Source: Candidatus Kapaibacterium sp. (GTDB lineage: Bacteria > Bacteroidota > Ignavibacteria > Kapaibacteriales > UBA2268). From it: a stretch of DNA of 64,000 nt. Shown one piece after another: positions 1 through 64,000 of the stretch (positions within the stretch are counted from its first letter, which is position 1; the number at the start of each line of letters is the position of its first letter). Position numbers and translations under genes: made by a program. The stretch lies in contig JAMLHE010000018.1 in the NCBI GenBank assembly GCA_023957315.1, forward strand, positions 1,616 through 65,615, in the 5' to 3' direction. The notes under the pieces are model-generated. The model ran no database searches and was not told the origin of the DNA. It worked only from the letters and a program-made list of their open reading frames with translations.

Positions 1-1321
1 ACAAATCCAATCTTACAGTTTCGATATATCTGTTTGAACGATTTAATATCACCATGTTGTAACCAAACAAAACATGCTGTTCGCCGGATTCCGGAATTGT
101 TTCTGTTTCAGTCGTAATCAAGCCGCCCAAAGTCTCATAATCGTCGCTTTCGGGTAATTCTTTGGGCAAAATTTCGTTCAAATCTACTATACTTGCAGAC
201 GCCTTTACAATGAACGAATTTTCCGAAATGAACTCAACCAAAGCTTGCTCTTCATCATATTCATCTTGAATTTCGCCAACAAGTTCTTCAAGAATATCCT
301 CCATAGTCACAATTCCGGCTGTACCTCCAAAAGCATCCAGCACTACGGCTAATTGCAAGCGTTTCTGTTGCAGAACCTTGAGCAATGCATCAATATTCTC
401 ATTTTCCTTCGTGTAAACTGTTTCGCGTAAAAAATCTCTCAAATCATTGAGCTTTCCATGCATTTGAGCAATTAAAATATCTCGAGTATTCACAATCCCG
501 ACAATATTATCAATAGTTTGTTCATAAACAGGCATACGCGAATAGCCTTCCTCGATGATTTTCCCGATGATAACCTGAGATTCGGAATTGATTTCTGCTG
601 CTACGATTTTATTCCTTGGCACCATAATTTGCTTCACGGTGGTTTCTGTAAAATCAATCACATTTTCCATCAATTCATGGTCGTCCTCGTCCAAATATCC
701 ACTTTTTGAGCTTTCTTCAATCAAGTACCGAATCTCTTCCGTTCCTTCAGTATTTGCACTGTCTGAATCATCTTTTTGGAAATTATTTTTGGTTTTGTTA
801 TCAATGAACTTGATTAAATGTACTATTGGAAACGTAATAAGGAAAATAATCTGATATAGGAATGCAAAAAATCTTGCCGAAAAAATCAAATTTTTGGATG
901 CGTAATTTTTTGGTATCACCACACCGAAAACATAAGAAAGAATCCCAAAAAGTATGATTGACAATGTCAACAAAGCTATTTTGAGTGCATCATCTGCATT
1001 CTGAATAAAGGCAAAATGCGACACAAATTCATAAAATACTACGGCTGAAACTGCAAATATGACCGTCGAAGCAACATGTTCGGAATATGAATATGTTTTA
1101 AAGTTGTCCGAAATATTCAAAGCCATTCGTGTCAGTGCTGAATTATTTCCGAGTTCGGACTCGTCAAAATAACTGCGAAATCTTTTGAGAGCGTGACCAC
1201 CTGCTTTGATTGAGGCAAAAATAACAAGACTAAGTATAAGCAAAATCAGCAGAATTAGCCAATTCTCGCTGTTGAAATAATTATCGTACCCCGTATAAGG
1301 GTCTCCGCCGGCATTATCCAT
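1..1321 (-). CDS. DUF21(CNNM)-CBS pair-CorC_HlyC domain protein (hemolysin-like/GldE-like); C-terminus cut by window edge
   Basis: Absent from the ORF track because it is open at the window edge. Manual minus-strand translation from ATG 1321..1319 has no stops. It reads MDNAGGDPYTGYDNYFNSENWLILLILLILSLVIFASIKAGGHALKRF... (TM region), ...IMVPRNKIVAAEINSESQVIIGKIIEEGYSRMPVYEQTIDNIVGIVNTRDILI... (CBS-like), then ...VVLDAFGGTAGIVTMEDILEELVGEIQDEYDEE... (CorC_HlyC-like). The start overlaps the recO stop by 8 nt. Confidence 0.75.
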   Translation of the reverse strand, partial: MDNAGGDPYTGYDNYFNSENWLILLILLILSLVIFASIKAGGHALKRFRSYFDESELGNNSALTRMALNISDNFKTYSYSEHVASTVIFAVSAVVFYEFVSHFAFIQNADDALKIALLTLSIILFGILSYVFGVVIPKNYASKNLIFSARFFAFLYQIIFLITFPIVHLIKFIDNKTKNNFQKDDSDSANTEGTEEIRYLIEESSKSGYLDEDDHELMENVIDFTETTVKQIMVPRNKIVAAEINSESQVIIGKIIEEGYSRMPVYEQTIDNIVGIVNTRDILIAQMHGKLNDLRDFLRETVYTKENENIDALLKVLQQKRLQLAVVLDAFGGTAGIVTMEDILEELVGEIQDEYDEEQALVEFISENSFIVKASASIVDLNEILPKELPESDDYETLGGLITTETETIPESGEQHVLFGYNMVILNRSNRYIETVRLDL

Positions 1322-2045
1322 AATTTAGTAAACCTGCACTTTTAAGAACAAACCTTTTGTCAAAATGATAGCTTATATAACGAACAAGAAAGGAAAATAC
1401 TTCTAATCGTTGATTAAAATTTAATTTTAGTCCTTCTAAAGCATCGTAAGGAAGTTCATTAAATTTGCTGATAAGACTGTATGCATCAGCCGAAATCTGA
1501 ATAGTTTTGTCACTTCGATTAGTGCAAGAACATCCGTTTTGCAAACTTACCGTAATATGCTCAAGTGGCGAAATGTCGTGAAGCAACTCAATTTCGGGAG
1601 CAAATCCCATTTCGTTTGAAAATTTCAGCAAGAACGAAGCAAAAATCGCAAATGGGTCGCATGATGCACGATTCAATTCCATGAGCGATTCTTTCAATAT
1701 AAAGCTCAGTTCAGCATTTGGGCTATGCTTTACCTGAGAAATCATAATCGTTTCGGCAATCATCAATCCGTGAATCAAATATTCTGTGTTCGATTGCAGT
1801 TTTCGGATTTTTCCTGTGCTATCGGCATTGGAGAGCAGATACAATTCTGTGCTCGGCTTATGATAAAAGGTGATTTCATCAATCGAAAGCGGCTCGAGTG
1901 CAGAGCCAAACTTGCTTTTGGAATTCCGAGCACCTTTAGCAATCACGCTAATCAGTCCGTGCGAATCGGTATAAAGCGACGCAATCTTGCTTGTATCGCC
2001 TTGTTTGGCAGTTTTTAAAACGACAGCTTCAGTTTTTACAATCAT
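1314..2045 (-). CDS. recO: DNA repair protein RecO
   Basis: 243-aa ORF. The N-terminus MIVKTEAVVLKTAKQGDTSKIASLYTDSHGLISVIAKGARNSKSKFGSALEPLS is a typical RecO OB-fold start, and the length is typical. Confidence 0.85.
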   Translation of the reverse strand: MIVKTEAVVLKTAKQGDTSKIASLYTDSHGLISVIAKGARNSKSKFGSALEPLSIDEITFYHKPSTELYLLSNADSTGKIRKLQSNTEYLIHGLMIAETIMISQVKHSPNAELSFILKESLMELNRASCDPFAIFASFLLKFSNEMGFAPEIELLHDISPLEHITVSLQNGCSCTNRSDKTIQISADAYSLISKFNELPYDALEGLKLNFNQRLEVFSFLVRYISYHFDKRFVLKSAGLLNYG

Positions 2046-2070
2046 TTTTTTTATTTTTTGAAATTTTCTC

Positions 2071-2101
2071 TTTGCAAATTTAAAAAAAATCCTTACTTTT
2101 G
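2071..2101 (+). promoter_or_regulatory. Bacteroidota-type promoter candidate for tRNA-Asn (-33 TTTG / -7 TAnnTTTG)
   Basis: TTTG at 2071-2074, a 19-nt spacer, then TACTTTTG at 2094-2101. The tRNA 5' end lies 13 nt further downstream. Confidence 0.45.
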
Positions 2102-2114
2102 TAATCTAATTTAT

Positions 2115-2188
2115 TCCTGAGTAGCTCAGTTGGTTAGAGCATCTGACTGTTAATCAGAGGGTCCGGGGTTCAAGTCCCTGCTCAGGAG
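2115..2188 (+). tRNA. tRNA-Asn (anticodon GTT)
   Basis: Manual cloverleaf: acceptor TCCTGAG/CTCAGGA, D arm GCTC-AGTTGGTTA-GAGC, anticodon arm TCTGA-CTGTTAA-TCAGA (GTT), T arm CGGGG-TTCAAGT-CCCTG, discriminator G. No encoded CCA. Confidence 0.93.
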
Positions 2189-2197
2189 CGAGGATAA

Positions 2198-2223
2198 AGC
2201 TCACCGAAAGGTGGGCTTTTTTG
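2198..2223 (+). terminator. Rho-independent terminator after tRNA-Asn
   Basis: Stem AGCTCACC / GGTGGGCT (one G-U pair), GAAA loop, followed by a T6 run. Confidence 0.6.
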
Positions 2224-2237
2224 TTGTGGGAACCACA

Positions 2238-2879
2238 TTACCCTTTTCTCAATATTATCATTCGCCCTTCAATACTCATTGACGAATATTTGTATTTGTC
2301 TCTTATCCATCTCATTGTATCTTTTTGATAGATGAAAACATGCGTGTTATCTTTTATATAGTACCAACTGGCAAAATCAATGCTGCTGTCGTAAAGATGC
2401 GTCATCAAATACAAAGTTCCTTTCGGATTTAGCATTTTTGAAAATTTATCAAATTCAAAGACCGGATTATGGAAATGCTCAATTACTTCGCAACATGCTA
2501 TGTAATCGTACTGCTCATTAAGCACTTCAGGGTAATTGTGAAAAATTGGGTCATACATTACGATATCAAATGAATTCTCTTTCAAAACTGTTTCTATCAC
2601 AGGTCCCGTCCCGGCTCCAAAATCTAAGCCTTTGCTATTAGGTGTGTATTCCAGCAATATGGAAGAAGTAATGGGCTCAACAAATTTCCGATATCTTGGG
2701 TCATTGACATCATTATTGTGTGATTCGTATGTTTCTCTCTCTTCTTCTCTTGATGGCAGCAATTCATTTGAACGAAAAAAACCGAAGCACTGACTACAAT
2801 GATAAAAATCATTGCAAAATGAAAAATTATCTACATTCAGGCATAGAGGGCAATAACTATTTGGTTTATTTCTTTTCAA
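2238..2879 (-). CDS. Class I SAM-dependent methyltransferase with N-terminal Cys-rich (zinc-ribbon-like) segment
   Basis: 213 aa. Motif I is GLDFGAGTGPV. N-terminal CPLC...CSQC pairs. Size and shape fit a small-molecule-type MTase. Confidence 0.7.
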   Translation of the reverse strand: MKRNKPNSYCPLCLNVDNFSFCNDFYHCSQCFGFFRSNELLPSREEERETYESHNNDVNDPRYRKFVEPITSSILLEYTPNSKGLDFGAGTGPVIETVLKENSFDIVMYDPIFHNYPEVLNEQYDYIACCEVIEHFHNPVFEFDKFSKMLNPKGTLYLMTHLYDSSIDFASWYYIKDNTHVFIYQKDTMRWIRDKYKYSSMSIEGRMIILRKG

Positions 2880-3000
2880 GTTCTACTAAATATTACTTTG
2901 AAACATAAATGTCAGTTACTCTAATATTGTAACGGATATTTATCCAAAATAATTTTAAGCTGCCTGAAAAGATAGATTAGATCCATACTCTTATGGTTTA

Positions 3001-4056
3001 TTATTCATGCTCTTCATTCAGTAGTCGGTATTTCATTTGCTTGGTTTTCCATCTGTCCATCGCAAATTTTTGCATATCATCAACTTTGTCCTTTTCGTCA
3101 ACAATTTCAAAACCGAGAAGGGTCTCGATTATGTCTTCAAGAGTTGCTATTCCGTCCATTCCGCCGTATTCGTCCGAAACTAATGCTATATGCTCTTTTT
3201 TGTTGAGCATCTCTTCCCAAGCTGTGAATAACGTTGTCGAATCGGAAAAAGTAACAATATCCCTTCTGATGTCTTTTAATTTCAGGTCAAATTGGTCTTC
3301 TGCCAACTTTTCAAATACTAATTCGCGAAAAATATAGCCTGTAATATTGTCGCGATTGCCTTCATATATTGGGATTCTCGAGAAATGTAGGAAATCCTTA
3401 TTCTTCAAAAATTCCTGCAAAGTCATTTCCTCATTTGCAATGACCACCACAATTCTTGGAGTCATTATGTCAGAAATACGGATGCTTTTTAATTTTATGA
3501 GATTTTGAATGATTTTGTTTTCTTTATCGCCGAAAATTCCTTCTTCTGTACCGATATGCGCTAATACTGATATTTCTTCGCGACTTGTGGTCAATTCGGT
3601 TCCTTTGCGGGATAGCAGCTTTGTCAATACTGCCGACATTACAACTAATGGATATGTAACGAAAATCATTGCATTGATAGTATTAGCAGCTACACTCATT
3701 AGTTCACGGCTATAATTTGCACCGAGAGTTTTCGGGATGATTTCCGTAAGTATCAAAATTAATAATGTAAGCACAGCCGATACGATACCAAAATAGGCAT
3801 TTCCAAATATCAAAGTAGCTTGTGCCCCGACTCCGGCAGCTCCAACTGTATGTGCAACGGTATTGAGAGATAAGATTGCCGATAGGGGTCTGTCAACATT
3901 TTCTTTTAACTTGATGAATTTTAACGCAGATTTATCGCCCTTTGAGGCTCTGGCTTTCAAATATGAAAGTGGAGTTGATAAGAGCACAGCCTCCATTATT
4001 GAACAAAGGAAGGATATTGTTAAAGCTGTAAATAAGTAAATAAATAATAGAGTCAT
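3001..4056 (-). CDS. DUF21(CNNM) transmembrane + CBS-pair protein (hemolysin-like)
   Basis: 351 aa. N-terminal TM helices (MTLLFIYLFTALTISFLCSIMEAVLLS...), then ISDIMTPRIVVV... and ...HIALVSDEYGGMDGIATLEDIIETLLGFEIVDE. Paralogous in architecture to the 1-1321 ORF but lacks the CorC tail. Confidence 0.8.
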   Translation of the reverse strand: MTLLFIYLFTALTISFLCSIMEAVLLSTPLSYLKARASKGDKSALKFIKLKENVDRPLSAILSLNTVAHTVGAAGVGAQATLIFGNAYFGIVSAVLTLLILILTEIIPKTLGANYSRELMSVAANTINAMIFVTYPLVVMSAVLTKLLSRKGTELTTSREEISVLAHIGTEEGIFGDKENKIIQNLIKLKSIRISDIMTPRIVVVIANEEMTLQEFLKNKDFLHFSRIPIYEGNRDNITGYIFRELVFEKLAEDQFDLKLKDIRRDIVTFSDSTTLFTAWEEMLNKKEHIALVSDEYGGMDGIATLEDIIETLLGFEIVDEKDKVDDMQKFAMDRWKTKQMKYRLLNEEHE

Positions 4057-4184
4057 AAATTCATCTTTTAGTTAACAAATTGAATCCGATTTATTACTAT
4101 CGGAACATAAATTATCAACACGGTGAAAGTTGGCGTTTAGTTTAGAACGCATCTAAGTTCATTCAAAACAGCAATACAAATTCA

Positions 4185-4799
4185 TTATGCAAAATCTTTC
4201 AAAATCGGTACTTCCCACTCGCTATCAAAAAAATTACGTCCGAGTGGGATTCTCTCACGAGCTTTGAGTTCGTCTTTGTGGTAACTTTCGTCCAGCACCT
4301 CAATTTCAGCTTGATACCCAACTGCAATCATTGCCATCGGAGTGAATCTTTGGTCAATTCCAAATTCTTTTTTCAATTTATCGCCTTCAAAGCCACCCAT
4401 TTGATGTGCCATAAGTCCTAATGAAGTTGCTTGTAGGCATATATTCATACTCGCTGCTCCTGTATCATACTGAGCCCAACGATTATCCTTGCCGGTTTTT
4501 CTGAAAATTGAATCTGCAAGAGCCACAAACAGTACGGGAGCTGTTTGCACCCATTTTTGATTCCATTCGCCAAGACAATTGAAAGCTCTGTCGAAGGCTG
4601 ATTTATTATGGTGATAATCCCATACTATATAGCGGTATGGTTGGTCGTTAAAGCAACTCGGCGCCCACCTTGCTGCTTCGCAAATCGAAACTAACATTTC
4701 GCGAGAAACTCGGCGATTTCGGTCAAATGCTCTCGGACTCCACCGATTTTTGATTACTTCGTTAATTGGCTCGCTTGTAACTGCTCTTTTGATAATCAT
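4185..4799 (-). CDS. Nitroreductase family protein
   Basis: 204 aa. RWSPRAF motif near the N-terminus; ARWAPSCFNDQP and later segments fit the nitroreductase fold. Confidence 0.7.
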   Translation of the reverse strand: MIIKRAVTSEPINEVIKNRWSPRAFDRNRRVSREMLVSICEAARWAPSCFNDQPYRYIVWDYHHNKSAFDRAFNCLGEWNQKWVQTAPVLFVALADSIFRKTGKDNRWAQYDTGAASMNICLQATSLGLMAHQMGGFEGDKLKKEFGIDQRFTPMAMIAVGYQAEIEVLDESYHKDELKARERIPLGRNFFDSEWEVPILKDFA

Positions 4800-4806
4800 A
4801 ATACCC

Positions 4807-5895
4807 CTATGCGTTTTGTGAAATACCTAATTCCCTTAATACCTGAATTACCTCTTTCATATCAACGGGTAGGTCGGATTCAAATTTTAGAAATTCTTTT
4901 GTAACCGGATGCTTGAATCCGAGTGTTTTTGCGTGAAGTAGTTGCCTATTTACCATTTTTAAGCATTTTTTGGAAATCGCATTTATTTCCGGTAAATAGG
5001 TGTAAACTTGTTTATCGCCACCATAACTTGTATCGCCGAATATGGGATGCTTGATATGATTCATATGTACACGGATTTGATGAGTTCTGCCTGTGTGCAA
5101 TTTCAATTTCACAAGCGTTGCAAAATGAAATCGTTCAAGAACTTCATATTCGGTTTTAGCTATTCTGCCATCAGATTTCACTACTGCAAAAATTTTTCTG
5201 TCACGGATTGAACGCCCGAGCATATTTTCAATAACGCCATGGTCCTCTTTTACAATTCCCCAAACTATAGCATAATAGTAGCGTTCGGTGGTACGGTCTG
5301 CGAATTGCTTGCTCAAATTTGCCAAAGAAGCGTCGTTTTTGGCTATGACAAGTAATCCCGAAGTGTCCTTGTCCAAGCGGTGAACAATTCCCGGACGCAA
5401 AGTATCGGATGCGAATATTTGCCCGCTTTCTAACTCTTCGGCTGTATCGTCATCTTCATCATAATCATCCAATTTGATGCTCTCGCGCAATCCGAAATGA
5501 TACAATAGTCCGTTGACAAGTGTTCCGTATCTGTTTCCGTAGCCCGGATGAGTGCACATACCGGCAGCTTTATTGACTACCAAAAGTTGCTCATCTTCGT
5601 AAAATATTTCAAGTGGAAGTTGCTCGGGAATTAATTCAATTGGTGGCGGCTTCATCAATTTGCAGATGATTTGGTCATTTGCTTTGACTTTTTGAGATGC
5701 TTTTGCAAGAGAATCGTTGACTGTGACTAAACCGTCGTCAATTGCTTTCTGAACTTTTGTCCGAGTCGCATTGGCAACGCTTCGAGTCAGATACACATCG
5801 AGCCGTTCGGGTTTATGTGCTTTGGGTACAGAAATTGTAATTATCGTTTCAATATGCTCAGGATATTGCGCTTTTATGTCACTTTCGGTATCCAT
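4807..5895 (-). CDS. rluD: RluA-family 23S rRNA pseudouridine synthase (RluD-like) with S4 domain
   Basis: 362 aa. S4-like RLDVYLTRSV...KVQKAIDDGLVTVN, catalytic HRLDKDTSGLLVIAKN, C-terminal GRTHQIRVHM. Confidence 0.85.
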   Translation of the reverse strand: MDTESDIKAQYPEHIETIITISVPKAHKPERLDVYLTRSVANATRTKVQKAIDDGLVTVNDSLAKASQKVKANDQIICKLMKPPPIELIPEQLPLEIFYEDEQLLVVNKAAGMCTHPGYGNRYGTLVNGLLYHFGLRESIKLDDYDEDDDTAEELESGQIFASDTLRPGIVHRLDKDTSGLLVIAKNDASLANLSKQFADRTTERYYYAIVWGIVKEDHGVIENMLGRSIRDRKIFAVVKSDGRIAKTEYEVLERFHFATLVKLKLHTGRTHQIRVHMNHIKHPIFGDTSYGGDKQVYTYLPEINAISKKCLKMVNRQLLHAKTLGFKHPVTKEFLKFESDLPVDMKEVIQVLRELGISQNA

Positions 5896-5898
5896 ATT

Positions 5899-6579
5899 TT
5901 AATCTTCTTTAGCTGTTGGGCTTATTTTGGATTCTGTTTCATTTATTAATTGTATATTTTCGGTTTCAATTGTATTGGTCTCTTTTTGGGGGAATATGTC
6001 ATGCCATTCGGGTAAATGTTTGTGGAATATAATCAAAAACACAACTCCAACTGTGACACAAGAATCGGCAACATTGAAAATGGGGAAGTGGGTCCATCCC
6101 AGAAAATCAATATCAGGAATATCAACTTGCACAAAGTCAACTACTTTGCCGTAAAATAAGGGCGCATAACCGTAAAATACGCCGTAAAATACTCTGTCAA
6201 TCAGATTTCCGACTGCTCCGGCGAAAATTAATGTAAAGCCAATCAAAATCCCGATTGACCTTTGGGATATTCGCACAATCAACCACGCTAAACCGATGCT
6301 CGCAAAGACTGAAAACAGGCTCAAGAAAATTTTCCCTGCTCCGAATTCGATTCCGAATGCCATGCCCGGATTTTCGATAAATGTCCATAGCAAGAAGTCG
6401 CCAATCACAGGATTTGGCATACCGTACTCTGCACCTTCGTGAACGATGCCGAATAGATTAAAGCCTTTGAAATAGAGTTTGGTGGCTTGGTCGAACAAAA
6501 TTAAGAGCGATGCGACCATGAAAAAAGGATAAATTTTTCTTCTATGTAGAGATTCGTTTTTTTGATTTTCAATTTCCAT
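5899..6579 (-). CDS. lspA: Lipoprotein signal peptidase (signal peptidase II)
   Basis: 226 aa, four TM segments. Motifs NPGMAFG, GAVGNLIDR and FNVADSCVTVG. Longer N- and C-terminal tails than typical LspA. Confidence 0.8.
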   Translation of the reverse strand: MEIENQKNESLHRRKIYPFFMVASLLILFDQATKLYFKGFNLFGIVHEGAEYGMPNPVIGDFLLWTFIENPGMAFGIEFGAGKIFLSLFSVFASIGLAWLIVRISQRSIGILIGFTLIFAGAVGNLIDRVFYGVFYGYAPLFYGKVVDFVQVDIPDIDFLGWTHFPIFNVADSCVTVGVVFLIIFHKHLPEWHDIFPQKETNTIETENIQLINETESKISPTAKED

Positions 6580-6647
6580 TGACTAATTTTTTCTTATTTT
6601 TAAAAATGTAGTGACGATTCATCGTCAATATTGATTATCAATTTTGA

Positions 6648-9118
<2,471 letters not shown>

Positions 9119-9124
9119 AAATTA

Positions 9125-10114
9125 TCAGTTATAAATTTGATACATAATTATTTCGGCAACTCTTAATGCTTCGCTGGCTTCGAATGCACCCACCTGAATA
9201 GGTGAATTTGTCAATATCGAGTCAGCGAAAGCCTTTTGCTCTTCCAGAATTGCGTTGATTTCCTCTACTTGCGGCTTTTCGAAATATATATTTTTGTTCT
9301 TCAAGCCTGTTTCTAATGAGCCGAGCATTGTAGCAGGTGTGCCACTATCCGGTTTTTCGTCATCGGGATAAATTTTGAATACGTCAACTGTATGCTTTTG
9401 GAAGTCAAGCGAGAAGTATGTATCGCGTTGAAAAATTCGCATCTTACGCATTGGATTGGCAGAAATCCTCGAAGCCGTGATGTTTGCCACTGCTCCGTTT
9501 TCGAATGTCAATCTTGCATTTGCAATATCAGTCGTATCGGTCAAAACGTTTACTCCATTTGCATGAACGCTAATAATTTTGGATTTGACTAACCACAATA
9601 TTATATCAATATCGTGAATCATCAAATCATGGATTACCGAAACGTCTCGAGAACGCGGTTTGAACTGACCCAGCCTGTGGGCTTCGATAAATAGGGGTTT
9701 GATGTTGTACTTTTTGATGGCACTAATGGCAGGATTGAATCTTTCCACATGCCCGACTTGAATTTGCACATTATGTCGCTTTGCCAAATCAATCAATTTC
9801 ATGGCGTCGTCGTAAGTTTCGGTAATCGGTTTCTCGATTAAACAGTGTTTGCCACGCTCAATACACGCTTTTGCGATTTCGAAATGTATCGAAGTCGGTA
9901 CAGCAATCGTTACTGCATCTGCGGCTTCGATAGCAGATTCCAAATCATCAAATACTTTGCAATTGTTCTCATCAGCCGAAGCTGTTGCTCGCTCGGGAAT
10001 TATATCTCGAACTCCGACTATCTCGGCGTTTTCGTGTTTTGTCCATAATCTTGCATGAATACTACCTAAATGCCCTACACCAATCACTGAAACTTTTACT
10101 TTTTCCATTGTCAA
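9125..10114 (-). CDS. Gfo/Idh/MocA family NAD(P)-dependent oxidoreductase
   Basis: 329 aa. Rossmann start VSVIGVGHLGSIHARL and the EKP motif (CLIEKPITET). Confidence 0.8.
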   Translation of the reverse strand: MTMEKVKVSVIGVGHLGSIHARLWTKHENAEIVGVRDIIPERATASADENNCKVFDDLESAIEAADAVTIAVPTSIHFEIAKACIERGKHCLIEKPITETYDDAMKLIDLAKRHNVQIQVGHVERFNPAISAIKKYNIKPLFIEAHRLGQFKPRSRDVSVIHDLMIHDIDIILWLVKSKIISVHANGVNVLTDTTDIANARLTFENGAVANITASRISANPMRKMRIFQRDTYFSLDFQKHTVDVFKIYPDDEKPDSGTPATMLGSLETGLKNKNIYFEKPQVEEINAILEEQKAFADSILTNSPIQVGAFEASEALRVAEIIMYQIYN

Positions 10115-10165
10115 ATTTTATATTTTTATTTAATTTAAAATAGAAGAAATTGGCAATGAATTATT

Positions 10166-11062
10166 TCATGCCTTCGGATGCGCTTTTTTGTAGCTTTCTT
10201 TCAGCTTTTCAACTGATAAATGAGTATAAATTTGTGTTGTACTGAGCGATGCATGTCCGAGCATTTCGCTCACGGAGCGGATGTCGGCACCGTTATCGAG
10301 TAAATGCGTCGCAAAGCTATGACGCAATACATGCGGACTTTTTTGCTTCGATTCGCTCACTAAGCCCATTTTGCGATTTATTATTCGATATGCAACCGAG
10401 GCATCGAGTTTTTTTCCCGATTTACCGATGAAGAGATAATCTCCGGAAATTTTTGCAGAGACTTGGCTTCTCAAATTTTTATATTCATCAATTGCCTTGA
10501 TTGCTTTTTCACCAATCGGGACAATGCGTTGTTTGTTGCCTTTGCCGAGTATTCGTATCGTGCCGCTACGTAAATCTAATTCATCTAACTTCAAATTCAA
10601 CGCTTCGCTTATACGCAAGCCGGAACTGTAAATCAGTTCCACCAAGGCATTGTTCCTTGCTCCTTCGGGTGTTGTGGTGTCAAATCCGTCAAGCATTTTT
10701 TCGACTTCATTTTTCAACAAAAACGACGGCAACCTCTTCTCCTTTTTTGGAGTGGTTACAGTCGAACCCGGATTGAGTGTGATTAAATCCTTTTTTTTGC
10801 AATATTTGAAAAAAGATTTAACGGCTGCAATTTTCATTCGGAGCGAATTTCGCTTCAAACCCTTGTCGTGCATCCAACCCAGAAATGGCTTGATGTCATC
10901 GGCTTCAATCATCGAAATGTCAGGATTCTCGCCATATTGCGAAAAAAAATACGACTCGAACTGCTCCAGAGCGGTTTTGTAGCTCTCGACAGTTTTTCCC
11001 GAAAACGATTTCTCGGATTCGCAATAGTCTAAAAATTTATTAATAGCATCTTTTAAATTCAT
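10166..11062 (-). CDS. Tyrosine recombinase, XerC/XerD family
   Basis: Catalytic series GLRISEAL (R), HVLRHSFATHL (HxxR), LGHASLSTTQIYTH (H, Y). The track ORF starts at 11113. I prefer the internal ATG at 11062 (MNLKDAINKFLDY...) because the upstream 17 aa look like spurious hydrophobic read-in. Confidence 0.8.
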   Translation of the reverse strand: MNLKDAINKFLDYCESEKSFSGKTVESYKTALEQFESYFFSQYGENPDISMIEADDIKPFLGWMHDKGLKRNSLRMKIAAVKSFFKYCKKKDLITLNPGSTVTTPKKEKRLPSFLLKNEVEKMLDGFDTTTPEGARNNALVELIYSSGLRISEALNLKLDELDLRSGTIRILGKGNKQRIVPIGEKAIKAIDEYKNLRSQVSAKISGDYLFIGKSGKKLDASVAYRIINRKMGLVSESKQKSPHVLRHSFATHLLDNGADIRSVSEMLGHASLSTTQIYTHLSVEKLKESYKKAHPKA

Positions 11063-11430
11063 TTTTACCCCCACAATGAATAGTACAAAAATTGAGCCAA
11101 AAAAAAATTGCAAATTATTTTCGAAATCTTTGTTACATTTTCCTAAAAATATTGTTATTACATGTATGCAATAATTATTTTGAATATTTGTTTTGTAATA
11201 TTTGTTATGAATTTTAGAATATTTTAAAAGGTAAGCAATGAGAATAATTTTGACCTGTTTTGTTTTGGGATTAGCCGTACTGACAAAGCTTATATCGCAA
11301 CCCCAGTTGCGTATATCATCCCTGATATTGGCGCCCCGGGAATGAATATTTACGTAGAGATAATCGCACCTTATAGGTTTTCAAAACATACGGCAATGAC
11401 GGTTTTCACCTAAACAACCCTGGTGATAAC

Positions 11431-14400
11431 GTGCGGGTGATTACAGCCAATGCGGCTGATGCGTCCAAAATTACTATCGGACCGATTGCAGTAAGCTGGG
11501 ACGGCAGAATGATTTCGACTCAGATATTCGTTTCGCATACTTTGTCGCCCAATTCTTTTGAAGCTCTTACCTTAAATCCCGAATTTGTAATACCATTAAA
11601 AGTTGTAGTAAATGGGGTAGAATCTGCTCCATTTAATTATTATATAGTGCGTCCGCGACCTTTTTTCAACGGAAATGTCAACCAAACTGATGTGGTTTTT
11701 GGTGCGGGAGCTTTGGGCGTGCGTTCTCCGAGAGGGGCAATGATATTTGATTCACTCCAACTTGGTGGCAGAGAATATAAAGTCTCGATGAATGATTGCG
11801 ACCCGAATTTAGATGGCAACCAAGCTTATTTACCTTTTGTATTATTAAGCAAAGGTCCAATTCGCGGCACAACGGGTACAATTATAAGTGTAAATGCCGG
11901 AGAAGAAGGAAATAATTTAGTTCAACAAGGCGGACCCGGCGGTGGCGGTGGTGGTGGCAGTTTTTGCGACTGGACAGGCATGGGTTTTCGCGGTGGTGAT
12001 GGCTTTACAGGCGGTGGTCCCGGTGGCAGAAATCGTTCAGGAAATCCGGTCACAAGTGATGCGTATGCAGCTGCAGGTGTAGGTACCGGTCCAAATTTGA
12101 TTGTTGATAATAAAATTGGTGGTTATAGTATAAATGCTGTCCTCGGTGGTACAACTCCTGCATACGAAGCTGCTGCAGGTGGTACAGGGCATCCTTTCGG
12201 ATTATCAGGTACAGGATGTAATAGTGGTAATAGTTGCGAACCCGATGGGGGATTTGGTGCCGGAAGCGGTTACCAACAAAATTCTCCGGGCGGTGCAGCC
12301 GGTTATGCTACCATAGGGCAAGGCGGCAGAGGGAACACGAACGGCTTTGTTCATGGTAATGATATGGTCGTTCCGATAGCAGGTGGTTCAGGAGGATCCG
12401 GAGGAAATCCACAATGTGCTTTTGACTGTTCTGCTGCAGGTGGCGGCGGTGGCGGTGCCATACGCCTTTTTGCTTCAAGCATCGAGTCTATCTCAGTGAG
12501 TGCTAAAGGCAAAGGCGGCGCAATTAACGGTTGTGGCGATAGCCAAGGTGGTAGCGGCTCCGGTGGGCATATTGGTCTCCATGCCAAATCTAATATAACA
12601 AATATTGGAATAGAGGTCGCAGGAGGAACAAATACAAGAGGTTCGGTCACTACAACAGGTGGAGCCGGACGATTTCGTTATGATGTGCTAACACAAGGTG
12701 GCTTAACTACTTCACCCGCGAATGCTTCAAATTTTCGCGGAATTGTAACTGACAGCTCCAAATGGGTTACTCGTGATTTTACTCTACGCGGGTTTCAGAA
12801 TTCTAGCACTCGCCAAGGCAAGACTGAATTATATATGAAATCTGAAAGTACAGATTGGACTTTAATTGGCGAAATTGCTGAGGATTTTTCGGGCATTTGG
12901 AACCAAAACATTACATTGCCTGAACCTGACAAAATATTTTATCTCGTAGCGGTTCAAGAAATAAAAAATCCATCGAGTATTGATTATGTTGCTGTCCCTA
13001 CTCATATTATGTCCCAGTCTGCTGCAAATATTTTCCTTGTTGATCTCAACGCTAAAGGTATTTTCCCCGATAAAGCCGAATATTCAGGCATTCATTGTTT
13101 GGGAGATACTTTGACATTTGCTTTTGAAATTGAAAATGAAGCTACTGCAAATAATAATTTATTGGTGACTTTAGATGATGTTAATTGGATGTTTGGAAAT
13201 AACGGATTTTGGATTGATTCTCCCATAGGTGATATTAGTATCGCTCCCGGAGATAAAATCGAAGTGGTTGTTAAATATCAATATTTGGGTGGTGATAAAA
13301 CTTTTATTTCAAATCGCCTCAGAATTCCTAATAACGACCCATTGCAAAATCCTGCTTTAGTGGACATTTTTGTATCGGATGTTGACGAGCCCGAATTATC
13401 TACAATCGGTGTCAATCCCGATGATTTCACATTCCCTGAAACTCGAGTCGGTCAATCATCAGATATAGTCGTCGTTTTACGAAATACAGGCACAACGCCA
13501 CTGAGATTTGAAAATTTCCCGAGCATTGGCAATCCTTTTTCGGTTGTTTCCATGTTTCCAGCACCACCAACAACCATTGCAATAGGTGCTGAATTTGAAG
13601 TGACAGTTAGATTTACTCCAACATCTGAAGGTGATTTCAATGCAATTCTGAATTCGATTGCAGTCAAAAGTGATATTAGTTGCGATGCCGAAAATAATAC
13701 TGAACTCTTTGGCACTGCTGTCCAATCAGCTTTGGATATTGACAAATATTTAGTTGATTTCGGTCGTGTGCCGCATTGCATGGTAGCATTCGATACTATT
13801 AAAATCCAAAATACAGGAACGACAGACATCACATTTTACTTGCCGGATATAGATGGAGTAGATTCCGATATGTTTACAATTACGAATCAGGTCGAGTATC
13901 CTATCACGCTAAATGCGAACGAGAATCCACCTTCAGGATTTACAATCGCATTGAAATTTGACCCTATGGGCTCGGCAACAGGTGCGAAAAATGCTCGTTT
14001 GGTACTAACTACTGATGACCCTGAAAATAGCCCGATTGAAATCACTCTTACAGCCGAAGTTATGGGATTCAATGTTACGGCTGCTCCGCCTTCAATAGAT
14101 TTCGGAAATGTTTACGTTGGATTCGAAACTGAACGGCAAATTGTAATGACAAACAATGCCGATTTCGAGGAATTTATTTCTTCTCTGTCGGTTCAATTCC
14201 CGGGATTAGTTGCAGGAGCGCCGAACCCACTGACTATTAGTGGATTTGGTGATTCGGAGTTTACAGTGACCTTGATTTCCGAATCTGCCGGCATTACGAA
14301 TGGTTCGATTAAAGTTTATTTCGATAAGCCATGTATTGATTCTCTCGAAATTCCTATCAGAGCAAACGGTTTGCTGTCATACCCAACAATTATGTTTGAG

Positions 14401-15813
14401 GATGAAGTGGTATTGAGTTTTCCTACACCAAACACTGTCACTAAAGTTGATACTTTGGAAATGGGTGTATTCCCGCCATGTATCGTTGACCCGATTCGCC
14501 ATCTTAAGATTTTTGATTATCTGAACAATTCGTCCGCTCCATACATAATTATGAGCGAAAACTTGATTGATGCAACCGGAAGATTTTTTAGTGACCAATC
14601 GGCTATCAATCCACCGGATACTATCAATCCTACATTCAATCAAACCGGTGCTCAAATTTACTTTGATTCCGATGGTGCTGCAGATGGTGAGTATCTCGCC
14701 GAATTTAGAGTTGATATTTATAGAAACGGAAATATCGAAACTTATTCATACATTTTAAGAGCTGTAGTTATTTCAGGTGAAATTACTACCAATCCATTGG
14801 CTATTAATTTGAATGCTTTCGTTGGCGATTCTGAAAATGGAGAGTGGACTTTGGTCAATCAAGGACCTTGGAATGTTCAAATTATGTCGGTCAATTTCAC
14901 AGGCGACCCGACTGTATGGAGCTATACACCCGACCCGACTAATTTTGTATTGGATGCTTTTAGTAACAATACTTTGACAATGAGTTTCACATTTACTCCT
15001 CAAGACGAAATTGATTATCCTGCAACAATGGAATTGGTGCTTAATGTTGGCGGTTGCGAACGCATTGTATCGTTTGATTTGAATGGTGCTGGCTCACCAT
15101 CATTTGCGATGTCACTTAGAATGCCGGACTTAATAGCCGACCCGACCGACGATAATTTCAAAGTTCCGATTTATGCCAGAGTTGACATGGTTAATCCAAT
15201 TACAGACCAATTCATTCTCGAATCAATAATATTGAGCTTCAATCGCAGCCTTTATTATCCTGTAGCTGTGAGTAATGGGCAAATAGTCGGTGAAAATTAT
15301 ATCGGCAATCAACGCATAGTTGAGATTCGGGTTCCAATAGAAACAACTATGCTAAACAATAGCGTAGGGCAGGAATTTATTTTGACCGAATTAACCGGAT
15401 ATGCAATGTTGGGCAATGAAAAATCTACAATACTTGAACTCGGTGATATTGCTCATAATTATGGCTCACGAGTGAAAGAAATCGCTACAACTTCGGGCTC
15501 GATTACAATCGAAATTTGCGAGGAGGGCGACGAACGTCTGTTAGAGAGAAATGAACCATTCTCGGCTGTTTTGTCGCCTAACCCCGCTAACGGCTTTGTG
15601 AAAATGACTCTTCGAGCACTCGAAAAAGGCACACATACTATTTCAATCAGAGATTTGAACGGCAATACAGTTCATACTGAATATTTAAATACAAATCCGG
15701 GCGGAATTTACGAATTGACTTTTGGAATCGAATCATTGCCATCAGGCTTGTATTATACCGAAATCAGTTCGCCAACGCAAGTTCTTACTTTACCAATTAT
15801 GATAACCAAATAA
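11431..15813 (+). CDS. Very large secreted surface protein: Gly-rich domain, multiple choice-of-anchor-D/ASH-like Ig-fold repeats, T9SS C-terminal sorting domain. N-terminus apparently disrupted (see finding)
   Basis: 1460-aa ORF starting at GTG. Repeated ..DFG.V..G......I.N.G.. modules (DFGRVPHCMVAFDTIKIQNTGTTDITF; DFGNVYVGFETERQIVMTNNADFEEF). C-terminus LSPNPANGFVKMTL...GLYYTEI...TLPIMITK resembles a T9SS CTD. The signal peptide lies upstream at 11238 in another frame. Confidence 0.75.
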   Translation: MRVITANAADASKITIGPIAVSWDGRMISTQIFVSHTLSPNSFEALTLNPEFVIPLKVVVNGVESAPFNYYIVRPRPFFNGNVNQTDVVFGAGALGVRSPRGAMIFDSLQLGGREYKVSMNDCDPNLDGNQAYLPFVLLSKGPIRGTTGTIISVNAGEEGNNLVQQGGPGGGGGGGSFCDWTGMGFRGGDGFTGGGPGGRNRSGNPVTSDAYAAAGVGTGPNLIVDNKIGGYSINAVLGGTTPAYEAAAGGTGHPFGLSGTGCNSGNSCEPDGGFGAGSGYQQNSPGGAAGYATIGQGGRGNTNGFVHGNDMVVPIAGGSGGSGGNPQCAFDCSAAGGGGGGAIRLFASSIESISVSAKGKGGAINGCGDSQGGSGSGGHIGLHAKSNITNIGIEVAGGTNTRGSVTTTGGAGRFRYDVLTQGGLTTSPANASNFRGIVTDSSKWVTRDFTLRGFQNSSTRQGKTELYMKSESTDWTLIGEIAEDFSGIWNQNITLPEPDKIFYLVAVQEIKNPSSIDYVAVPTHIMSQSAANIFLVDLNAKGIFPDKAEYSGIHCLGDTLTFAFEIENEATANNNLLVTLDDVNWMFGNNGFWIDSPIGDISIAPGDKIEVVVKYQYLGGDKTFISNRLRIPNNDPLQNPALVDIFVSDVDEPELSTIGVNPDDFTFPETRVGQSSDIVVVLRNTGTTPLRFENFPSIGNPFSVVSMFPAPPTTIAIGAEFEVTVRFTPTSEGDFNAILNSIAVKSDISCDAENNTELFGTAVQSALDIDKYLVDFGRVPHCMVAFDTIKIQNTGTTDITFYLPDIDGVDSDMFTITNQVEYPITLNANENPPSGFTIALKFDPMGSATGAKNARLVLTTDDPENSPIEITLTAEVMGFNVTAAPPSIDFGNVYVGFETERQIVMTNNADFEEFISSLSVQFPGLVAGAPNPLTISGFGDSEFTVTLISESAGITNGSIKVYFDKPCIDSLEIPIRANGLLSYPTIMFEDEVVLSFPTPNTVTKVDTLEMGVFPPCIVDPIRHLKIFDYLNNSSAPYIIMSENLIDATGRFFSDQSAINPPDTINPTFNQTGAQIYFDSDGAADGEYLAEFRVDIYRNGNIETYSYILRAVVISGEITTNPLAINLNAFVGDSENGEWTLVNQGPWNVQIMSVNFTGDPTVWSYTPDPTNFVLDAFSNNTLTMSFTFTPQDEIDYPATMELVLNVGGCERIVSFDLNGAGSPSFAMSLRMPDLIADPTDDNFKVPIYARVDMVNPITDQFILESIILSFNRSLYYPVAVSNGQIVGENYIGNQRIVEIRVPIETTMLNNSVGQEFILTELTGYAMLGNEKSTILELGDIAHNYGSRVKEIATTSGSITIEICEEGDERLLERNEPFSAVLSPNPANGFVKMTLRALEKGTHTISIRDLNGNTVHTEYLNTNPGGIYELTFGIESLPSGLYYTEISSPTQVLTLPIMITK

Positions 15814-15820
15814 CGAGGAA

Positions 15821-17965
15821 ATGATGAGAAAATATTTTTTAATTTTAGCTTTAATTATAACTACAATTTGTCTTAATGCTCAAGAAAATCGAAATGTAAT
15901 TTTTTATTGGGGTGCATATGGCGGACTAAATCTGAATATGCACACTGCTGACTTTCAACAATTGCCCGGATATCCTAATTGTTGCCCAAAATTTACAGGC
16001 GGCAATGGTACCGGATTCGATTTCGGAGCCTTGTTTGAATACCCTTTGCAAAGCAAACTAAACATTACTGCACGCATTGGGCTTAACTCGCTTGGTGCAG
16101 ATTTATCCGAAACTCAAATCATCGGTAATTCGGAACTTGTATCGAGCACTCCACCTCATGAAACAACTGGTGTAGCCAACGCCGAATCGGAATATTTGAT
16201 TGAATCGTCGCTGCAAACTTTTTATATCGAACCCGGTGTGGATTACGAATTTGTAAAAGGCTTCCTGCTTTCGGGCGGTTTCAGGCTTGGATTCCTAATG
16301 GAAGGAACTTTCGACCAATCAGAAACTTTGCTCACTCCAAATGATGTGATTTTCAAAAATGAACAATCCCGAATCCGTAACGAAAGCCAAGGCGATGAAA
16401 TACCGGGTTTGCCAGGGACTTTATTTCATCTTTACCTCGGATTGGGTTACAAAGTGCCGATTGGACCAAATTCATTTTTGGTTCCCGAAGTTAGATATTA
16501 TCAAGCTTTGAATAAAATTTCATCTGAATCTTGGTATGCTTCAAATCTTAAATTAGGTGTGGCGGTTAAATTCCCTGTTTACGAAAGTCAAGAAATGAAA
16601 AGAATTCAAGAGTACAGATACGAACGCGATACTTTGACAAATTATGTTGTTGGATTGAAATCACCAAGCATTAAATTGATTTCAGAAAGTCGAAAGAGCC
16701 TCTTCAACATGCTCGACCCGTCAACTGAGGTAGAAATCATCACAGTTACCGAAAATTATTTGCAGGAATTGCCCAAAGATGCCTTACTTAATGTCGCTCT
16801 GAATACTTACGGATTATCAACGGACGGTGCCGTTGTCGAGAATCCTACAATAATTATCGAAGAAATTGAATCGGAGGAATTATTTCCCGTATTGCCATAT
16901 GTCTTTTTTCCCGAAAACTCGTCTGATTTGAATTCCTCACGACTGAATTTGCTCACAAAATCACAGCAACCCGAATTTAGTATGGATGAATTACCATGGG
17001 CAACATTAGAAATTTATTCGCACATGCTTAATATCGTCGGTAAAAGGCTGCAGGAAAATCCATCAGCAAAAATCACATTGACCGGAACTAACAGCAACTC
17101 TAATTCCGAACGTGGCAACACAGAACTTTCGCGTCAAAGAGCGAATAATGTAGCTAAATATTTAGAGACTGTGTGGGACATTAATCCAAACCGAATGACA
17201 ATCCAAGCTCGCAATTTACCCGAATTCCCGGGCAATGTTGACCGTCCCGAAGGCGTTGAGGAAAACCGCAGAGTCGAGATTAGTTCTAATAATTCAGCGA
17301 TTCTGAGTCCTGTCAGTATGAAAGATATTATTCGCAAAGCGAATCCTCCAACATTGATGGCAGACCCAATCGTCCAATCTGACGCGGGAGTAGCCGAATG
17401 GAGCATCAATATTATGCAAGATAATGTATTATTGCGTGAGTTCAAAGGTACCGGCAACCCTGAAAGAGTAAGGTGGGACATCGAAATAAAACCAATCCCG
17501 ACTTTGGAAAGACCCGTTCAAATTAATTTGGATGTTAAGGATAATTTAGGGCAAATTGGCTCTGTTACTGATTCTCGCGACATTAAGCAACTTACAATTC
17601 GCAAAAAACGCTTTGAAATGAAAGATGATAAGCGCGTCGAAAAGTATTCTTTAATTTTGTTCGATTATGATAAGGCTGATATTAAAGGAGTTAACAAATC
17701 AATTGTTGATGAAATTAAGAAAAAAATTGAGCCAAATTCCAAAGTTACAATTTTGGGATACGCAGATAGAACAGGTGAATTCGAATATAATCGCGAACTT
17801 GCCGGCAGACGTACGGCAGAAGTGCAAAAAATATTAAAGGTAAAACCCGAGAATTTGGCAATTAGAAATATCGGCAGCGATATTTTGCTTTTTGATAATA
17901 ATTCGCCTTTCGGTCGCAGCTATTGCCGTACCGTTCAAATTATTGTCGAAACCCCGGTTAATTAA
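15821..17965 (+). CDS. OmpA-family outer-membrane protein with N-terminal beta-barrel-like region and two OmpA-like domains
   Basis: 714 aa with a signal peptide. OmpA-like blocks KITLTGTNSNSNSERGNTELSRQRANNVAKYL...NRRVEI and VTILGYADRTGEFEYNRELAGRRTAEV. Confidence 0.8.
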   Translation: MMRKYFLILALIITTICLNAQENRNVIFYWGAYGGLNLNMHTADFQQLPGYPNCCPKFTGGNGTGFDFGALFEYPLQSKLNITARIGLNSLGADLSETQIIGNSELVSSTPPHETTGVANAESEYLIESSLQTFYIEPGVDYEFVKGFLLSGGFRLGFLMEGTFDQSETLLTPNDVIFKNEQSRIRNESQGDEIPGLPGTLFHLYLGLGYKVPIGPNSFLVPEVRYYQALNKISSESWYASNLKLGVAVKFPVYESQEMKRIQEYRYERDTLTNYVVGLKSPSIKLISESRKSLFNMLDPSTEVEIITVTENYLQELPKDALLNVALNTYGLSTDGAVVENPTIIIEEIESEELFPVLPYVFFPENSSDLNSSRLNLLTKSQQPEFSMDELPWATLEIYSHMLNIVGKRLQENPSAKITLTGTNSNSNSERGNTELSRQRANNVAKYLETVWDINPNRMTIQARNLPEFPGNVDRPEGVEENRRVEISSNNSAILSPVSMKDIIRKANPPTLMADPIVQSDAGVAEWSINIMQDNVLLREFKGTGNPERVRWDIEIKPIPTLERPVQINLDVKDNLGQIGSVTDSRDIKQLTIRKKRFEMKDDKRVEKYSLILFDYDKADIKGVNKSIVDEIKKKIEPNSKVTILGYADRTGEFEYNRELAGRRTAEVQKILKVKPENLAIRNIGSDILLFDNNSPFGRSYCRTVQIIVETPVN

Positions 17966-18039
17966 TTATTATTAACAAATGTAAAGTATTTGATTAAATT
18001 CGTCAATATAAATAGTAGTAAAAATAGATAGGAGTCACT

Positions 18040-18450
18040 GTGTTTCAGAAATTATTAATTATTGGAATTTTTGCAATATTTATTGCTTCATGCGAAGAAG
18101 GAATTGTGAGCGAATGTCCTACAAATTTGGATGATGTCAAATTTGTAGCTACTTTCTCTTCGATTCAGACAGAATTATTAACGAAGAATTGTGCACTTTC
18201 CGGTTGCCATGCAGGTTCTATTCCTGCCGGTGGCTTGGTTTTGACATCGGAAGTGGCATATAATAATATTGTTAATAAAATTGCATTCGGTGAAACAATG
18301 TATATCGAACCCGGTGACCCCGATAACAGCTATTTATACCAAAGAGTTAATACAAATACAAGCAGCGTAATGCCTCCAACCGGAAAACTACCTCAATACA
18401 TGATTGACACATTGAGAGTGTGGATTGAAAACGGAGCTTTAAATAATTAA
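18040..18450 (+). CDS. Small lipoprotein with CX4CH motif (possible c-type haem or metal site)
   Basis: 136 aa, GTG start, lipobox FIASC. CALSGCH at nt 18190-18210. Confidence 0.55.
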   Translation: MFQKLLIIGIFAIFIASCEEGIVSECPTNLDDVKFVATFSSIQTELLTKNCALSGCHAGSIPAGGLVLTSEVAYNNIVNKIAFGETMYIEPGDPDNSYLYQRVNTNTSSVMPPTGKLPQYMIDTLRVWIENGALNN

Positions 18451-18466
18451 TTAAGGATTTAATGAA

Positions 18467-19030
18467 ATGAAAAACCTAATATATATAATAATATTTCTTG
18501 TGGCATTTAATTTTGCTAATGCTCAAGAATATCAAGTAGATAAGACGAAGAAGAATCTTGTCAAATTCACCTCAGATACACCGGTTGAAAGTTTTGACGG
18601 CGTGACAAACAAGATTGACGGTTATCTTTACATGAAATCAGATAATTTGAAAGATGCCGAGATTTATTTCGAGGTTGATTTGAATTCCGTTGATACAGGA
18701 ATCGGGCTTAGAAATCGCCACATGCGCGAAGATTATTTGCATACCGATAAATATCAATTTACTAATTTCAAGGGCAATATTACATCAGTCAAAGACATTT
18801 CTCAAACCGAATTTGATGTTGTGGTCAACGGTAAAATATTTATTCACGGCGTCACTCGCGATATTAAAATCGATGGTAAAATATATAAAGTGCCAAACGG
18901 CTATCAGCTAAAATCGCAATTTATCGTAAAATTGCCTGATTATAATATTAAAGTGCCGAAATTTATGTTTGTTCGTATCAGCGAAGATATTCAACTTACG
19001 CTTGATTTTTTTGTAAAAAGCAATAATTAA
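18467..19030 (+). CDS. YceI-family (polyisoprenoid-binding-like) periplasmic protein
   Basis: 187 aa, signal peptide. Pattern VKFTSDTPVESFDGVTNKIDGYLY...VDLNSVDTGIGLRNRHM is typical of YceI-like proteins. Confidence 0.75.
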   Translation: MKNLIYIIIFLVAFNFANAQEYQVDKTKKNLVKFTSDTPVESFDGVTNKIDGYLYMKSDNLKDAEIYFEVDLNSVDTGIGLRNRHMREDYLHTDKYQFTNFKGNITSVKDISQTEFDVVVNGKIFIHGVTRDIKIDGKIYKVPNGYQLKSQFIVKLPDYNIKVPKFMFVRISEDIQLTLDFFVKSNN

Positions 19031-19041
19031 TTGGGGAGACC

Positions 19042-19854
19042 ATGAAATATTTTGTAATATTATTTTTATTTATTTCTTGTATAATTGCCTATTCGCAACC
19101 AAGTTGGCAACGTGAAGCACCTGCTGAATTGCCATTGCAACTATTTTCATCGCCTGATGCATTAAATTTGCCCACAACGGAAACTTTGCAAAAAGGCGAT
19201 ATTTATTTCCATATTTCGCATAAATTTCTTGTGCCTGTTTCAGAAGGCATTGATGAACTTTTCGGCTTTGACGGCAGTATCTATATGCGTTTAGGCTTAG
19301 GCTACGGAATTGCGGATAACCTCTTTGCACAATTAGGACGTAGTAATTTAAATGGAAATATAGACTTACAGCTAAAATGGAAAGTTTTGGAAATTAATAG
19401 CGATGTTTTGCCCTTAGCAATTGCTGTGAATGGTGGCGTCGCTTATAATTCCAAAGTTGTGAACGAACCGGCGGATAAATCGAGACTGTGGCAATATTAC
19501 GGTTTCATTATCGCAAACACTATGGTTGGCAAGTCGCTCGGATTGGGGATTTCACCCGGATTTTTGTACAATGCTAATTTGTTTTGCGAAGAGCCAATCA
19601 ATTCCTGGACAATGGGAGCATACGCCCAATACTTTTTCGATGAGCGCTGGAGCGTGATTGCCGAAGCGAACCCGACATTGAACGGTTGGAGGCAATTCTA
19701 CAACACATACTCGCTCGGAATGGAAATTGAAACTGCGGGACACTTCTTCAAAGTGGCGCTCTCCAACAACGTTTACACTAACTTCTCACAATTTATGACA
19801 GGGTCAGTGGATGACAAACTCCACATCACTTTCCTCATCACCAGAGTATTATAA
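19042..19854 (+). CDS. Predicted outer-membrane beta-barrel protein (DUF5777-like by recollection)
   Basis: 270 aa, signal peptide, alternating amphipathic strands, aromatic-rich C-terminus. The family name comes from memory of gene neighbourhoods with YceI and is not verified. Confidence 0.5.
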   Translation: MKYFVILFLFISCIIAYSQPSWQREAPAELPLQLFSSPDALNLPTTETLQKGDIYFHISHKFLVPVSEGIDELFGFDGSIYMRLGLGYGIADNLFAQLGRSNLNGNIDLQLKWKVLEINSDVLPLAIAVNGGVAYNSKVVNEPADKSRLWQYYGFIIANTMVGKSLGLGISPGFLYNANLFCEEPINSWTMGAYAQYFFDERWSVIAEANPTLNGWRQFYNTYSLGMEIETAGHFFKVALSNNVYTNFSQFMTGSVDDKLHITFLITRVL

Positions 19855-19890
19855 TTCGAATAAATAATTAAATAATTATTTATTAAAATA

Positions 19891-19929
19891 AAAAAGGGAG
19901 ATGAAAAATAATATTCATCTCCCATTTTA
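19891..19929. terminator. Bidirectional hairpin terminator between convergent genes (19042 ORF and leuS)
   Basis: A-run, 10-bp stem GGGAGATGAA/TTCATCTCCC (19896-19905 / 19914-19923), then a T-rich tail. Confidence 0.6.
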
Positions 19930-19942
19930 AATAACATAATTT

Positions 19943-22489
19943 TTAAACGATAAAATTAATCAATTTATTCTTTACGAAAATTACTTTGCGAATTTCTTTG
20001 CCGTCAATATGCTTTTGGACGGCTGAATCTTCGAGTGCGAGTGCTTCTAATTCTTCTTGGGCCAAATCAACATTTACTTGAATTCTAGCGCGAATCTTGC
20101 CTCCGACCTGCACAACAAATTCAATCTCGTTCCGCACGATTTTTGCATCATCATAAGCCGGGAATACCTCGAACACGACACTTTGCGTATGACCCAAAAT
20201 CTGCCAAAGTTCCTCAGCTATGTGAGGTGCAAATGGCGCCAAACATAGGACAAATTTCTTCATCGCATCTAATGGCTTGACTTCCGCTTTCGTGAACTCA
20301 TTCACAAAAATCATCATCTGTGCAATCGCCGTGTTGAAGCTCAAATTCTCGATATCGTCAGCAACTTTTTTGATTGTGTAATTCAATACATATTCTTGCT
20401 CGGGGTTCAATGCAGTATCAGCAACCTTTGGAGAGAGTGTCCCTTCGTCGCTTGCAATCATTCTCCAAGCACGATTCAGGAAATTAAACACACCTGTTAT
20501 ATTGTTGGTTTGCCATGGCTTAACAGCTTCCAAAGGACCCAAAAACATTTCGTACAATCTTAGCGAGTCTGCGCCATATTCTTTCACTATATCATCAGGA
20601 TTGACAACATTCCCGCGAGATTTTGACATTTTTTCGCCATCTTCACCCAATATCAATCCTTGGTGGAACAGCTTCTTGAACGGTTCCGGAGTGGAGACAT
20701 AGCCGTAATCGTAAAGTACCTTATGCCAAAAACGTGCATAAAGCAAATGCAAAACGGCATGTTCGGCGCCACCAACATATAAATCAACCCCCGACGGCGA
20801 CATCCAGTAGCGTTCTTTGTCTGAATCGCAAAAAATATCGTCGTTATGCGGGTCAATGTATCGCAAATAATACCAACAGCTCCCAGCCCATTGTGGCATA
20901 GTGTTAGTCTCGAATTTCGCCTTTTTTCCGGTCTTTTTGTCAATGAAATTGACCCATTTTTCGACGTTAGCCAAAGGTGATTCGCCCGTTCCGGCAGGTT
21001 TGAAATGCTCAACATCGGGCAAAATCAAGGGCAGTTCATCATTTTCGAGCGCTCGTTTAGTGCCATCCTCGAAGAACATTATTGGGATTGGTTCGCCCCA
21101 ATAACGCTGCCGAGAAAACAGCCAATCACGCAATTTATATTGAATTTTCCCTTTGCCGATATTTTTAGATTCCAACCACGTTATAATTGTCGAAATAGCT
21201 TCTGTTGTGGGCAATCCGCTTAATTTCACTTCAGAATTTTCAGAATTAACGGAAAATCCATTTTTTTCTGTAAAAGCGGAAGTCATTATGTCCCAATCAT
21301 CGCTATCTTTAGGCTTGACGACCATTTTAATCGGAAGTTTCATCTGTAAAGCGAACTCATGGTCGCGCTCGTCATGTCCGGGTACAGCCATGATTGCACC
21401 TGTGCCGTATTGAGCCAAAACATAATCTGCAATCCAAATTTCAATTCTTTCGCCTGAAGCTGGATTGATGGCATATCCACCTGTAAAGACTCCCGTTTTT
21501 TTCTTTGTCAAATCTTGGCGTTCGATGTCGCTTTTCAAAATCGAAACATCAATATAATCCTGAATCTTGCTTTTTTGCTCATCTGTTGTCACTTTACTGA
21601 CCAATTTATGTTCCGGCGCAAGCACTAAATAAGTAGCACCGAAAACAGTATCAGGGCGAGTTGTGAAAACTGTGATGACATCACCTGTTTCAGCAACGAA
21701 TTGAATTTCGGCACCTTCGCTTCTGCCAATCCAATTCAATTGCATATCGCGAGTAGAGTTGGGCCATTCGACCAAATCCAAGTCGTTAAGCAATCTTTCG
21801 GCATAGGCTGTGATTCGGAGCATCCATTGGCGCATTGGCTTCTTTTCAACGGTGTAGCCCTTGCCTTTCCATTCCTCAACTTCCTCATTCGCCAAAACTG
21901 TGCCTAAGGCTTCACACCAATTCACGGGAATCATATCAATGAAAGCTAATCTTTTGCTGTCAATGTAATCGTCGATTTCTTTCTGCGATTTTAAATTTTC
22001 GGGAATTGGCAATTCGCTTATTGGACGCGATTTAGCCGCTTTATCATCATACCAGGAATTGTAAATCATCAAAAACATCCATTGAGTCCACTTGTAGTAA
22101 TTCGGCTCTGTGGTATTAATTTCGCGTGACCAATCATAACTTAAGCCCAGCAAATTAAGTTGGCGCTTGAAATTGTCAACATTCGCTTTGGTGGCATCAA
22201 TCGGGTGAATTCCCGTTGTCATGCTATATCGCTCGGTAGGCAAACCGAAAGCATCGAATCCCATCGGATGCAACACGTTGAATCCCTTCATTCGCTTAAA
22301 TCGCGCTATGATATCAGTCGCCGTGTAGCCCTCAGGATGCCCGATATGAAGCCCTGCACCACTTGGATACGGGAACATATCAAGTACGTAAAATTTTGGT
22401 TTATCGGTAGATTCGCCTGTTTTGTAAACTTCGTTTTGCAACCAATACAATTGCCATTTTTGTTCTATTTCACTGAATGAATAAGCCAT
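19943..22489 (-). CDS. leuS: Leucine--tRNA ligase
   Basis: 848 aa. HIGH-type motif ([11 protein letters not shown]), KMSKS (EKMSKSRGN), CP1 editing insertion length. Confidence 0.95.
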
Positions 22490-22551
22490 TTTCGTAATCT
22501 GTTAATTCTACAATATACAAGCTACAAATATACGCTTTTTTAGCCGAACTA

Positions 22552-24018
22552 TCAGTTACCGAAAACACTTGTACCAAATAACTTAAACATGCCCGTAATG
22601 ACGAGCACACCTATTAAATTGAGAACTATACCCGCTTTCATCATCTGTTCGACTTTGATTTTGCCCGAACCGTAAACTATTGCGTTTGGTGGAGTTGCTA
22701 CCGGCAGCATAAATGCAAAAGATGCGGATAATGTTGCGGGCAACATCAAATATAGTGGATTTATGCCACCTGCTATCGCCGCTGCTGCAAGAATTGGCAA
22801 TACGGTGTTAGTTGTTGCAGTGTTTGATGTTAATTCAGTCAGGAACGTTAAAAGCAGACAAACTGTCAATGTTAGTATTAATGGGTGAATATCGGTAATT
22901 CCGGTCAAAACGCTGCCGATTACTTCGGACAATCCCGATACTGTAAAACCTTTGGCAAGAGCAAATCCTCCGCCAAAAATTAAAATCACATCCCATGGGA
23001 TTTTCATGAATACTGTATCTTGTGAAAGTCTGTGTGGACGCTTTTTAGCTGGTATTATAAACAATAGCAATCCCGAAAAAATCGCTATCGTGGCATCGTC
23101 AATCATATCGACAAATGGGAGCAATTGCCCCCAACCCGGTAGCATCAATTCTCCAATTTCGAGATTTGTCCTTGTAAGCCACAACAGCGCTGTCATCCCG
23201 GCGATTATTGCAACCATCTTCTCCTCAAACGCCATTTTACCGAGTAATTTGTATTCTTCGCGAATTACGTCATTATTCATCACGAGTTCGGGCGATGGCT
23301 TGTATAAAATTTTTGTCAGAACAATCCACGCTAAAGCTAACATTATCATAGCAATCGGAAATCCAAACAAAAACCACGAGCCGAAAGTAATTTCACCGGC
23401 TTCAGGGAAATTCATTTCATAAATTCGTTTGAAAATCAAGTTTGGTGCTGTACCGATAAGAGTCGCTACGCCACCGATTGATGCCGCATAGGCAATCCCA
23501 AGCATCAAGCTGAGGCTAAATTCTTTCGTAATTTCGGATTTGAAACTTTCTTCTACTTTCAAAATTATTGCCATTCCAATCGGCAGAAGCATCACAGTGG
23601 TGGCTACATTGGAAATCAACATCGAAATGAAAGCTGATGCAATCATAAACCCGAGAACAATTCCCGAAGGACCTTTGCCAATCACCAAAATGGTTTTGAG
23701 AGCCAATCTTCGGTGCAAATCCCACCTTTGCATTGATAGCGCTATCAAAAATCCGCCAATATAAATCGCAATTGTAGAGTTGAAGTACTCTTTGGCGGTT
23801 TCAGTGGCATTGATGATGCCCAATAATGGGAATAGCAGCAGCGGTACAAGGGATGTCGCTGCCAATGGCAATGCCTCAGTCATCCACCAAATACCCATCA
23901 ACACTGCAATTGCAGCCATTCTCGATGCTACCGGTTCATCGCTGACCGGAAAGATTAGCAGTATGAAAAACACTATTAAACCTAATACCAGCCCGCCATC
24001 TTTGTAACTATATTTCAT
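22552..24018 (-). CDS. DASS/SLC13-family anion:sodium symporter (sulfate/di-tricarboxylate type)
   Basis: 488 aa, polytopic. Paired hairpin motifs GTAPNLI and ELTSNTATTNTVLPI are typical of the DASS family. Confidence 0.8.
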   Translation of the reverse strand: MKYSYKDGGLVLGLIVFFILLIFPVSDEPVASRMAAIAVLMGIWWMTEALPLAATSLVPLLLFPLLGIINATETAKEYFNSTIAIYIGGFLIALSMQRWDLHRRLALKTILVIGKGPSGIVLGFMIASAFISMLISNVATTVMLLPIGMAIILKVEESFKSEITKEFSLSLMLGIAYAASIGGVATLIGTAPNLIFKRIYEMNFPEAGEITFGSWFLFGFPIAMIMLALAWIVLTKILYKPSPELVMNNDVIREEYKLLGKMAFEEKMVAIIAGMTALLWLTRTNLEIGELMLPGWGQLLPFVDMIDDATIAIFSGLLLFIIPAKKRPHRLSQDTVFMKIPWDVILIFGGGFALAKGFTVSGLSEVIGSVLTGITDIHPLILTLTVCLLLTFLTELTSNTATTNTVLPILAAAAIAGGINPLYLMLPATLSASFAFMLPVATPPNAIVYGSGKIKVEQMMKAGIVLNLIGVLVITGMFKLFGTSVFGN

Positions 24019-24359
24019 CTATTAAGTAAAATTGGTTATATGAAAATTTTCAAAATTTAATGAAGCAATTGAGACAACAACGGATACCAAGATACTAAAA
24101 AAGTACATATTAACAGCCTAGCTTTGTCAAAAAAATCATGAAGCTATACAACATGTTCAAAGGTGTTTTTAACTGAAAATTCTGTTAAAGCATTGAAAAT
24201 AAAGCAAATAATGGCAAATCATCTGTTTTCTTGTGTTAACATTTTTTAAAATTTATGACATAAAATTCATATAAGTGCTTTTTTCATTTTGTTATACAAT
24301 ACATTGTTTGTAATTTGGAATATGTTTTAGATGTAAATTTGAAAAAAGGTTTAAAAAAG

Positions 24360-26018
24360 ATGAAAAAATTATTGAGTTTAGTGCTTTTTGTGTCTTTTGC
24401 ATTTGTATCATGTGCTGAAAAGGAAGTAATAGAGGAGCCTAAGATGAGTGATGAACACGCTATGGTCATTGAAAGAATCAATGCTTATGCACCCGTGACG
24501 CTCAAAACTGATTTGTCCGGGCTTACTGAACGCGAAAGAGCGCTCGTTGCCAAACTTATCGAAGCCGGGAAAATTATTGACGAAATTTTCTGGGAACAAT
24601 CCACACACGATGCAATCAAAACGCGCGATTCGCTGATGGCTTTGAATACTGATGAAGCGAAAGATTTTCTCAAGTATGTCATGATTAATTACGGTCCATA
24701 CGACCCACTTTACGATAATGACAGATTTGTGGGCTCAGGAGCTGCGAAAAGACCCCAAGGTGGCGGATTTTACCCCGAAGACATGACTAAAGAAGAGTTT
24801 GACGCATTTATTGCAGCTAACCCTGACCAAGCAGAGGCTTTCAAGAGCCAATATACTATCATCGTACGTGACAATGGTACGCTCAAAGCTGTTCCATACC
24901 ATCAAATGTATGAAAAGACCGAAATGCTCGCACGTTTGCTCGACGAAGCCGCAGAACTTGCCGATAACCCATCTCTCAAAAAATATCTGCAATTACGAGC
25001 TACGGCAACAAGAACAGATGATTACTACGAAAGCGATTTGGCGTGGATGGAACTCGAAGGCAACAATGTTGATGTGGTAATCGGTCCAATCGAAAATTAT
25101 CAAGATGAATTATTCAACTACAAAACTGCTCACGAAGCCGTTGTATTGGTAAAAGATTTTGAAGCTACAGCCGAACTTGAATTGTACAAAAGCAACATGC
25201 AAAATTTTGAAAATTCATTGCCCCTTGAAAATAAATTCAAGCAAAAAAATATTGGCGAAGGCAACGTAATTCAAGTCGTTAATGTTGTTTATTTCGGCGG
25301 AGATTGCAACCAAGGCGTGAAAACAATTGCTTCTGCTTTGCCAAACGACCCGAAAGTTGCCGAAGCCAAAGGCAGAAAACTCTCCATGTTCAAAAATCAT
25401 ATGGAAGCCAAATTTGATAAAATCGTAGCGGAAATCGGCAAAACTTTGCTGACACCGGAACGCAATAAATACGTTGACAAAAAAGCATTCACAAGTTTTG
25501 TCACTCTGCACGAAGTTTCGCACGCTTTGGGACCAAAATATGTAAGCGGCAAAAAAAATATGGAAATCAGAAATGCTCTGAAAGAGAGATATTCGGCTAT
25601 CGAAGAATGCAAAGCTGATGCATTGAGCATGTACAATCATAAATATTTGCTCGAAAGTGGTATCAAAGACCAAGAATATATCGAAAAAGCAAAAGCAACC
25701 TATCTCGCAGGGCTTTATCGTTCAATTAGATTTGGCTCGGGTGCTCATTACAACGCAAATTTGGTTCAGCTGAACTATCTCAAAGAGCAAGGAGTAATAT
25801 TTACAACTGCCGAGGGCAAACTTGATTTGAACGATGATTTATTTTTTGAAAAAATGGGCGAATTAGCCAATTTAATACTTATGACACAAGTGAACGGCGA
25901 TTATGACAAAGCCGGCGAAATTTTGGCAAAATACGCTGTACTAACTGACGATTTGAAAAAAGAAATTGAAATATTAAAAGCAATTCCGAGAGATATTGCA
26001 ACTGAATATATTTATTAA
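24360..26018 (+). CDS. Dipeptidyl-peptidase III-like (M49-like) zinc hydrolase lipoprotein with pentapeptide HEXXH motif
   Basis: HEVSH (nt 25509-25523) and EECKAD (nt 25602-25619). The track ORF begins at TTG 24315. I prefer ATG 24360, which gives MKKLLSLVLFVSFAFVSC (lipobox). Confidence 0.65.
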   Translation: MKKLLSLVLFVSFAFVSCAEKEVIEEPKMSDEHAMVIERINAYAPVTLKTDLSGLTERERALVAKLIEAGKIIDEIFWEQSTHDAIKTRDSLMALNTDEAKDFLKYVMINYGPYDPLYDNDRFVGSGAAKRPQGGGFYPEDMTKEEFDAFIAANPDQAEAFKSQYTIIVRDNGTLKAVPYHQMYEKTEMLARLLDEAAELADNPSLKKYLQLRATATRTDDYYESDLAWMELEGNNVDVVIGPIENYQDELFNYKTAHEAVVLVKDFEATAELELYKSNMQNFENSLPLENKFKQKNIGEGNVIQVVNVVYFGGDCNQGVKTIASALPNDPKVAEAKGRKLSMFKNHMEAKFDKIVAEIGKTLLTPERNKYVDKKAFTSFVTLHEVSHALGPKYVSGKKNMEIRNALKERYSAIEECKADALSMYNHKYLLESGIKDQEYIEKAKATYLAGLYRSIRFGSGAHYNANLVQLNYLKEQGVIFTTAEGKLDLNDDLFFEKMGELANLILMTQVNGDYDKAGEILAKYAVLTDDLKKEIEILKAIPRDIATEYIY

Positions 26019-26057
26019 GATTTAACCGAATAAATAAAAATTATTAAGGAGAAAAAA

Positions 26058-27137
26058 ATGGCAAATATTAAAATTACAAAAACACAAGTATCAAAGCATA
26101 ATAGTGTGAATTGGGATAATCTCGGGTTTGGAGTTTATTTATCCGACCATATTTATGTTTCAAATTATAAGGACGGAGAATGGAACGAAGGCGAAATCAT
26201 TCCATACGGACCATTTCCGTGCGAACCTGCTATGTGCACTTTGCATTACGGACAATCAATTTTCGAAGGGCTGAAAGCATTCCGCTCTGTTGATGGTTCC
26301 GTGAATTTATTCCGAATTGACAGAAACGCCAAACGTCTGAATCATTCAGGCTCGCGGGTCGTTATTCCACCTTTCGACGAGCAACAATTCATGGATGCCT
26401 TAGTCCAATTAATCAAAGTGGACCACCATTGGGTGCCACGCACCAGAGGGCACTCACTCTACATTCGCCCCGTAGTTTTCGGTGACGGCAACTTCTTAGG
26501 TGTACATTCATCAAAAACTTTCAAACACATAATCATGACATCGCCCGTTGCATCCTACTATCCTGAGGGAATGGCGCCCGTGAAAATTTCAGTAGCCAAA
26601 GATTTCGTTCGTGCAGTACGAGGTGGACTCGGCACAGCAAAGACCGCAGGCAACTACGCTGCATCGCTATTGGCGAGCGAACAAGCAAAAAAAGCGGGTT
26701 ACTCGCAAGTGCTATGGTTGGACGGTGTCGGCAGGCATTTTGTGGACGAAGTTGGGGCGATGAACATAATGTTCGTAATTGACGGCACTTTGATTACGCC
26801 GCCACTCGCATCAGGCTCGATATTGGAAGGCGTTACGCGCGACACAGTGCTCACACTTGCCAAAGATTTCGGCATTCCGATTTCCGAACGGTCAATCGCC
26901 ATCGAAGAAGTATTCGATGCACATGCCGAAGGCAAATTAAACGAAGTCTTCGGAACCGGAACAGCAGCAGTTATTTCCCCCGTCGGGCAATTGCACTACA
27001 ACGGCGAAACAATTGTCATCAACGATATGCAAATCGGCGAATATGCAAAAAAATTCTACGACCAAATCACCGGCATCCAATACGGCGAAATCGAGGACAA
27101 ACACGACTGGATAATAAATATCAAGCATTTCGATTAA
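26058..27137 (+). CDS. ilvE: Branched-chain amino acid aminotransferase
   Basis: 359 aa, class IV aminotransferase pattern. ...SLYIRPVVFG..., PLP-lysine context GGLGTAKTAGNYA, ..EGVTRDTVL... Strong SD (AAGGAG). Confidence 0.9.
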   Translation: MANIKITKTQVSKHNSVNWDNLGFGVYLSDHIYVSNYKDGEWNEGEIIPYGPFPCEPAMCTLHYGQSIFEGLKAFRSVDGSVNLFRIDRNAKRLNHSGSRVVIPPFDEQQFMDALVQLIKVDHHWVPRTRGHSLYIRPVVFGDGNFLGVHSSKTFKHIIMTSPVASYYPEGMAPVKISVAKDFVRAVRGGLGTAKTAGNYAASLLASEQAKKAGYSQVLWLDGVGRHFVDEVGAMNIMFVIDGTLITPPLASGSILEGVTRDTVLTLAKDFGIPISERSIAIEEVFDAHAEGKLNEVFGTGTAAVISPVGQLHYNGETIVINDMQIGEYAKKFYDQITGIQYGEIEDKHDWIINIKHFD

Positions 27138-27161
27138 TTACACATAATCACCAAATTTCCA

Positions 27162-27192
27162 AAGCCCACAAAATTAATTTGTGGGCTTTTTT
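27162..27192 (+). terminator. ilvE terminator hairpin (member 1 of the GCCCAC/GTGGGC hairpin family)
   Basis: AGCCCAC (27163-27169), AT-rich loop, GTGGGCT (27181-27187), then a T run. Confidence 0.7.
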
Positions 27193-27250
27193 GTTATAAA
27201 GTGAAGTCCTGTTAGTTGTTACAACTGACAGCAAATGAGCAATGATTATT

Positions 27251-27282
27251 TTTGCTTTTTACACGTCTTTGTTGTAAGTTTG
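27251..27282 (+). promoter_or_regulatory. Bacteroidota-type promoter candidate (TTTG-N20-TAAGTTTG)
   Basis: TTTG 27251-27254 and TAAGTTTG 27275-27282, about 55 nt upstream of the small ORF at 27337. Confidence 0.4.
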
Positions 27283-27336
27283 TAAAATGGTAAATATTTA
27301 GGAAGATAGACTTATTAACTGTTGAATTTGAAAGAT

Positions 27337-27489
27337 ATGAAGACGACTGAAAAAACATTTGACGCTGTAAAATATATGCGCCAACAGAGAGATAGATTGA
27401 GTGAAAAGCTATCCAAAATGACAAAAGAAGAAATCTTGGAATACTTCAAAAAACGCAATACACAGACTAAGACCAAGCCTTGTGCGTAG
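27337..27489 (+). CDS. Small hypothetical protein (50 aa), below the ORF-track size cut-off
   Basis: Manual translation: MKTTEKTFDAVKYMRQQRDRLSEKLSKMTKEEILEYFKKRNTQTKTKPCA*. Has its own promoter-like motif and its own terminator hairpin. No strong SD. Confidence 0.4.
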   Translation: MKTTEKTFDAVKYMRQQRDRLSEKLSKMTKEEILEYFKKRNTQTKTKPCA

Positions 27490-27531
27490 CACCTTTTTTG
27501 TATCAACTTTGTTACAAAGACAGCACCAACA

Positions 27532-27563
27532 AAGCCCACAGATTAATTTGTGGGCTATTTTTA
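27532..27563 (+). repeat. Hairpin family member 2 (terminator-like)
   Basis: AGCCCAC-AGATTAATTT-GTGGGCT then ATTTTT. Differs from member 1 (27162-27192) at only a few loop positions. Confidence 0.65.
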
Positions 27564-27608
27564 TTAACGTCACGTGGTGTCATTGTTATAACGACGGAAC
27601 CAACATAG

Positions 27609-27622
27609 CCATGAATTCATGG
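27609..27622. repeat. Hairpin family member 3 (perfect 14-nt palindrome CCATGAATTCATGG)
   Basis: Preceded by AACATAGCC, the same lead-in as member 4 at 29366-29374. Confidence 0.5.
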
Positions 27623-27742
27623 GTTGAGGGGAGATTATTTTTATTATTCATTTCAATTTGGTAAGTTTGTATGTGGAGTATTTCTAATAGCAATTTAACA
27701 TATTGTAGTTTTTTGAATAAATCGAATTATAAGGAGAATATT

Positions 27743-28477
27743 ATGAAAACAAAATTAGAAACAATTAATGAATTGGAAAAGGAACTTCCGTTTATTAAAG
27801 ACCTTTACAAAGACAATTGTGTGAATTGGACTGGAAAAACAAAGGATACAGATGAATTTTACACAGAGATTATTGCAAATGAATTGTTGAGAAATTTGAA
27901 AGAATTTGACAAAATACCCACTGTTACAAGGACAGAATCATATTATAGAGAGAATCATTGCAACATTGAAATTGATATTTGCGAAAGTAATAGAAATGAA
28001 GAAATATTTGCTAAGCGAATTACCGGGCTAAAATTAGAAGGTTTAGGATTAATAAAAGACTATCAAATCCCTTTAAAAGATACATTACAAAATAGTGGTC
28101 TCGGGAAAATTGATTTGATTTCATTTAACGATAATACCAAAACATTATATTTAATAGAACTAAAATATGAAGCAAATAAAGAGACCTTATTAAAGGCAAG
28201 TCTTGAAAGCTTTACATATTTTAAAGTTGTTGATAAAACCAAGCTAATAAACGATTATTTTAATAATCAAAAATTCATTTTAAACAAAGTTTTCAACCCT
28301 GTTGACCCTGATACTATAAAAGTAAAACCTGCAGTATTAGTCGTTCCCGGCTGCAAAGCTTACGATGAATTGGAAGAAGTTGAAATTGGTGATAGACCAA
28401 AAATGAAAGCCTTAGCTCTTGCACTCGATATTAGCTATTTCACTTTCGAGTTCTATCCACGTGAAATCAGACTTTAA
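27743..28477 (+). CDS. Hypothetical protein with PD-(D/E)XK nuclease-like core (NucS/Mrr-like D...ExK signature)
   Basis: SD AAGGAG at 27731-27736 precedes ATG 27743 (the track ORF starts at 27671). Core segment GLGKIDLISFNDNTKTLYLIELKYEANKETLLKASLESFTYFK gives D-x13-E-x-K followed by a helix. Confidence 0.5.
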   Translation: MKTKLETINELEKELPFIKDLYKDNCVNWTGKTKDTDEFYTEIIANELLRNLKEFDKIPTVTRTESYYRENHCNIEIDICESNRNEEIFAKRITGLKLEGLGLIKDYQIPLKDTLQNSGLGKIDLISFNDNTKTLYLIELKYEANKETLLKASLESFTYFKVVDKTKLINDYFNNQKFILNKVFNPVDPDTIKVKPAVLVVPGCKAYDELEEVEIGDRPKMKALALALDISYFTFEFYPREIRL

Positions 28478-28534
28478 GAAGCATTTTGGCATATATAAAC
28501 TAATTAACAATAGTTCTTAGGAGACCGAGTAATT

Positions 28535-29341
28535 ATGAAATTCAGCTATGAGACAAAAGCACGACTGGCAAACTACAAAAAGACAAATTTTCCTGACTTT
28601 CCAGACGGATTTTGGAGAATGAATAAGAAATCTTATCATCACATTTTACCTGAGGACAAGAGAGATCACAATTTACTACCGACATACAGGAAGGCACTTG
28701 TCGAATACTTAGAAAAGAAACATATCAAACTTCATATGGACTTTCACCATTTGAACTCCTCACAAGCAATGTGCTTCAATTTTTTCTTCCCTCTTTATAT
28801 AGAACGGAAACTTGAACTGATAACTGAGTTTCTTGGACTTGCAAACGAAACCGTAAATTACGACACAGTTTGCTTCGAGAAGAAAGGCATAGAGGCACAA
28901 TTTAACAGAAGACCAACATGTTTTGATTTCTTCTTTGAGACGATGTCGGGAAAAAAATTACACTTTGAGATAAAGTACACAGAAGAGGAGTTTGGAAAAG
29001 CTAAAATCAATTCCCAAAAGTTTGACGAAGTTTATTCAAAGTTTTTGAGACCACTCAAACCATCTTTTCACGATACACGGAAATTCTTTAGTAATTATCA
29101 AATTCTAAGAAACTTAATTCACATTGACGACAATTCTTACGTAATTTTCATTTACCCTGAGGGCAATGACAAAGTTAGAAGCGGAGCAGAAAGAGTAAAA
29201 ACGGAATTCTTAGAATCAAATTACCACGGACATTTTTTTGCTGCAACTTGGGACAAACTCTTTGTCAGTGTTTCAAATTCCACGACTAATCAATCTATTC
29301 AACAACAACTTTCGGGCTTTAAAGAAAAGTATTTATTATAA
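28535..29341 (+). CDS. Hypothetical protein with PD-(D/E)XK restriction-endonuclease-like core
   Basis: 268 aa, SD AGGAGA. Motifs HHLNSSQAMCFNFFFP, CFDFFFETMSGKKLHFEIKYTEEEFG (D...E-x-K) and YQILRNLIH. No terminator hairpin lies between this ORF and the preceding one. Confidence 0.5.
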   Translation: MKFSYETKARLANYKKTNFPDFPDGFWRMNKKSYHHILPEDKRDHNLLPTYRKALVEYLEKKHIKLHMDFHHLNSSQAMCFNFFFPLYIERKLELITEFLGLANETVNYDTVCFEKKGIEAQFNRRPTCFDFFFETMSGKKLHFEIKYTEEEFGKAKINSQKFDEVYSKFLRPLKPSFHDTRKFFSNYQILRNLIHIDDNSYVIFIYPEGNDKVRSGAERVKTEFLESNYHGHFFAATWDKLFVSVSNSTTNQSIQQQLSGFKEKYLL

Positions 29342-29370
29342 CGAAAAGCAACTTGATAATTTATTAACAT

Positions 29371-29392
29371 AGCCCACGAATTCATTCGTGGG
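29371..29392 (+). repeat. Hairpin family member 4 (terminator-like, after the 28535 ORF)
   Basis: Perfect 8-bp stem CCCACGAA / TTCGTGGG with a TTCA loop. Confidence 0.6.
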
Positions 29393-29494
29393 ATAATGAT
29401 TTTGATTGTTCCCAAAACTAAACAAAAAATTTGTATTTGAATTGTCGCGAAAATATTTATTTTTGTATTATCTTTTCAAATTTCGAGGTTTATA

Positions 29495-30049
29495 ATGAAT
29501 CATATAGTTATTATGATTAGTATGCTTATTTTAATAACAAGTTCAATATTTGGGCAAAGTGTCAAACTTACAACTGATAAAGACTATTATGAATTCGACG
29601 AAATTATTAAAGTTGAAATTACAATTGATTTTAAAGAAGATTCGGTATTGATGCCGGATTTCGAGAGTTTTGTGATTGTATATGGTCCAACAACATCATC
29701 CTCTATGACTATAACAAGTGGAAAAACTTCAAGAACAACTACTTGGAATTATCATTTACGTCCAATTGTTGGTGGTAATCAAACAATTAATTCTCCGGTT
29801 TTCATTTTTAAAGACGAGACTTATCAAGACAATGACAAAAGCATCAGCATATCCGATGGTAGTTTGGGTAAACAAGAATTGGAAAGGCTTAAATTTGAAC
29901 ATTTCATTGACTTGGCTAAGCCTAATGATACGTATAGATATACGATTGGAGATGAGTTTGGTTATATAGAGATTCGTAGTAAAGGTAATTGGATAATACA
30001 CCGAAGGTTGACAAAAGATGAAATGGATATAATTCGAAAAGTAGAATGA
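29495..30049 (+). CDS. Hypothetical secreted protein
   Basis: 184 aa. N-terminal signal-like segment IVIMISMLILITSSIFGQ. SD GAGG 8 nt upstream. No recognisable motif. Confidence 0.45.
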   Translation: MNHIVIMISMLILITSSIFGQSVKLTTDKDYYEFDEIIKVEITIDFKEDSVLMPDFESFVIVYGPTTSSSMTITSGKTSRTTTWNYHLRPIVGGNQTINSPVFIFKDETYQDNDKSISISDGSLGKQELERLKFEHFIDLAKPNDTYRYTIGDEFGYIEIRSKGNWIIHRRLTKDEMDIIRKVE

Positions 30050-30091
30050 GCTATCCGTTCCGTCTTTGTTACAAACCCATCAAAACAAAAA

Positions 30092-30127
30092 AACCACGAA
30101 TTCCTTCGTGGGTTATGTTTTTTTCTT
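30092..30127. terminator. Hairpin family member 5; bidirectional terminator between the 29495 ORF and purH
   Basis: A-run, AACCACGAA-TTCC-TTCGTGGGTT (one bulge), then a T run. A/T runs on both sides allow termination in both directions. Confidence 0.6.
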
Positions 30128-30197
30128 GCACCCTATCCTTCGGAGAGGGTAGGGGTAAGGTTCTTTGTCTTAATTTTTCGGATTTGGTTATTCCCCC

Positions 30198-31751
30198 TCA
30201 ATGCTTAAAGTGTCTCATCCCCGTGAATATCATTGCTAAGTTGTTGGCGTCGGCGGCTTTGATGACTTCTTCGTCGCGAACTGAACCACCGGGCTGAATA
30301 ATTGCTGTGGCTCCGGCTTTGGCTGCTTCCATCAAGCCGTCTGCAAAGGGGAAGAATGCGTCTGATGCTACGACGGTGCCATCAAGGTCGAGCCCCATCA
30401 ATTTTGCTTTTTCGACTGCGATTCTCGACGAATCCACACGCGACATTTGCCCGGCACCGATTCCCATTGTCCGGTCGTCGGCACAATACACAATGGCGTT
30501 CGATTTTACGTGCTTGCAAATTTTCCACGCAAACATCAAGGCTTTATACTCGGATTCGCTCGGTTTGCGCTGTGTGACGATTTGCATTTTGCTTTCGTCG
30601 AAAAGTTCTTTGTTTTCATCTTGCAACAAAAATCCACCCACTACCGAACGAACATCAGTACCTGTGAAATCAGGAATTAAGTCGTAATCGGCTTTGATTA
30701 AGCGTCTGTCTTTCTTGCGGGTCAGCAGTTCTAATGCGTCGTAGCTGAAATCGGGTGCAATTATGACTTCTGTGAAAATATCGTGCATCGCAAGTGCCGA
30801 ATCAAGGTCTATTTTGCGATTCACGGCAATTATCCCACCGAATGGCGAAACCGTATCTGTGGCAAATGCTTTTTGGTATGCTTCTGCAAGTGTGGTAGCA
30901 GTCCCGACTCCGCATGGATTTGTATGCTTTATAATTGCTACAGTCGGCTCGTCAAATTCGATTATCAGCTTTGCAGCGGCGTTTATATCCAAAATATTAT
31001 TGAACGACAGCTCTTTTCCGTGAATTTTCGCGAACACTTTGCTGAATCGTCCCAACAGTGCCGCTTTTTGATGCGGGTTTTCGCCGTAACGCAAGTCGTA
31101 TTCTTTGTTTACAGGGATTGTCATTCGTGTTGGGATTTCGATTTTGTTGAATTTGTTCAGATATTGCGAAATCAGCGAATCGTAATAGGATGTGAGTGAG
31201 AACACTTCTCCGGCTAATTTTGCACGAAATGCTTCGGGAATCGTGTTGCCATTTTTCTTCATCAATTCGATTATTTCGTCGTATTGCTCGGGATTGACGA
31301 CAGGCAATGTCCATTTGTAATTTTTGGCAGCAGCGCGCAACATTGTGGGTCCGCCGATGTCAATATTTTCGATTAATTCCTCGTGAGTCGCATTGTCGTT
31401 GTAGTAAACCTCCTCGAATGGGTAGAGATTGACGATTAGCAAATCAATCGAAGTGATTGCGTGCTCTTGCATTTGCTTCAAATGGTCGGGCTTGCCTAAG
31501 TCTGCTAATATTCCTGCGTGAATGTTTGGGTGCAAAGTTTTGACTCTACCGCCCAAAATTTCCGGGAAATCGGTCATCTCACTCACTGATTTCACGGCGA
31601 CACCGTTTCTATTCAATAGGTCTGCCGTGCCACCTGTGGAAAAAATTTCGACCCCGAGTGAGACCAATTCCTTGCTGAATTCTACAATACCGCTTTTGTC
31701 CGAGACTGATATTAATGCTCTTTTAATTACATGCGAACTTGAGTTGCTCAT
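30198..31751 (-). CDS. purH: Bifunctional AICAR formyltransferase / IMP cyclohydrolase
   Basis: 517 aa. N-terminal MGS-like RALISVSDKSGIVEFSKEL..., HPNIHAGIL, C-terminal ...IIQPGGSVRDEEVIKAADANNLAMIFTGMRHFKH. Confidence 0.95.
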   Translation of the reverse strand: MSNSSSHVIKRALISVSDKSGIVEFSKELVSLGVEIFSTGGTADLLNRNGVAVKSVSEMTDFPEILGGRVKTLHPNIHAGILADLGKPDHLKQMQEHAITSIDLLIVNLYPFEEVYYNDNATHEELIENIDIGGPTMLRAAAKNYKWTLPVVNPEQYDEIIELMKKNGNTIPEAFRAKLAGEVFSLTSYYDSLISQYLNKFNKIEIPTRMTIPVNKEYDLRYGENPHQKAALLGRFSKVFAKIHGKELSFNNILDINAAAKLIIEFDEPTVAIIKHTNPCGVGTATTLAEAYQKAFATDTVSPFGGIIAVNRKIDLDSALAMHDIFTEVIIAPDFSYDALELLTRKKDRRLIKADYDLIPDFTGTDVRSVVGGFLLQDENKELFDESKMQIVTQRKPSESEYKALMFAWKICKHVKSNAIVYCADDRTMGIGAGQMSRVDSSRIAVEKAKLMGLDLDGTVVASDAFFPFADGLMEAAKAGATAIIQPGGSVRDEEVIKAADANNLAMIFTGMRHFKH

Positions 31752-31826
31752 ATTAACTTTTCCAAAATAATTTTTTCAATTTACATTTATAAAGAATTTA
31801 AAATTACGGATTGATTAACAAAATAA

Positions 31827-31863
31827 AAAATTTACTTTTCATTTTAGTCATATCATATGAATT
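31827..31863. repeat. 37-bp perfect direct repeat, copy 1 (contains palindrome TCATAT-C-ATATGA)
   Basis: AAAATTTACTTTTCATTTTAGTCATATCATATGAATT, identical to 31971-32007. Confidence 0.85.
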
Positions 31864-31970
31864 CATGTCACGTCAGTTGTTGTAATTGAAGAATAGGGAT
31901 GAATCTTGTATTATAGTCGTTTTTGTAGCAATTGACGATTCACTAACTATAGAACAACTGACGAGACGGC

Positions 31971-32007
31971 AAAATTTACTTTTCATTTTAGTCATATCAT
32001 ATGAATT
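31971..32007. repeat. 37-bp perfect direct repeat, copy 2
   Basis: Identical to 31827-31863, 144 bp apart, in the purH/cysS divergent intergenic region. Confidence 0.85.
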
Positions 32008-32054
32008 GAATCGTCATTGCACTTGAATTTTAAATTTAGAAGAATGGAAACGAA

Positions 32055-33515
<1,461 letters not shown>

Positions 33516-33520
33516 TAAAT

Positions 33521-34384
33521 ATGAAATTTGGAGTTATCGGCACAGGAAAATTAGGCACAAGTTTAATTAAATTATTATCGAAGGATAATAAATTAAGCTG
33601 GCTTGTAGCACGGTCGAATTCGAGTTATGACAAAATTACGCAATTAGCAGGGACATCAACAGTTTATCGCTCAATTAATACGATAGATATAAATTGCGAT
33701 TGCATATTCATTTGTACCGATGACAAGAATTTATCCGGAGCAATTCAGAAATTGACTGCTAATAATGCTATCAATCATGCTATAACATTTTATATACATT
33801 GTGCAGGTTCCATCGGAATTGATATTTTCCAGCCATTAATTGATAAGGGTGCAAATGTAGCAGCCTGCCATCCATACCAAACCTTTTTTGCCGAAAATAT
33901 TTCATCATTCAATAATATTCCTTGGGGCATTGAATCAAGTGATGAAATTTATTCAACGGTTGAATTAATAATTGCATCGCTAAAGGGAATTCCGGTTAGA
34001 TTGAGTGCTAATGTGCTGAAACAAAAGTCTTTATATCACCTATCGGCAGTAGCTTCATCCAATCTAATGACGGCAGCTATTCAATTAGCAAAGCAAATAG
34101 CTGAGACATCAGGAGTTGATTCCTCTGTATTTTTGCCCGAAATCTTGAAAACAACTCTCGAGAATAATATTAATAGTTTGGGCGATAAGAGTTTTCCCTT
34201 GACGGGACCAATCGCAAGGGGTGATGTTGATGTAGTTAAATCGCATATCGAAAAATTAGCCCAACAGCCTCATTTGCGAGATGCTTACATTGCTATGTCA
34301 TTAGCAACTGTAACTTTAGCTTATTCTGAACAGCTAATTGATGAATCAACTTATAATTCTTTTCTCGGAATATTAAATGGTTGA
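33521..34384 (+). CDS. Rossmann-fold NAD(P)-binding protein (DUF2520/ProC-like)
   Basis: MKFGVIGTGKLGTSL at the preferred ATG 33521 (the track starts at TTG 33512). The C-terminal half resembles DUF2520-type proteins from memory. Confidence 0.6.
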   Translation: MKFGVIGTGKLGTSLIKLLSKDNKLSWLVARSNSSYDKITQLAGTSTVYRSINTIDINCDCIFICTDDKNLSGAIQKLTANNAINHAITFYIHCAGSIGIDIFQPLIDKGANVAACHPYQTFFAENISSFNNIPWGIESSDEIYSTVELIIASLKGIPVRLSANVLKQKSLYHLSAVASSNLMTAAIQLAKQIAETSGVDSSVFLPEILKTTLENNINSLGDKSFPLTGPIARGDVDVVKSHIEKLAQQPHLRDAYIAMSLATVTLAYSEQLIDESTYNSFLGILNG

Positions 34385-34423
34385 TTAATATTAATTATCA
34401 TGCTTTTAGACATTAAAAATTAC

Positions 34424-34457
34424 AAAAAAAAGGACGCTTTTATACGCGTCCTTTTTA
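34424..34457. terminator. Bidirectional terminator between convergent genes
   Basis: A8 run, AGGACGC-TTTTATAC-GCGTCCT, then a T5 run. Confidence 0.65.
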
Positions 34458-34478
34458 AGTTTAAATGAAGAATTAATC

Positions 34479-35456
34479 TTATTTCTTGGCTGCTGTGATT
34501 AATGTCACTTGGTTGTCAACAGGAGGGAGACTTCGTAAATAAGCGTAAATTGCCCTCAAATCTTCTTCATCCATGCCACCATACATTTGCCACGGCATAA
34601 ATGTTTGAAATTCGCCGGGTTTGACAGGGTGAGGCACATAAGCACTATCAACGAAAGATTTGAATTTATTGACAAATGCTTCCTCTGTCCAACTTGCTAA
34701 ACCTGTCGCATGAGGCGTAAGGTTTGGAGTTCTCATTAGTGTACCGTCAGGAAATGTGAATTCCCGTCCTCCGGCTAATAATTCGCCAACAAATTTTCCT
34801 TTTTCAAATTTAGTGTGGCAATCTGCACAAGCAGCGGCATTTGTCAAATATTGTCCGTATTCAACAATACTTGATTTCGACGGCATAGGCTGCAAATCTG
34901 CTTCAACAGGAATTGTCCGCATAATTAAACTCATCGGGAAATCTGCTTTTGATTCCGGATGATTAGTTTCAATCGGTTCCAAAGTACGAAGATATGCAAT
35001 AACCGATTTGATGTCCTCGGGGTCCATTTTGCCATAATTCATATATGGCATTACGGGGAAAATCGGGTCACCGTCACGATTTACACCTGTAGTTAATAAT
35101 CGGAACAATTCACCGTCAGTCCAATCCCCAATCCCGAATGGAGTAATATTCTTAGATACAAACACTCCCGGGAAACCCATTGATTGGTCAAAAATATCAC
35201 CTCCGGCAGCCATCGTTCCCGGTTTAGGTGGTCCCGCAAAAAGCGAGAAATCTCTTTCTGCATGGCAATCCATACATAGCATCACATGGTTTGCTAAGTA
35301 TTTGCCTCGCTCTACACGTTCATCGGTTAATTCAACCTTCAAATCCTGTGCAGCTGATATATTCGGCAGAAAATTGGATATATAAATAAACAATCCGCTG
35401 ATTATTACTATAATTACAACGATTGCAATTGCTGCTATACGTAAACCTTTGCTCAT
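34479..35456 (-). CDS. Membrane-anchored dihaem c-type cytochrome
   Basis: 325 aa, N-terminal TM anchor. Two CXXCH sites (CMDCH, CADCH), each followed by a distal Met-containing ...MP(Y/W).. segment. Confidence 0.75.
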   Translation of the reverse strand: MSKGLRIAAIAIVVIIVIISGLFIYISNFLPNISAAQDLKVELTDERVERGKYLANHVMLCMDCHAERDFSLFAGPPKPGTMAAGGDIFDQSMGFPGVFVSKNITPFGIGDWTDGELFRLLTTGVNRDGDPIFPVMPYMNYGKMDPEDIKSVIAYLRTLEPIETNHPESKADFPMSLIMRTIPVEADLQPMPSKSSIVEYGQYLTNAAACADCHTKFEKGKFVGELLAGGREFTFPDGTLMRTPNLTPHATGLASWTEEAFVNKFKSFVDSAYVPHPVKPGEFQTFMPWQMYGGMDEEDLRAIYAYLRSLPPVDNQVTLITAAKK

Positions 35457-35722
35457 AAAAACACTCCCTGAATTTAAAACAAAAAATTTAATTTGTAAAA
35501 ATGCTTACTTTAAACATAAAAAAAATTATAATACGTAACGAATAAAATTTAGTTTCAAACATAAAAAAAATTTTAGTTCCAGGCAATTATTTTGTTTGTC
35601 CGCAAAAATTTTTCCTACTATGAATATTTTTTTAAAAAAAATTTTGTGAAAACTAAAATATTTATTACGTTTGTGTATGTTAATTTTCTGTTAAGTCTAA
35701 CTTTTTATAAGGGAATGCTTTT

Positions 35723-36487
35723 ATGTATAGATTGATTTTATCACTTATTGCGTTATTCGCAATTGTTTTGGTTTCATGTTCTGATGATGCCACAAATAAT
35801 TCTAAAGCCGGAACATTTTATTCCGAAACTAAAGTACTCGGAAACGGGAATGCCAAAAGTTTCGTAGAATTGGACAATTCGGGCAATCCTGCTGCGATTG
35901 GAATTGTTTTCAGCGAAACTTCTTTAGAAGGGCTTGGAGACCAAATGTCCGAATTGGTTTTATCCGTTCCTGCGCAAGCCGGACCAACAAATGTAAAGCA
36001 TATTTCAATTGATTGGAGTCCAATGGGACACGAACCACCCGGAATTTATGATGTCCCACACTTCGACATACATTTTTATATGATTGATGAAGTAACTCGT
36101 GACGGTATCTCCGGAATAGGAGAGGATGAGGAAAAAGCTTATAAAATGCCTGAAGCTGACTACATAGCCGAAGGGTATATGATACCTCAGGGAAGTGTTG
36201 TTATCCCCAAGATGGGGCTTCATGCTATTGATATGACTTCACCAGAACTCAATGGTGGTACTTTTACCGAAACTTTCATATATGGCTATTACGACGGCAA
36301 AATGCACTTCTATGAGCCGATGATAACAATAGAATATTTGAAAACTAAACCAAATTTGGACAAAGCTATCAAAAAACCTGCAAAATATCCGGCGGCAGGT
36401 TGGTATCCGTCTAAAATGAATATCACTTTCAATGAAACAAACAAAGAATATACTGTGAAATTGAGCGGTATGGCTGAATATAAGTAA
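35723..36487 (+). CDS. Hypothetical lipoprotein
   Basis: 254 aa. Lipobox VLVSC. Conserved-looking PHFDIHFY segment. No family assigned. Confidence 0.5.
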   Translation: MYRLILSLIALFAIVLVSCSDDATNNSKAGTFYSETKVLGNGNAKSFVELDNSGNPAAIGIVFSETSLEGLGDQMSELVLSVPAQAGPTNVKHISIDWSPMGHEPPGIYDVPHFDIHFYMIDEVTRDGISGIGEDEEKAYKMPEADYIAEGYMIPQGSVVIPKMGLHAIDMTSPELNGGTFTETFIYGYYDGKMHFYEPMITIEYLKTKPNLDKAIKKPAKYPAAGWYPSKMNITFNETNKEYTVKLSGMAEYK

Positions 36488-36514
36488 TCATCTTGTGTAT
36501 GTGTTTATAAACGA

Positions 36515-36545
36515 AAGCTGCTTCTCTGAGGCAGCTTTTTGTTTT
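36515..36545 (+). terminator. Rho-independent terminator
   Basis: AGCTGC-TTCTCTGAG-GCAGCT followed by TTTTTGTTTT. Confidence 0.55.
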
Positions 36546-36617
36546 AGTTTGAAATCGTTCATAAAATCATATTCCTCTTGCTTCGTGTAAAATAGCTTTA
36601 AATAGAGGATTATAAAA

Positions 36618-37364
36618 ATGCAAAATAGATATTTCGTAGCGAAAAAGTTAAAATTCATACTTGTACCGATTTTATTTGTGTTCATGGGCTTCATCGGCGT
36701 TCAAGCTCAGATGAAAACTTTGGACGAGCAAGTTCATTACTATTCGGAGCGATATAAAGTGAATTGCACAGACGAGAAAATCACTGATAATTTCGGCAAC
36801 GGGCACCCTGAATTATACGGTACACGAAATATGCGCCCCATTTTACATGGCGTAGCTTATCGTGGCGGTGCAAATAACTACTACCACAATACCGCCAAAC
36901 GCGACAATCACAATCCTTTGCCTCCCGACGGTATGATGAATTTGTGCATCGAAGGCTTCTCGGATGCTGTCTATCTTTACTCCAAGAACTTTGATTCGTC
37001 TGAAAAGCAACTCGAAGCCAACGGCAATACTCTAAATTACCACCAGATTACGGGCAATTCAAAAGCTGAAATCAAGCAAATCATTCAGATGGTTTATGAT
37101 GTTATCAATCGTAAAAACGAGGGTCCAATCTATTTCCATTGTTGGAACGGATGGCATCAATCTGGCTACGTTTCAGCATCAATTTTGAAGCAATTTTGCG
37201 ACTATGATAGCGACGAAGCCTACGATTATTGGATGCGAAACACTGACGGAGTCAACAAAGGCTACGACAATGTAAAGCAAATGGTCCGAAATTTCGAACC
37301 ATTTGCTGAATTTACAATCTCTGCCGAAACTAAGACACTAATTTGCCCTTGTAGAGCGAAGTGA
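36618..37364 (+). CDS. Secreted hypothetical protein with PTP-like HCxxGxxx(S/T) loop lacking the Arg
   Basis: 248 aa, signal peptide. HCWNGWHQSG at nt 37137-37166. Confidence 0.45.
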   Translation: MQNRYFVAKKLKFILVPILFVFMGFIGVQAQMKTLDEQVHYYSERYKVNCTDEKITDNFGNGHPELYGTRNMRPILHGVAYRGGANNYYHNTAKRDNHNPLPPDGMMNLCIEGFSDAVYLYSKNFDSSEKQLEANGNTLNYHQITGNSKAEIKQIIQMVYDVINRKNEGPIYFHCWNGWHQSGYVSASILKQFCDYDSDEAYDYWMRNTDGVNKGYDNVKQMVRNFEPFAEFTISAETKTLICPCRAK

Positions 37365-37373
37365 TTTGGCGGA

Positions 37374-38717
37374 CTACTCCTTCACAAACTGCCCATAACC
37401 GGTGCGCGTGGGCGAATACAATAACAAATAATATGCACCTTTGGGGAGTTCGCCGATTGGCACTTCACCCGTAAATAGAGACTTTTGCAGCAATGCACCC
37501 TTGGCATCATAAATCAGATATTCATCATAAATATGAGCGTCGGCTAATTCAATTTGCAACAATTCATGTGTCGGGTTGGGAAATAGTTTCAACTGCTTAA
37601 TCGGGAAACTTTGCGAAACACTTGACGGGTCAACACCTGTATAGCGGTAGATGTTATTGTAACTATTCATTGCAATACCAACTGCATTATATTTATCAAT
37701 CATATAAACATAACTGATTCTGTCCGGATGACTTATATAACTGAAACTCGTATCTTCAATCCAAGTTTTACCACCGTCATTAGTCCAAAATATATTTGCT
37801 AATGCAACTGCTATTCCGTTTAATGTATCAGCAAAGTGAATATCCACTATAGGGTCATTTGGGATTATTACAGTGTCCATGACAACCTTCCACGATTTAC
37901 CACCGTCAGAAGTTCGCCTAATAACCTTAGTCATTCCACCTACTGAACTGTATTCTTCACCATCATAACAGAAACCAAGGTTTTCGTTGTAAAAATAAAA
38001 ACCACCGAATGGAGGAATCTCGGGACCCGGATAAACACTCCAAGTTTCACCGTAATCAGTTGATTTATGAAAATAATAAACCGAATCTACCTTATTATCT
38101 ACTTCAATAAAATATGCAATTCCATCACCGTGAGTTTCGAGGTAACTCACTGCATTTTCGTTGATTAATTCAGGCCCATCAATTCTATACCAATTTATAC
38201 CACCATCAATAGTCTTTTGTATTACTTGTTTGTTTTCAAGTAAGACCTGAAAAACAATACCAACTTTGTTATTCCAAAAGCTAATCTGAAAAGACCTCAA
38301 TTGATTTTCAAATCTGTCCTTAGTCCAAGTTTCGCAATTATCGGTTGAATAATAATAATATCCTGAATCACAAACAACCATAGCAAGCGTTGTATCAGGA
38401 TAAGCAAAGGCATTAGCTCTGCTTGGAGCAAAATATACTCCATCATAATTGCCGGGGAATTTCTCTTTATGCTTTATTTCCCAAGTCAATCCGCTATCTG
38501 AACTTTTTACCATAAAAGGTGACCGATAATCCATATTCGAAACAACTAAAAGGTCTTTTTTATTAGGCGATTTTATACCAATATAATGAGCAGATGCATT
38601 TGAGCCCAAACTATTCTTTGCTTTTAAATTATATACTGTTTTCCAATTTTCAGTAGCCATAGAATTTGTAAAACAGCAAATCCAAATAATTAATACAATA
38701 TTGATAATACTTTTCAT
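37374..38717 (-). CDS. BNR/Asp-box repeat beta-propeller protein with T9SS C-terminal sorting domain
   Basis: 447 aa. Six SxDxGxTW-type boxes (SSDSGLTW, STDNCETW, TIDGGINW, STDYGETW, TSDGGKSW, TNDGGKTW). C-terminus LKLFPNPTHELLQIEL...GAYYLLLYS. Confidence 0.75.
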   Translation of the reverse strand: MKSIINIVLIIWICCFTNSMATENWKTVYNLKAKNSLGSNASAHYIGIKSPNKKDLLVVSNMDYRSPFMVKSSDSGLTWEIKHKEKFPGNYDGVYFAPSRANAFAYPDTTLAMVVCDSGYYYYSTDNCETWTKDRFENQLRSFQISFWNNKVGIVFQVLLENKQVIQKTIDGGINWYRIDGPELINENAVSYLETHGDGIAYFIEVDNKVDSVYYFHKSTDYGETWSVYPGPEIPPFGGFYFYNENLGFCYDGEEYSSVGGMTKVIRRTSDGGKSWKVVMDTVIIPNDPIVDIHFADTLNGIAVALANIFWTNDGGKTWIEDTSFSYISHPDRISYVYMIDKYNAVGIAMNSYNNIYRYTGVDPSSVSQSFPIKQLKLFPNPTHELLQIELADAHIYDEYLIYDAKGALLQKSLFTGEVPIGELPKGAYYLLLYSPTRTGYGQFVKE

Positions 38718-38719
38718 GC

Positions 38720-41479
38720 TTACTCCTTCACAAATATTTGCACATCTTCGCCGATTTTTACGAAGTAAACACCGCGAGTGAGATGCGAAATATCAATTCT
38801 TAAATTGCCGCTCCCTGAGCCTGTCGAAGGGTGAGGAGTGGTCATTACACATTCACCAAGCGTGTTGAAGATTTTTATTTCAGCAGTTTCATCAACCCTA
38901 CGGTTAACCGTAGGGTTGATAGAGGTGTAGCTTATTTCGATGTAATCAGTTGCCGGATTTGGGAATAAAAGCGTTAAGTTGCTCCAATCTTCAACACTTG
39001 TCGGCAAACCATTGCCCAAGAATTCCACTTGAACTGTACTGTCAATGCGCTCGAATACAAAATATGCTTGGCAATCAATTTCGCCTTCGTATTTCGGCGA
39101 AAATGTCATAGTGATGTATTCTAATGATGATTCGTCAATTGTGAAAGGTAATGTCGGTTGCACCAATTCGAACGAGCTTTCCGATTCATTGCATTCCATC
39201 ACAATATCAACAATTTTGACTTTGTAATTGCTTTGGTTAAGCATGGTGAACTCGCGACTGTCGGATTCGCCTATTTCGAGCGTCCCGAAAAATACTGATT
39301 TCCTGTTAGTAATGACGTGGAATATTCCTCCGAACGAATAAAGGTTGAATAATCCGGCATCTGTAATCGAATTCGTAAAGAATTTAAGATGTGCCGAAAT
39401 GGAACCTGAAATCGTCGGAGTACATTTAACTGATAATGCTAAAGAATCATTCGGCAGTATTGTCACCGAATCCCCGGGAGCGAGTATCTCAAATTGGTCA
39501 ATATTCAATCCACCGATTCTAATGCTATCTATCAATAAATCAGCATCGCCAACATTATGAATAATAAATGAGGTTGTGTCAAGTACGTAACCTAATGGAA
39601 TTACGTCAAAATTGATGTTTGATGCTGAATATTTCATTCTTGCACCCGGTTGGGGCAATAATACCGACACTTTTATAATAATCGAATTTACTTCGCCACA
39701 ACTATTTTTCAAACGACACTGATAATTACCACTGTCATCTTCAACGGAATTTTCAATGATATATTCCGGTGTGTTGGCACCCTCGATAATAACATTGTTT
39801 TTATACCATTGATACGAATCTGCATCTTCGGCAGTTACTCGTAATGTAACCGTTTCGCCCACAACAACTTGTTGGATATTTGTCTGAGAAGTGATTTTAG
39901 GTAGAGGGTCAACCTTAATTGTCGCTTTGTTGCTTTGGATAGTACCGCAAGGATTTCTGACTTCGCAATAATATTCACCGGCGTTTGAAGGTGTCAAATT
40001 TGTAACAGACAAATTAGGGCTGTTCGTTCCAATTTTACTGCCATTATGGTACCAAGTGTAGATTAGTTCGAGCCCGGTTGCTGTAACGCTAAGGTTAAGG
40101 TTCTGTTTTTCGCATAATGTTTGCGAGCTTGGCTGTTTTGTTAAAGTTGGGACGCTGTTTAAGGCTAATTTTGCAATATTAGTAGTAATCGGTGCGCCGC
40201 AATATCCTGTCACCTTGCAAGTGTAATTGCCGACGTCTTCAGCGCGAACCGACGAAATTACATACGAATCACTTTTTGCATCTTTAATTTCAGAATTATT
40301 TTTATACCATTGGTATGTTACCGAATATCCGTCAGCTTCGACGTAAAAGGCGACCTCTTCACCAATACAAGCGTTATAAGAAGATGGTTGTTGAAGTATT
40401 TTAGTGCTTCCTCTGACAAGAATTTCAGCATCCTTAGTCGGCATGATTATGTTGCATGAGGAACTAAGCAACACTCCGTAATGTCCATCGCTATTTTCTT
40501 GAACATTTTTAATTGTATAAACCGAATCCGTTGCTCCGGGTATTGGATGCCCATTTTTTCGCCATTGGTATTTTATACCTGTGCCTTCGACTTCGACCCA
40601 CATCTTATAATCATCACCTACGCATAATGTTGCCGGAATCGGGTCTTTTGTGATAGTGAAATTACCGAAAATGCCAAATCTATCCGATATTGTCGCAACA
40701 GTAGCATCATTGACATCAGAAATCTTCAATTTATAATTGTCACCTTGCTTAAATCCTGCCGGAACATCCCACACATAAGCACCGCCCACAGCATTGAAAT
40801 TGCTAACAATCATAAATGACCACGTGTTGCCTCCATCACTCGATAGCTCGATATTGACATGAGTAATGCCGGCTAAAGACCATCGTATATAAGCTTTATT
40901 GTTGACACAAAAATCGATTCCCGATTTTGGCTCGGTGATAGTAATGCCTTTTACAATCACCTCTATAGGTTCCATCCAATTCCATTGTTCAGAGGTTTGA
41001 GCTTTGTCATCTAAATCTACGCCGCAACCGATAGCCCTTAAGTAATATTTCCCGGGTACTTTTGGGGCTTTCCAAGTAAAACCGAATTCAGCGTATCCAT
41101 TGGACATTTCCTTTGGGGTTGAATGAGTTATTTCTCCTCCAATTGTTTTTGTACCGCTTACGGCGCTTATGGTTCCCGTGTTGTCTTCGCCTGTTATCGA
41201 AGTCTTAATAGCGGCATTTACTCCGGCTCCTGCAGCGGTAGAATGTGCTACTTTGATAGTAATTGAAGCAGATTCTTCCGGTTTAAAGATAAAGTTCCCT
41301 TTTGAACTTGTTGCTGTAAGTTGAACTGCGGTGTTTTTGGAACTTGCATGGCATCCTGAGCCCGCACATCCCGCAGAAATAGTTGAAGTTCTGGTTGCAC
41401 GACCTGTTTTGGTTGCATAAATTTCGACAGAACCATAAGCAACAATTAGTATTATTAATATAGTAGCGAACTTTTTCAT
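38720..41479 (-). CDS. Large surface protein with tandem Ig-like (I-set-like) domains, ASH-like domains and a T9SS C-terminal sorting domain; N-terminal CX4CH motif
   Basis: 919 aa. Repeated Y(Q/T)W(Y/R)KN...D.G.Y.C modules. CAGSGCH at nt 41348-41368. C-terminus LLFPNPATDYIEISY...GVYFVKIG. The downstream 37374 ORF begins only 2 nt after this ORF's stop codon. Confidence 0.75.
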   Translation of the reverse strand: MKKFATILIILIVAYGSVEIYATKTGRATRTSTISAGCAGSGCHASSKNTAVQLTATSSKGNFIFKPEESASITIKVAHSTAAGAGVNAAIKTSITGEDNTGTISAVSGTKTIGGEITHSTPKEMSNGYAEFGFTWKAPKVPGKYYLRAIGCGVDLDDKAQTSEQWNWMEPIEVIVKGITITEPKSGIDFCVNNKAYIRWSLAGITHVNIELSSDGGNTWSFMIVSNFNAVGGAYVWDVPAGFKQGDNYKLKISDVNDATVATISDRFGIFGNFTITKDPIPATLCVGDDYKMWVEVEGTGIKYQWRKNGHPIPGATDSVYTIKNVQENSDGHYGVLLSSSCNIIMPTKDAEILVRGSTKILQQPSSYNACIGEEVAFYVEADGYSVTYQWYKNNSEIKDAKSDSYVISSVRAEDVGNYTCKVTGYCGAPITTNIAKLALNSVPTLTKQPSSQTLCEKQNLNLSVTATGLELIYTWYHNGSKIGTNSPNLSVTNLTPSNAGEYYCEVRNPCGTIQSNKATIKVDPLPKITSQTNIQQVVVGETVTLRVTAEDADSYQWYKNNVIIEGANTPEYIIENSVEDDSGNYQCRLKNSCGEVNSIIIKVSVLLPQPGARMKYSASNINFDVIPLGYVLDTTSFIIHNVGDADLLIDSIRIGGLNIDQFEILAPGDSVTILPNDSLALSVKCTPTISGSISAHLKFFTNSITDAGLFNLYSFGGIFHVITNRKSVFFGTLEIGESDSREFTMLNQSNYKVKIVDIVMECNESESSFELVQPTLPFTIDESSLEYITMTFSPKYEGEIDCQAYFVFERIDSTVQVEFLGNGLPTSVEDWSNLTLLFPNPATDYIEISYTSINPTVNRRVDETAEIKIFNTLGECVMTTPHPSTGSGSGNLRIDISHLTRGVYFVKIGEDVQIFVKE

Positions 41480-41784
41480 TAAACAATATCCAAATATAAT
41501 TTTTCAAATTTGGTAAAATTAACAATAATTTACATTTGTTCAAAACATATTCACATAATTTCTTGATATTTCTACAAACTAAATAAAAATTTAGATTATG
41601 CTAATTTACAAAGTTAAGTTAGTAAAATTGTGACATGAAAAGTACATATTGCATCGAAAATGTTTTTTTATTGTGACATAATATCTAATTTTTCGGTAAG
41701 TTTGTATTTTAAAAATGATTTTGTAAAAAATTTTCATTTTAATTGTATGTTTTAAATTAAATTCACATTAAACAAAGGTAAACA

Positions 41785-43002
41785 ATGAGTTTAAGTTTAA
41801 TCGGAAAATCAGTCAGTGTATCGGCTACTCTCAAGTTGAATGAGACAGCTGCAATCCTGAAGCAAAAAGGAGAACCGGTTATTCATCTCGGTGGCGGCGA
41901 GCCTAAAACAAAAGCTCCCGTTGAAGCATTAATGGCAGTTGCCGGATTTGTCAATTCAGGAGAAATCCGTTATACTCCTGCTGATGGCATTCCAGCCCTC
42001 AAAAAAGCAATAATCAGGTACACCGAAGAATTTTATAACCGCAAAGTCGAGCCCGAAAATATTATAGCCTCGAGCGGAGCTAAGCAATCAATCATGGTTG
42101 CTCTCCAAGCTATTCTCAATCCTCAAGAAGAGGTAATCTTCCCGGCGCCGTATTGGGTTAGTTATCCGGAAATGGTGAAACTCATCGGCGGAGTTCCGGT
42201 GCCCGTTCATGCCGAAGACGGTTCCTTTTACCCGCGTTTGCAAGACATCGAACAAAGAGTCACTTCATATACAAAATGTATCATCATCAATAGCCCAAAC
42301 AACCCGACAGGTGCTATGTATTCCGAAAAATTCATCGCAGAAATTGTCGAATTTTGCGAACAACGCAGCATTTGGTTGATAATGGATGATATCTACCATC
42401 GTTTGATTTTCGATGGTAAAAAGCCGCTTAATTGCTATAATTACGCCAAAGATACCTCTGAAAATTCTAAGCTAATCGTTGTTAACGGAGTTTCCAAGCA
42501 ATATGCTATGACCGGTTTCAGAATTGGTTGGGCAGTTGGCAGCAAAAGATTGATTGAAGCTATGACCAACATTCAGGCACATCAGACTTCGGGTCCTTCC
42601 GCAATTACTCAAATTGCAGCCGTAGCAGCTATTAATGGAGTACAATCTTCGGTCGAAAGCCTTAGATTGACTTTGGAAAATAATAGAAATATTATGATGG
42701 ATAGGCTCAATTCCTTTGATGGAGTAAAAGCCTACAAGCCGGACGGTACTTTCTATTGCTTCGCAGAGTTCAGCTATTATCAAAAAGATTCCACAAAATT
42801 ATCCAAATTTTTATTGGACAAAGTGAGAGTTCTTACTATGCCCGGAATCGAATTTGGCTTAGACGGCTTCCTCAGACTATCAACTTGCGGTACTGTACGT
42901 GAAATTACAGAAGGAATTGAAAGAATAAAATGGGCTTTGGACCCCAATGCTCCAAACGAATTATATATTGGTGAACGAAAATTAGTGAGGGATTGGTTAT
43001 GA
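41785..43002 (+). CDS. Class I/II pyridoxal-phosphate-dependent aminotransferase (aspartate aminotransferase-like)
   Basis: 405 aa. PLP-lysine motif NGVSKQYAMTGFRIGW; SPNNPTG. Confidence 0.85.
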   Translation: MSLSLIGKSVSVSATLKLNETAAILKQKGEPVIHLGGGEPKTKAPVEALMAVAGFVNSGEIRYTPADGIPALKKAIIRYTEEFYNRKVEPENIIASSGAKQSIMVALQAILNPQEEVIFPAPYWVSYPEMVKLIGGVPVPVHAEDGSFYPRLQDIEQRVTSYTKCIIINSPNNPTGAMYSEKFIAEIVEFCEQRSIWLIMDDIYHRLIFDGKKPLNCYNYAKDTSENSKLIVVNGVSKQYAMTGFRIGWAVGSKRLIEAMTNIQAHQTSGPSAITQIAAVAAINGVQSSVESLRLTLENNRNIMMDRLNSFDGVKAYKPDGTFYCFAEFSYYQKDSTKLSKFLLDKVRVLTMPGIEFGLDGFLRLSTCGTVREITEGIERIKWALDPNAPNELYIGERKLVRDWL

Positions 43003-44654
43003 AATATTTAGATTTTGATACTCCTGCAGTAAAACAAGCCGGCGAACTTGCGTCCGACTATAAACTAAGTAATCACGGTCTTATAAACCTCGATAAAGTT
43101 TTTTGGAATTTGCCGGCTTCGGCATTGTACGAGGAATCAGTTTTCCGTGGCGAAGCACATGTTACCGATGGCGGTCCACTCGTGGTACATACAGGTAAAT
43201 GGACGGCTCGCGCTGCAAACGATAAATTTATCGTCAGCGAATCCGAAAATCATGACAACATTTGGTGGGGTGTTTATAACCGCCCGTATTCTGCCGAAAA
43301 ATTTGGCGTTCTATTCTCCAGATTGCAAGCATTTCTTGAAGGCGAAGAACTTTTTGTTCAGGATTGTTATGCGGGTGCAGACCCGGATTACAAACTTCCT
43401 GTCAGAATTATAACAACACATGCTTGGCAAAGCCTTTTTGCTCGCAATATGTTCATTTTGCCCAAGTCTCGTGATGAATACAAAAAGCACATTCCCGAAT
43501 TTACAATGATTGCTGCTCCCAAATTTAGCTGCGACCCAAGAATTGACGGTACCAGAAGCGAAACAGCGATTGTGTTGAACTTTGCTGCACGAATCGGGCT
43601 TGTACTTGGTTCAAGTTATGGTGGCGAAATTAAAAAATCTGTATTTACCGTAATGAATTACTTATTGCCACTCAAAGAAGTTATGGCGATGCATTGCTCG
43701 GCAAATGTTGGCAAAATGAAAGATGTGGCTCTATTTTTCGGGCTATCGGGTACAGGTAAAACCACTTTATCGGCAGACCCTAATCGTCAACTAATTGGCG
43801 ATGACGAACACGGTTGGAGCGATTCCGGTGTGTTTAATTTTGAAGGTGGATGCTATGCAAAAGTTATCAGACTTTCTGCTGAACACGAACCACAAATTCA
43901 CGATTGTACAAAACGTTTCGGTACAATTTTAGAAAATGTTGTCTATGACAATGCTACTCGCAAAATTGACCTCGATGATGATAAATTGACTGAAAATACT
44001 CGCGCTTCATATCCATTGGATTTCATTCCTAATGTGGTCGAAGAAAAAATGGCTTACTCGCATCCGAAAAATATAATATTCCTAACTTGTGATGCAACCG
44101 GTGTTTTGCCACCTATTGCTCTATTAGATATGGAACAAGCCATGTACCATTTCATAAGTGGTTACACTTCGAAAATTGCCGGAACTGAAATCGGACTTGG
44201 AATCGAGCCCGAAATCACGTTCAGTGCTTGTTTTGGAGCTCCATTTATGGTACATCATCCATTTTACTATGCTGATTTGCTACGTAAGAAAATGGAAATG
44301 CACGGCACAAAATGTTGGTTAGTCAATACCGGCTGGGTTGGTGGCAAGTTTGGTGTCGGCAAACGTATCAGCATTCGTCATACCCGAAACTTACTCAATG
44401 CAGCACTTGACGGAAAATTGGATAATGCGGAATTCAGAACTGATAAAGTTTTCGGATTCAAAGTGCCACTATCATGTCCTGAAGTGCCCGAAGACGTATT
44501 GGAACCATCAAATGCTTGGGGCAATAAAGATGAGTATTGGAACAAATACGATAGTCTTGCCGCACGTTATATAGAGAATTTCAAACTATTTGCGGAAGGT
44601 TGTCCTGATTCAGTTCGGAATGCCGGACCAACTCGGATAGATAAAAAGCAATAA
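42999..44654 (+). CDS. pckA: Phosphoenolpyruvate carboxykinase (ATP)
   Basis: Kinase-1a loop FFGLSGTGKTTLS, IGDDEHGW, overall PckA length. ATG 42999 overlaps the upstream stop (ATGA). The track start TTG 42993 is less likely. Confidence 0.93.
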   Translation: MKYLDFDTPAVKQAGELASDYKLSNHGLINLDKVFWNLPASALYEESVFRGEAHVTDGGPLVVHTGKWTARAANDKFIVSESENHDNIWWGVYNRPYSAEKFGVLFSRLQAFLEGEELFVQDCYAGADPDYKLPVRIITTHAWQSLFARNMFILPKSRDEYKKHIPEFTMIAAPKFSCDPRIDGTRSETAIVLNFAARIGLVLGSSYGGEIKKSVFTVMNYLLPLKEVMAMHCSANVGKMKDVALFFGLSGTGKTTLSADPNRQLIGDDEHGWSDSGVFNFEGGCYAKVIRLSAEHEPQIHDCTKRFGTILENVVYDNATRKIDLDDDKLTENTRASYPLDFIPNVVEEKMAYSHPKNIIFLTCDATGVLPPIALLDMEQAMYHFISGYTSKIAGTEIGLGIEPEITFSACFGAPFMVHHPFYYADLLRKKMEMHGTKCWLVNTGWVGGKFGVGKRISIRHTRNLLNAALDGKLDNAEFRTDKVFGFKVPLSCPEVPEDVLEPSNAWGNKDEYWNKYDSLAARYIENFKLFAEGCPDSVRNAGPTRIDKKQ

Positions 44655-44676
44655 AGTATTTAAAACTTAATTTAAA

Positions 44677-44700
44677 GGGAGCAAATGCTCCCTTTTTTTT
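44677..44700 (+). terminator. pckA Rho-independent terminator
   Basis: GGGAGC-AAAT-GCTCCC followed by T8. Confidence 0.7.
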
Positions 44701-44901
44701 GTGAAATACCGCAAAGCACGATTAGCACTTATTCATTGTTAGATTAACATAAAGCATAAGTGCGTCTTGCACATACATTTTGCCTCGAAATCTCCCAAAA
44801 TGAAAATTATTTAATATAACAAATGCCGATTTCATTAGGATTGAATAGATTCCTTTCTTACATTTGTAAGTTAAATAAATTTGATTGGAGTCCGAGAAAT
44901 T

Positions 44902-47169
44902 ATGAAATTGAGATTTATATTACTGCTGTTTTCAATTTTATTACTCAGTAATCAAATTGTACTATCTCAAGTTCAAGGACAACAAAGGATTGATTCGCTA
45001 TTGAACGAAATTACAAATTTGCGTGATGATTCGACCGGAGTAATATTATTGGCGCAATTGTCCTTCAGTTACCAAGGAATCAACCCTCAAAAAGGTGTTG
45101 ACTATGGAAATATGGCATTCAACTTAGCAAGCAAAATTAAATGGGACAAAGGTATATCGGAAGCATACAATGCCATTGGTACTAACTACATGTCACTTTC
45201 GGAGAATCAAAAAGCATTAGATTATTTCGAGAAATCTATCAAAATCAATATGCGGATTCAATATAAAAGCGGTATTGCTACTAATTACAATAATATTGCC
45301 ATAATGTATTCCAGAGAATATGATTATGATAAATCTCTCGAATATTATGAAAAGGCTTTGAAAATTAATCGAGAATTAGGTAAAAAGAATGCTATTGCCA
45401 GTAATCTATTTAATATTGGAAATATTTATCGAAATAAGTTGAATTATAACAAGGCAATCGAAAATTATTTTCAATCCCTAAAGGTAAATGAAGAAATTGG
45501 CAGAAAAGTCGGCGTAGCTAATAATTTAGAGAATATTGGGTTGATTTATTCTCGTCAGAATATTTTTGATAAAGCGATTGAGTACTATCTAAAAGCTCGA
45601 GATATAAATGCTGAATTAGGTAGAAAGGTTAATTTGGCTAACAACATTAATAATATTGGAGTTATATATACTCACCAAAATGATTACTTGCGAGCAATTG
45701 AATACTTCAACGAATCACTCGAAATTAATTTGCAAATTGGTAATCAGCGTTCAATTGCTAATAATTATAGCAACTTGGGAGATGTTCAGCAAAAAATCGG
45801 CAATTATGCTAAATCTTTAGAATTTTTCCATAAAGCATTAGAAATTAATGAAAAAATTGACAATCCAAACGGTAGAGCCATAAACTATGGTAATATCGGT
45901 ACTACTTATTTGAACCAAATTCTTTTTCCGAGTGGAGACACCAATAATAGAACAATGGTTTTGGATGAAGCTCTGCAAGATACAATTTTGAATAAAAGCT
46001 ATTTTTATCTCAATAAAGCGATTAGTGTTTTGACAGAATTAGACGACATTCACAAATTATCATATTATCACGAAAAATTAGCACTTGTGTGTGAATTATT
46101 AGGTGATTATCAAGCTGCCTACGAATCCTTCAGAAAGCATAAAACTATGCAAGACAGCATATTCTCATCGGAAAATAAAAAAGTATCTGAATCAATTGCA
46201 GAACGTGACAATCAACTAAAAGATGAAAAAATTAAAAGTTTGGAAGCCATTGACCATATCAATGATTTGTACAAATCAATATTGTTTGGCAGCGTATTCT
46301 TCCTCATAATTTTGTTGACAACAATATACGTTAGATTTAGAGAAAAGAAGAAGTTAAGCGAAAAATTAACTTTTCAAAATCAAGAAATTGAGATTCAAAG
46401 AGCAAACCTTGAAGAAATGAACGAGCATGTTTTTTCTTCAATTCGTTATGCTTCTTCTATTCAAAATGCTTTACTGCCTTGGGAAAATACACTTGCGAAT
46501 TCCTTCAAAGAGCACTTTACAATTTACAAACCCAAAGCAATAGTTTCAGGTGATTGTTATTGGTACCAAAGTGTAAATGGAATTAAATTTGTGGCAGCTG
46601 TAGATTGCACCGGTCATGGCGTGCCGGGTTCGATGTTAGCCGTTATTGCTAATACTGCTCTTGATGATGCTGTTGTAAGCAAAAGACTCACCGATACATC
46701 AGAAATATTGCACAATATAAATATGAAAGTTACGGAAGTTCTTCACCAACGAGATTTAGAAAACACATCACGAGATGGTATGGAAATAGCATTGGTAGCA
46801 ATTCATAAGGAAAAATTGCAATTTTCCGGTGCAGGACGACCGCTTTATATTTTCGACAAGGAACTCGAGATTATCAAGACAGACCGCAAAGGCATTGCAG
46901 GTTATTTGAACAATTTAGACTATGAATATAAGTCTCATGTATGTCCGATTCACGATGGGATGAAAATTTATTTAACTACCGATGGTTATGCTGACCAAAT
47001 GAACGAAGAGGGGAAAAAATTTGGTACAAAGAGATTTCTTGAACTATTGAAAAAAATATCAATGAAACCACTCAAAGAACAACATGAGATATTACTTAGC
47101 GAATTAGCTTTTCACCAAGGCAGCAGAAACCAGATTGACGATATTACAATTGTTGGTATTGAATTGTGA
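44902..47169 (+). CDS. Unit 1: signal peptide-TPR-coiled coil-TM-PP2C/SpoIIE-type phosphatase
   Basis: ATG 44902 gives MKLRFILLLFSILLLSNQIVLSQ. About 7 TPR-like 40-aa units, TM SILFGSVFFLIILLTTIYV, then RFREKKKLSE. PP2C series IVSGDCYWY, VDCTGHGVPGS, RDGMEIAL, LTTDGYADQ, QIDDITIVG. A TACATTTG -7-like motif sits at 44859-44866. Confidence 0.85.
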   Translation: MKLRFILLLFSILLLSNQIVLSQVQGQQRIDSLLNEITNLRDDSTGVILLAQLSFSYQGINPQKGVDYGNMAFNLASKIKWDKGISEAYNAIGTNYMSLSENQKALDYFEKSIKINMRIQYKSGIATNYNNIAIMYSREYDYDKSLEYYEKALKINRELGKKNAIASNLFNIGNIYRNKLNYNKAIENYFQSLKVNEEIGRKVGVANNLENIGLIYSRQNIFDKAIEYYLKARDINAELGRKVNLANNINNIGVIYTHQNDYLRAIEYFNESLEINLQIGNQRSIANNYSNLGDVQQKIGNYAKSLEFFHKALEINEKIDNPNGRAINYGNIGTTYLNQILFPSGDTNNRTMVLDEALQDTILNKSYFYLNKAISVLTELDDIHKLSYYHEKLALVCELLGDYQAAYESFRKHKTMQDSIFSSENKKVSESIAERDNQLKDEKIKSLEAIDHINDLYKSILFGSVFFLIILLTTIYVRFREKKKLSEKLTFQNQEIEIQRANLEEMNEHVFSSIRYASSIQNALLPWENTLANSFKEHFTIYKPKAIVSGDCYWYQSVNGIKFVAAVDCTGHGVPGSMLAVIANTALDDAVVSKRLTDTSEILHNINMKVTEVLHQRDLENTSRDGMEIALVAIHKEKLQFSGAGRPLYIFDKELEIIKTDRKGIAGYLNNLDYEYKSHVCPIHDGMKIYLTTDGYADQMNEEGKKFGTKRFLELLKKISMKPLKEQHEILLSELAFHQGSRNQIDDITIVGIEL

Positions 47170-47342
47170 CATATTCCATCTGTTTAGTAACTTATAATTA
47201 TACATTTCATTGAATATAAATATAAAGTTCACATAAACTTTATTAAAGTTAATTATACGTTGTAATGTTAATATAAATTAATTGGAAAAAATGAATATAT
47301 AGCATATTTTTGTAGTTTGCAAATAAATTAGGGTAAACTAAA

Positions 47343-48506
47343 TTGGAGCAGATTACAAATGTTATTCTTGACAATGCCAGACAATTAGGAGATTCTCATG
47401 CTGACGATTTCATAAGTGAAGTTGTTAAAAAGCATGAATTAAAGGAGATTAATGTTTTCTTCAAATCATTGGTTTACAACAACCAATTGCACAAACCCGG
47501 CATCCCGTCAGACTTCACTGACTATGTAAATAAAAACTCAAGTCTTCCTGCTTGGGCTGACAAATCAAAAATCGAAATTGCCCAAAATGCTTTCACTCGA
47601 ATTGGACCCGTTTTCGTAGTTTCCTATTTTTGCAAATCACTCCCGGAATGTTACGCTTGTGGCAAAGGTGCCGAAGTCTTGTATAAAACGGGACGTCTGA
47701 CCACCCATACCCGAAGACGTGTAGCCCAAACTGCACAATTTGTTCTTGATGTAATGTCACCCGGAGGATTGGAAGAAAATGGGCGAGGCATTGCAACATC
47801 ACTCAAAGTTAGACTGATGCACGCCTCAATCAGATATTACTTTATGAATGAGGTAAATCGCGGGAAAATCGAATACGATCCGAATAATTACGGTTACCCG
47901 ATTAATCAGGAAGATTTGTTAGGCACAATGCTCGCATTTTCTTGCGTGGTTATAGAAGGAATGGAACGTCTTGGTTTCACGATTTCTGTAGCTGAAAAGG
48001 ACGCAATATTGCATTTGTGGAAATGTGTCGGGTATCTGATTGGCATTGACGAGAAATTAATGCCGATTGACTATCATACAGCGCTCCAAACTTGGCAAAT
48101 GATTACCGAAAGACATTTTAAACCCACGATGGCAGGAAGTGACCTCACTAATCTATTGGTAGAATTTTTAGATGAAATATTGCATGAAAAGTATTTATAT
48201 GATGTAGTGCCGATTATGATGCATAGACTTTTGGGCGACAATACTACAAAACTTGTCGGGGTTCGTACTCCGAAATTATACAATCCAATTGCTGTTATCT
48301 CATTTATATTAGGTATATGGCTATTGAAATTCGAAAGTCGAGGTTTTATTTCTAAAATAACTTCACATTACGTGAATATGAAACTTATGATTGGTTTGGA
48401 AAAATATATAGCCGAAGGCGAAGATACCGGCATATATATTCCTCCAAGTCTTCGTAAAGATTGGCAATTAGACAATCATTTGCAATCATTATTTAAAAAG
48501 AGGTAA
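47343..48506 (+). CDS. DUF2236/MpaB-like oxygenase family protein (tentative)
   Basis: 387 aa, TTG start (uncertain). The segment VRLMHASIRYY and the overall helical composition recall DUF2236. Family call is from memory only. Confidence 0.5.
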   Translation: MEQITNVILDNARQLGDSHADDFISEVVKKHELKEINVFFKSLVYNNQLHKPGIPSDFTDYVNKNSSLPAWADKSKIEIAQNAFTRIGPVFVVSYFCKSLPECYACGKGAEVLYKTGRLTTHTRRRVAQTAQFVLDVMSPGGLEENGRGIATSLKVRLMHASIRYYFMNEVNRGKIEYDPNNYGYPINQEDLLGTMLAFSCVVIEGMERLGFTISVAEKDAILHLWKCVGYLIGIDEKLMPIDYHTALQTWQMITERHFKPTMAGSDLTNLLVEFLDEILHEKYLYDVVPIMMHRLLGDNTTKLVGVRTPKLYNPIAVISFILGIWLLKFESRGFISKITSHYVNMKLMIGLEKYIAEGEDTGIYIPPSLRKDWQLDNHLQSLFKKR

Positions 48507-48510
48507 ATCT

Positions 48511-49176
48511 ATGGATAATTTGCTAAATCTTCAAAATTTGAATCTACCTCAAATGATTCTATTTATAATTGGATGTATTTTTTGGCTGCTTACATATATA
48601 ATCTATATTAAAAATATCAAATCCAAACAATTTGTAGAGATTCCACTAATAGTTGTCTGCCTGAATATTGCTTGGGAATTCATTTGGAGCTTTCCATTCG
48701 GTAGCTCTGTGGGCGACTATATGGGAACTTCGATTCAAATAGGCTATAGTTTGTGGTTTTTCTTTGATTGTTTCATATTTTGGGGAATTTTGAAATATGG
48801 TTACAAACAGTTCCAAAACCCATTCTTTCGCGATAATTCTAAAATAGTAGCTATCATCACTGTTATTTTTGGATTGATATTTTTCTATACATTTAAAAAT
48901 GCCGGATACGATACAGAAATTGGAACAATTTCAGCATACCTCGACAATATTATGATTTCAGCATTATACATATTCCTATTTGTCAATCATGCCGATAAAT
49001 CGCTCTTCTCATATCATGTAGCTTGGTATAAAATGCTCGGGACTGGTTTAATATCAGTTGCTTTAGTTTGGCATTGGAACGAAAATTATTTTCTGATGTT
49101 CATCACAACGGTAGTTCTGCTGTTAGATATTTATTACGTATTCATTGTGCATAAAAGGAGGAAATCCCTCAAATGA
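48511..49176 (+). CDS. Polytopic integral membrane protein (about 6-7 TM), unknown function
   Basis: 221 aa, highly hydrophobic and aromatic-rich (AWEFIWSFPFG, WFFFDCFIFWG). Starts 4 nt after the previous stop. Its stop overlaps the next start (ATGA at 49173-49176). Confidence 0.6.
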   Translation: MDNLLNLQNLNLPQMILFIIGCIFWLLTYIIYIKNIKSKQFVEIPLIVVCLNIAWEFIWSFPFGSSVGDYMGTSIQIGYSLWFFFDCFIFWGILKYGYKQFQNPFFRDNSKIVAIITVIFGLIFFYTFKNAGYDTEIGTISAYLDNIMISALYIFLFVNHADKSLFSYHVAWYKMLGTGLISVALVWHWNENYFLMFITTVVLLLDIYYVFIVHKRRKSLK

Positions 49177-50600
49177 ACAAGAGTTTCATAAAGAATATTA
49201 CCACAAAAGGCGTAAAGCCCGGAATGACAGCTCATGAAGAAAAGGGTGTAATTATAACAAATTACATACTTTTACTGGCTTCCGGTGTCGCCTTTTTGCG
49301 TATCTTTTTGTTTTTATATACAAGTGATTTCTATCACAGTTTGATTTCAATAGCTTCAACTGTGCTATTTCTATTCGCATATTATATGAATACAAAGCAG
49401 TATTATGATTTTGCTAAATTTTTTCTAATGGTATCAGGTACTGCAGGTCCATTAATGAAGGAATTAATGTCCGGCGGAACAGGAAATCAACACTTTCTCA
49501 CTATAGCAAGTTTTGGTGTAGTTTTTTTATTGTTCAGTTTAAAAGATAAAGTCAAACTGATAATAGCACTTATGCTGCCTACATCCAGTATTATCATCAC
49601 AATATTTTTCCCCAATATCATTTCCGAACCAATAATCTTATCTCCCGAAACGATGAAAATGGAGAAATTTTTTGGAGTAATGTCGGCAAGTATTATTATT
49701 GTGTTTGTCATATGGTATTTCGTCAAACAAAGCGCCAATAGCGAATTAAAGTTAATAAGTTCAAACGATTTACTACAGAAATTCAATAATGAAATTTCTG
49801 AGCAAAAAGCATTGATTGAAGAGCAACATAGGGCACTCACGGCTTCAATTCAATATGCGAAAGATATTCAGTCCGTCATATTACCTTCAAAAACAGAACT
49901 CAATGCCTTGTTCCCCGACAATATTATATTCTACAAACCAAAAGATGTCGTTTCCGGTGATTTTTATTGGTTTGCCGAAACCCGAGATTGGAGATTTATC
50001 GCAGTGGTTGATTGTACAGGGCATGGCGTTCCCGGAGCATTCATGTCAATGATTGGCAATGATTTGCTTAACCAAATTGTAATTTTGCAAGGAATCACAA
50101 AGCCTTCTGTTATATTGCGAATGTTGCACGAAGGAGTCCGAACTACTCTAAAGCAAGATGTAGAAGATTCTCGGCAAATGGATGGCATGGAGGTTTGCTT
50201 GCTTGCTTTCGATAAAACGCAAAAGAAAGTTGTCTTTTCAGGTGCAAAAAGACCATTGTGGATAATCCGATTCGAAAATGGGAAAAAGAAATTTGTAGAA
50301 CTTAAGGGTGACAAACACTCCATCGGGGGACGCCAGAAAGAGGAAGAGCGGACTTTCACAGATTACAATCTCGATTTTGAAGACGAAAGTCTTATGCTCT
50401 ATCTCACAACTGACGGCTTCGCCGACCAAATGAACGAATCCGGAAAGAAATACGGTTCTAAACGTTTCACTGAGCTTTTAAATTCAATCGCTGATAATCC
50501 ATTATCAGAACAATATACAATCTTGAGTAATGAACTCGCCGCTCACCAAGGTGACAAGCACCAAATTGATGATATAACAATAATAGGGGTGAGGATATGA
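49173..50600 (+). CDS. Unit 2: polytopic-membrane N-terminal domain fused to a PP2C/SpoIIE-type phosphatase (no TPR)
   Basis: 475 aa, about 5-6 TM helices, coiled linker, IQYAKDIQSVILP. Then VVSGDFYWF, VDCTGHGVPGA, MDGMEV, LTTDGFADQ, QIDDITIIGVRI. Confidence 0.8.
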   Translation: MNKSFIKNITTKGVKPGMTAHEEKGVIITNYILLLASGVAFLRIFLFLYTSDFYHSLISIASTVLFLFAYYMNTKQYYDFAKFFLMVSGTAGPLMKELMSGGTGNQHFLTIASFGVVFLLFSLKDKVKLIIALMLPTSSIIITIFFPNIISEPIILSPETMKMEKFFGVMSASIIIVFVIWYFVKQSANSELKLISSNDLLQKFNNEISEQKALIEEQHRALTASIQYAKDIQSVILPSKTELNALFPDNIIFYKPKDVVSGDFYWFAETRDWRFIAVVDCTGHGVPGAFMSMIGNDLLNQIVILQGITKPSVILRMLHEGVRTTLKQDVEDSRQMDGMEVCLLAFDKTQKKVVFSGAKRPLWIIRFENGKKKFVELKGDKHSIGGRQKEEERTFTDYNLDFEDESLMLYLTTDGFADQMNESGKKYGSKRFTELLNSIADNPLSEQYTILSNELAAHQGDKHQIDDITIIGVRI

Positions 50601-52744
50601 GAAATTTGATAATATTTTTCGTAGGATTCTTTTCTTTAGTAAATATAAGCTTAGCCCAACTTGAGGGTCAAGCGAGAATAGATTCACTCCTTAAAGAGCT
50701 ACCTAAAATAAAGGAAGATACAAATGCGGTGAATTTACTTTCAGAGCTATCATTTTTATACTATTCAATTAATCCGGATAAAGGTATTGAATTCGGAAAT
50801 AAAGGATTAAAAATTTCCGGAAAAATTAATTGGAAGGAAGGAGAAGCAAAGTGTTATAGTTCGTTAGGTGTGAATTATGTAGGAGGGAAATCTGACCCTT
50901 CAAGAGCACTTGAATATTTCACTATAGCTCTCAAAATTGATGAAAAATTTGGCAATATAGCCGGTATTGCCAGACATCTGGGAAATATTGGAATAATTTT
51001 TGAGAATCAGTCTGACTATCTAAAAGCTCTTGAATATTATCAAAAGGCTCTTAAAATTGATGAAAAATTAAATAATAGAGCCGGTATTGCCAGACATCTA
51101 GGAAATATTGGACTTATTTATGATTATCAAGCCGACTATCCAAAAGCTCTTGAATATCATTATAAGTCACTCGACATCGAAAAAGAGATGGGGAATAAGC
51201 CTGGGATTTCAATGAGCTTTGCAAATATTGGAATCATATATAAGAATCAATCCGATTACCCAAAAGCCATTGAGTATTTCCATAAAGCCCTTAAAATGGA
51301 TGATGAAATTGCCAATAAATCTGGAATTGCATCAAATCTTGATAACTTAGGAACAATTTATACATACCAATTAGATTACCCCAAAGCACTCGAATATTAT
51401 CATAAAGCACTAAAAATCAACGAAGAGATAGGTAATAAATTTAGAATAGCTGTAAATCTTGAAAATATTGGGAGCGTTTATTTCTTTTTATCCCAAGATT
51501 CAACATTTGAAAATAGCGAACCTATAACACAAGTATTTCTAAATAGTGATTTTTATTTAAATAAATCCATTGAATTATCGGAAAAAGCTCTTAAGATTTA
51601 TATTGAAATTGGTGCAATTTACAACTATTCAAATTTGTTACATTCACTCTCCGAATCATACAAATTTAAAGGCAACTATAAAAAAGCTTTCGAAGCATTT
51701 AAAGAATATAAAGCATTACAAGATTCAGTTTTTTCTATGGATAAGCAAAAGGAAATAGCTAATCTCGAAGCGATTCGCGAAAATGAATTAAAAGATGCTG
51801 AAATAACAATTTTAAATACGCAGAAGAAGGCGCAACAGTTTCAATCATACTTGCTTGGCGGTGGAGCGATAGTTCTTTTAGGGGCTTTTTGGTAATGCCT
51901 TCCTACGTTTTCGCGAAAAGAAAAATTGAGCGACAAACTTGCAATTCAAAATAATGAAATTGAAAATCAGAAATTATTAGTAGAGGGAAAAAAGTAGAGG
52001 AAATCTACGCATCAATTAGGTATGCATCAACAATTCAGAATGCGATACTGCCTTGGGACGCTACATTAGGCAAGGCTTTTAGTGATGTCATGGTTTTCTT
52101 CAAGCCCAAAGATATTGTCTCAGGTGATTCGTATTGGTTCAAAGAAGTGGACGGAGTCAAGTTTTGAGGCGGTCGTAAGGTGCACGGGGCACGGCATTCC
52201 GGGAGCGATGCTAACTGTAATTGCCTCTACAGCCTTGGATGATGCCGTTCTTGGCAAGAGATTAAGCGACCCGGTAGAAATACTTACATATATAAATGAA
52301 AAAGTAACAGAAGTATTAAATCAAAAATTAGCTGAAAACAATATTCGCGACGGAATGGAAGTCGCACTACTCGCCATTCATCAAGATAAGATTAAGTTTT
52401 CAGGTGCCGGTCGACCTTTGTATCTCAAGAATGGCACATTGGAAATCATCAAAACCGACAAACGGGGCATAGCCGGAAGCACAAAGAATGATGAATATCA
52501 ATTCAATTCTGTTGAAATCGAAAAATCAGAAAATATTACACTTTACCTAACTACGGACGGATTTGCCGACCAAATGAACGAAGACGGCAAAAAATTCAGC
52601 ACCCGCCGCTTTTTGGCATTACTCGAATCAATTGCCGATAAGCCACTATCGGAACAATATAAAATATTAAACAATGAACTCGCAGCTCATCAAGGCGAAA
52701 AACACCAAATTGACGACATAACAATAATAGGGGTAAGGATATGA
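50597..52744 (+). pseudogene. Unit 3: TPR-TM-PP2C paralog disrupted by clustered indels (or a local consensus error)
   Basis: The ORF 50597-51895 (TPR part) stops inside the TM helix (..LLGAFW*). The PP2C part resumes as ORF 52082-52744. Aligned by eye to unit 5 (56295-56607), the 51886-52180 stretch shows at least 5 indels plus substitutions. The flanks are identical to paralogs. Confidence 0.7.
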
Positions 52745-55002
52745 GAAATTTGATTATATTTTTCGTAATGTTTTTTGTAGCAGTAAACATAAGCTTTGCA
52801 CAACTTCAGGGACAAGCGAAAATAGATTCGCTGAAAGCGGAGTTGCCAAAATCAAAGCAGGACACTAACCATGTCAACTTGCTCGCGGATTTATCTTTTT
52901 TATACAATTCAATTAACCCTGATGAAGGAATTAAATATGGCGAGCAAGGACTAAAACTTGCTGAAAAGATTGGTTGGAAAGAAGGTATAGAAAGGTGTTA
53001 TAGCTCATTAGGTGATAGTTTTATGGATAAATCCGACTACACTATAGCTCTTGGATATTATCACAAAGCACTAAAAATTAATGAAGAATTGGGGAATGAA
53101 CAAAATGTCGCAGGTTTCCTTAATAATATTGGACTTGCTTATTATTACCAATCCGATTATCTCAAATCTCTTGAATCTTTTCACAAAGCACTTAAAATGT
53201 TTGAAGAATTGGAGAATAAATCTGGAGTTTCACTAATTCATGGAAATATTGGAATGATTTATTATTCTCAATCCGACTATCCAAAAGCTATTGAGTATTA
53301 TCACAAAGCACTTAAAATTCATGAAGAAACAGAAAATAAACGAGGAATTGCGGGCACTCTTCACAATATGGGAATGATTTATTCTGACCAATCTGACGGA
53401 TATAGAGCATTAGAGTATTACCTCAAAGCACTTAAAATTAATGAAGAAATAGACAATAAAAATTGGATTGCATATAATCTTGAAGCTATTGGAGTTGTTT
53501 ATAATTCACAATCTGACTACCCAAAAGCTATAGAGTATTATCATAAAGCACTTGAAATTAATGAAGAACTGGGTAATAAATATGGGATTCAAAGTAATCA
53601 TTTAAATATTGGTAATATTTTTATGACGCAATCCGACTACCCAAAAGCACTTGAGTTTTTTCATAAAGCAATTGAAATTAACGAAGAAATAGGACGTATA
53701 TCAGGAATTGCTTTAGGTTTGGGACAAATTGGAGGACTGTATTTAAAAATATCTAAAGATTCAAATATGGTGAACAGTGAAAACAATTTGCAATTAATGC
53801 TAAATAAAGAGATTAATTTGAATAAAGCTATTGAATATTCTCAACAAGCCATTAATCTATACCAAGAAATCGGTGAATTGTATTATCAATTATTTATTTT
53901 AAATAACCTCTCCGAAGCTTATGAACTAAAAGGTGATTACAAAAAAGCATTTGAGGCATTCAAAGAATTTAAAACCTTGCAAGATTCTGTATTCTCGATG
54001 GATAAGCAAAAGGAAATTGCAAATCTTGATGCAAAACGGGAAAATGAGCTTAAAGATGCTGAAATCATCATTTTAAATACAGAGAAAAAAGCACAACAAT
54101 TTCAATCGTATTTGTTGGGAGGCGGAGTAATCGTTCTTCTGGGAGCTTTTGGAATTGCCTTCCTACGTTTTCGAGAAAAGAAAAAATTGAGTGATAAACT
54201 TACAATTCAAAATAATGAAATTGAAAATCAGAAATTATTAGTAGAGGAGAAAAGCGAAGAAATTTATGCATCGATTCGGTACGCTTCTACAATCCAAAAT
54301 GCGATATTGCCTTGGGACGCTACATTAGGCAAGGCTTTTAGTGATGTCATGGTTTTCTTCAAGCCCAAAGATATTGTCTCAGGTGATTCGTATTGGTTCA
54401 AAGAAGTGGACGGAGTCAAGTTTTTGGCGGTCGTAGATTGCACGGGGCACGGCATTCCCGGAGCAATGCTGACTGTTATTGCCTCTACAGCCTTGGATGA
54501 TGCGGTTCTTGGCAAAAGATTAAGCGACCCGGCTGAAATTCTTACATATATAAATGAAAAAGTTACAGACGTGCTCAATCAGCGTTTATCAGAAAATCAA
54601 ACACGCGACGGAATGGAAGTCGCACTACTCGCCATTCATCAAGATAAGATTAAGTTTTCAGGTGCCGGTCGACCGCTCTACTTAAAAAATGGCACATTAG
54701 AAATTATCAAAACCGACAAACGGGGCATAGCCGGTAGCACAAAGAATGATGAATATCAATTCAATTCTGTTGAAATCGAAAAATCAGAAAATATTACACT
54801 CTACCTCACCACCGACGGTTTTGCCGACCAGATGAACGAAGACGGCAAAAAGTTCAGCACCCGCCGCTTTTTGGCATTACTGGAATCAATTGCCGAAAAT
54901 CCTCTAAAAGAACAATATAAAAGATTAAATAACGAACTGGCAGCTCATCAAGGTGAAAAACACCAAATTGATGATATAACAATAATAGGGGTACGGTTAT
55001 GA
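52741..55002 (+). CDS. Unit 4: signal peptide-TPR-coiled coil-TM-PP2C/SpoIIE-type phosphatase
   Basis: 753 aa. MRNLIIFFVMFFVAVNISFAQ, about 7 TPR units (SDYPKA(I/L)EY(Y/F)HKAL(K/E)INEE(L/I)GN.), TM YLLGGGVIVLLGAFGIAFL, RFREKKKLSD, full PP2C motif series. ATGA overlaps at both ends. Confidence 0.88.
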   Translation: MRNLIIFFVMFFVAVNISFAQLQGQAKIDSLKAELPKSKQDTNHVNLLADLSFLYNSINPDEGIKYGEQGLKLAEKIGWKEGIERCYSSLGDSFMDKSDYTIALGYYHKALKINEELGNEQNVAGFLNNIGLAYYYQSDYLKSLESFHKALKMFEELENKSGVSLIHGNIGMIYYSQSDYPKAIEYYHKALKIHEETENKRGIAGTLHNMGMIYSDQSDGYRALEYYLKALKINEEIDNKNWIAYNLEAIGVVYNSQSDYPKAIEYYHKALEINEELGNKYGIQSNHLNIGNIFMTQSDYPKALEFFHKAIEINEEIGRISGIALGLGQIGGLYLKISKDSNMVNSENNLQLMLNKEINLNKAIEYSQQAINLYQEIGELYYQLFILNNLSEAYELKGDYKKAFEAFKEFKTLQDSVFSMDKQKEIANLDAKRENELKDAEIIILNTEKKAQQFQSYLLGGGVIVLLGAFGIAFLRFREKKKLSDKLTIQNNEIENQKLLVEEKSEEIYASIRYASTIQNAILPWDATLGKAFSDVMVFFKPKDIVSGDSYWFKEVDGVKFLAVVDCTGHGIPGAMLTVIASTALDDAVLGKRLSDPAEILTYINEKVTDVLNQRLSENQTRDGMEVALLAIHQDKIKFSGAGRPLYLKNGTLEIIKTDKRGIAGSTKNDEYQFNSVEIEKSENITLYLTTDGFADQMNEDGKKFSTRRFLALLESIAENPLKEQYKRLNNELAAHQGEKHQIDDITIIGVRL

Positions 55003-57146
55003 GAATATTAATATTAATTCTAACACTTGTATTTATGATAAATACAGCAAAATCTCAATTGAGTGGACGATCGAAAATTGATTCGCTTCTTAAGGAATTA
55101 CCAAAAGGAAAGCAAGACACAAATCATGTGAAATTGCTCGCTGATTTATCTTTCGAATATTATCGAATTGACCCAGACACAGGAATTGAGTATGGGGAAA
55201 AGGGCTTAGAACTCGCAAAAGAAATAGACTGGAAAGAAGGCGAAGCATACTGCTATAATTCCCTTGGAACTAATAATGTTGGAAAATCTGATTACCCGAA
55301 AGCATTAGAAATTTTTCATAAATCTTTGAAAATTAATGAAGAATTGGGAAAGAAATCAAACATAGCTAATAATCTTGGAAATATGGGAGTTATTTACAGC
55401 TCTCAATCAGATTACCCAAAAGCATTAGAATATTTTCATAAAGCACTGAAAATTAATGAAGAATTGGGAAGGAAACCAAATATAGCTAATAATCTTGGTA
55501 ATATTGGTAATATTTACTCCGAACAATCAGATTACCCGAAAGCATTAGAATATTTACATAAAGCTCTTAAAATTAATGAAGAGATGGGAAATAAATCCGG
55601 TATAGCTTCAAATCTTGCTAATATTGGTAATATTTACTCCGAACAATCAGATTACCCGAAAGCATTAGAATATTATCATAAAGCTCTGAAAATTAATGAA
55701 GAGTTGGGGAATAAATCACGAATTGCAAATAATTTAATAAATATGGGTTCATTATTCACATCAATGGGTGAACTTGATAAATCATTAGATTATTTAAAAC
55801 GAGGATTAAAATTAAATATTGAAATTCAGAATCATAGGCAGACTGCTTATACTTTAAATATGCTTGCCGGTAATTATATAAATCAAGCAAAAATGTACGA
55901 TTCTGTAAGAACAATAGGAGAATCGAAAGATTATTTAGTTGACAGTAAAATAGAAAACAGCTATCAGTCAGCATTGCAATTTGCGAAAGAAGCAGAACAT
56001 CTTGCCGACAGTATTGGACTTGCTGAATTGCAACCTAAAATATTTCATAATTTATATGAGGCATATAAAAAATTAAATGAACCGGCAAAAGCTCTTGAAT
56101 ATCACGAAAAATATACTATTATGAATGATTCCATTTTCAGCATGGACAAATCCAAAGAAATTGCTAATCTCGAAGCGATTCGCGAAAATGAATTAAAAGA
56201 TGCTGAAATAACAATTTTAAATACGCAGAAGAAGGCGCAACAGTTTCAATCATACTTGCTTGGCGGTGGAGCGATAGTTCTTTTAGGGGCTTTTGGTATT
56301 GCCTTCCTACGTTTTCGCGAAAAGAAAAAATTGAGCGACAAACTTGCAATTCAAAATAATGAAATTGAAAATCAGAAATTATTAGTAGAGGAAAAAAGTG
56401 AGGAAATCTACGCATCAATTAGGTATGCATCAACAATTCAGAATGCGATACTGCCGTGGGACGCTACATTAGGCAAGGCTTTTAGTGATGTCATGGTTTT
56501 CTTCAAGCCCAAAGATATTGTCTCAGGTGATTCGTATTGGTTCAAAGAAGTGGACGGAGTCAAGTTTTTGGCGGTCGTAGATTGCACGGGGCACGGCATT
56601 CCGGGAGCGATGCTAACTGTAATTGCATCTACAGCTCTGGATGATGCGGTTCTTGGCAAAAGATTAAGCGACCCGGCTGAAATTCTTACATATATTAATG
56701 AAAAAGTAACAGACGTGCTCAATCAACGTTTATCAGAAAATCAAACACGCGACGGAATGGAAGTAGCGCTAATTGCTATTCATCAAGATAAAATTCAGTT
56801 CTCCGGCGCCGGGCGACCTTTGTATCTCAAGAATGGCACATTGGAAATAATCAAAACCGACAAACGGGGCATAGCCGGTAGCACAAAGAATGATGAATAT
56901 CAATTCAATTCTATTGAAATCGAAAAATCAGAAAATATTACACTTTACCTAACTACGGACGGATTTGCCGACCAGATGAACGAAGACGGCAAAAAATTCA
57001 GCACGCGCCGCTTTTTGGCATTACTGGAATCAATTGCCGAAAATCCTCTAAAAGAACAATATAAAATATTAAATAACGAACTCGCAGCTCATCAAGGTGA
57101 CAAGCACCAAATTGATGATATAACAATAATAGGAGTGAGGATATGA
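54999..57146 (+). CDS. Unit 5: signal peptide-TPR-coiled coil-TM-PP2C/SpoIIE-type phosphatase
   Basis: 715 aa, same architecture. ATGA overlaps at both ends. Contains near-perfect 120-bp internal TPR repeats. Confidence 0.88.
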   Translation: MRILILILTLVFMINTAKSQLSGRSKIDSLLKELPKGKQDTNHVKLLADLSFEYYRIDPDTGIEYGEKGLELAKEIDWKEGEAYCYNSLGTNNVGKSDYPKALEIFHKSLKINEELGKKSNIANNLGNMGVIYSSQSDYPKALEYFHKALKINEELGRKPNIANNLGNIGNIYSEQSDYPKALEYLHKALKINEEMGNKSGIASNLANIGNIYSEQSDYPKALEYYHKALKINEELGNKSRIANNLINMGSLFTSMGELDKSLDYLKRGLKLNIEIQNHRQTAYTLNMLAGNYINQAKMYDSVRTIGESKDYLVDSKIENSYQSALQFAKEAEHLADSIGLAELQPKIFHNLYEAYKKLNEPAKALEYHEKYTIMNDSIFSMDKSKEIANLEAIRENELKDAEITILNTQKKAQQFQSYLLGGGAIVLLGAFGIAFLRFREKKKLSDKLAIQNNEIENQKLLVEEKSEEIYASIRYASTIQNAILPWDATLGKAFSDVMVFFKPKDIVSGDSYWFKEVDGVKFLAVVDCTGHGIPGAMLTVIASTALDDAVLGKRLSDPAEILTYINEKVTDVLNQRLSENQTRDGMEVALIAIHQDKIQFSGAGRPLYLKNGTLEIIKTDKRGIAGSTKNDEYQFNSIEIEKSENITLYLTTDGFADQMNEDGKKFSTRRFLALLESIAENPLKEQYKILNNELAAHQGDKHQIDDITIIGVRI

Positions 57147-59779
57147 GAAAATTGATAATACTATCCGTAATGTTTTGTGCAGTAGTAAATATTAGCTTAG
57201 CCCAGTTGCGTGGTCAGGCAAGAATTGACTCCCTTATTATGGTACTACCCAAAATGAAGGAGGATACTAATGCAGTGAATTTATTGGCTGATTTATCATT
57301 TTTATACAATTCAATTAATCCTGATGAAGGCATTAAATATGGCGAGCTAGGACTAAAACTTGCTGAAAAACTAAAATGGAAATTTGGTAAAGCTAACTGT
57401 TACAACTCTATTGGGCTAAATTATGCCGAGCTCAACGATTACCACAAAGCGTTGGATTTTTACCACAAAGCACTGGAATTGAATGAGGAGATTGATTATT
57501 TACAACAAGCTGCTGGAAATTTAAACAATATTGGAATAGTTTACAGATACTTATCGGATTACTTAAAAGCGCTCGAATATTATCAAAAAGCTCTTAAAAT
57601 TTATGAAGTGCTGGGTAGTAAATCAGGTGTAGCTAGTAATCTTGGTAATATTGGTAATATTTACTCCGGTCAATCGGATTACCCTAAAGCATTAGAATTT
57701 CATTATAAAGCTCTTAAAATTAATGAGGAATTAGGTAGAAAAACTAATATTGCTAATAATCTTGGCAATATTGGAACTGTTTACTCCATTCAAGCGAACT
57801 ACCCTAAAGCATTAGAATATATTTATAAAGCTCTTAAAATTAATGAGGAATTAGGTAGAAAAACTAATATTTCAAATAATCTTTCTAATATTGGTAAGAT
57901 TTATTTACGTCAATCTGATTTCCCCAAAGCACTTGATTATTATCATAAATCGCTTAAAATTGATGAAGAATTAGGAAGTAAATCCCGCATAGCTTCAAAC
58001 CTTTTGAGAATTGGTATGACTTATTTCTATCAATCTGATTACCCCCAAGCACTTGAATATTGTCATAAAGCACTAAAAATTAATGAGGAATTAGGTGTGA
58101 AAATTAATATGGCACGTGATTTCGGAAATATTGGTATGATTTATGCATCTCAATTGCACTACTCAAAAGCATTAGACTTTTATCATAATGCTCTTAAAAT
58201 TCATGAGGAGCTGGGAGATAAAGTGAGCATAGCTTTTAATCTTGGAAATATTGGGGTTTTATATTACAGTTTATCTCAAGATACGGTTTTATCAAAAATA
58301 AGTGAAGGTACCAATCTTTTAAGTCTCAATAGAGAACTAAATCTCAATAAATCGATTGAATACTCTCTTAAATCTATTGATTTACTCAAAGAAATTGGCG
58401 AATCTGACAATCAATCAAAAACTTTAAAAAGATTATCTGATGCTTACACAGATAAAGGCGATTACAAAAAAGCATTCGAAGCATACAAAGACTATAAAGA
58501 GCTGCGAGATTCAATTTTTTCTATAGATAAGCAAAAAGAATTGGCAAATTTAGAATCCAAAAGAGAGTTAGAAATAAAGCAGAAAGAAAATCTATTGTTG
58601 ATTAAAGATAACCAATTGTTCAATGCAGAATTAATTCAAAAGAATCAAAAAATTAATTTAGCTGAAAAAGAAAAAGAACTCCAGCATCTTGCATTTTTGA
58701 AAGAACAAGCCGAGAGGCAAGAGAAAGAGCAACTCTTGACATTGACTGAGACTCAAATTCAACTTCAGTCAACTCAAATCGAGTCTTTGGATAAAGAAAA
58801 AGAGATACAAAATGCAGAGCTAAAAGCAAAAAATTTACAACGAAACTTTTTTATTGCAGGCGTAATTGTTTTTATAATTTTATTCTTGTTTGCATTTATT
58901 CGTTTCCGTGAAAAGAAAAAGCTGAGCGATGAGCTTGCACTTCAAAACGCTGAAATTGAAAAACAAAAGACTATTGTTGAATCTCAAAAAGCAATTGTCG
59001 AGGAGCAAAAGTTCATACTTCAAGAAAAAAATGACCATATTTATTCTTCTGTCCAATACGCCGCTACAATTCAACAGGCGATTTTACCATGGGACAGTAT
59101 AATTAATGCTGCTTTCTCAGATATTTTAATTTTCTACAAACCGAAAGATATTGTTTCCGGTGATTCATATTGGTTCAAAGAAGTGGACGGAGTCAAGTTC
59201 CTTGCGGTCATAGATTGCACAGGGCACGGCATTCCCGGAGCAATGCTGACTGTAATTGCATCTACAGCTCTGGATGATGCGGTTCTTGGCAAAAGATTAA
59301 GCGACCCGGCAGAAATTCTTTCCTATATAAATGAAAAAGTAACAGAAGTATTAAATCAAAGATTAGCTGAAAACAATATCCGTGACGGAATGGAAGTCGC
59401 ACTACTCGCCATTCATAAAGATAAGATTAAGTTTTCAGGTGCCGGGCGACCGCTCTACCTCAAAAATGACACACTCGAAATCATCAAAACCGACAAACGT
59501 GGCATTGCAGGCAGTACAAAAAATGATTATTACCAATTCAACTCAATTGAAATCGAAAGAACCGAGGGCAAAACTCTTTACCTAACAACTGACGGCTTCG
59601 CCGACCAGATGAACGAAGACGGCAAAAAATTCAGCACCCGCCGCTTTGTGGCATTACTTGAATCAATTTCCGATAAGCCAATTCCCGAGCAACACGAATT
59701 GCTCGAAACAGAATTTAACAATCACCGCGACAACCGAGAGCAAATTGATGATATAACGATAATAGGGGTGAGGATATGA
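57143..59779 (+). CDS. Unit 6: signal peptide-TPR-extended coiled coil-TM-PP2C/SpoIIE-type phosphatase
   Basis: 878 aa. Extra ~100-aa coiled-coil segment (KRELEIKQKENLLLIKDNQ...EKEIQNAELKAKNLQ) before TM FFIAGVIVFIILFLFAFI, then RFREKKKLSD and the PP2C series. Confidence 0.88.
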   Translation: MRKLIILSVMFCAVVNISLAQLRGQARIDSLIMVLPKMKEDTNAVNLLADLSFLYNSINPDEGIKYGELGLKLAEKLKWKFGKANCYNSIGLNYAELNDYHKALDFYHKALELNEEIDYLQQAAGNLNNIGIVYRYLSDYLKALEYYQKALKIYEVLGSKSGVASNLGNIGNIYSGQSDYPKALEFHYKALKINEELGRKTNIANNLGNIGTVYSIQANYPKALEYIYKALKINEELGRKTNISNNLSNIGKIYLRQSDFPKALDYYHKSLKIDEELGSKSRIASNLLRIGMTYFYQSDYPQALEYCHKALKINEELGVKINMARDFGNIGMIYASQLHYSKALDFYHNALKIHEELGDKVSIAFNLGNIGVLYYSLSQDTVLSKISEGTNLLSLNRELNLNKSIEYSLKSIDLLKEIGESDNQSKTLKRLSDAYTDKGDYKKAFEAYKDYKELRDSIFSIDKQKELANLESKRELEIKQKENLLLIKDNQLFNAELIQKNQKINLAEKEKELQHLAFLKEQAERQEKEQLLTLTETQIQLQSTQIESLDKEKEIQNAELKAKNLQRNFFIAGVIVFIILFLFAFIRFREKKKLSDELALQNAEIEKQKTIVESQKAIVEEQKFILQEKNDHIYSSVQYAATIQQAILPWDSIINAAFSDILIFYKPKDIVSGDSYWFKEVDGVKFLAVIDCTGHGIPGAMLTVIASTALDDAVLGKRLSDPAEILSYINEKVTEVLNQRLAENNIRDGMEVALLAIHKDKIKFSGAGRPLYLKNDTLEIIKTDKRGIAGSTKNDYYQFNSIEIERTEGKTLYLTTDGFADQMNEDGKKFSTRRFVALLESISDKPIPEQHELLETEFNNHRDNREQIDDITIIGVRI

Positions 59780-62700
59780 GAAAAGCAATTATTACCCTCG
59801 CTATTTTATTGTCCATCTCTTTTTTGGGGATGACGGGCGCAAACGCCCAAAACCTAGACTCACTCTTAGGTGTTTGGAACAACAAATCCCAACCCGACTC
59901 CAACCGCGTTACCGCTTACAACGATTACATTTGGGACGGCTACCTCTTTTCCAAGCCCGACTCGGCCACAATACTAGCCGAGGCTCTGCACGCTTATGCA
60001 AAAAAGCACAGATACCCAAATGCATCAGCCCAAGGCTATAACCTTCAAGGCGCCGCAAACTACCAACAAGGCAATTACCCCAGCGCCTTGGAAAACTACG
60101 AAAAGGCTCGAGTAATAAACGAAGAACTAGGTAATAAGCGGTGGTTGGCGATGAACCTGAACAATATTGGCCTCATTTACAATATCCAAGCCGATTACCC
60201 CCGCGCCTTGGAATACTTTGAAAAGAGTCTAGCGATTGATGAAGAAAGCGGTGATAAAAACGGCATCGCAGGGAGCCTGATGAATATTGGCTTGATTTAC
60301 CAAAGCCTAGGCGATTACCCACGCGCCTTGGAATACTATGAAAAGAGTCTGGCGATTCAGGAAGAAATCGGGGATAAAAAAGGCATCGCAGGTAGCCTGA
60401 ATAATATCGGCATGATTTACAATATCCAAGCCGATTACCCCCGCGCCTTGGAATACTACGAAAAGGCTCGAGTATTAAACGAAGAACTTGGTAATAAGCA
60501 GTGGTTGTCGTACAACCTTGGCAATATTGGCGACATTTACTCTACCCAAGCCGATTACCCCCGCTCTTTGGAATACTATGAAAAGAGTCTGGCGATTCAG
60601 GAAGAAATGGGGGATAAAAACGGCATCGCAATTAGCCTGGGTAGTATTGGCATGCTCTACCAAAAACAAGGCAAGAACACCCTCGCGCTAAACTATTGCC
60701 AAAAAGCCCTAACACTTGCCGAAGAAACTGGTGCTTTAGAATGGCAAAAAAACGCCTGCCAATGCCTGTACACTAGCTACAAAGCCATGGGCAACAGCGA
60801 TAAAGCCCTGCAATATTATGAGCTTATGATTGTGGCACGCGACAGCATCTTTAATGAAGAGAATACCAAAAAGCTGGTGCAAATAGATATGCAATATGAA
60901 TTTAACCGCAAAGAAGCTGCCGCCAAAGCCGAGCAAGACAAAAAAGATGCAGTAGCTGCACAAGAAATGCAACGGCAAAAACTGGTGCGCAATGGCTTTA
61001 TAGCAGGTGCTATTGTATTTATAATATTATTCCTGATTGTATTTGTAAGGTTTCGCGAAAAGAAAAAATTGAGCGACAAACTTGCAATTCAAAATAATGA
61101 AATTGAAAATCAGAAATTATTAGTAGAGGAAAAAAGTGAGGAAATCTACGCATCAATTAGGTATGCATCAACAATTCAGAATGCGATACTGCCGTGGGAC
61201 GCTACATTAGGCAAGGCTTTTAGTGATGTCATGGTTTTCTTCAAGCCCAAAGATATTGTTTCCGGAGATTCGTATTGGTTCAAGGAAGTGGACGGAGTGA
61301 AGTTTCTGGCAGTCATAGATTGCACAGGGCATGGTATCCCCGGAGCAATGCTAACTGTAATTGCCTCTACAGCCTTGGATGATGCCGTTCTTGGCAAGAG
61401 ATTAAGCGACCCGGCAGAAATACTTACATATATAAATGAAAAAGTAACAGAAGTATTAAATCAAAAATTAGCTGAAAACAATATTCGCGACGGAATGGAA
61501 GTCGCACTACTCGCCATTCATCAAGATAAGATTAAGTTTTCAGGTGCCGGTCGACCTTTGTATCTCAAGAATGGCACATTGGAAATCATCAAAACCGACA
61601 AACGGGGCATAGCCGGAAGCACAAAGAATGATGAATATCAATTCAATTCTGTTGAAATCGAAAAATCAGAAAATATTACACTCTACCTCACCACCGACGG
61701 TTTTGCTGACCAGATGAACGAAGACGGCAAAAAATTCAGCACCCGTCGCTTTTTGGCATTACTGGAATCAATTGCCGAAAATCCTCTAAAAGAACAATAT
61801 AAAAGATTAAATAACGAACTGGCAGCTCATCAAGGTGACAAGCACCAAATTGATGATATAACAATAATGAGTGAGGATATGAGAAAATTGATAATACTAT
61901 CCGTAATGTTTTGTGCAGTAGTAAACATCAGCTTTGCTCAACTTCAAGGGCAGGCGAAAATTGATTCGCTCAAAGCGAAACTGCCAAAAGCTAAACAAGA
62001 CACAAATGCTGTGAATTTGCTTGAGCAACTATCTTTTGAATTATATTCTATCGACCCGGACAAAGGAATAGAATATGGTTTGCAAGGAGTGGAACTCGCG
62101 AAAAATTTAGGCTGGAAGGAAGGTGAAGCAAATTGTTATAATTCTTTGGGTACAAATTATGATGAAAAATCCGACTACCCAAAAGCATTAGAATATTATC
62201 ATAAAGCTTTGAAAATTTATGAGGAATTGGGAAAAAAATCTGGAGAAGCAGCAAATCTCGGAAATATTGGTCTTTTATATTCTTCTCAATCCGACTACCC
62301 GAAAGCATTAGAATATTATCATAAAGCTCTGAAAATCAGTGAAGAGTTAGGAGATAAATCTGGAATAGGAAGACAGCTTGGAAATATTGGCATTATTTAC
62401 GAAAATAAATCCGACTACCCGAAAGCATTGGAGTATTATTTGAAAGCTTTGAAAATTAATGAAGAATTGGGAAGGAAATCTGGTGTTGCTACAAATCTTG
62501 GAAATATTGGGATTATTTATGCAAATCAATCGGACTACCCCAAAGCACTTGAATATTTTCATAATGCCCTTAAAATTAATGAAGAGCTGGTAAATAAATC
62601 TGGCGTTGCCAGGCATCTTGGAAATATTGGTCTTTTATATTCTTCTCAATCCGACTACCCGAAAGCTTTAGAATATTTTCATAAAGCTCTTAAAATTAAT

Positions 62701-64000
62701 CAAGAACTGGGAAACAAAAGAGTCGAAGCGTATAATCTTGGTAATATGGGAGAATTATATTATAAGTTATCCCAAGATACGGTATTATCTCAAATAAGTG
62801 AAAGCACAATTCTTGTAAGTCTAAATAAAGAAATAAATCTCAATAGAGCGATAGATTACACACTCGAAGCGATTAAAATATTTGAAGAAATTGGGGAATT
62901 ACATATTAGATCAACTTATTTAAAAAACCTCTCAGAAGCATATAAACAAAAAGGCAATTCAGATAAAGCATTTGAGGCATTACAAGAACACATGAAACTC
63001 AAAGACTCAGTGTTTAATATGGATAAACAGAAAGAAATTGCAAATCTTGAAGCAAAACGAGAAAATGAACTTAAAGATGCCGAAATTGTAATTCTTCAGA
63101 CCGAGAAAAAAGCACAGCAGTTTCAATCTTATCTGCTTGGTGGTGGTGTGATTGTGCTTTTTGGTGCTTTTGCCCTTGCCTTTATTCGTTTTAGGGAGAA
63201 GAGAAAGCTAAGCGATGAGCTTGCACTTCAAAACGCTGAAATTGAAAAGCAGAAGACTATTGTCGAATCTCAAAAAGCAATTGTCGAGGAGCAAAAGTTC
63301 ATACTTCAAGAAAAAAATGACCATATTTATTCTTCTGTCCAATACGCCGCTACAATTCAACAGGCGATTTTACCATGGGACAGTATAATCAATGCTGCTT
63401 TCTCAGATATTTTAATTTTCTACAAACCGAAAGATATTGTTTCAGGTGATTCATATTGGTTTAAAGAGGTTGAAGGTATCAAGTTTTTGGCAGCTATTGA
63501 TTGTACAGGTCATGGCATTCCAGGAGCGATGCTGACTGTGATTGCCTCAACTGCTCTTGATGATGCCGTTCTTGGCAAGAGATTAAGCGACCCGGCAGAA
63601 ATACTTACATATATAAATGAAAAAGTAACAGAAGTATTAAATCAAAAATTAGCTGAAAACAATATTCGCGACGGAATGGAAGTCGCACTACTCTGCATTC
63701 ATCAAGATAAGATTAAGTTTTCAGGTGCCGGTCGACCTTTGTATCTCAAGAATGGCACATTGGAAATCATCAAAACCGACAAACGGGGCATAGCCGGTAG
63801 CACAAAGAATGATGAATATCAATTCAATTCTGTTGAAATCGAAAAATCAGAAAATATTACACTCTACCTCACCACCGACGGTTTTGCCGACCAGATGAAC
63901 GAAGACGGCAAAAAGTTCAGCACCCGCCGCTTTTTGGCATTACTTGAATCAATTGCCGAAAATCCTCTAAAAGAACAATATAAAAGATTAAATAACGAAC
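59776..64000 (+). CDS. Units 7+8 read as one open frame: two complete TPR-TM-PP2C modules fused in frame by a 2-nt deletion at the junction; continues past the window end
   Basis: Absent from the ORF track because there is no stop before the window end. I translated 59776-64000 manually in one frame and saw no stop. Unit 7 = 59776-61878 (MRKAIITLAILLSISFLGMTGANAQ...QIDDITIMSED). Unit 8 starts at the in-frame ATG 61879 (MRKLIILSVMFCAVVNISFAQ...) and could also be translated on its own. Confidence 0.75.
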   Translation, partial: MRKAIITLAILLSISFLGMTGANAQNLDSLLGVWNNKSQPDSNRVTAYNDYIWDGYLFSKPDSATILAEALHAYAKKHRYPNASAQGYNLQGAANYQQGNYPSALENYEKARVINEELGNKRWLAMNLNNIGLIYNIQADYPRALEYFEKSLAIDEESGDKNGIAGSLMNIGLIYQSLGDYPRALEYYEKSLAIQEEIGDKKGIAGSLNNIGMIYNIQADYPRALEYYEKARVLNEELGNKQWLSYNLGNIGDIYSTQADYPRSLEYYEKSLAIQEEMGDKNGIAISLGSIGMLYQKQGKNTLALNYCQKALTLAEETGALEWQKNACQCLYTSYKAMGNSDKALQYYELMIVARDSIFNEENTKKLVQIDMQYEFNRKEAAAKAEQDKKDAVAAQEMQRQKLVRNGFIAGAIVFIILFLIVFVRFREKKKLSDKLAIQNNEIENQKLLVEEKSEEIYASIRYASTIQNAILPWDATLGKAFSDVMVFFKPKDIVSGDSYWFKEVDGVKFLAVIDCTGHGIPGAMLTVIASTALDDAVLGKRLSDPAEILTYINEKVTEVLNQKLAENNIRDGMEVALLAIHQDKIKFSGAGRPLYLKNGTLEIIKTDKRGIAGSTKNDEYQFNSVEIEKSENITLYLTTDGFADQMNEDGKKFSTRRFLALLESIAENPLKEQYKRLNNELAAHQGDKHQIDDITIMSEDMRKLIILSVMFCAVVNISFAQLQGQAKIDSLKAKLPKAKQDTNAVNLLEQLSFELYSIDPDKGIEYGLQGVELAKNLGWKEGEANCYNSLGTNYDEKSDYPKALEYYHKALKIYEELGKKSGEAANLGNIGLLYSSQSDYPKALEYYHKALKISEELGDKSGIGRQLGNIGIIYENKSDYPKALEYYLKALKINEELGRKSGVATNLGNIGIIYANQSDYPKALEYFHNALKINEELVNKSGVARHLGNIGLLYSSQSDYPKALEYFHKALKINQELGNKRVEAYNLGNMGELYYKLSQDTVLSQISESTILVSLNKEINLNRAIDYTLEAIKIFEEIGELHIRSTYLKNLSEAYKQKGNSDKAFEALQEHMKLKDSVFNMDKQKEIANLEAKRENELKDAEIVILQTEKKAQQFQSYLLGGGVIVLFGAFALAFIRFREKRKLSDELALQNAEIEKQKTIVESQKAIVEEQKFILQEKNDHIYSSVQYAATIQQAILPWDSIINAAFSDILIFYKPKDIVSGDSYWFKEVEGIKFLAAIDCTGHGIPGAMLTVIASTALDDAVLGKRLSDPAEILTYINEKVTEVLNQKLAENNIRDGMEVALLCIHQDKIKFSGAGRPLYLKNGTLEIIKTDKRGIAGSTKNDEYQFNSVEIEKSENITLYLTTDGFADQMNEDGKKFSTRRFLALLESIAENPLKEQYKRLNNE

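Follow-up and report, generated by a model that had tools for sequence, protein, structure and literature searches.

The partner switches relevant here are built around two types of phosphatase. The PP2C enzyme SiaA of Pseudomonas, with the active-site residues D457, D474, G477, D600, G601, and D653 (PMC7647112), is partnered by the SiaB kinase/SiaC (DUF1987) pair, and the effector downstream of the SiaC node is a diguanylate cyclase. In classical RsbU/SpoIIE switching, a STAS anti-anti-sigma factor (RsbV/SpoIIAA-like) is dephosphorylated, the kinase is RsbW-like, and an alternative sigma factor is controlled. SiaC is structurally STAS-like (PMC7647112), so that the two systems are mechanistically close. 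Single genes that combine TPR and PP2C domains are common, i.e. hundreds of protein clusters are annotated as "TPR repeat protein/serine phosphatase RsbU". The locus presented here is made of known parts and is fast-evolving, and its organisation itself is undescribed: a literature search yielded no paper on such an array. The novelty claimed in an earlier note is thus retained for the literature, but the same locus is present in public Kapabacteria/Ignavibacteriae MAGs and is not contig-specific.

An array of receptor-type phosphatases

ORF calls and Pfam searches revealed eight PP2C (Pfam SpoIIE) genes, all on the + strand, at positions 44902-64000 of the window, i.e. the whole 64-kb stretch of DNA that was analysed. 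All eight units matched PF07228 above the gathering score (E values from 1e-17 to 1e-20), and seven of the eight also strongly matched TPR_12, TPR_1, and related models. These seven share a common layout of signal peptide, forty-residue TPR units, long helix with a single transmembrane (TM) segment, and PP2C domain, while M2 has a polytopic membrane N-terminus in place of the TPR module. The array is real and comprises at least eight receptor-type PPM/PP2C phosphatases of a Kapaibacteriaceae-like Bacteroidota; M8 is truncated by the window end about 30 codons short of its expected stop. The features are:

44674-44695, + strand: hairpin resembling an intrinsic terminator (9-bp stem, T run) behind PEPCK, marking the presumed 5′ limit of the array as a transcription unit
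44902-47169, + strand: M1, signal peptide, 6 TPR units, TM aa 459-477, SiaA-like PP2C
47343-48506, + strand: MpaB/Lcp-like oxygenase (PF09995), inside the array and conserved together with the next gene
48511-49176, + strand: Pyr4-like transmembrane terpene cyclase (PF25129), stop overlapping the M2 start (ATGA)
49173-50600, + strand: M2, polytopic N-terminus with about 5 hydrophobic segments, then SiaA-like PP2C
50597-52744, + strand: M3, unique TPR ectodomain of 5 units, broken TM/linker/PP2C start
52741-55002, + strand: M4, signal peptide, 6-7 TPR units, TM aa 457-475, PP2C
54999-57146, + strand: M5 (modelled exemplar), signal peptide, 4-5 TPR units and capping helices, long helix containing the TM (aa 419-437, nt 56253-56309), PP2C (aa 488-715, nt 56460-57143)
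57143-59779, + strand: M6, signal peptide, 7 TPR units, TM aa 568-586, PP2C
59776-61879, + strand: M7, signal peptide, 5 TPR units, TM aa 408-426, PP2C, without stop codon
61880-64000, + strand: M8, signal-like segment, 5-6 TPR units, TM aa 418-436, PP2C

The open frames on the + strand are 44902 (or TTG 44881)-47169, 49173-50600, 52741-55002, 54999-57146, and 57143-59779; M3 is a single broken gene with the frames 50597-51895 and 52082-52744, and the last frame, from 59776 on, stays open up to the window end. The "eight genes" proposed earlier hold as eight same-strand modules, but as assembled, six genes are intact, one is broken, and one is a fusion.

Catalytic domain and candidate partners

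The assignment of the C-terminal domains as bona fide PPM/PP2C domains was verified by the HMM matches and by the retention of all metal-ligand residues. The five ordered motifs reported previously, SGD(S/C/F)YW, (V/I)DCTGHG, DGME, TDG(F/Y)ADQ, and DDIT, were found in M1, M2, and M4-M7; M8 has the first four, and the window ends ahead of the fifth. The proposed RsbU/SpoIIE-type class did not withstand comparison. The sole PDB sequence match at E<0.01 was the SiaA PP2C domain (6K4E, E 2.2e-38), and 6K4E was also the best Foldseek match of the M5 model (E 6.5e-19, target TM 0.89, rmsd 2.3 Å), with SpoIIE 5UCG and RssB 3F7A far behind at about 1e-9. The only phosphatase model matched in NCBIfam was NF038263 (SiaA), with 184-196 bits, which is far below the equivalog cutoff of 700 because only the PP2C third matches. 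All of the SiaA active-site residues listed above are conserved in the array PP2C domains. By these matches, the catalytic domain is SiaA-like, not RsbU-like, and the expected partner is therefore a SiaB/SiaC pair and not RsbV/RsbW/sigma.

A domain scan of the 41 other ORFs of the window detected no STAS, RsbW, SiaB, SiaC, or sigma-factor domains, confirming the reported lack of a STAS/RsbW/sigma partner in the window. On the inspected contigs of the closest relatives, SiaB, SiaC, STAS, and RsbW were likewise not found. At least two Kapabacteria assemblies encode SiaC. A three-gene TPR-PP2C array of Ca. Kapaibacterium sp. GCA_054685795.1, with PP2C domains 65-66% identical to that of M4, is immediately preceded on the same strand by genes for SiaB, SiaC, and a soluble PP2C. 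The SiaB-family kinase scores 170 bits with NF038262 (cutoff 85), and the SiaC protein (PF09345; PDB 6K4F, E 1.7e-25) has kept the NTSS phospho-site motif. In the metagenome locus L022, a signal peptide-TPR-TM-PP2C gene is directly 5′ of SiaB-SiaC-soluble PP2C, and in L047 a TPR-TM-PP2C gene is convergent to a SiaB-SiaC pair. At 10 further SiaC loci, a PP2C gene of the array's clade (43-46% identity with M2 as query, 160-238 bits) is directly 5′ of SiaB-SiaC; in the four examined, the PP2C carries other sensor domains. Among the TPR-PP2C homologs examined, most are orphans, and the genes around them are unrelated. The array's substrate is likely a SiaC-type protein whose gene lies outside the window; this assignment is based on homology and on the context in more distant relatives because neither the window nor the inspected closest contigs contain SiaB/SiaC. 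The SiaB-SiaC pairs of L021 and L022 have their own soluble PP2C, which could be the true SiaC phosphatase, and the TPR enzymes would then have another substrate.

We regard it as unlikely that the array instead performs classical RsbU/SpoIIE switching, i.e. that it acts on an RsbV/SpoIIAA-like STAS protein, with an RsbW-like kinase encoded elsewhere and an alternative sigma factor under control. Such a function would fit the Pfam assignment (SpoIIE, PF07228), the JGI annotation of homologs as "serine phosphatase RsbU (regulator of sigma subunit)", and the mechanistic closeness implied by the STAS-like SiaC (PMC7647112). Several relatives (L002-L004, L008, and L009) have a sigma gene just beyond the array, but it is ECF-type, divergently oriented, and missing in L010. 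STAS and RsbW genes were found neither in the window nor beside any homolog examined, whereas SiaB/SiaC adjoin TPR-PP2C genes three times. In addition, the PDB chains of RsbU, RsbX, RsbP, and SpoIIE were unmatched by sequence at E<0.01 (SiaA, 2e-38), the Foldseek value is 1e-9 for SpoIIE versus 6.5e-19 for SiaA, and the NCBIfam SpoIIE/RsbU models were unmatched.

Receptor topology and a proposed signalling model

The TPR units repeat strictly every 40 residues; this period had been recognised before, but we counted 5-7 good units per gene and not 5-8. Hydropathy analysis of the seven TPR proteins showed an N-terminal hydrophobic segment and one TM helix followed by RFREKKK, while M2 has about 5 hydrophobic segments; together with the Pfam results, this bears out the architecture described earlier. 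The M2 N-terminus has a sub-threshold match to MASE7 (E 0.079). M6 has an extra-long periplasmic coiled coil of about 130 aa, and M6, M8, and R7 have a "type B" linker in common.

The AlphaFold model of M5 (mean pLDDT 88.3) consists of helical repeats (23-379), a single continuous helix (382-484) that connects the TPR superhelix with the PP2C domain, and an alpha-beta-beta-alpha domain (488-715). This helix, the signal-like N-terminus, the single TM, and the basic stretch C-terminal to it support the topology suggested previously, i.e. the TPR module is predicted to be periplasmic and the PP2C domain cytoplasmic, with one helix serving as coiled coil, TM, and cytoplasmic linker, and with a Sec-type signal or anchor at the N-terminus. 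For the TPR+TM part, the P. gingivalis FimS model NF053520 scores 94-138 bits, and the M5 ectodomain model resembles the peptide-binding TPRs of LGN and kinesin light chain in Foldseek (target TM up to 0.82).

The canonical TPR positions 2, 5, 9, 12, and 13 are on the concave binding face (PMC1261162). The highest-entropy positions of the array's TPR units, i.e. 28, 31, 35, 38, and 39, correspond to them. High variability at these positions is a general TPR property and does not prove different ligands for the array members.

The best overall explanation, to which we attach reasonable though not high confidence, is an array of SiaA-type TPR receptors that converges on a SiaC partner switch and exchanges its PP2C halves. 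Each TPR groove would have its own periplasmic ligand, most probably a peptide or a segment of a protein, and the dimeric helix would relay binding to the interface of the PP2C dimer, in the manner of SiaA and RsbU/SpoIIE-type switches. The common substrate that all paralogs dephosphorylate would be a SiaC-family (DUF1987) protein of the cytoplasm, phosphorylated on threonine by a SiaB-family kinase whose gene lies elsewhere in the genome. Many inputs would thereby feed a single partner-switch node; in one Kapabacteria MAG, the effector of this node may be a histidine kinase.

Evolution of the modules and their junctions

At least five independent Kapabacteria/Ignavibacteriae assemblies (ENA, JGI, and NCBI) carry the syntenic locus, including one that has it on a 4.5-Mb contig. 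The comparison with relatives envisaged earlier thus retrieved the same locus, but the number of downstream modules varies: 1 (L010), 2 (L008), 5 (L001/L003), at least 4 (L011), at least 2 (L007), and at least 6 (window). M1 and M2 are stable orthologs (90-92% aa identity to R1 of L001 and 91% to R2, respectively).

MpaB, Pyr4, and M2 form an invariant core in 6/6 Kapabacteria/Ignavibacteriae versions, Pyr4 is 80-98% identical among the aligned Kapabacteria loci, and M2 is translationally overlapped (4 nt) with this conserved MpaB-oxygenase/Pyr4-cyclase pair. The core, the overlap, and the membrane-embedded, MASE7-like (sub-threshold) N-terminus of M2 would be compatible with phosphatases, especially M2, that detect or control a membrane product of isoprenoid or meroterpenoid origin and not diverse periplasmic ligands. 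We find this improbable, as it explains M2 at most, not the seven TPR receptors; the pair occurs without any PP2C gene on Saprospiraceae, Fibrobacteria, Crocinitomix, and Bacteroidia contigs, and TPR-PP2C pairs and arrays occur without MpaB-Pyr4 in L005 and L021.

The two halves of the modules differ in divergence. DNA identity between modules is only 65-78% in the 5′ TPR halves versus 90-94% in the 3′ 800-1000 nt. For the ortholog baseline, M1-R1, dS is 0.55-0.58 in both halves. Among M4, M5, and M7, dS is saturated for the ectodomains and 0.33-0.40 for the PP2C halves, while M4-R3 and M5-R5 show the reverse (ectodomains 0.46-0.60, PP2C halves 1.06-1.51). For example, M4 and R3 of L001 share 82% aa identity and a dS of 0.46 in the ectodomain, but their PP2C halves, with a dS of 1.06, are not orthologous. 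Neighbour-joining grouped the M1 and M2 orthologs by gene and the downstream PP2C domains largely by genome; exceptions are M6, which pairs with the last L001 module, and the single module of L010, which is placed beside the window cluster. The dS values show mosaic evolution, with old ectodomains that are partly orthologous between genomes and PP2C halves that are exchanged within each genome. Gene conversion or unequal crossing-over in the near-identical 3′ halves homogenises the output domain of each genome, and the same exchange would drive the differences in module number. The TPR ectodomains remain old and diverse, with variation centred on the canonical positions of ligand contact.

Chance, repeat collapse, and repeat expansion were rejected on the basis of the 65-78% DNA identity of the TPR halves and the presence of the locus in at least five independent assemblies. 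More generally, it is very improbable that the array or a part of it is a metagenome-assembler expansion or chimera of one or two genes, or a set of co-existing strain alleles. The 3′ halves, 90-94% identical over 0.8-1 kb, can tangle assembly graphs; the M3 indels cluster exactly where M3 becomes nearly identical to M5; a 2-nt deletion joins M7 to M8; and the arrays of relatives contain frameshifts or contig breaks (L004 starts inside, and R3 differs between L001 and L003). However, the ectodomain differs from module to module (40-63% aa identity, dS saturated), the gene order recurs in the independent assemblies, and the orthologous ectodomain pairs M4-R3 and M5-R5 have kept their relative order.

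The description of the third module as degraded was correct: four indels (+1, -1, +2, +1) and a GAT>AGG change (Asp>Arg in DCTGHG) lie within 51886-52185, in sequence otherwise about identical to M5, and M3 is either a pseudogene or a consensus error. Compared with the other junctions, 2 nt are deleted at 61866-61879 (AATAATGAGTGAGGATATGAGA versus AATAATAGGAGTGAGGATATGAGA), which sets M7 and M8 in frame, so that they are one fused ORF as assembled; the stop claimed at 61876-61878 is absent. The M3 lesions and this fusion may indicate that the assembly is imperfect in the repeated 3′ halves.

ATGA 4-nt overlaps are present at 49173, 50597, 52741, 54999, 57143, and 59776. They had been claimed for every junction from 48511 onward, but the MpaB/Pyr4 junction (48506/48511) is a 4-nt gap and M7/M8 lacks a stop. 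The motif GGTGAGGA, reported earlier before each overlap, is a weak Shine-Dalgarno candidate: it is only approximate at the junctions, where GGTAAGGA, GGTACGGT, and GAGTGAGGA also occur, and it does not precede the Pyr4/M2 overlap. A well-spaced ribosome-binding site was rejected, as the motif represents the codons for the conserved C-terminus G-V-R-I and ends 1-2 nt ahead of the ATG. Terminator-like matches on the + strand inside the array are weak and at chance level, and the array, co-directional and with conserved 4-nt overlaps, is probably a long co-transcribed unit.

Layout of the gene chain and its junctions

An unbroken chain of ORFs runs on the + strand from 44.9 kb to the end of the window. 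It contains eight PP2C phosphatase modules (M1-M8) and, between M1 and M2, two genes that are unrelated to the modules.

Features of the array region (window positions, strand, description)
44674-44695, +, strong terminator-like hairpin 3′ of the PEPCK gene
44902-47169, +, M1
47343-48506, +, MpaB/Lcp-like oxygenase (PF09995)
48511-49176, +, Pyr4-like transmembrane terpene cyclase (PF25129)
49173-50600, +, M2 (polytopic)
50597-52744, +, M3
52741-55002, +, M4
54999-57146, +, M5
57143-59779, +, M6
59776 to ~61879, +, M7
61880 to past 64000, +, M8

Eight PP2C units had been proposed in an earlier note on this DNA, and all eight match the Pfam family SpoIIE (PF07228) above its gathering score, with 63.9-72.9 bits per single module versus a cutoff of 25; the fused ORF of M7 and M8 reaches 122.5 bits across two domains. 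The five ordered catalytic motifs are likewise present in M1, M2, and M4-M7, and the first four in M8, where the window ends before the fifth. Seven of the eight modules match Pfam TPR models very strongly, with a strict repeat period of 40 residues and 5-7 good units per protein. By hydropathy, each of these seven proteins has a hydrophobic segment at the N-terminus and precisely one additional TM segment, followed by RFREKKK, in agreement with the proposed location of the TPR part outside the membrane. M2 has ~5 hydrophobic segments. Its N-terminus (49173-49802) matches no Pfam family above threshold; a near full-length, sub-threshold match (E 0.079, 13 bits) is to MASE7, a membrane-associated sensor domain.

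The 4-nt ATGA overlaps that had been claimed for every junction from 48511 onward are found at six junctions, but not at M7/M8, i.e. M7 has no stop codon and continues in frame into M8, two bases being absent just before the GAGTGAGGATATGA junction in comparison with the other junctions. M3 is broken by four small indels (+1, -1, +2, +1), all within 51886-52185, a stretch in which GAT is also changed to AGG within the DCTGHG motif and which is otherwise about identical to M5. These lesions fall exactly where the paralogs become nearly identical, and assemblies of relatives have frameshifts or contig breaks at equivalent positions, so that M3 can be either a recent pseudogene or a consensus error.

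The GGTGAGGA reported to precede the junctions is only approximate and is explained by the codons for the conserved C-terminal G-V-R-I. As a Shine-Dalgarno (SD) motif it was rejected, because it ends 1-2 nt 5′ of the ATG, a poor spacing, and because these codons account for it. SD-like motifs precede 14 of the 42 window genes, compared with a background of 8%, suggesting that the organism may use SD. Scanning for sigma-70 promoters and terminators inside the array gave counts no different from shuffled expectation, including a few weak terminator-like matches on the + strand, and the hairpin 3′ of PEPCK was the sole useful result. These data would be consistent with transcription of the array as one or two long transcripts; the genes may thus be co-transcribed, and termination-reinitiation could couple their translation.

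Phosphatase and sensor domains compared with characterised systems

The modules had been classified as SpoIIE/RsbU-type PP2Cs. The PF07228 match, the metal-ligand residues, and the PPM fold agree with this assignment, but the closest relative by sequence as well as by structure is SiaA, the PP2C of the SiaABCD switch of Pseudomonas aeruginosa. A phmmer search with the cytoplasmic part of M4 against all PDB sequences returned a single match at E<0.01, the SiaA PP2C (6K4E, E 2.2e-38). The only phosphatase model matched in NCBIfam was that of SiaA (NF038263), with 184-196 bits; the equivalog cutoff of 700 bits is not reached because the PP2C third alone aligns (model positions ~384-658). SpoIIE/RsbU-specific models, e.g. 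TIGR02865 for SpoIIE and the RsbU N-terminal domain, gave no match at E<=1e-3 in NCBIfam or E<=0.01 in Pfam. An AlphaFold model of M5, built from an alignment of 62 sequences (mean pLDDT 88.3), contains a helical-repeat ectodomain (aa 23-379), one helix including the TM segment (382-484), and a PP2C domain (aa 488-715, block-mean pLDDT 82-97) that forms an alpha-beta-beta-alpha sandwich. With this model, Foldseek retrieved 6K4E first (E 6.5e-19, target TM 0.89, rmsd 2.3 Å), while SpoIIE and RssB appeared only at ~1e-9, nine orders of magnitude behind. Both searches place the module PP2C nearer to SiaA than to other characterised PPM proteins.

The conserved active-site residues of SiaA (D457, D474, G477, D600, G601, and D653; PMC7647112) are all kept in M1, M2, and M4-M7, and M8 keeps those inside the window. 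In M3, the first residue is lost in frame and the second is changed from Asp to Arg. The modules with an intact active site are putative Mn2+/Mg2+-dependent phospho-Ser/Thr phosphatases. The N-terminal two-thirds of SiaA (profile positions 1-383), which comprise TM segments and a HAMP domain, are unmatched in the array proteins, which instead sense through a polytopic domain or through a large TPR superhelix in the periplasm. SiaA is also encoded by a single gene in the siaABCD operon, whereas the array has at least eight tandem paralogs and no siaB, siaC, or siaD in 64 kb. In both (34-35% identity), a helical linker joins the membrane anchor to a PPM/PP2C domain that is dimeric in SiaA (PDB 6K4E; PMC7647112) and presumably also in the array.

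The input half resembles that of FimS of Porphyromonas gingivalis, a histidine kinase that senses through periplasmic TPR repeats (PMC11053733). The FimS model (NCBIfam NF053520) scores 94-138 bits over the TPR and TM part, M4 aa 198-487 corresponding to model positions 118-387, and no array protein reaches the equivalog score of 600 bits. Hydropathy and the model agree on the same Bacteroidota-type input, i.e. an N-terminal signal/anchor, periplasmic TPR, and TM. The output is HisKA/HATPase in FimS versus PP2C in the array, and fimS is a single gene accompanied by a response regulator. By the SiaA-like PP2C and the FimS-model match, each module joins an input of the FimS type to an output of the SiaA type. 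The ectodomain model superposes on the TPRs of LGN/Pins and kinesin light chain (e.g. PDB 4WND and 3NF1; target TM 0.75-0.82), superhelices of 40-42-residue units whose inner groove accommodates extended peptides; these are eukaryotic cytosolic adaptors with 19-22% identity, and the likeness is a structural analogy only. PADLOC made no defence-system assignment, its sole matches being to a generic TPR model and, weakly, to PDC-S39.

Input and output are also found in other combinations. Other proteins carry this TPR input in fusion with adenylate cyclase domains, and PP2C outputs of the same clade follow long extracytoplasmic domains or a cytoplasmic N-terminus of the kinase-NTPase-GAF type, the latter at locus L029. 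Together with L023, L036, L043, and L081, L029 encodes a same-clade PP2C before SiaB-SiaC that has the same motifs (KPKDIVSGDFYW, DCTGHGVPGA, DGMD, DG(Y/F)ADQ, DD(I/V)) after a TM and coiled-coil linker. These proteins differ from the array in their input domains and are encoded by single genes operonic with the partners. Judged by eye, the inputs of the four longest resemble the Y_Y_Y/beta-propeller type of sensor found in Bacteroidota.

Mosaic, concerted evolution and copy-number variation of the array

The comparison with related genomes that had been advised retrieved the same locus from independent ENA, JGI, and NCBI assemblies, in Kapabacteria/Ignavibacteriae MAGs. The gene order is conserved, i.e. 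upstream TPR-PP2C gene(s), MpaB, Pyr4, polytopic PP2C, and then a variable number of TPR-PP2C copies. PEPCK lies immediately 5′ of the first array gene in the window and at L010, the flank common to both having 85.5% DNA identity. In the inspected relatives with gene calls, 4-nt overlaps occur at most junctions.

Numbers of TPR-PP2C modules 3′ (downstream) and 5′ (upstream) of the MpaB-Pyr4-polytopic PP2C core in the window and at homologous loci
window: downstream at least 6, upstream 1
L001: downstream 5, upstream at least 2
L003: downstream 5
L007: downstream at least 2, upstream 3
L008: downstream 2, upstream at least 2
L010: downstream 1, upstream 1
L011: downstream at least 4

An assembly artefact, i.e. 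an array that the assembler expanded from one or two genes, had been named as an explanation that would undo the array. The modules share 90-94% DNA identity across the last 0.8-1 kb versus only 65-78% across the TPR-coding part, and 40-63% protein identity in the ectodomains. This divergence, the recovery of the locus in independent assemblies, and the varying copy number make such an expansion very unlikely, and local errors in the repeated halves of a genuine array are possible.

Several loci have additional peculiarities. L010 (JAGXRP010000082.1) is recorded as a Desulfobulbaceae MAG and is probably mis-binned; its PEPCK has 99% protein identity to that of the window, and its gene order matches that of Kapabacteria contigs across the entire locus. 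The 4.5-Mb Kapaibacterium contig JAVSMQ010000001.1 carries an MpaB-Pyr4-PP2C array at both ends (L011, 1-15812; L012, 4503791-4524369). The first five genes have equal per-gene identities to the window, and further downstream the PP2C matches of L012, at the far end of the contig, are fragmented; the duplication looks like an untrimmed circular overlap within the repeated array. In relatives, a T9SS-sorted 717-aa protein is encoded after the array on the opposite strand, its gene overlapping that of an ECF-type sigma factor (L002/L003/L004, 12499-15187; L008, 13340-15957). An AraC/GyrI-like regulator lies between the array and the T9SS/sigma genes at L008/L009, and L010 has the AraC-like gene only. 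At L007 (GCA_019637995.1, 2093-9428), a PrkA-DUF444-SpoVR-PrkA cluster that is absent at the window locus precedes the array, a domain set that recalls the yeaG-yeaH-ycgB starvation genes of E. coli.

Synonymous divergence was estimated separately for the ectodomain and the PP2C half, with R1, R3, and R5 denoting modules of L001.

Nei-Gojobori dS estimates for pairs of modules
M1-R1 (ortholog baseline): ectodomain 0.55, PP2C half 0.58
M4, M5, M7 among themselves: ectodomain ~2 or saturated, PP2C half 0.33-0.40
M4-R3: ectodomain 0.46, PP2C half 1.06
M5-R5: ectodomain 0.60, PP2C half 1.51

In their PP2C halves, the paralogs stay below the divergence of the ortholog baseline; the ectodomains of the same paralogs are saturated. 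Conversely, the ectodomains of M4-R3 and M5-R5 look orthologous, and their PP2C halves are far more diverged. The ectodomains are thus old and partly orthologous across genomes, and the output halves have been swapped among paralogs inside each genome. In a neighbour-joining tree of PP2C-coding DNA, the downstream modules mostly cluster per genome, with some exceptions (M6 of the window pairs with the last module of L001), and M1 and M2 cluster by orthology. The 5′ boundaries of the high-identity tracts vary by pair, lying in the periplasmic coiled coil, in the stop-transfer sequence, or inside the PP2C, which results in mosaics. The single downstream gene of L010 joins an unrelated TPR ectodomain to a long coiled coil like that of M6 and a PP2C like that of M5/M7.

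Within the TPR unit, positions 24, 28, 31, 35, 38, and 39 are the most variable. Registered on the conserved L-G-Y pattern, all of these except position 24 correspond to the canonical TPR positions 2, 5, 9, 12, and 13, which form the concave ligand-contact face (PMC1261162). The modules might be receptor-repertoire cassettes, with the homogenised PP2C 3′ half as recombination handle and all members feeding one SiaB/SiaC switch, a proposal that we advance only tentatively and regard as rather doubtful. Whole periplasmic TPR receptors would then be duplicated, deleted, and re-paired with output domains via the PP2C-coding 3′ half, which would account for downstream copy numbers from 1 to at least 6 and for the largely distinct ectodomain sets in relatives with ~85% identical flanking DNA. 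If so, periplasmic sensing could change fast, with the cytoplasmic circuit left unrewired.

Candidate partner proteins, significance, and other genes in the window

An RsbU-type STAS partner switch was considered as an alternative for the array. RsbU, RsbP, and SpoIIE of Bacillus subtilis have the PPM fold and the Pfam family in common with the modules; SiaA is much closer to the modules, by sequence as well as by structure. The B. subtilis enzymes are controlled by regulatory modules at the N-terminus and by a helical switch in the dimer interface. RsbU and RsbP are cytoplasmic and SpoIIE is polytopic, their STAS substrates are encoded in the same operon, and we know of no arrays of such genes. 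The earlier note had seen no STAS, RsbW, or sigma-factor ORF, and none was found among the window ORFs scanned. A STAS antagonist and an RsbW-like kinase are also absent from all homolog neighbourhoods inspected, and three more distant TPR-PP2C homologs have no partner genes beside them.

SiaB and SiaC are equally absent among the window ORFs scanned, and no SiaC on contigs of the nearest relatives was among the top matches listed. SiaB/SiaC adjoin TPR-PP2C genes only in relatives, at L021, L022, and L047. At L021 (Ca. Kapaibacterium sp., GCA_054685795.1), a SiaB-family kinase (NF038262, 170 bits versus a cutoff of 85), SiaC (PF09345; PDB 6K4F, E 1.7e-25; NTSS phospho-site motif kept), and a soluble PP2C lie directly 5′ of, and on the same strand as, an array of three TPR-PP2C genes. 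At L022, the phosphatase before SiaB-SiaC has the signal peptide-TPR-TM-PP2C architecture of the array, and a soluble PP2C follows SiaC; at L047, a TPR-TM-PP2C gene is convergent to SiaB-SiaC. A SiaC-homolog profile search yielded 80 metagenome loci; SiaB precedes SiaC in ~72 of them, and in 11 (L022 and 10 others) a PP2C of the array clade directly precedes SiaB-SiaC. Like SiaA, PP2Cs of this clade are operonic with SiaB and SiaC, in many metagenome loci and one Kapaibacterium. The SiaC family is very widespread, with at least 6936 clusters, and has members in at least two Kapabacteria assemblies.

The adjacency of SiaB/SiaC to TPR-PP2C or clade PP2C genes in relatives points to the SiaABC type of partner switch for the array. 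We infer that the eight enzymes dephosphorylate a phospho-Thr of a SiaC protein of their own genome. Ligand binding in the TPR groove would send a signal along the dimeric helix to the PP2C dimer interface, and all paralogs would converge on one SiaC node.

Two variants of the partner genes were observed. The soluble coiled-coil PP2C directly after SiaC (L021, 8748-9788; L022, 9262-10287; ~340 aa) belongs to a different subfamily, with RssB as best NCBIfam match and a weak match to SiaA, which suggests a two-phosphatase version of the SiaBC switch. At L102 (Kapabacteria MAG GCA_028376765.1, 9447-11361), SiaB-SiaC are followed by a soluble HisKA/HATPase histidine kinase, a possible alternative SiaC effector; in Pseudomonas, the diguanylate cyclase SiaD holds that position.

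The organisation had been thought to be undescribed. Literature searches (SpoIIE/TPR/Ignavibacteria, RsbU/Ignavibacterium, PP2C partner switching in Bacteroidetes, and Kapabacteria signal transduction) found no account of a long array of overlapping genes with MpaB, Pyr4, and a polytopic PP2C as its core, of strong array copy-number variation between relatives, or of homogenised output halves versus diversified inputs; the single-gene architecture, in contrast, is widespread and annotated as 'TPR repeat protein/serine phosphatase RsbU'. Studies of PP2C partner-switch systems usually deal with a single sensor and a single switch. Here, at least eight receptor phosphatases combine one conserved output with diversified periplasmic TPR inputs in one overlapping gene chain, the copy number and ectodomain content of which differ between close relatives, and within this family of signalling genes, concerted evolution is limited to the output half. 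If the receptors converge on a SiaC-type node, they would be a natural many-to-one input for a SiaABC-type switch, so far known mainly from Pseudomonas biofilm control. The paralogs are also a tractable set for asking what periplasmic TPR sensors, e.g. FimS, bind. All array parts come from known families, and the organism is uncultured, so that the gain is comparative, not revolutionary.

A functional tie of the array to the MpaB/Pyr4 pair was a further explanation listed. The MpaB/Lcp-like and Pyr4-like genes are a conserved two-gene module (window, 47343-49176; L013-L017) that keeps its place within the array in relatives, and outside Kapabacteria the pair also occurs, unaccompanied by a PP2C gene, in contigs of Saprospiraceae, Fibrobacteria, Crocinitomix, and Bacteroidia (29-38% identity). 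Bacterial Pyr4-like cyclases have been called largely unexplored (PMC13307353).

Elsewhere in the window, the ORFs at 27671-28477 and 28535-29341, both of 268 aa, were compared as candidate paralogs and rejected. Three large genes encode a type IX secretion C-terminal sorting domain (11431-15813, choice-of-anchor D; 37374-38717, BNR; 38720-41479, Ig-like), which fits a Bacteroidota-type cell envelope. The tyrosine recombinase at 10166-11113 (Phage_integrase and SAM-like N-terminal domain) lies amid housekeeping genes and is probably XerC/D-like rather than a mobile-element integrase.

Follow-up and report, generated by a model that had tools for sequence, protein, structure and literature searches.

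Paralogous genes that evolve in concert are known in prokaryotes, tufA and tufB being one example. In Campylobacter jejuni, the receptors Tlp2, Tlp3 and Tlp4 have identical cytoplasmic signalling domains and periplasmic sensor domains of ~30% identity, and the tlp genes are reported to recombine, to decay into pseudogenes and to vary in copy number (PMC9769880; PMC6433261). Interparalog gene conversion in prokaryotes has been surveyed (PMC6053082) and has been described for PE/PPE and other loci of M. tuberculosis (PMC13061034; PMC12046097). Evolution experiments with E. coli demonstrated that homologous recombination between tandem or nearby paralogues produces hybrid genes, with the DNA between the parental copies often being lost (PMC13626634). 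The locus analyzed here lies at 44.9–64 kb of a 64,000-nucleotide stretch (the window) and consists of eight paralogous membrane sensor-phosphatase genes of an uncultured Kapabacteria/Ignavibacteria-like bacterium. Like Tlp2, Tlp3 and Tlp4, they are transmembrane receptor paralogues with a uniform cytoplasmic half and divergent periplasmic sensors.

Layout of the array and its output domain

The window is a piece of a 67-kb metagenome contig. The units, designated U1 to U8, are ordered as signal peptide, TPR sensor, stalk, one transmembrane (TM) helix, an RFREKKKLS motif, coiled coil and SpoIIE/PP2C phosphatase. All of them are located on the forward strand as direct repeats, have start codons and are translationally coupled (ATGA) within the array. 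A promoter and terminator scan gave counts at the level of shuffled sequence, and the sole clear terminator follows PEPCK (44674–44695). U1 (44902–47169), a TPR-TM-RFREKKKLS-PP2C paralogue with Pfam TPR and SpoIIE domains, is solitary and takes no part in the conversion discussed below; its strict orthologue in a related genome, E1, shares 88–89% nucleotide identity with it in both halves. An mpaB-like oxygenase gene and a Pyr4-like membrane terpene cyclase gene (47343–49176; PF09995 and PF25129) form the conserved upstream context of the array, and their order is kept in L056, L002 and L013. U2 (49173–50600; Pfam SpoIIE), in which a multi-TM N-terminus precedes the PP2C domain, opens the ATGA-coupled run. 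It is orthologue-like to E2, and its likeness to the other units is limited to the last ~150 nt.

The remaining six units make up the mosaic. U3 (50597–52744) is a broken-frame unit with at least four small indels in 51886–52166, and its 3′ half is 97–100% identical to U5 and U7 despite the broken frame. U4 (52741–55002), an intact unit of 753 aa, combines a sensor half orthologous to E3 with an output half apparently converted by U5, U7 and U8. U5 (54999–57146), also intact with 715 aa, has a stalk orthologous to E5 and an output half common to U3, U4 and U7. U6 (57143–59779; intact, 878 aa) has a long coiled-coil stalk, a TM of lineage B and a linker of lineage II (+14 aa). U7 (59776–61878) switches at the RFREKKKLS codons from a G + C-rich sensor half (GC3 0.53) to an output half identical, in order along its length, to U5, U3 and U4. 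The stop codon of U7 has been lost by a 2-nt deletion, resulting in an in-frame fusion to U8 (61879–64000), which is cut by the window end and combines a TM of lineage A with a linker of lineage II. The frame defects of U3 and U7 may be real decay or assembly noise. The RFREKKKLS codons are located at 56310–56336 in U5, with equivalents at 46333 in U1, ~51906 in U3, 54166 in U4, 58901 in U6, 61048 in U7 and 63187 in U8. The motif is nearly invariant in all units carrying it in the five genomes compared, with one K-to-R replacement each in U8 and Kb, a unit of another genome.

The output domain was recognized by PF07228 with 64–73 bits (Pfam cutoff, 25) in U1, U2, U4, U5 and U6 and with 122.5 bits, in two matched stretches, in the fused U7–U8 ORF. 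The linker and PP2C domain align end to end with SiaA-PP2C (PDB 6K4E; E value, 8e-40). The acidic metal-binding motifs DCTGHG, TDGFADQ and QIDDITI, which align with those of SiaA, are present in U1, U2 and U4–U7; U8 carries the first two, as the window ends before QIDDITI, and U3 carries RCTGHG in place of DCTGHG. The units are thus predicted to be SiaA/RsbU-like PP2C partner-switching phosphatases. Among the remaining ORFs of the window with 150 aa or more, a Pfam scan identified no gene for a STAS/SiaC-like substrate or an RsbW/SiaB-like kinase, and inspection of four ORFs in the intergenic gaps, without a Pfam scan, identified no partner-switch candidate. The partner genes may be encoded elsewhere in the genome.

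Mosaic structure of the output halves

A sequence-only reading had listed blocks of identity between non-adjacent units, and direct comparison reproduced them. Segment 52208–52540 (U3) differs from 61348–61680 (U7) at one of 333 positions, and 63559–63861 (U8) has three mismatches to U7 or four to U3 in 303. Identity is complete between 56313–56521 (U5) and 61051–61259 (U7) (209/209) and between 51758–51889 (U3) and 56163–56294 (U5) (132/132). Between 58925–59157 (U6) and 63211–63443 (U8), four mismatches in 233 were counted, where about five had been noted. The reported repeat of the U5/U6 junction at the U7/U8 junction was lost in ungapped register (17/80 matches) and appeared once the 2-nt deletion of U7 was allowed: the tract spanning the U5 stop and U6 start (57084–57189) then equals 61822–61925 except for the 2-nt gap.

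The blocks extend beyond the lengths first seen. The U3/U5 tract (51758–52165 with 56163–56568; 400/409) starts within the stalk, ~150 nt before the TM, and the exact 209-nt tract of U5 and U7 begins 3 nt inside the RFREKKKLS codons. The U6/U8 tract lies in the linker (58925–59175 with 63211–63461; 246/251). Inside PP2C, U3 and U7 share 52208–52542 with 61348–61682 (334/335), which 63559–63863 of U8 matches at 301/305. U7 and U8 agree at 435/442 positions over 61378–61819, and U4 and U8 share a tract in the 3′ part of PP2C (54706–54937 with 63769–64000; 231/232). Exact tracts are 132–267 nt long. Alignment and painting demonstrated that the 3′ half of each unit is composed of stretches whose nearest paralogues differ. 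The TPR modules are much more divergent, as had been proposed, with N-parts 47–70% identical at the nucleotide level compared to 78–94% for C-parts. A simple two-unit segmental duplication from U5–U6 to U7–U8 was rejected, since the identity of U5 and U7 alternates between 79% and 100%; it is also contradicted by the sensor halves of U6 and U8, which are just 63–84% identical.

Block edges had been said to tend towards the TM/RFREKKKLS boundary and the ATGA junction, and this applies to a few segments. Three of 20 high-identity segments start 3–27 alignment columns downstream of the RFREKKKLS codon start (two within 20), and three end at the stop codon or ATGA; the others begin or terminate elsewhere in PP2C or the stalk, at no fewer than six further sites. 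RFREKKKLS is therefore not favoured as a breakpoint in general, because most tract edges lie elsewhere, inside PP2C. In units with unrelated stalk and TM, the homology of two block families extends no further 5′ than this motif, which is not a special hotspot.

Segment-wise trees and recombination tests, which the sequence-only reading had named as its check, were incongruent and significant, respectively. The PHI statistic gave z = -20, a value as low as the observed one being reached in none of 2000 permutations, and the Hudson–Kaplan Rm of the cytoplasmic part was at least 14. In a GENECONV-like permutation of polymorphic sites, the longest shared tracts had P<1e-4 in 10/15 pairs. The segment trees conflicted at 76–100% bootstrap: the stalk and TM grouped U6 with U7 (100%), the linker grouped U6 with U8 (99%) and U5 with U7 (76%), and PP2C grouped U3 with U7 (88%) and U4 with U5 (87%), the latter against their orthologues. 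A 100% clade of E3 and U8 in the last tree segment was discounted as probably an artefact of the truncated U8 and the aberrant 3′ end of E3.

Synonymous sites were homogenized as well. Identity at fourfold sites was 11–46% in the N-part and 58–77% on average in the C-part, compared to an orthologue baseline of 62–64%; the sensor half has reached saturation at these sites, and inside the exact tracts all of them are identical. Homogenization is thus not explained by protein constraint, and the saturation of the sensor half relative to the orthologue baseline indicates that the two halves are of very different age.

The syntenic array of L056 (units E1–E5) provided the orthologue comparison. Its flanks share ~87% nucleotide identity with those of the window, and values for flanks, U1 and U2 range from 85 to 95%. 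In their sensor segments, U4 pairs with E3 and both U5 and U7 pair with E5, at 80–98%; the units therefore predate the split of the two genomes. Every C-half of the window is nevertheless more similar to another unit of the window (93–100%) than to any E unit (79–92%). The independently assembled E array has the same kind of mosaic (PHI z = -11), and the mosaic of the K array is weak (PHI z = -2.3). At the protein level, the C-parts of Kb, Kc and Kd in a single-contig 4.5-Mb genome are 85–92% identical and their N-parts 29–33%. E5 consists of a U7 head on a U5 body, between which GC3 drops from 0.52 to 0.27, and the number of tandem units among four related genomes is 1, 4, 5 and at least 6. 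One metagenome scan with the sensor half of U7 found relatives at no more than 50% identity.

Mosaic tracts, incongruent trees, synonymous sites and paralogue-over-orthologue similarity together bear out the proposal that recombination homogenizes the output half. That this recombination is "ongoing" is an overstatement, the zero-difference tracts being its sole basis. The proposed re-assortment of input and output modules was also found, as the window contains each of the four possible pairings of TM and linker lineages and E5 is chimeric.

Origin of the mosaic

We consider it likely that the array has evolved in concert, with gene conversion transferring short tracts between paralogues in the output half only, together with unequal recombination that re-assorted modules and changed copy number. 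General homologous recombination between misaligned units, presumably of the RecA type, would copy short tracts of ~70–450 nt from unit to unit as interparalog gene conversion; the transfer is probably non-reciprocal. Because conversion needs sequence homology, it would be confined to the conserved cytoplasmic half, stopping at the TM/RFREKKKLS boundary where stalks are unrelated and further upstream where they are related. The output half would evolve in concert within a genome, and the sensor halves, too diverged to recombine, would go on diverging. Occasional crossovers or longer tracts may couple the sensor of one unit to the output of another and alter the number of tandem units. Many different sensors might signal to a single common downstream partner, or might form heterodimers at the dimer interface of linker and PP2C.

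An assembly artefact is unlikely and is the strongest of the alternatives. An assembler that collapsed or switched paths among near-identical repeats or co-occurring strains could have produced the whole mosaic or, failing that, its perfect identity and its specific pairings of sensor and output. The contig is of metagenomic origin and has exact repeats of up to 267 nt, and the U3 indel cluster and the 2-nt deletion of U7 both lie within repeats. Exact repeats of 132–267 nt are hard for short-read assemblers, and graph simplification or mis-polishing could inflate near-identity or mis-join units. Assemblies of the E population (L057, L058 and L059) have the same sequence except for an N-gap and indels, and they disagree solely inside conserved PP2C repeats; some local detail may therefore be artefactual. 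However, many short tracts with different partners were found, rather than one or two path switches, and the paralogue-over-orthologue similarity spans the whole C-half, beyond the exact blocks. An independent MEGAHIT assembly of another species has the same kind of mosaic with exact runs of at most 88 nt, under k = 141, and the contrast between C-parts and N-parts recurs in the single-contig genome of Kb, Kc and Kd.

A more ambitious possibility, which we regard as improbable, is that the array serves as a standing mix-and-match library. Conversion would be frequent, defective units such as U3 would act as donors, the RFREKKKLS-coding island would be the joint between sensor and output, new combinations would arise on population time scales, and linker lineages I and II would be separate dimerisation or output channels. 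If true, this would be a signalling analogue of pilS/vls-type cassette variation.

Still less probable is programmed variation, in which a shufflon-like or pilS/vls-like cassette library is actively shuffled within the population with RFREKKKLS as a dedicated joint. The near-invariance of the island encoding this motif in the units of all carrier genomes, the two tract families that begin there, the fresh tracts that defective U3 still has in common with other units and the occurrence of all four TM-by-linker combinations are consistent with it. However, inverted repeats in the array are just 18–29 nt, imperfect and at chance level; no recombinase, retron or DGR gene was found near the array, the sole integrase-family gene (Xer-like, 10166–11113) being ~34 kb away. 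The units are complete, translationally coupled same-strand genes with start codons, unlike silent cassettes, and the majority of tract edges lie away from the motif. Three assemblies of the related population, probably made from shared or related data, likewise give one identical array. The "cassette shuffling" of the sequence-only reading, taken as a programmed process, was abandoned, as neither inverted repeats above chance in the array nor a nearby recombinase gene was found.

An origin without conversion, by very recent duplications with sensor halves evolving fast under positive selection and the enzyme half under purifying selection, is likewise very improbable: tandem arrays do grow by duplication, unit number varies among relatives and the PP2C domain is functionally constrained, but sensor-half fourfold sites are saturated below the level of true orthologues, U4, U5 and U7, whose sensor segments have orthologues in the related genome, predate the split although their C-halves are 93–100% identical within the window, a tree-like history cannot yield nearest neighbours that switch along the C-half with bootstrap support, and selection as the only explanation was ruled out on the synonymous-site evidence.

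Comparison with known systems

Concerted evolution by gene conversion is a familiar mode of gene-family evolution that is real and clear-cut in this array, and no new mechanism is revealed. A literature search found nothing of this kind described for the Kapabacteria/Ignavibacteria-like lineage. The array is a clean natural example of a sensor repertoire that was enlarged while one common output was kept: through homology-dependent conversion the enzyme and dimerisation half stays uniform, presumably matched to one shared partner, and the TPR sensor halves can diverge, acquire or shed repeats and enter new pairings. It also serves as a warning for annotation and phylogenetics, in that trees of the PP2C domain from such arrays report conversion history and not gene history, and short-read assemblies of such loci are fragile.

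The units resemble Pseudomonas aeruginosa SiaA (PDB 6K4E; PMC7647112) in being membrane-anchored and in the alignment of the N-terminal SiaA-dimer helices and the acidic metal-binding motifs. The sensor here is a predicted periplasmic TPR array, whereas SiaA has an N-terminal membrane sensor region, and no SiaB/SiaC- or RsbW/RsbV-like partner gene was identified among the window ORFs scanned or inspected. E5, a U7 head on a U5 body, and the varying unit number are reminiscent of the E. coli chimeras, but those were single laboratory events and the events described here are deduced from natural genomes.

The C. jejuni tlp genes are dispersed and encode an MCP signalling domain, whereas a PP2C phosphatase is encoded here by an ATGA-coupled tandem array, in which conversion is directly evident from the numerous short mosaic tracts and from the comparison with orthologues. 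The array shares with other prokaryotic cases of interparalog conversion the greater similarity of within-genome paralogues than of orthologues, the short homogenized tracts and the dependence on homology. It differs from them in that conversion is confined to one half of a multidomain signalling gene present in at least six tandem copies.

Organization of the sensor-phosphatase array

The final 19 kb of the window carries eight paralogous units, all on the + strand: U1 (44902-47169), U2 (49173-50600), U3 (50597-52744), U4 (52741-55002), U5 (54999-57146), U6 (57143-59779), U7 (59776-61878), and U8 (61879 to the window end). U1 and U2 are separated by two genes unrelated to the units, one (47343-48506, +) for an mpaB-like oxygenase and one (48511-49176, +) for a Pyr4-like membrane terpene cyclase, and an ATGA stop/start overlap was found at every junction from the Pyr4-like gene through U7. 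The oxygenase gene, the cyclase gene, and U2 occur in the same order in four of four related genomes, each stop overlapping or nearly abutting the next start (window 47343-50600; L056, a syntenic contig of a related HGW-1 population, 3132-6388; L002, a Kapaibacterium genome, 4007-7343; L013, another related locus, 10215-13534). Judging from gene order, this trio may be a conserved functional module heading the array.

According to Pfam analysis, U1 and U4-U8 contain several TPR families followed by SpoIIE/PP2C, and U2 contains SpoIIE behind a multi-TM N-terminus. The unit translations run from a signal peptide through TPRs of 40 residues each (a 120-nt period in the DNA), a coiled-coil stalk, one TM helix, the juxtamembrane motif RFREKKKLS, and a second coiled coil to a PP2C domain with the motifs DCTGHG, TDGFADQ, and QIDDITI. 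The cytoplasmic part aligned end to end with the Pseudomonas aeruginosa SiaA-PP2C crystal structure (6K4E; E = 8e-40). In partner switching, SiaA is the phosphatase that acts on phospho-SiaC, and it dimerizes via its N-terminal helices (PMC7647112). No STAS/RsbW-like partner gene was found within the window, either by Pfam among the remaining ORFs of 150 aa or more or by inspection of four ORFs lying in intergenic gaps; outside the array the window contains ordinary chromosomal genes (e.g., RecO, LigA, LeuRS, CysRS, PurH, PEPCK, and T9SS cargo proteins). Two neighbouring 268-residue ORFs are located at 27671-29341; the second is a REase-ARP / PD-(D/E)XK nuclease, and the first had no Pfam match.

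Mosaic tracts, their edges, and module re-assortment

A sequence-only reading had described the units as a mosaic of shared identity blocks, and this observation was confirmed. Four of its five blocks were exactly as described, with 1 mismatch in 333 nt, none in 209, none in 132, and 4 in 233; the U8 copy of the 333-nt block differs at 3-4 of 303 positions. The fifth, a repetition of the U5/U6 junction at U7/U8, failed in the register proposed (17/80 matches) and held once a 2-nt deletion in U7 was allowed, as 57084-57189 equals 61822-61925 except for a 2-nt gap. A MAFFT alignment of all units with a maximal-segment scan recovered 20 segments that are at least 96% identical between two units, including U3/U5 (400/409 identical), U7/U8 (435/442), U3/U7 (334/335), U4/U8 (231/232), and U4/U5 (298/308).

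Tests for recombination agreed with this picture. PHI for the 3' half of U3-U8 was 0.207 against a permutation mean of 0.417 (z = -20; 0 of 2000 permutations as low), and the longest concordant run gave P<1e-4 in 10 of 15 pairs when polymorphic sites were permuted. For the cytoplasmic part, the four-gamete lower bound was 14 or more events, a figure inflated by homoplasy. Bootstrapped neighbour-joining trees of four consecutive segments, the check named by the sequence-only reading, were in supported conflict rather than congruent, which upholds mosaic recombination: stalk plus TM grouped (U6,U7) at 100% and (U3,U5) at 97%, the linker grouped (U6,U8) at 99% and (U5,U7) at 76%, and the first part of PP2C grouped (U3,U7) at 88% and (U4,U5) at 87%.

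Painting the units by nearest paralogue, together with the segment list, gave at least eight positions for tract edges. Of the 5' edges, three coincide with the RFREKKKLS codons or follow them closely: U5/U7 (56313/61051, 3 nt inside the motif), U3/U7 (16 columns past the U5/U7 edge), and U6/U8 (58925/63211). The U3/U5 edge (51758/56163) falls in the stalk, 150 nt upstream of the motif, and all other 5' edges fall within PP2C; the suggestion that RFREKKKLS is a special breakpoint is therefore not sustained. The stalk/TM sequences of U6 and U7 upstream of the motif are less than 50% identical to those of their tract partners, and in units with related stalks (U3/U5) common tracts cross the motif uninterrupted. 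For U6 and U7 the motif is simply the start of homology, and the tract edges lie there because homology to the partners begins there.

Two TM lineages are distinguished: U3, U4, U5, and U8 have lineage A (FQSYLLGGG...), and U6, U7, and D3, a unit of the D array, have lineage B. The linkers likewise fall into two lineages, of which I is shared by U3, U4, U5, and U7, and II, marked by an insert of 14 residues, by U6, U8, E7, and D3 (E units being the L056 counterparts). All four TM-linker combinations are thus present in the window, and by this distribution recombination between TM and linker is real. In E5, an N-terminal stretch of ~120 residues corresponding to that of U7 leads into the TPRs and stalk of U5, and GC3 drops from 0.52 to 0.27 at the joint. 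Along U7, GC3 declines from 0.53-0.55 in the sensor to 0.43 in the stalk/TM and 0.37 in the output half.

The U7 sensor half (59776-61050) and the E5 head (L056 10792-11091) share a GC3 of 0.53-0.55, compared with 0.23-0.25 in other sensor halves (0.23-0.29 in a second comparison) and 0.32-0.50 in ordinary window genes. The U7 sensor module looks compositionally foreign, but older than the split from the L056 lineage. Its homologues in other metagenomes are at most 50% identical and have varied outputs or none recognisable. The homogenised C-halves (50597-64000) have a GC3 of 0.35-0.39 versus 0.29 in the non-converted U1 C-half (46333-47169), which hints weakly at GC-biased gene conversion or at differing mutational and selective regimes. 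For many 150-nt windows in the TPRs of U5 (55250-55830) and U7 (60050-60730), the best match was a 120-nt TPR unit in the same gene (up to 132/150), which indicates probable recent repeat duplication or homogenisation within these sensor domains.

Related arrays and the explanations weighed

The window comes from a metagenome contig of 67,112 bp and is related to Ignavibacteriae HGW-1 and Candidatus Kapaibacterium MAGs. L056 (55 kb, assembled with MEGAHIT) is collinear with the window at 86.6% nucleotide identity over the stretch that begins at U1 and extends 850 nt into U3; it carries U1, mpaB, Pyr4, and U2, with five TPR units (E3-E7) behind them. In a scan of sliding 150-nt windows against L056, the orthologue was always closest for the flanks, U1, and U2 (124-147/150). 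Orthology was also found in the sensor halves of U4 (53002-53977 with E3, 128-139/150), U5 (55702-56077 with E5, 121-147/150), and U7 (59752-60050 with the E5 head, 118-132/150). Starting near the TM helix, nearly all windows of U3-U8 were nearest to another unit of the same array (139-150/150) versus the E units (113-140/150). By these matches, the unit lineages are older than the divergence of the two species, but in their 3' halves the units resemble one another far more closely than orthologues do, which is concerted evolution by definition. The E array is likewise mosaic (PHI z = -11; longest exact run 88 nt), and in the K array of L002, a single-contig genome of 4.5 Mb, the C-parts are 85-92% identical at the protein level and the N-parts 29-33%. 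The run of TPR units after U2 varies in length among the syntenic loci, from a single unit (L013) through four (L002) and five (L056) to six or more in the window, a variation that unequal crossing-over between direct repeats would be expected to produce.

Gene conversion among the units is, with good confidence, the explanation; recombination homogenising the output half, the mechanism first proposed, is borne out by mosaic tracts, conflicting trees, homogenised synonymous sites, and paralogues closer than orthologues.

That the mosaic arose as an assembly artefact is improbable. Graph simplification could raise ~98% identity to 100%, and the frame defects of U3 and U7 sit in repeated sequence of a metagenome contig. 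With the otherwise identical U5/U6 junction as reference, the 2-nt deletion in U7 (61860-61890) abolishes the stop codon and fuses U7 in frame to U8, leaving 1408 codons open to the window end with the U8 signal peptide mid-polypeptide; this may be a true fusion, an inactivation, or an assembly error in the repeat. In U3, a 280-nt stretch (51886-52166) contains a cluster of four or more small indels along with three in-frame stops, and the catalytic Asp is altered (DCTGHG to RCTGHG). Around this cluster U3 is 97-100% identical to U5/U7, its length of 2148 nt equals that of U5 and is a multiple of 3, and its indel-to-substitution ratio of ~1 is unusual for natural decay. Both defects may reflect real decay or assembly/polishing noise. 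Over 14-22 kb, three public assemblies of one HGW-1 population differ nowhere but in conserved PP2C repeats: the 3' end of E3 (L057/L058, ~3033-3057) has a 14-nt indel plus a 10-N gap (called proteins of 728 vs 748 aa), and that of E6 (L059, ~2100) a 10-nt indel (675 vs 607+68 aa). These differences illustrate the fragility of assemblies of such arrays. However, the overall pattern rests on many tracts, the orthologue comparison, and independent arrays, and noise would not create it; the doubts limit confidence in single tract boundaries and exact sensor-output pairings. The two ends of JAVSMQ010000001.1 (L002, L004) have their genes in common; this untrimmed circular overlap lies within the TPR-PP2C array, and one copy is partly N-masked.

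A programmed shufflon or cassette system, the other mechanism raised from sequence alone, has a low probability and was rejected as a working explanation because the array has no inverted repeats above chance, no recombinase nearby (the sole integrase-family gene in the window is Xer-like, 10166-11113), and no silent cassettes, every unit being a complete gene. At fourfold-degenerate sites, units are 11-46% identical in the N-part (saturated) and on average 58-77% in the C-part, reaching 100% inside exact tracts, and U1/E1 orthologues are 62-64% identical; neither protein-level constraint nor recent duplication with fast sensor divergence can yield this contrast between N-part and C-part.

Comparison with known systems

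It is well supported that the array represents domain-restricted concerted evolution of tandem TPR-PP2C sensor phosphatases in an uncultured Kapabacteria/Ignavibacteria-like bacterium, a type of phenomenon already known. A literature search on TPR-SpoIIE arrays in the host phylum found nothing specific. Prokaryotes are known to undergo concerted evolution by gene conversion (PMC6053082), with further examples at M. tuberculosis loci (PMC13061034, PMC12046097), and hybrid genes formed by paralogue recombination have been observed in the laboratory (PMC13626634). The closest described phenomenon is that of the Campylobacter jejuni chemoreceptors Tlp2/3/4, whose signalling domains are identical and whose sensor domains are ~30% identical (PMC9769880); recombination, pseudogenes, and copy-number variation also occur among the tlp genes (PMC6433261).

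Follow-up and report, generated by a model that had tools for sequence, protein, structure and literature searches.

A tandem-array phosphatase gene that is probably a chimera with a horizontally acquired cyclase-type sensor in Candidatus Kapaibacterium sp.

Results

The window analysed here is a 64,000-nucleotide stretch of DNA from Candidatus Kapaibacterium sp., and the seventh gene of a tandem array within it (U7; 59776 to ~61878, forward strand) is probably a chimera, in which a horizontally acquired cyclase-type sensor has been joined to a resident TM helix, linker and PP2C phosphatase. On sequence grounds, its exported part (59785 to ~60996) appears to derive from the periplasmic TPR sensor lineage of Bacteroidia cyclases. 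A sequence-only reading of this DNA had proposed a sensor of separate origin on a resident, homogenised PP2C output, and both composition and homologs support that proposal.

The array and its host

The array (44881 to 64000, forward strand) was delineated from the ORF list, translations, and Pfam TPR_12 and SpoIIE matches; its genes encode a signal peptide, TPR sensor, stalk, TM helix and SpoIIE/PP2C phosphatase. Its units, all on the forward strand, are U1 (44881-47169), U2 (49173-50600), U3 (50597-52744; disrupted), U4 (52741-55002), U5 (54999-57146), U6 (57143-59779), U7 and U8 (61879 to past the window end). Two unrelated ORFs (47343-49176) separate U1 from U2, and ATGA stop/start overlaps link most of the units. 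U3 and the U7/U8 junction both contain small indels. By junction comparison, the U7 stop is lost through a 2-nt deletion (61861-61881, forward strand; AATAAT^GAGTG versus AATAATAGGAGTG), which may be a sequencing error; the U7 frame continues into the U8 ATG at 61879, and translation is uninterrupted across both.

The host is Kapabacteria-like by its LeuRS, which shares 97% identity with the 'Ignavibacteriae bacterium HGW-Ignavibacteriae-1' enzyme and 70-74% with Kapabacteria ones; the resident array sensors cluster with Kapabacteria/Ignavibacteria PP2C proteins. The resident TPR-TM-SpoIIE/PP2C paralogs comprise units 1, 3-6 and 8, P0122-P0132 and the HGW-Ignavibacteriae-1 array, and U7 resembles them in architecture, unit-6 TM type, array position and ATGA coupling.

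The resident output and the two junctions

The U7 output, a cytoplasmic linker and SpoIIE/PP2C phosphatase (61048-61878, forward strand), matched Pfam SpoIIE (E 2.4e-19; 70.5 bits against a cut-off of 25). Its nearest structure was PDB 6k4e, a 'putative serine phosphatase' (chain A, E 1.6e-39 over 273 residues, with DCTGHG, DGME, TDGFADQ and DDITI aligned). The catalytic domain is like those of RsbU/SpoIIE/SiaA-type PP2C proteins, with conserved metal-binding motifs, but the input is not: in RsbU the N-terminal domain binds RsbT and in SiaA the input is of HAMP type, whereas U7 has a TPR solenoid, predicted to be exported, and one TM helix. The window contains neither a STAS nor an anti-sigma partner gene.

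From 61051 onwards, U7 shares 91-93% DNA identity with units 3b, 4 and 5 (blastn), interspersed with tracts of 100% identity. The sequence-only reading had noted identity to U5 from this position; exact-run searching and mismatch maps traced it for 209 nt through the juxtamembrane helical linker (61051-61259, forward strand; 56313-56521 in U5), with zero leftward extension. Further identical tracts come from U3b (267 nt, 61416-61682), U8 (135 and 102 nt) and U4 (92 nt). In an identity matrix, the outputs of U4, U5 and U7 share 91-93% identity among themselves, and none exceeds 85% identity to any sister-genome output; the array outputs are homogenised within the genome. The U5-identical tract is a recent gene-conversion tract, and 61051 is its edge rather than the original graft point.

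Junction alignment placed the 5' junction at 59776-59784 (forward strand), where ATGAGAAAA is common to the resident units; the ATGA at the U7 start overlaps the U6 stop and is followed directly by foreign-type sequence (GCAATTATTACC...). At the other end, the TM helix (FIAGAIVFIILFLIVFV; 60997-61047, forward strand) is AT-rich and of the resident unit-6 type. Across 28 residues of the TM region, U7 agrees with U6 at 23 and with P0225 and P0153 at 24, and helices of the unit-6 type are found too in P0189 (sister contig) and in P0184 (Kapabacteria), whereas the cyclase homologs carry a different one (FIGGFAVVLLFAGVFF). The chimeric junction lies just upstream of the helix, at a shared RNxFIAG motif (60988-61008), and the switch in origin falls at the periplasmic face of the helix (between RNGF and IAG, ~60990-61000). 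The sequence-only reading had placed the recombination at the juxtamembrane boundary; the TM helix, however, belongs to the resident side.

The sensor and its relatives

U7 begins with a signal peptide (MRKAIITLAILLSISFLGMTGANA; 59776-59847, forward strand) recognised in translation by an ANA|Q cleavage-type motif and similar to that of the cyclase homolog P0003 (MKKAFITRIILLSVSFL...), and the TPR module is therefore predicted to be exported. The most diagnostic foreign segment is the non-repeat N-terminal cap that follows (aa 25-100; 59848-60075, forward strand; GC3 0.47-0.67), which is 76-83% identical to the cyclase-linked proteins P0011, P0001 and P0005 and gave zero blastp matches to neighbouring array units. 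The TPR core (60076-60663, forward strand; Pfam TPR_12, TPR_1 and TPR_10) consists of five 40-residue repeats of two alternating subtypes, EKSLAI.EE.GDK.GIA and EKARV.NEELGNK.WL, with 74-82% DNA identity among themselves and a TRF period of 120/240 at 60156-60654; it is 59-63% identical to its best database matches, against 44-56% to its neighbours. The final foreign-type segment, a membrane-proximal stalk (aa 297-405; 60664-60990, forward strand) with the motif ...NEENTKKLVQIDMQYEFNRKEAAAKAEQDKKDA..., shares 77-78% identity with the cyclase-linked P0065, P0028 and P0001, against 24-31% with neighbouring units. At the DNA level the sensor is 43-49% identical to the resident sensors, and blastn of 59776-61050 against every other unit returned zero matches above 70%. 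The distinct repeat consensus and signal peptide described in the sequence-only reading were found in the translations as quoted.

The top full-length matches to the U7 sensor are cyclase-linked (PF00211; 55-62% identity), the first PP2C-linked matches following at 43-48%. In a neighbour-joining tree U7 is nested inside the cyclase-linked clade (column bootstrap 1000/1000), and all five of the best representatives from an unfiltered HMMER search fit regex motifs for class III cyclase. The closest known systems, rather than the neighbouring units, are thus the TPR/TM/class III adenylate cyclases of Bacteroidia, a bacterial class other than that of the host (P0001; P0009, 'Flavobacteriales bacterium'; P0015, 'Bacteroidia bacterium'; P0006, 'Cryomorphaceae bacterium'). 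They share with U7 a signal peptide, the cap pattern LDSL..W...QPDS.RV.AY.DYIW.GYL.S.PD, 40-residue TPR repeats and the stalk pattern NEENTKKL.Q..MQYEF..KEA, with 55-62% identity to the sensor overall, 77-83% in cap plus stalk, and similar GC and GC3. Unlike them, U7 lacks a cyclase domain and has the resident PP2C module from the TM helix onwards. The U7-type sensor also occurs elsewhere on PP2C (P0094, 48%) and histidine-kinase outputs, so the immediate donor was not necessarily a cyclase gene. No close donor was present in the collections searched, the best full-length identity being 62%; so either the event is old or its donor lineage has yet to be sampled.

Base composition

The sensor (59776-61047) has a GC content of 0.450 and a GC3 of 0.509 (0.45 and 0.51 for 59776-~60996), its GC3 being far outside the range of the six other array sensors (GC 0.31-0.34, GC3 0.227-0.287), and sliding GC is 0.45-0.48 across 59600-61000, against 0.29-0.33 in neighbouring sensor modules. 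The GC-rich stretch, originally drawn to ~61040, stops at ~60990, and the codons of the TM helix are AT-rich (GC3 0.27-0.30). The array output modules have a GC3 of 0.29-0.39. The strings quoted in the sequence-only reading, among them those for its claim that equivalent TPR positions are encoded differently, were located at 59836, 59893, 60193/60433 (GATTACCCCCGCGCCTTGGAATAC) and 55410 (GATTACCCAAAAGCATTAGAATAT). The gap between U7 and its neighbours is mainly synonymous, because the GC3 values differ and codon counts are skewed (TAC 24 versus TAT 8; GGC 18 versus GGA 0; CGC in 8 of 14 Arg codons). Against the 32 non-array genes of the window, which served as the native reference (GC3 mean 0.369, sd 0.060, maximum 0.499), the sensor lies at about +2.3 sd; since PurH has a GC3 of 0.50, this is at or just above the native maximum and not far outside it. 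The resident sensors lie below the native mean by about as much as U7 exceeds it. In favour of a foreign source, the closest homolog genes are compositionally alike (sensor GC 0.44-0.46, GC3 0.48-0.56), and the RSCU of the U7 sensor correlates better with theirs (0.48-0.78) than with that of native high-GC3 genes (0.22-0.34) or resident sensors (-0.10).

The sister genome

The HGW-Ignavibacteriae-1 array is syntenic (86.6% DNA identity), and the 5' junction of U7 is identical there (R4/R5). In that array, unit R_10792 opens with a U7-type, GC-rich cap (aa 1-~125, GC3 0.56) and continues with resident repeats. The N-caps are 85.5% identical; DNA identity is 83-92% over the first 240 nt and falls to 75% at 60016-60135. 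Over codons 1-100, signal peptide included, dS is 0.48 and dN/dS 0.24, and the dS values of flanking orthologs (0.35-0.63) bracket that of the pair. The U7 module is not strain-specific, and its arrival predates the split from the sister species.

Alternative origins

The sequence-only reading had left horizontal acquisition and an old divergent paralog side by side. If the U7-type sensor were vertical in Kapabacteria, for instance in a host TPR-cyclase gene, and had moved within the genome, it could look foreign through the absence of a homogenisation partner and the codon habits of its subfamily. The age of the module, older than the sister-species split, its GC3 inside the upper native range and the failure to find a donor closer than 62% would all fit. 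So would the one Bacteroidia MAG homolog with a GC of 0.469 in surroundings of 0.379, hinting at family-specific composition, and the codon likeness of the sensor to homolog genes (RSCU correlation 0.48-0.78), which is partly identity by descent and does not extend to one homolog's flanking genes (r 0.12). This origin is nevertheless unlikely. The named relatives of the U7 sensor are Cryomorphaceae, Flavobacteriales, Bacteroidia, Bacteroidales, Saprospiraceae, Chitinophagales and Crocinitomicaceae, with two odd labels, and Kapabacteria or Ignavibacteria labels number zero among the 120 best matches and 43 GTDB-representative loci, although organism names are missing from most database matches and Kapabacteria could be hidden under 'Bacteroidetes bacterium' labels. 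A control search with the U4 sensor returned Kapabacteria/Ignavibacteria PP2C proteins, its named relatives being Ignavibacteriae HGW-1 and HGW-4, Kapabacteria, Kapaibacteriales and Chlorobiota, with no Bacteroidia among them. Six of its matches do carry a precomputed PF00211 cyclase domain, two of them (P0180 and P0217) named Ignavibacteriae HGW-4, but these bear resident-type sensors and sit in the resident clade, apart from U7. The remaining sensors of both arrays are, moreover, all AT-rich. This split of homologs by taxon favours a horizontal origin over an old paralog.

Translational selection in a highly expressed native module could also produce C-ending codons, and the excess of C over G at third positions (0.337 versus 0.172), with GAA and CAA kept, can accompany such selection. 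It is a very improbable explanation: RSCU correlates at only 0.22-0.34 with native high-GC3 genes (and at -0.10 with resident sensors), the output half of the same ORF has an ordinary GC3 of 0.37, and selection on codons leaves unexplained a cap and stalk that have no relation to the neighbouring units yet share 77-83% identity with cyclase-linked proteins.

Least likely of all is the stitching by the assembler of a GC-rich segment from a co-occurring Bacteroidia organism into the array, for although the window comes from one assembly, exact repeats of 92-267 nt can mislead assemblers and the indels in U3 and at U7/U8 suggest an imperfect consensus, both junctions (the start codon preceded by the U6 output, and the TM helix, U6-type yet non-identical) are in frame and in sequence unique to U7, no database sequence is more than 62% identical to the segment, leaving no candidate contaminant, and the sister species has the same 5' junction, GC-rich cap and array context, with R_10792 the same in two independent assemblies.

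Discussion

Horizontal acquisition of the sensor is thus preferred, and we infer the direction and mechanism of transfer as follows. The sensor was most likely acquired, as a gene or fragment, by an ancestor of the host and its sister species, and illegitimate or micro-homology recombination would have spliced it in, once at the start codon (ATGA[G/A]AAAAGCAAT) and once at the conserved RNxFIAG motif on the outer membrane-facing side of the helix. The PP2C modules of the array would then have continued to swap sequence by gene conversion in tracts of 92-267 nt, while the sensor, having no homologous partner in the array, remained distinct and retained its C-rich third positions. Recombination within the TPR repeats may, in the sister species, have replaced everything beyond repeat 1 with the resident type, so that only the foreign N-cap would be retained.

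Mosaic genes arising from sub-genic horizontal transfer, such as mosaic pbp genes, and concerted evolution of tandem paralogs by gene conversion are known processes. U7 resembles such cases in its foreign segment within a resident gene, its homogenised constant parts with sharp tracts, and the differing extent of the foreign segment in the sister genome. Unlike mosaic genes, it involves a donor architecture with a different output, and its junctions lie at domain boundaries where non-homologous sequences meet, which points to swapping of domains and not to homologous replacement. The case is clear and conceptually ordinary domain shuffling, and probably sub-genic gene transfer.

The sensor lineage is normally wired to adenylate cyclases, and the event therefore also swapped the output. 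Judging from its domains, the periplasmic TPR solenoid of U7 may bind a ligand or partner, and a signal could pass through the stalk, single TM helix and helical linker to a Mn/Mg-dependent PP2C, which may dephosphorylate a partner-switching (STAS-type) substrate. By this route, an input that Bacteroidia usually read out as cAMP would enter a phosphatase pathway of the host. As a new and well-documented instance of familiar processes, U7 combines domain shuffling and concerted evolution with, probably, sub-genic HGT.

Organization of the array

The plus strand carries, from 44.9 kb to the window end, an array of paralogous tandem genes, most of which are coupled by ATGA stop/start overlaps. 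A unit is composed of a signal peptide, a non-repeat N-terminal cap, 40-residue TPR repeats, a membrane-proximal helical stalk, one transmembrane (TM) helix, a helical linker and a SpoIIE/PP2C domain. The units, all on the plus strand, are U1 (44881-47169), U2 (49173-50600), which has a multi-TM sensor, U3 (50597-52744), which is disrupted, U4 (52741-55002), U5 (54999-57146), U6 (57143-59779), U7 (59776 to about 61878) and U8 (61879 to past the window end); two ORFs unrelated to the array units (MpaB-like and Pyr4-like) lie at 47343-49176. A clean terminator is present upstream of the array (44674-44695), and a promoter/terminator scan of the array itself gave counts at chance level (84 versus 74.8±7.2 and 15 versus 13.6±4.2), which are otherwise uninformative on operon structure. 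No STAS or anti-sigma partner gene was found within the 64-kb window. The host organism is Kapabacteria-like; the leucyl-tRNA synthetase encoded at 19943-22489 shares 97% identity with that of the sister genome, 'Ignavibacteriae bacterium HGW-Ignavibacteriae-1', and 70-74% with Kapabacteria proteins, and T9SS sorting domains are found nearby.

U3 is interrupted at 51886-51995 by three small indels, each within or next to a homopolymer run, in sequence that is otherwise about 99% identical to U5; the break marks either a pseudogene or an error of long-read sequencing or consensus calling in a repeat. The end of U7 (61861-61881) lacks 2 nt that the other units have there (AATAAT^GAGTG versus AATAATAGGAGTG), so that the gene has no stop codon and reads in frame into the U8 ATG at 61879; the result is either a predicted double TPR-TM-PP2C-TPR-TM-PP2C fusion or a consensus error. 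A low-GC patch at 27671-30049 (GC 0.29-0.35, GC3 0.24-0.36), which holds a REase-ARP/PD-(D/E)XK nuclease gene as well as an ORF that no Pfam profile matched, is possibly a small acquired island.

Relatives of the U7 sensor

The SpoIIE profile PF07228 matched U7 at aa 510-698 (E 2.4e-19, 70.5 bits against a cut-off of 25), and the U7 motifs DCTGHG, RDGME, TTDGFADQ and DDITI aligned with their counterparts in PDB 6k4e_A (E 1.6e-39). Scored as the metal-binding Asp motifs D-x-x-GHG, DG-M-D/E, TDG...D and DD-T, the PP2C motifs of U7 are intact and include the residues that we take to be catalytic. The C-terminal half of U7 is SpoIIE, and no match to the cyclase domain PF00211 was found in U7. Profiles of the TPR_12, TPR_1 and TPR_10 families scored above cut-off in U7 (TPR_12, E 1.1e-43; TPR_1, E 2.1e-37), and its sensor contains a tandem repeat of 120-nt period in 4.2 copies. 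U7 belongs to the SpoIIE/PP2C family by its output and to a cyclase-associated TPR clade by its sensor; it is not itself a cyclase, and has the sensor alone from that lineage.

The latter assignment was derived from searches with the 424-residue U7 sensor, for which the U4 sensor served as the control query. Full-length matches to the U7 sensor, at 55-62% identity, consisted almost entirely of TPR-TM-class III adenylate cyclases (PF00211; cyclase-linked proteins); PP2C-linked matches began only at 43-48%. Most matches had no organism label, and those with one were from Cryomorphaceae, Flavobacteriales, Bacteroidia, Bacteroidales, Saprospiraceae, Chitinophagales and Crocinitomicaceae. When each GTDB species was scanned through a single genome, the same taxa came up (best match 55%), and no match was from Kapabacteria or Ignavibacteria. 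The U4 sensor recovered the window's own protein, an 82% ortholog and then PP2C-linked proteins at 52-64%, labelled Ignavibacteriae HGW-1, HGW-4, Kapabacteria, Kapaibacteriales and Chlorobiota. The sequence-only reading had proposed to check whether the homologs of this sensor lie in a different taxon, and such a split was found: insofar as the matches are labelled, which most are not, the closest relatives of the U7 sensor are cyclase-linked proteins of Bacteroidia, and those of the U4 sensor and the leucyl-tRNA synthetase belong to Kapabacteria/Ignavibacteria.

As TPR repeats inflate similarity, the non-repeat parts were compared separately. The U7 cap (aa 25-100) is 76-83% identical to the best cyclase-linked proteins and gave no blastp match to the neighbouring units, and the stalk (aa 297-405) is 77-78% identical to the best cyclase-linked proteins and 24-31% identical to the neighbouring units. 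The corresponding values for the repeat core (aa 101-296) are 59-63% to the best database matches, some of which are not cyclase-linked, and 44-56% to the neighbouring units. In a neighbour-joining tree of the stalk, U7 was nested among cyclase-linked proteins and every other unit fell with a Kapabacteria-type set, which takes in six PF00211-bearing matches from the U4-sensor search, among them two with the name Ignavibacteriae HGW-4. When nearest-neighbour identity was bootstrapped over alignment columns, U7 was placed with the cyclase-linked proteins in 1000/1000 replicates, in a test made more conservative by one homolog (P0114) that was wrongly binned with the resident (Kapabacteria-type) set. 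With the stalk as query against 1.84 billion representatives, an unfiltered HMMER search ranked five cyclase-linked proteins first and a PP2C-linked protein sixth; the U7-type stalk also occurs on histidine kinases, lower in the ranking. Cap and stalk both group with a Bacteroidia clade of cyclase-linked periplasmic TPR sensors, away from the resident sensors.

That the U7 sensor instead represents a vertically inherited Kapabacteria subfamily, moved into the array from a native paralog, is unlikely in view of the clean taxon split of its relatives and of the resident-type sensors borne by the Ignavibacteria-named cyclases in the tree. Such an origin draws its support from the many sensor matches with no organism label, from host data that comprise a 64-kb window, and from the lack of a close donor: neither a donor nor a strain variant was found above 55% among GTDB representatives or above 50% in metagenomes, and no donor above 62% identity in the searched collections. 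The original observation holds, and its reading as a sensor of separate origin is in essence correct.

Cyclase-linked sensors form small arrays too; in a Flavobacteriales MAG (L044 1747-7740), two tandem TPR-cyclase genes are followed by a TPR-AraC regulator. The gene of another cyclase homolog, P0015, has a GC of 0.469 and sits in an island of GC 0.379 (L046 1-21926) together with several DDE transposases, an integrase, an E2-CBASS-like gene, and NB-ARC/TPR and CHAT proteins, which suggests that mobile or defence islands carry TPR-cyclase genes along with them.

Composition of the U7 sensor

The U7 sensor (59776-61047) has a GC content of 0.450 and a GC3 of 0.509, compared with GC3 values of 0.227-0.287 in the six other TPR sensors and 0.29-0.39 in the PP2C modules. 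It is thus GC-richer and different in codon choice, as had been read from the sequence, and the strings, signal peptide and repeat consensus quoted in that reading were found in their places. The GC-rich stretch stops near 60990, ahead of the TM helix, and not at about 61040 as had been proposed. The shift is mainly synonymous, with an excess of C at third positions (TAC, AAC, GGC, GCC and CGC are favoured; GAA and CAA are kept). The 32 non-array genes of the 64-kb window have a GC3 of 0.369 ± 0.060 and a maximum of 0.499; the U7 sensor, at about +2.3 sd and marginally above all of them, falls at the upper end of the native range and little beyond. As native PurH has the same GC3, composition alone was rejected as proof of foreign origin.

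The resident TPR sensors lie about as far under the native GC3 mean as U7 lies above it. The resident sensor halves (U1, U3-U6 and U8; 44881-63186), at GC3 0.23-0.29, are clearly below both their own PP2C halves (0.35-0.39, with U1, at 0.29, the exception) and the window gene mean (0.37); the AT-rich sensors thus depart from the norm as much as the GC-rich one does, with the opposite sign.

The closest homolog genes are of similar composition to the U7 sensor (sensor GC 0.44-0.46, GC3 0.48-0.56). In codon usage, the correlation between the U7 sensor and these homologs is r 0.48-0.78, a likeness that is partly identity by descent, compared with 0.22-0.34 for native high-GC3 genes and -0.10 for the resident sensors; the correlation fails to reach the flanking genes of one homolog (r 0.12). 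Codon bias through translational selection is a very improbable source of the shift, as it leaves the protein-level evidence unexplained.

Junctions and the output mosaic

The 5' edge of U7 is its start codon: ATGAGAAAA is common to the resident units, and the bases that follow (GCAATTATT...) are already of foreign type; the cyclase genes start ATGAAAAAAGCAAT.... On the 3' side, likeness to the cyclase family runs through ...QKLVRNGF. The TM helix of U7, FIAGAIVFIILFLIVFV followed by RFREKKKL, differs from the cyclase helix (FIGGFAVVLLFAGVFF-QRNKIGKEK) and is of the resident 'U6 type', with 23/28 residues (36/48 nt of DNA) matching U6 and 24/28 residues matching two database PP2C proteins; helices of this type are also found on the sister contig and in a Kapabacteria MAG. 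Since the helix is of resident type, the switch in ancestry lies at the conserved RNxFIAG motif on the outer face of the membrane, at about 60990-61000.

It had been proposed that a sensor of separate origin was joined to the resident output at a juxtamembrane position, 61051, from which U7 is 100% identical to U5 for 209 nt. The identical tract was reproduced and the separate origin supported, and the TM-helix analysis led to the rejection of 61051 as the graft point, the switch preceding the resident helix. Position 61051 marks the upstream limit of a conversion tract that came later, from a U5-like copy. In blastn comparisons, 59776-61050 matched no other unit above 70%, and from 61051 identity jumps to 91-93%.

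The U7 output (cytoplasmic linker and PP2C domain) is a patchwork of tracts identical to U5 (61051-61259; 209 nt, with no leftward extension), to U3b, a part of the disrupted U3 (61416-61682; 267 nt), to U8 (135 and 102 nt) and to U4 (92 nt). The outputs of U4, U5 and U7 are mutually 91-93% identical and no more than 85% identical to any output of the sister genome; these within-genome paralogs are closer than between-genome orthologs and share long, sharp-edged identical tracts, as is characteristic of gene conversion. Homogenisation therefore went on after speciation. The U7 sensor DNA is only 43-49% identical to every other sensor, and is therefore left with no conversion partner.

The sister genome

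The HGW-Ignavibacteriae-1 array was recovered from three sources (L047/L048, L049 and L050), and its synteny with the window extends from U1 into U3 (86.6% DNA identity). Its sensors are all AT-rich (GC3 0.22-0.30) save for the first ~125 codons of R_10792, a unit of 877 residues (L047 10792-13425). This portion comprises a U7-type signal peptide, cap and first repeat (GC 0.47-0.50, GC3 0.56) and is followed by resident SDYPKALEYYHKALKINEELGNKSGIA repeats and a U5-like stalk (78% amino acid identity to U5), the fusion point being within a TPR repeat. The hybrid sensor demonstrates that the two sensor types have undergone intragenic recombination with each other. The DNA of R_10792 is 83-92% identical to that of U7 over the first 240 nt, dropping to 75% at 60016-60135.

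The U7 and R_10792 caps differ by a dS of 0.48, within the range of the flanking single-copy orthologs (0.35-0.63), and have a dN/dS of 0.24; the module is under purifying selection. As R_10792 carries an orthologous cap, the module was present in the array of the common ancestor and its acquisition is older than the split; a recent, strain-specific acquisition was rejected on the same evidence. In the sister lineage the foreign module has been largely overwritten through recombination within the TPR repeats. R_10792 is identical in two independent assemblies, and its 5' junction is identical to that of U7, a recurrence that argues strongly against an assembly chimera and makes an artefact of assembly scarcely credible.

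The pre-stalk region (…NIEIQNHRQTAYTLNMLAGNYINQAKMYDSVRTIGESKDY…) of the U5 sensor (54999-56309) is unlike that of the other resident units and shares a separate branch of the stalk tree with R_10792, and is therefore a further mosaic segment in the array. Within the first ~3.2 kb of L048 and L049, the first post-U2 unit differs (728 versus 748 aa, with many mismatches) and the downstream units are identical; the array is polymorphic within the sister population.

Discussion

U7 is chimeric in ancestry, with homogenised outputs flanking a sensor of different descent. An ancestor would have taken in a Bacteroidia-type TPR-cyclase gene or fragment, the exported part of which would then have fused to a resident TM-PP2C module by illegitimate or micro-homology recombination. 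The TPR solenoid of U7 may sense a periplasmic ligand or partner and so control its PP2C domain, of predicted activity, on a partner-switching substrate.

It is well established that sensor and output domains are shuffled, that horizontal transfer can be sub-genic and that tandem paralogs undergo gene conversion; U7 is a new example of these known processes and not a new kind of system. The literature searched yielded general work on signalling-domain shuffling only, and nothing was found there on this array or family. With two traceable junctions, a sister-species intermediate and conversion tracts, U7 is an unusually well resolved and clean natural case of signalling-protein rewiring at sub-genic resolution. 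The TPR sensor and stalk appear to be functionally portable between cyclase and PP2C outputs when joined at the outer membrane face, a property that would be useful in the design of chimeric receptors and in annotating the abundant, unstudied sensors of Bacteroidota/Kapabacteria.

A broader and doubtful proposal is that the array is a locus of sensor-cassette diversification, in which foreign capture is recurrent and the homogenised PP2C modules, together with the conserved start-codon and RNxFIAG junctions, act as recombination anchors. Were this so, the cell could use the anchors to take up, duplicate, remove and re-mix periplasmic sensor cassettes, those from other classes and output families among them, and recombination inside the TPR repeats would yield hybrid sensors, R_10792 (foreign cap, resident repeats) being one product. 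On this view such arrays would capture foreign modules repeatedly, and not through a single accident.
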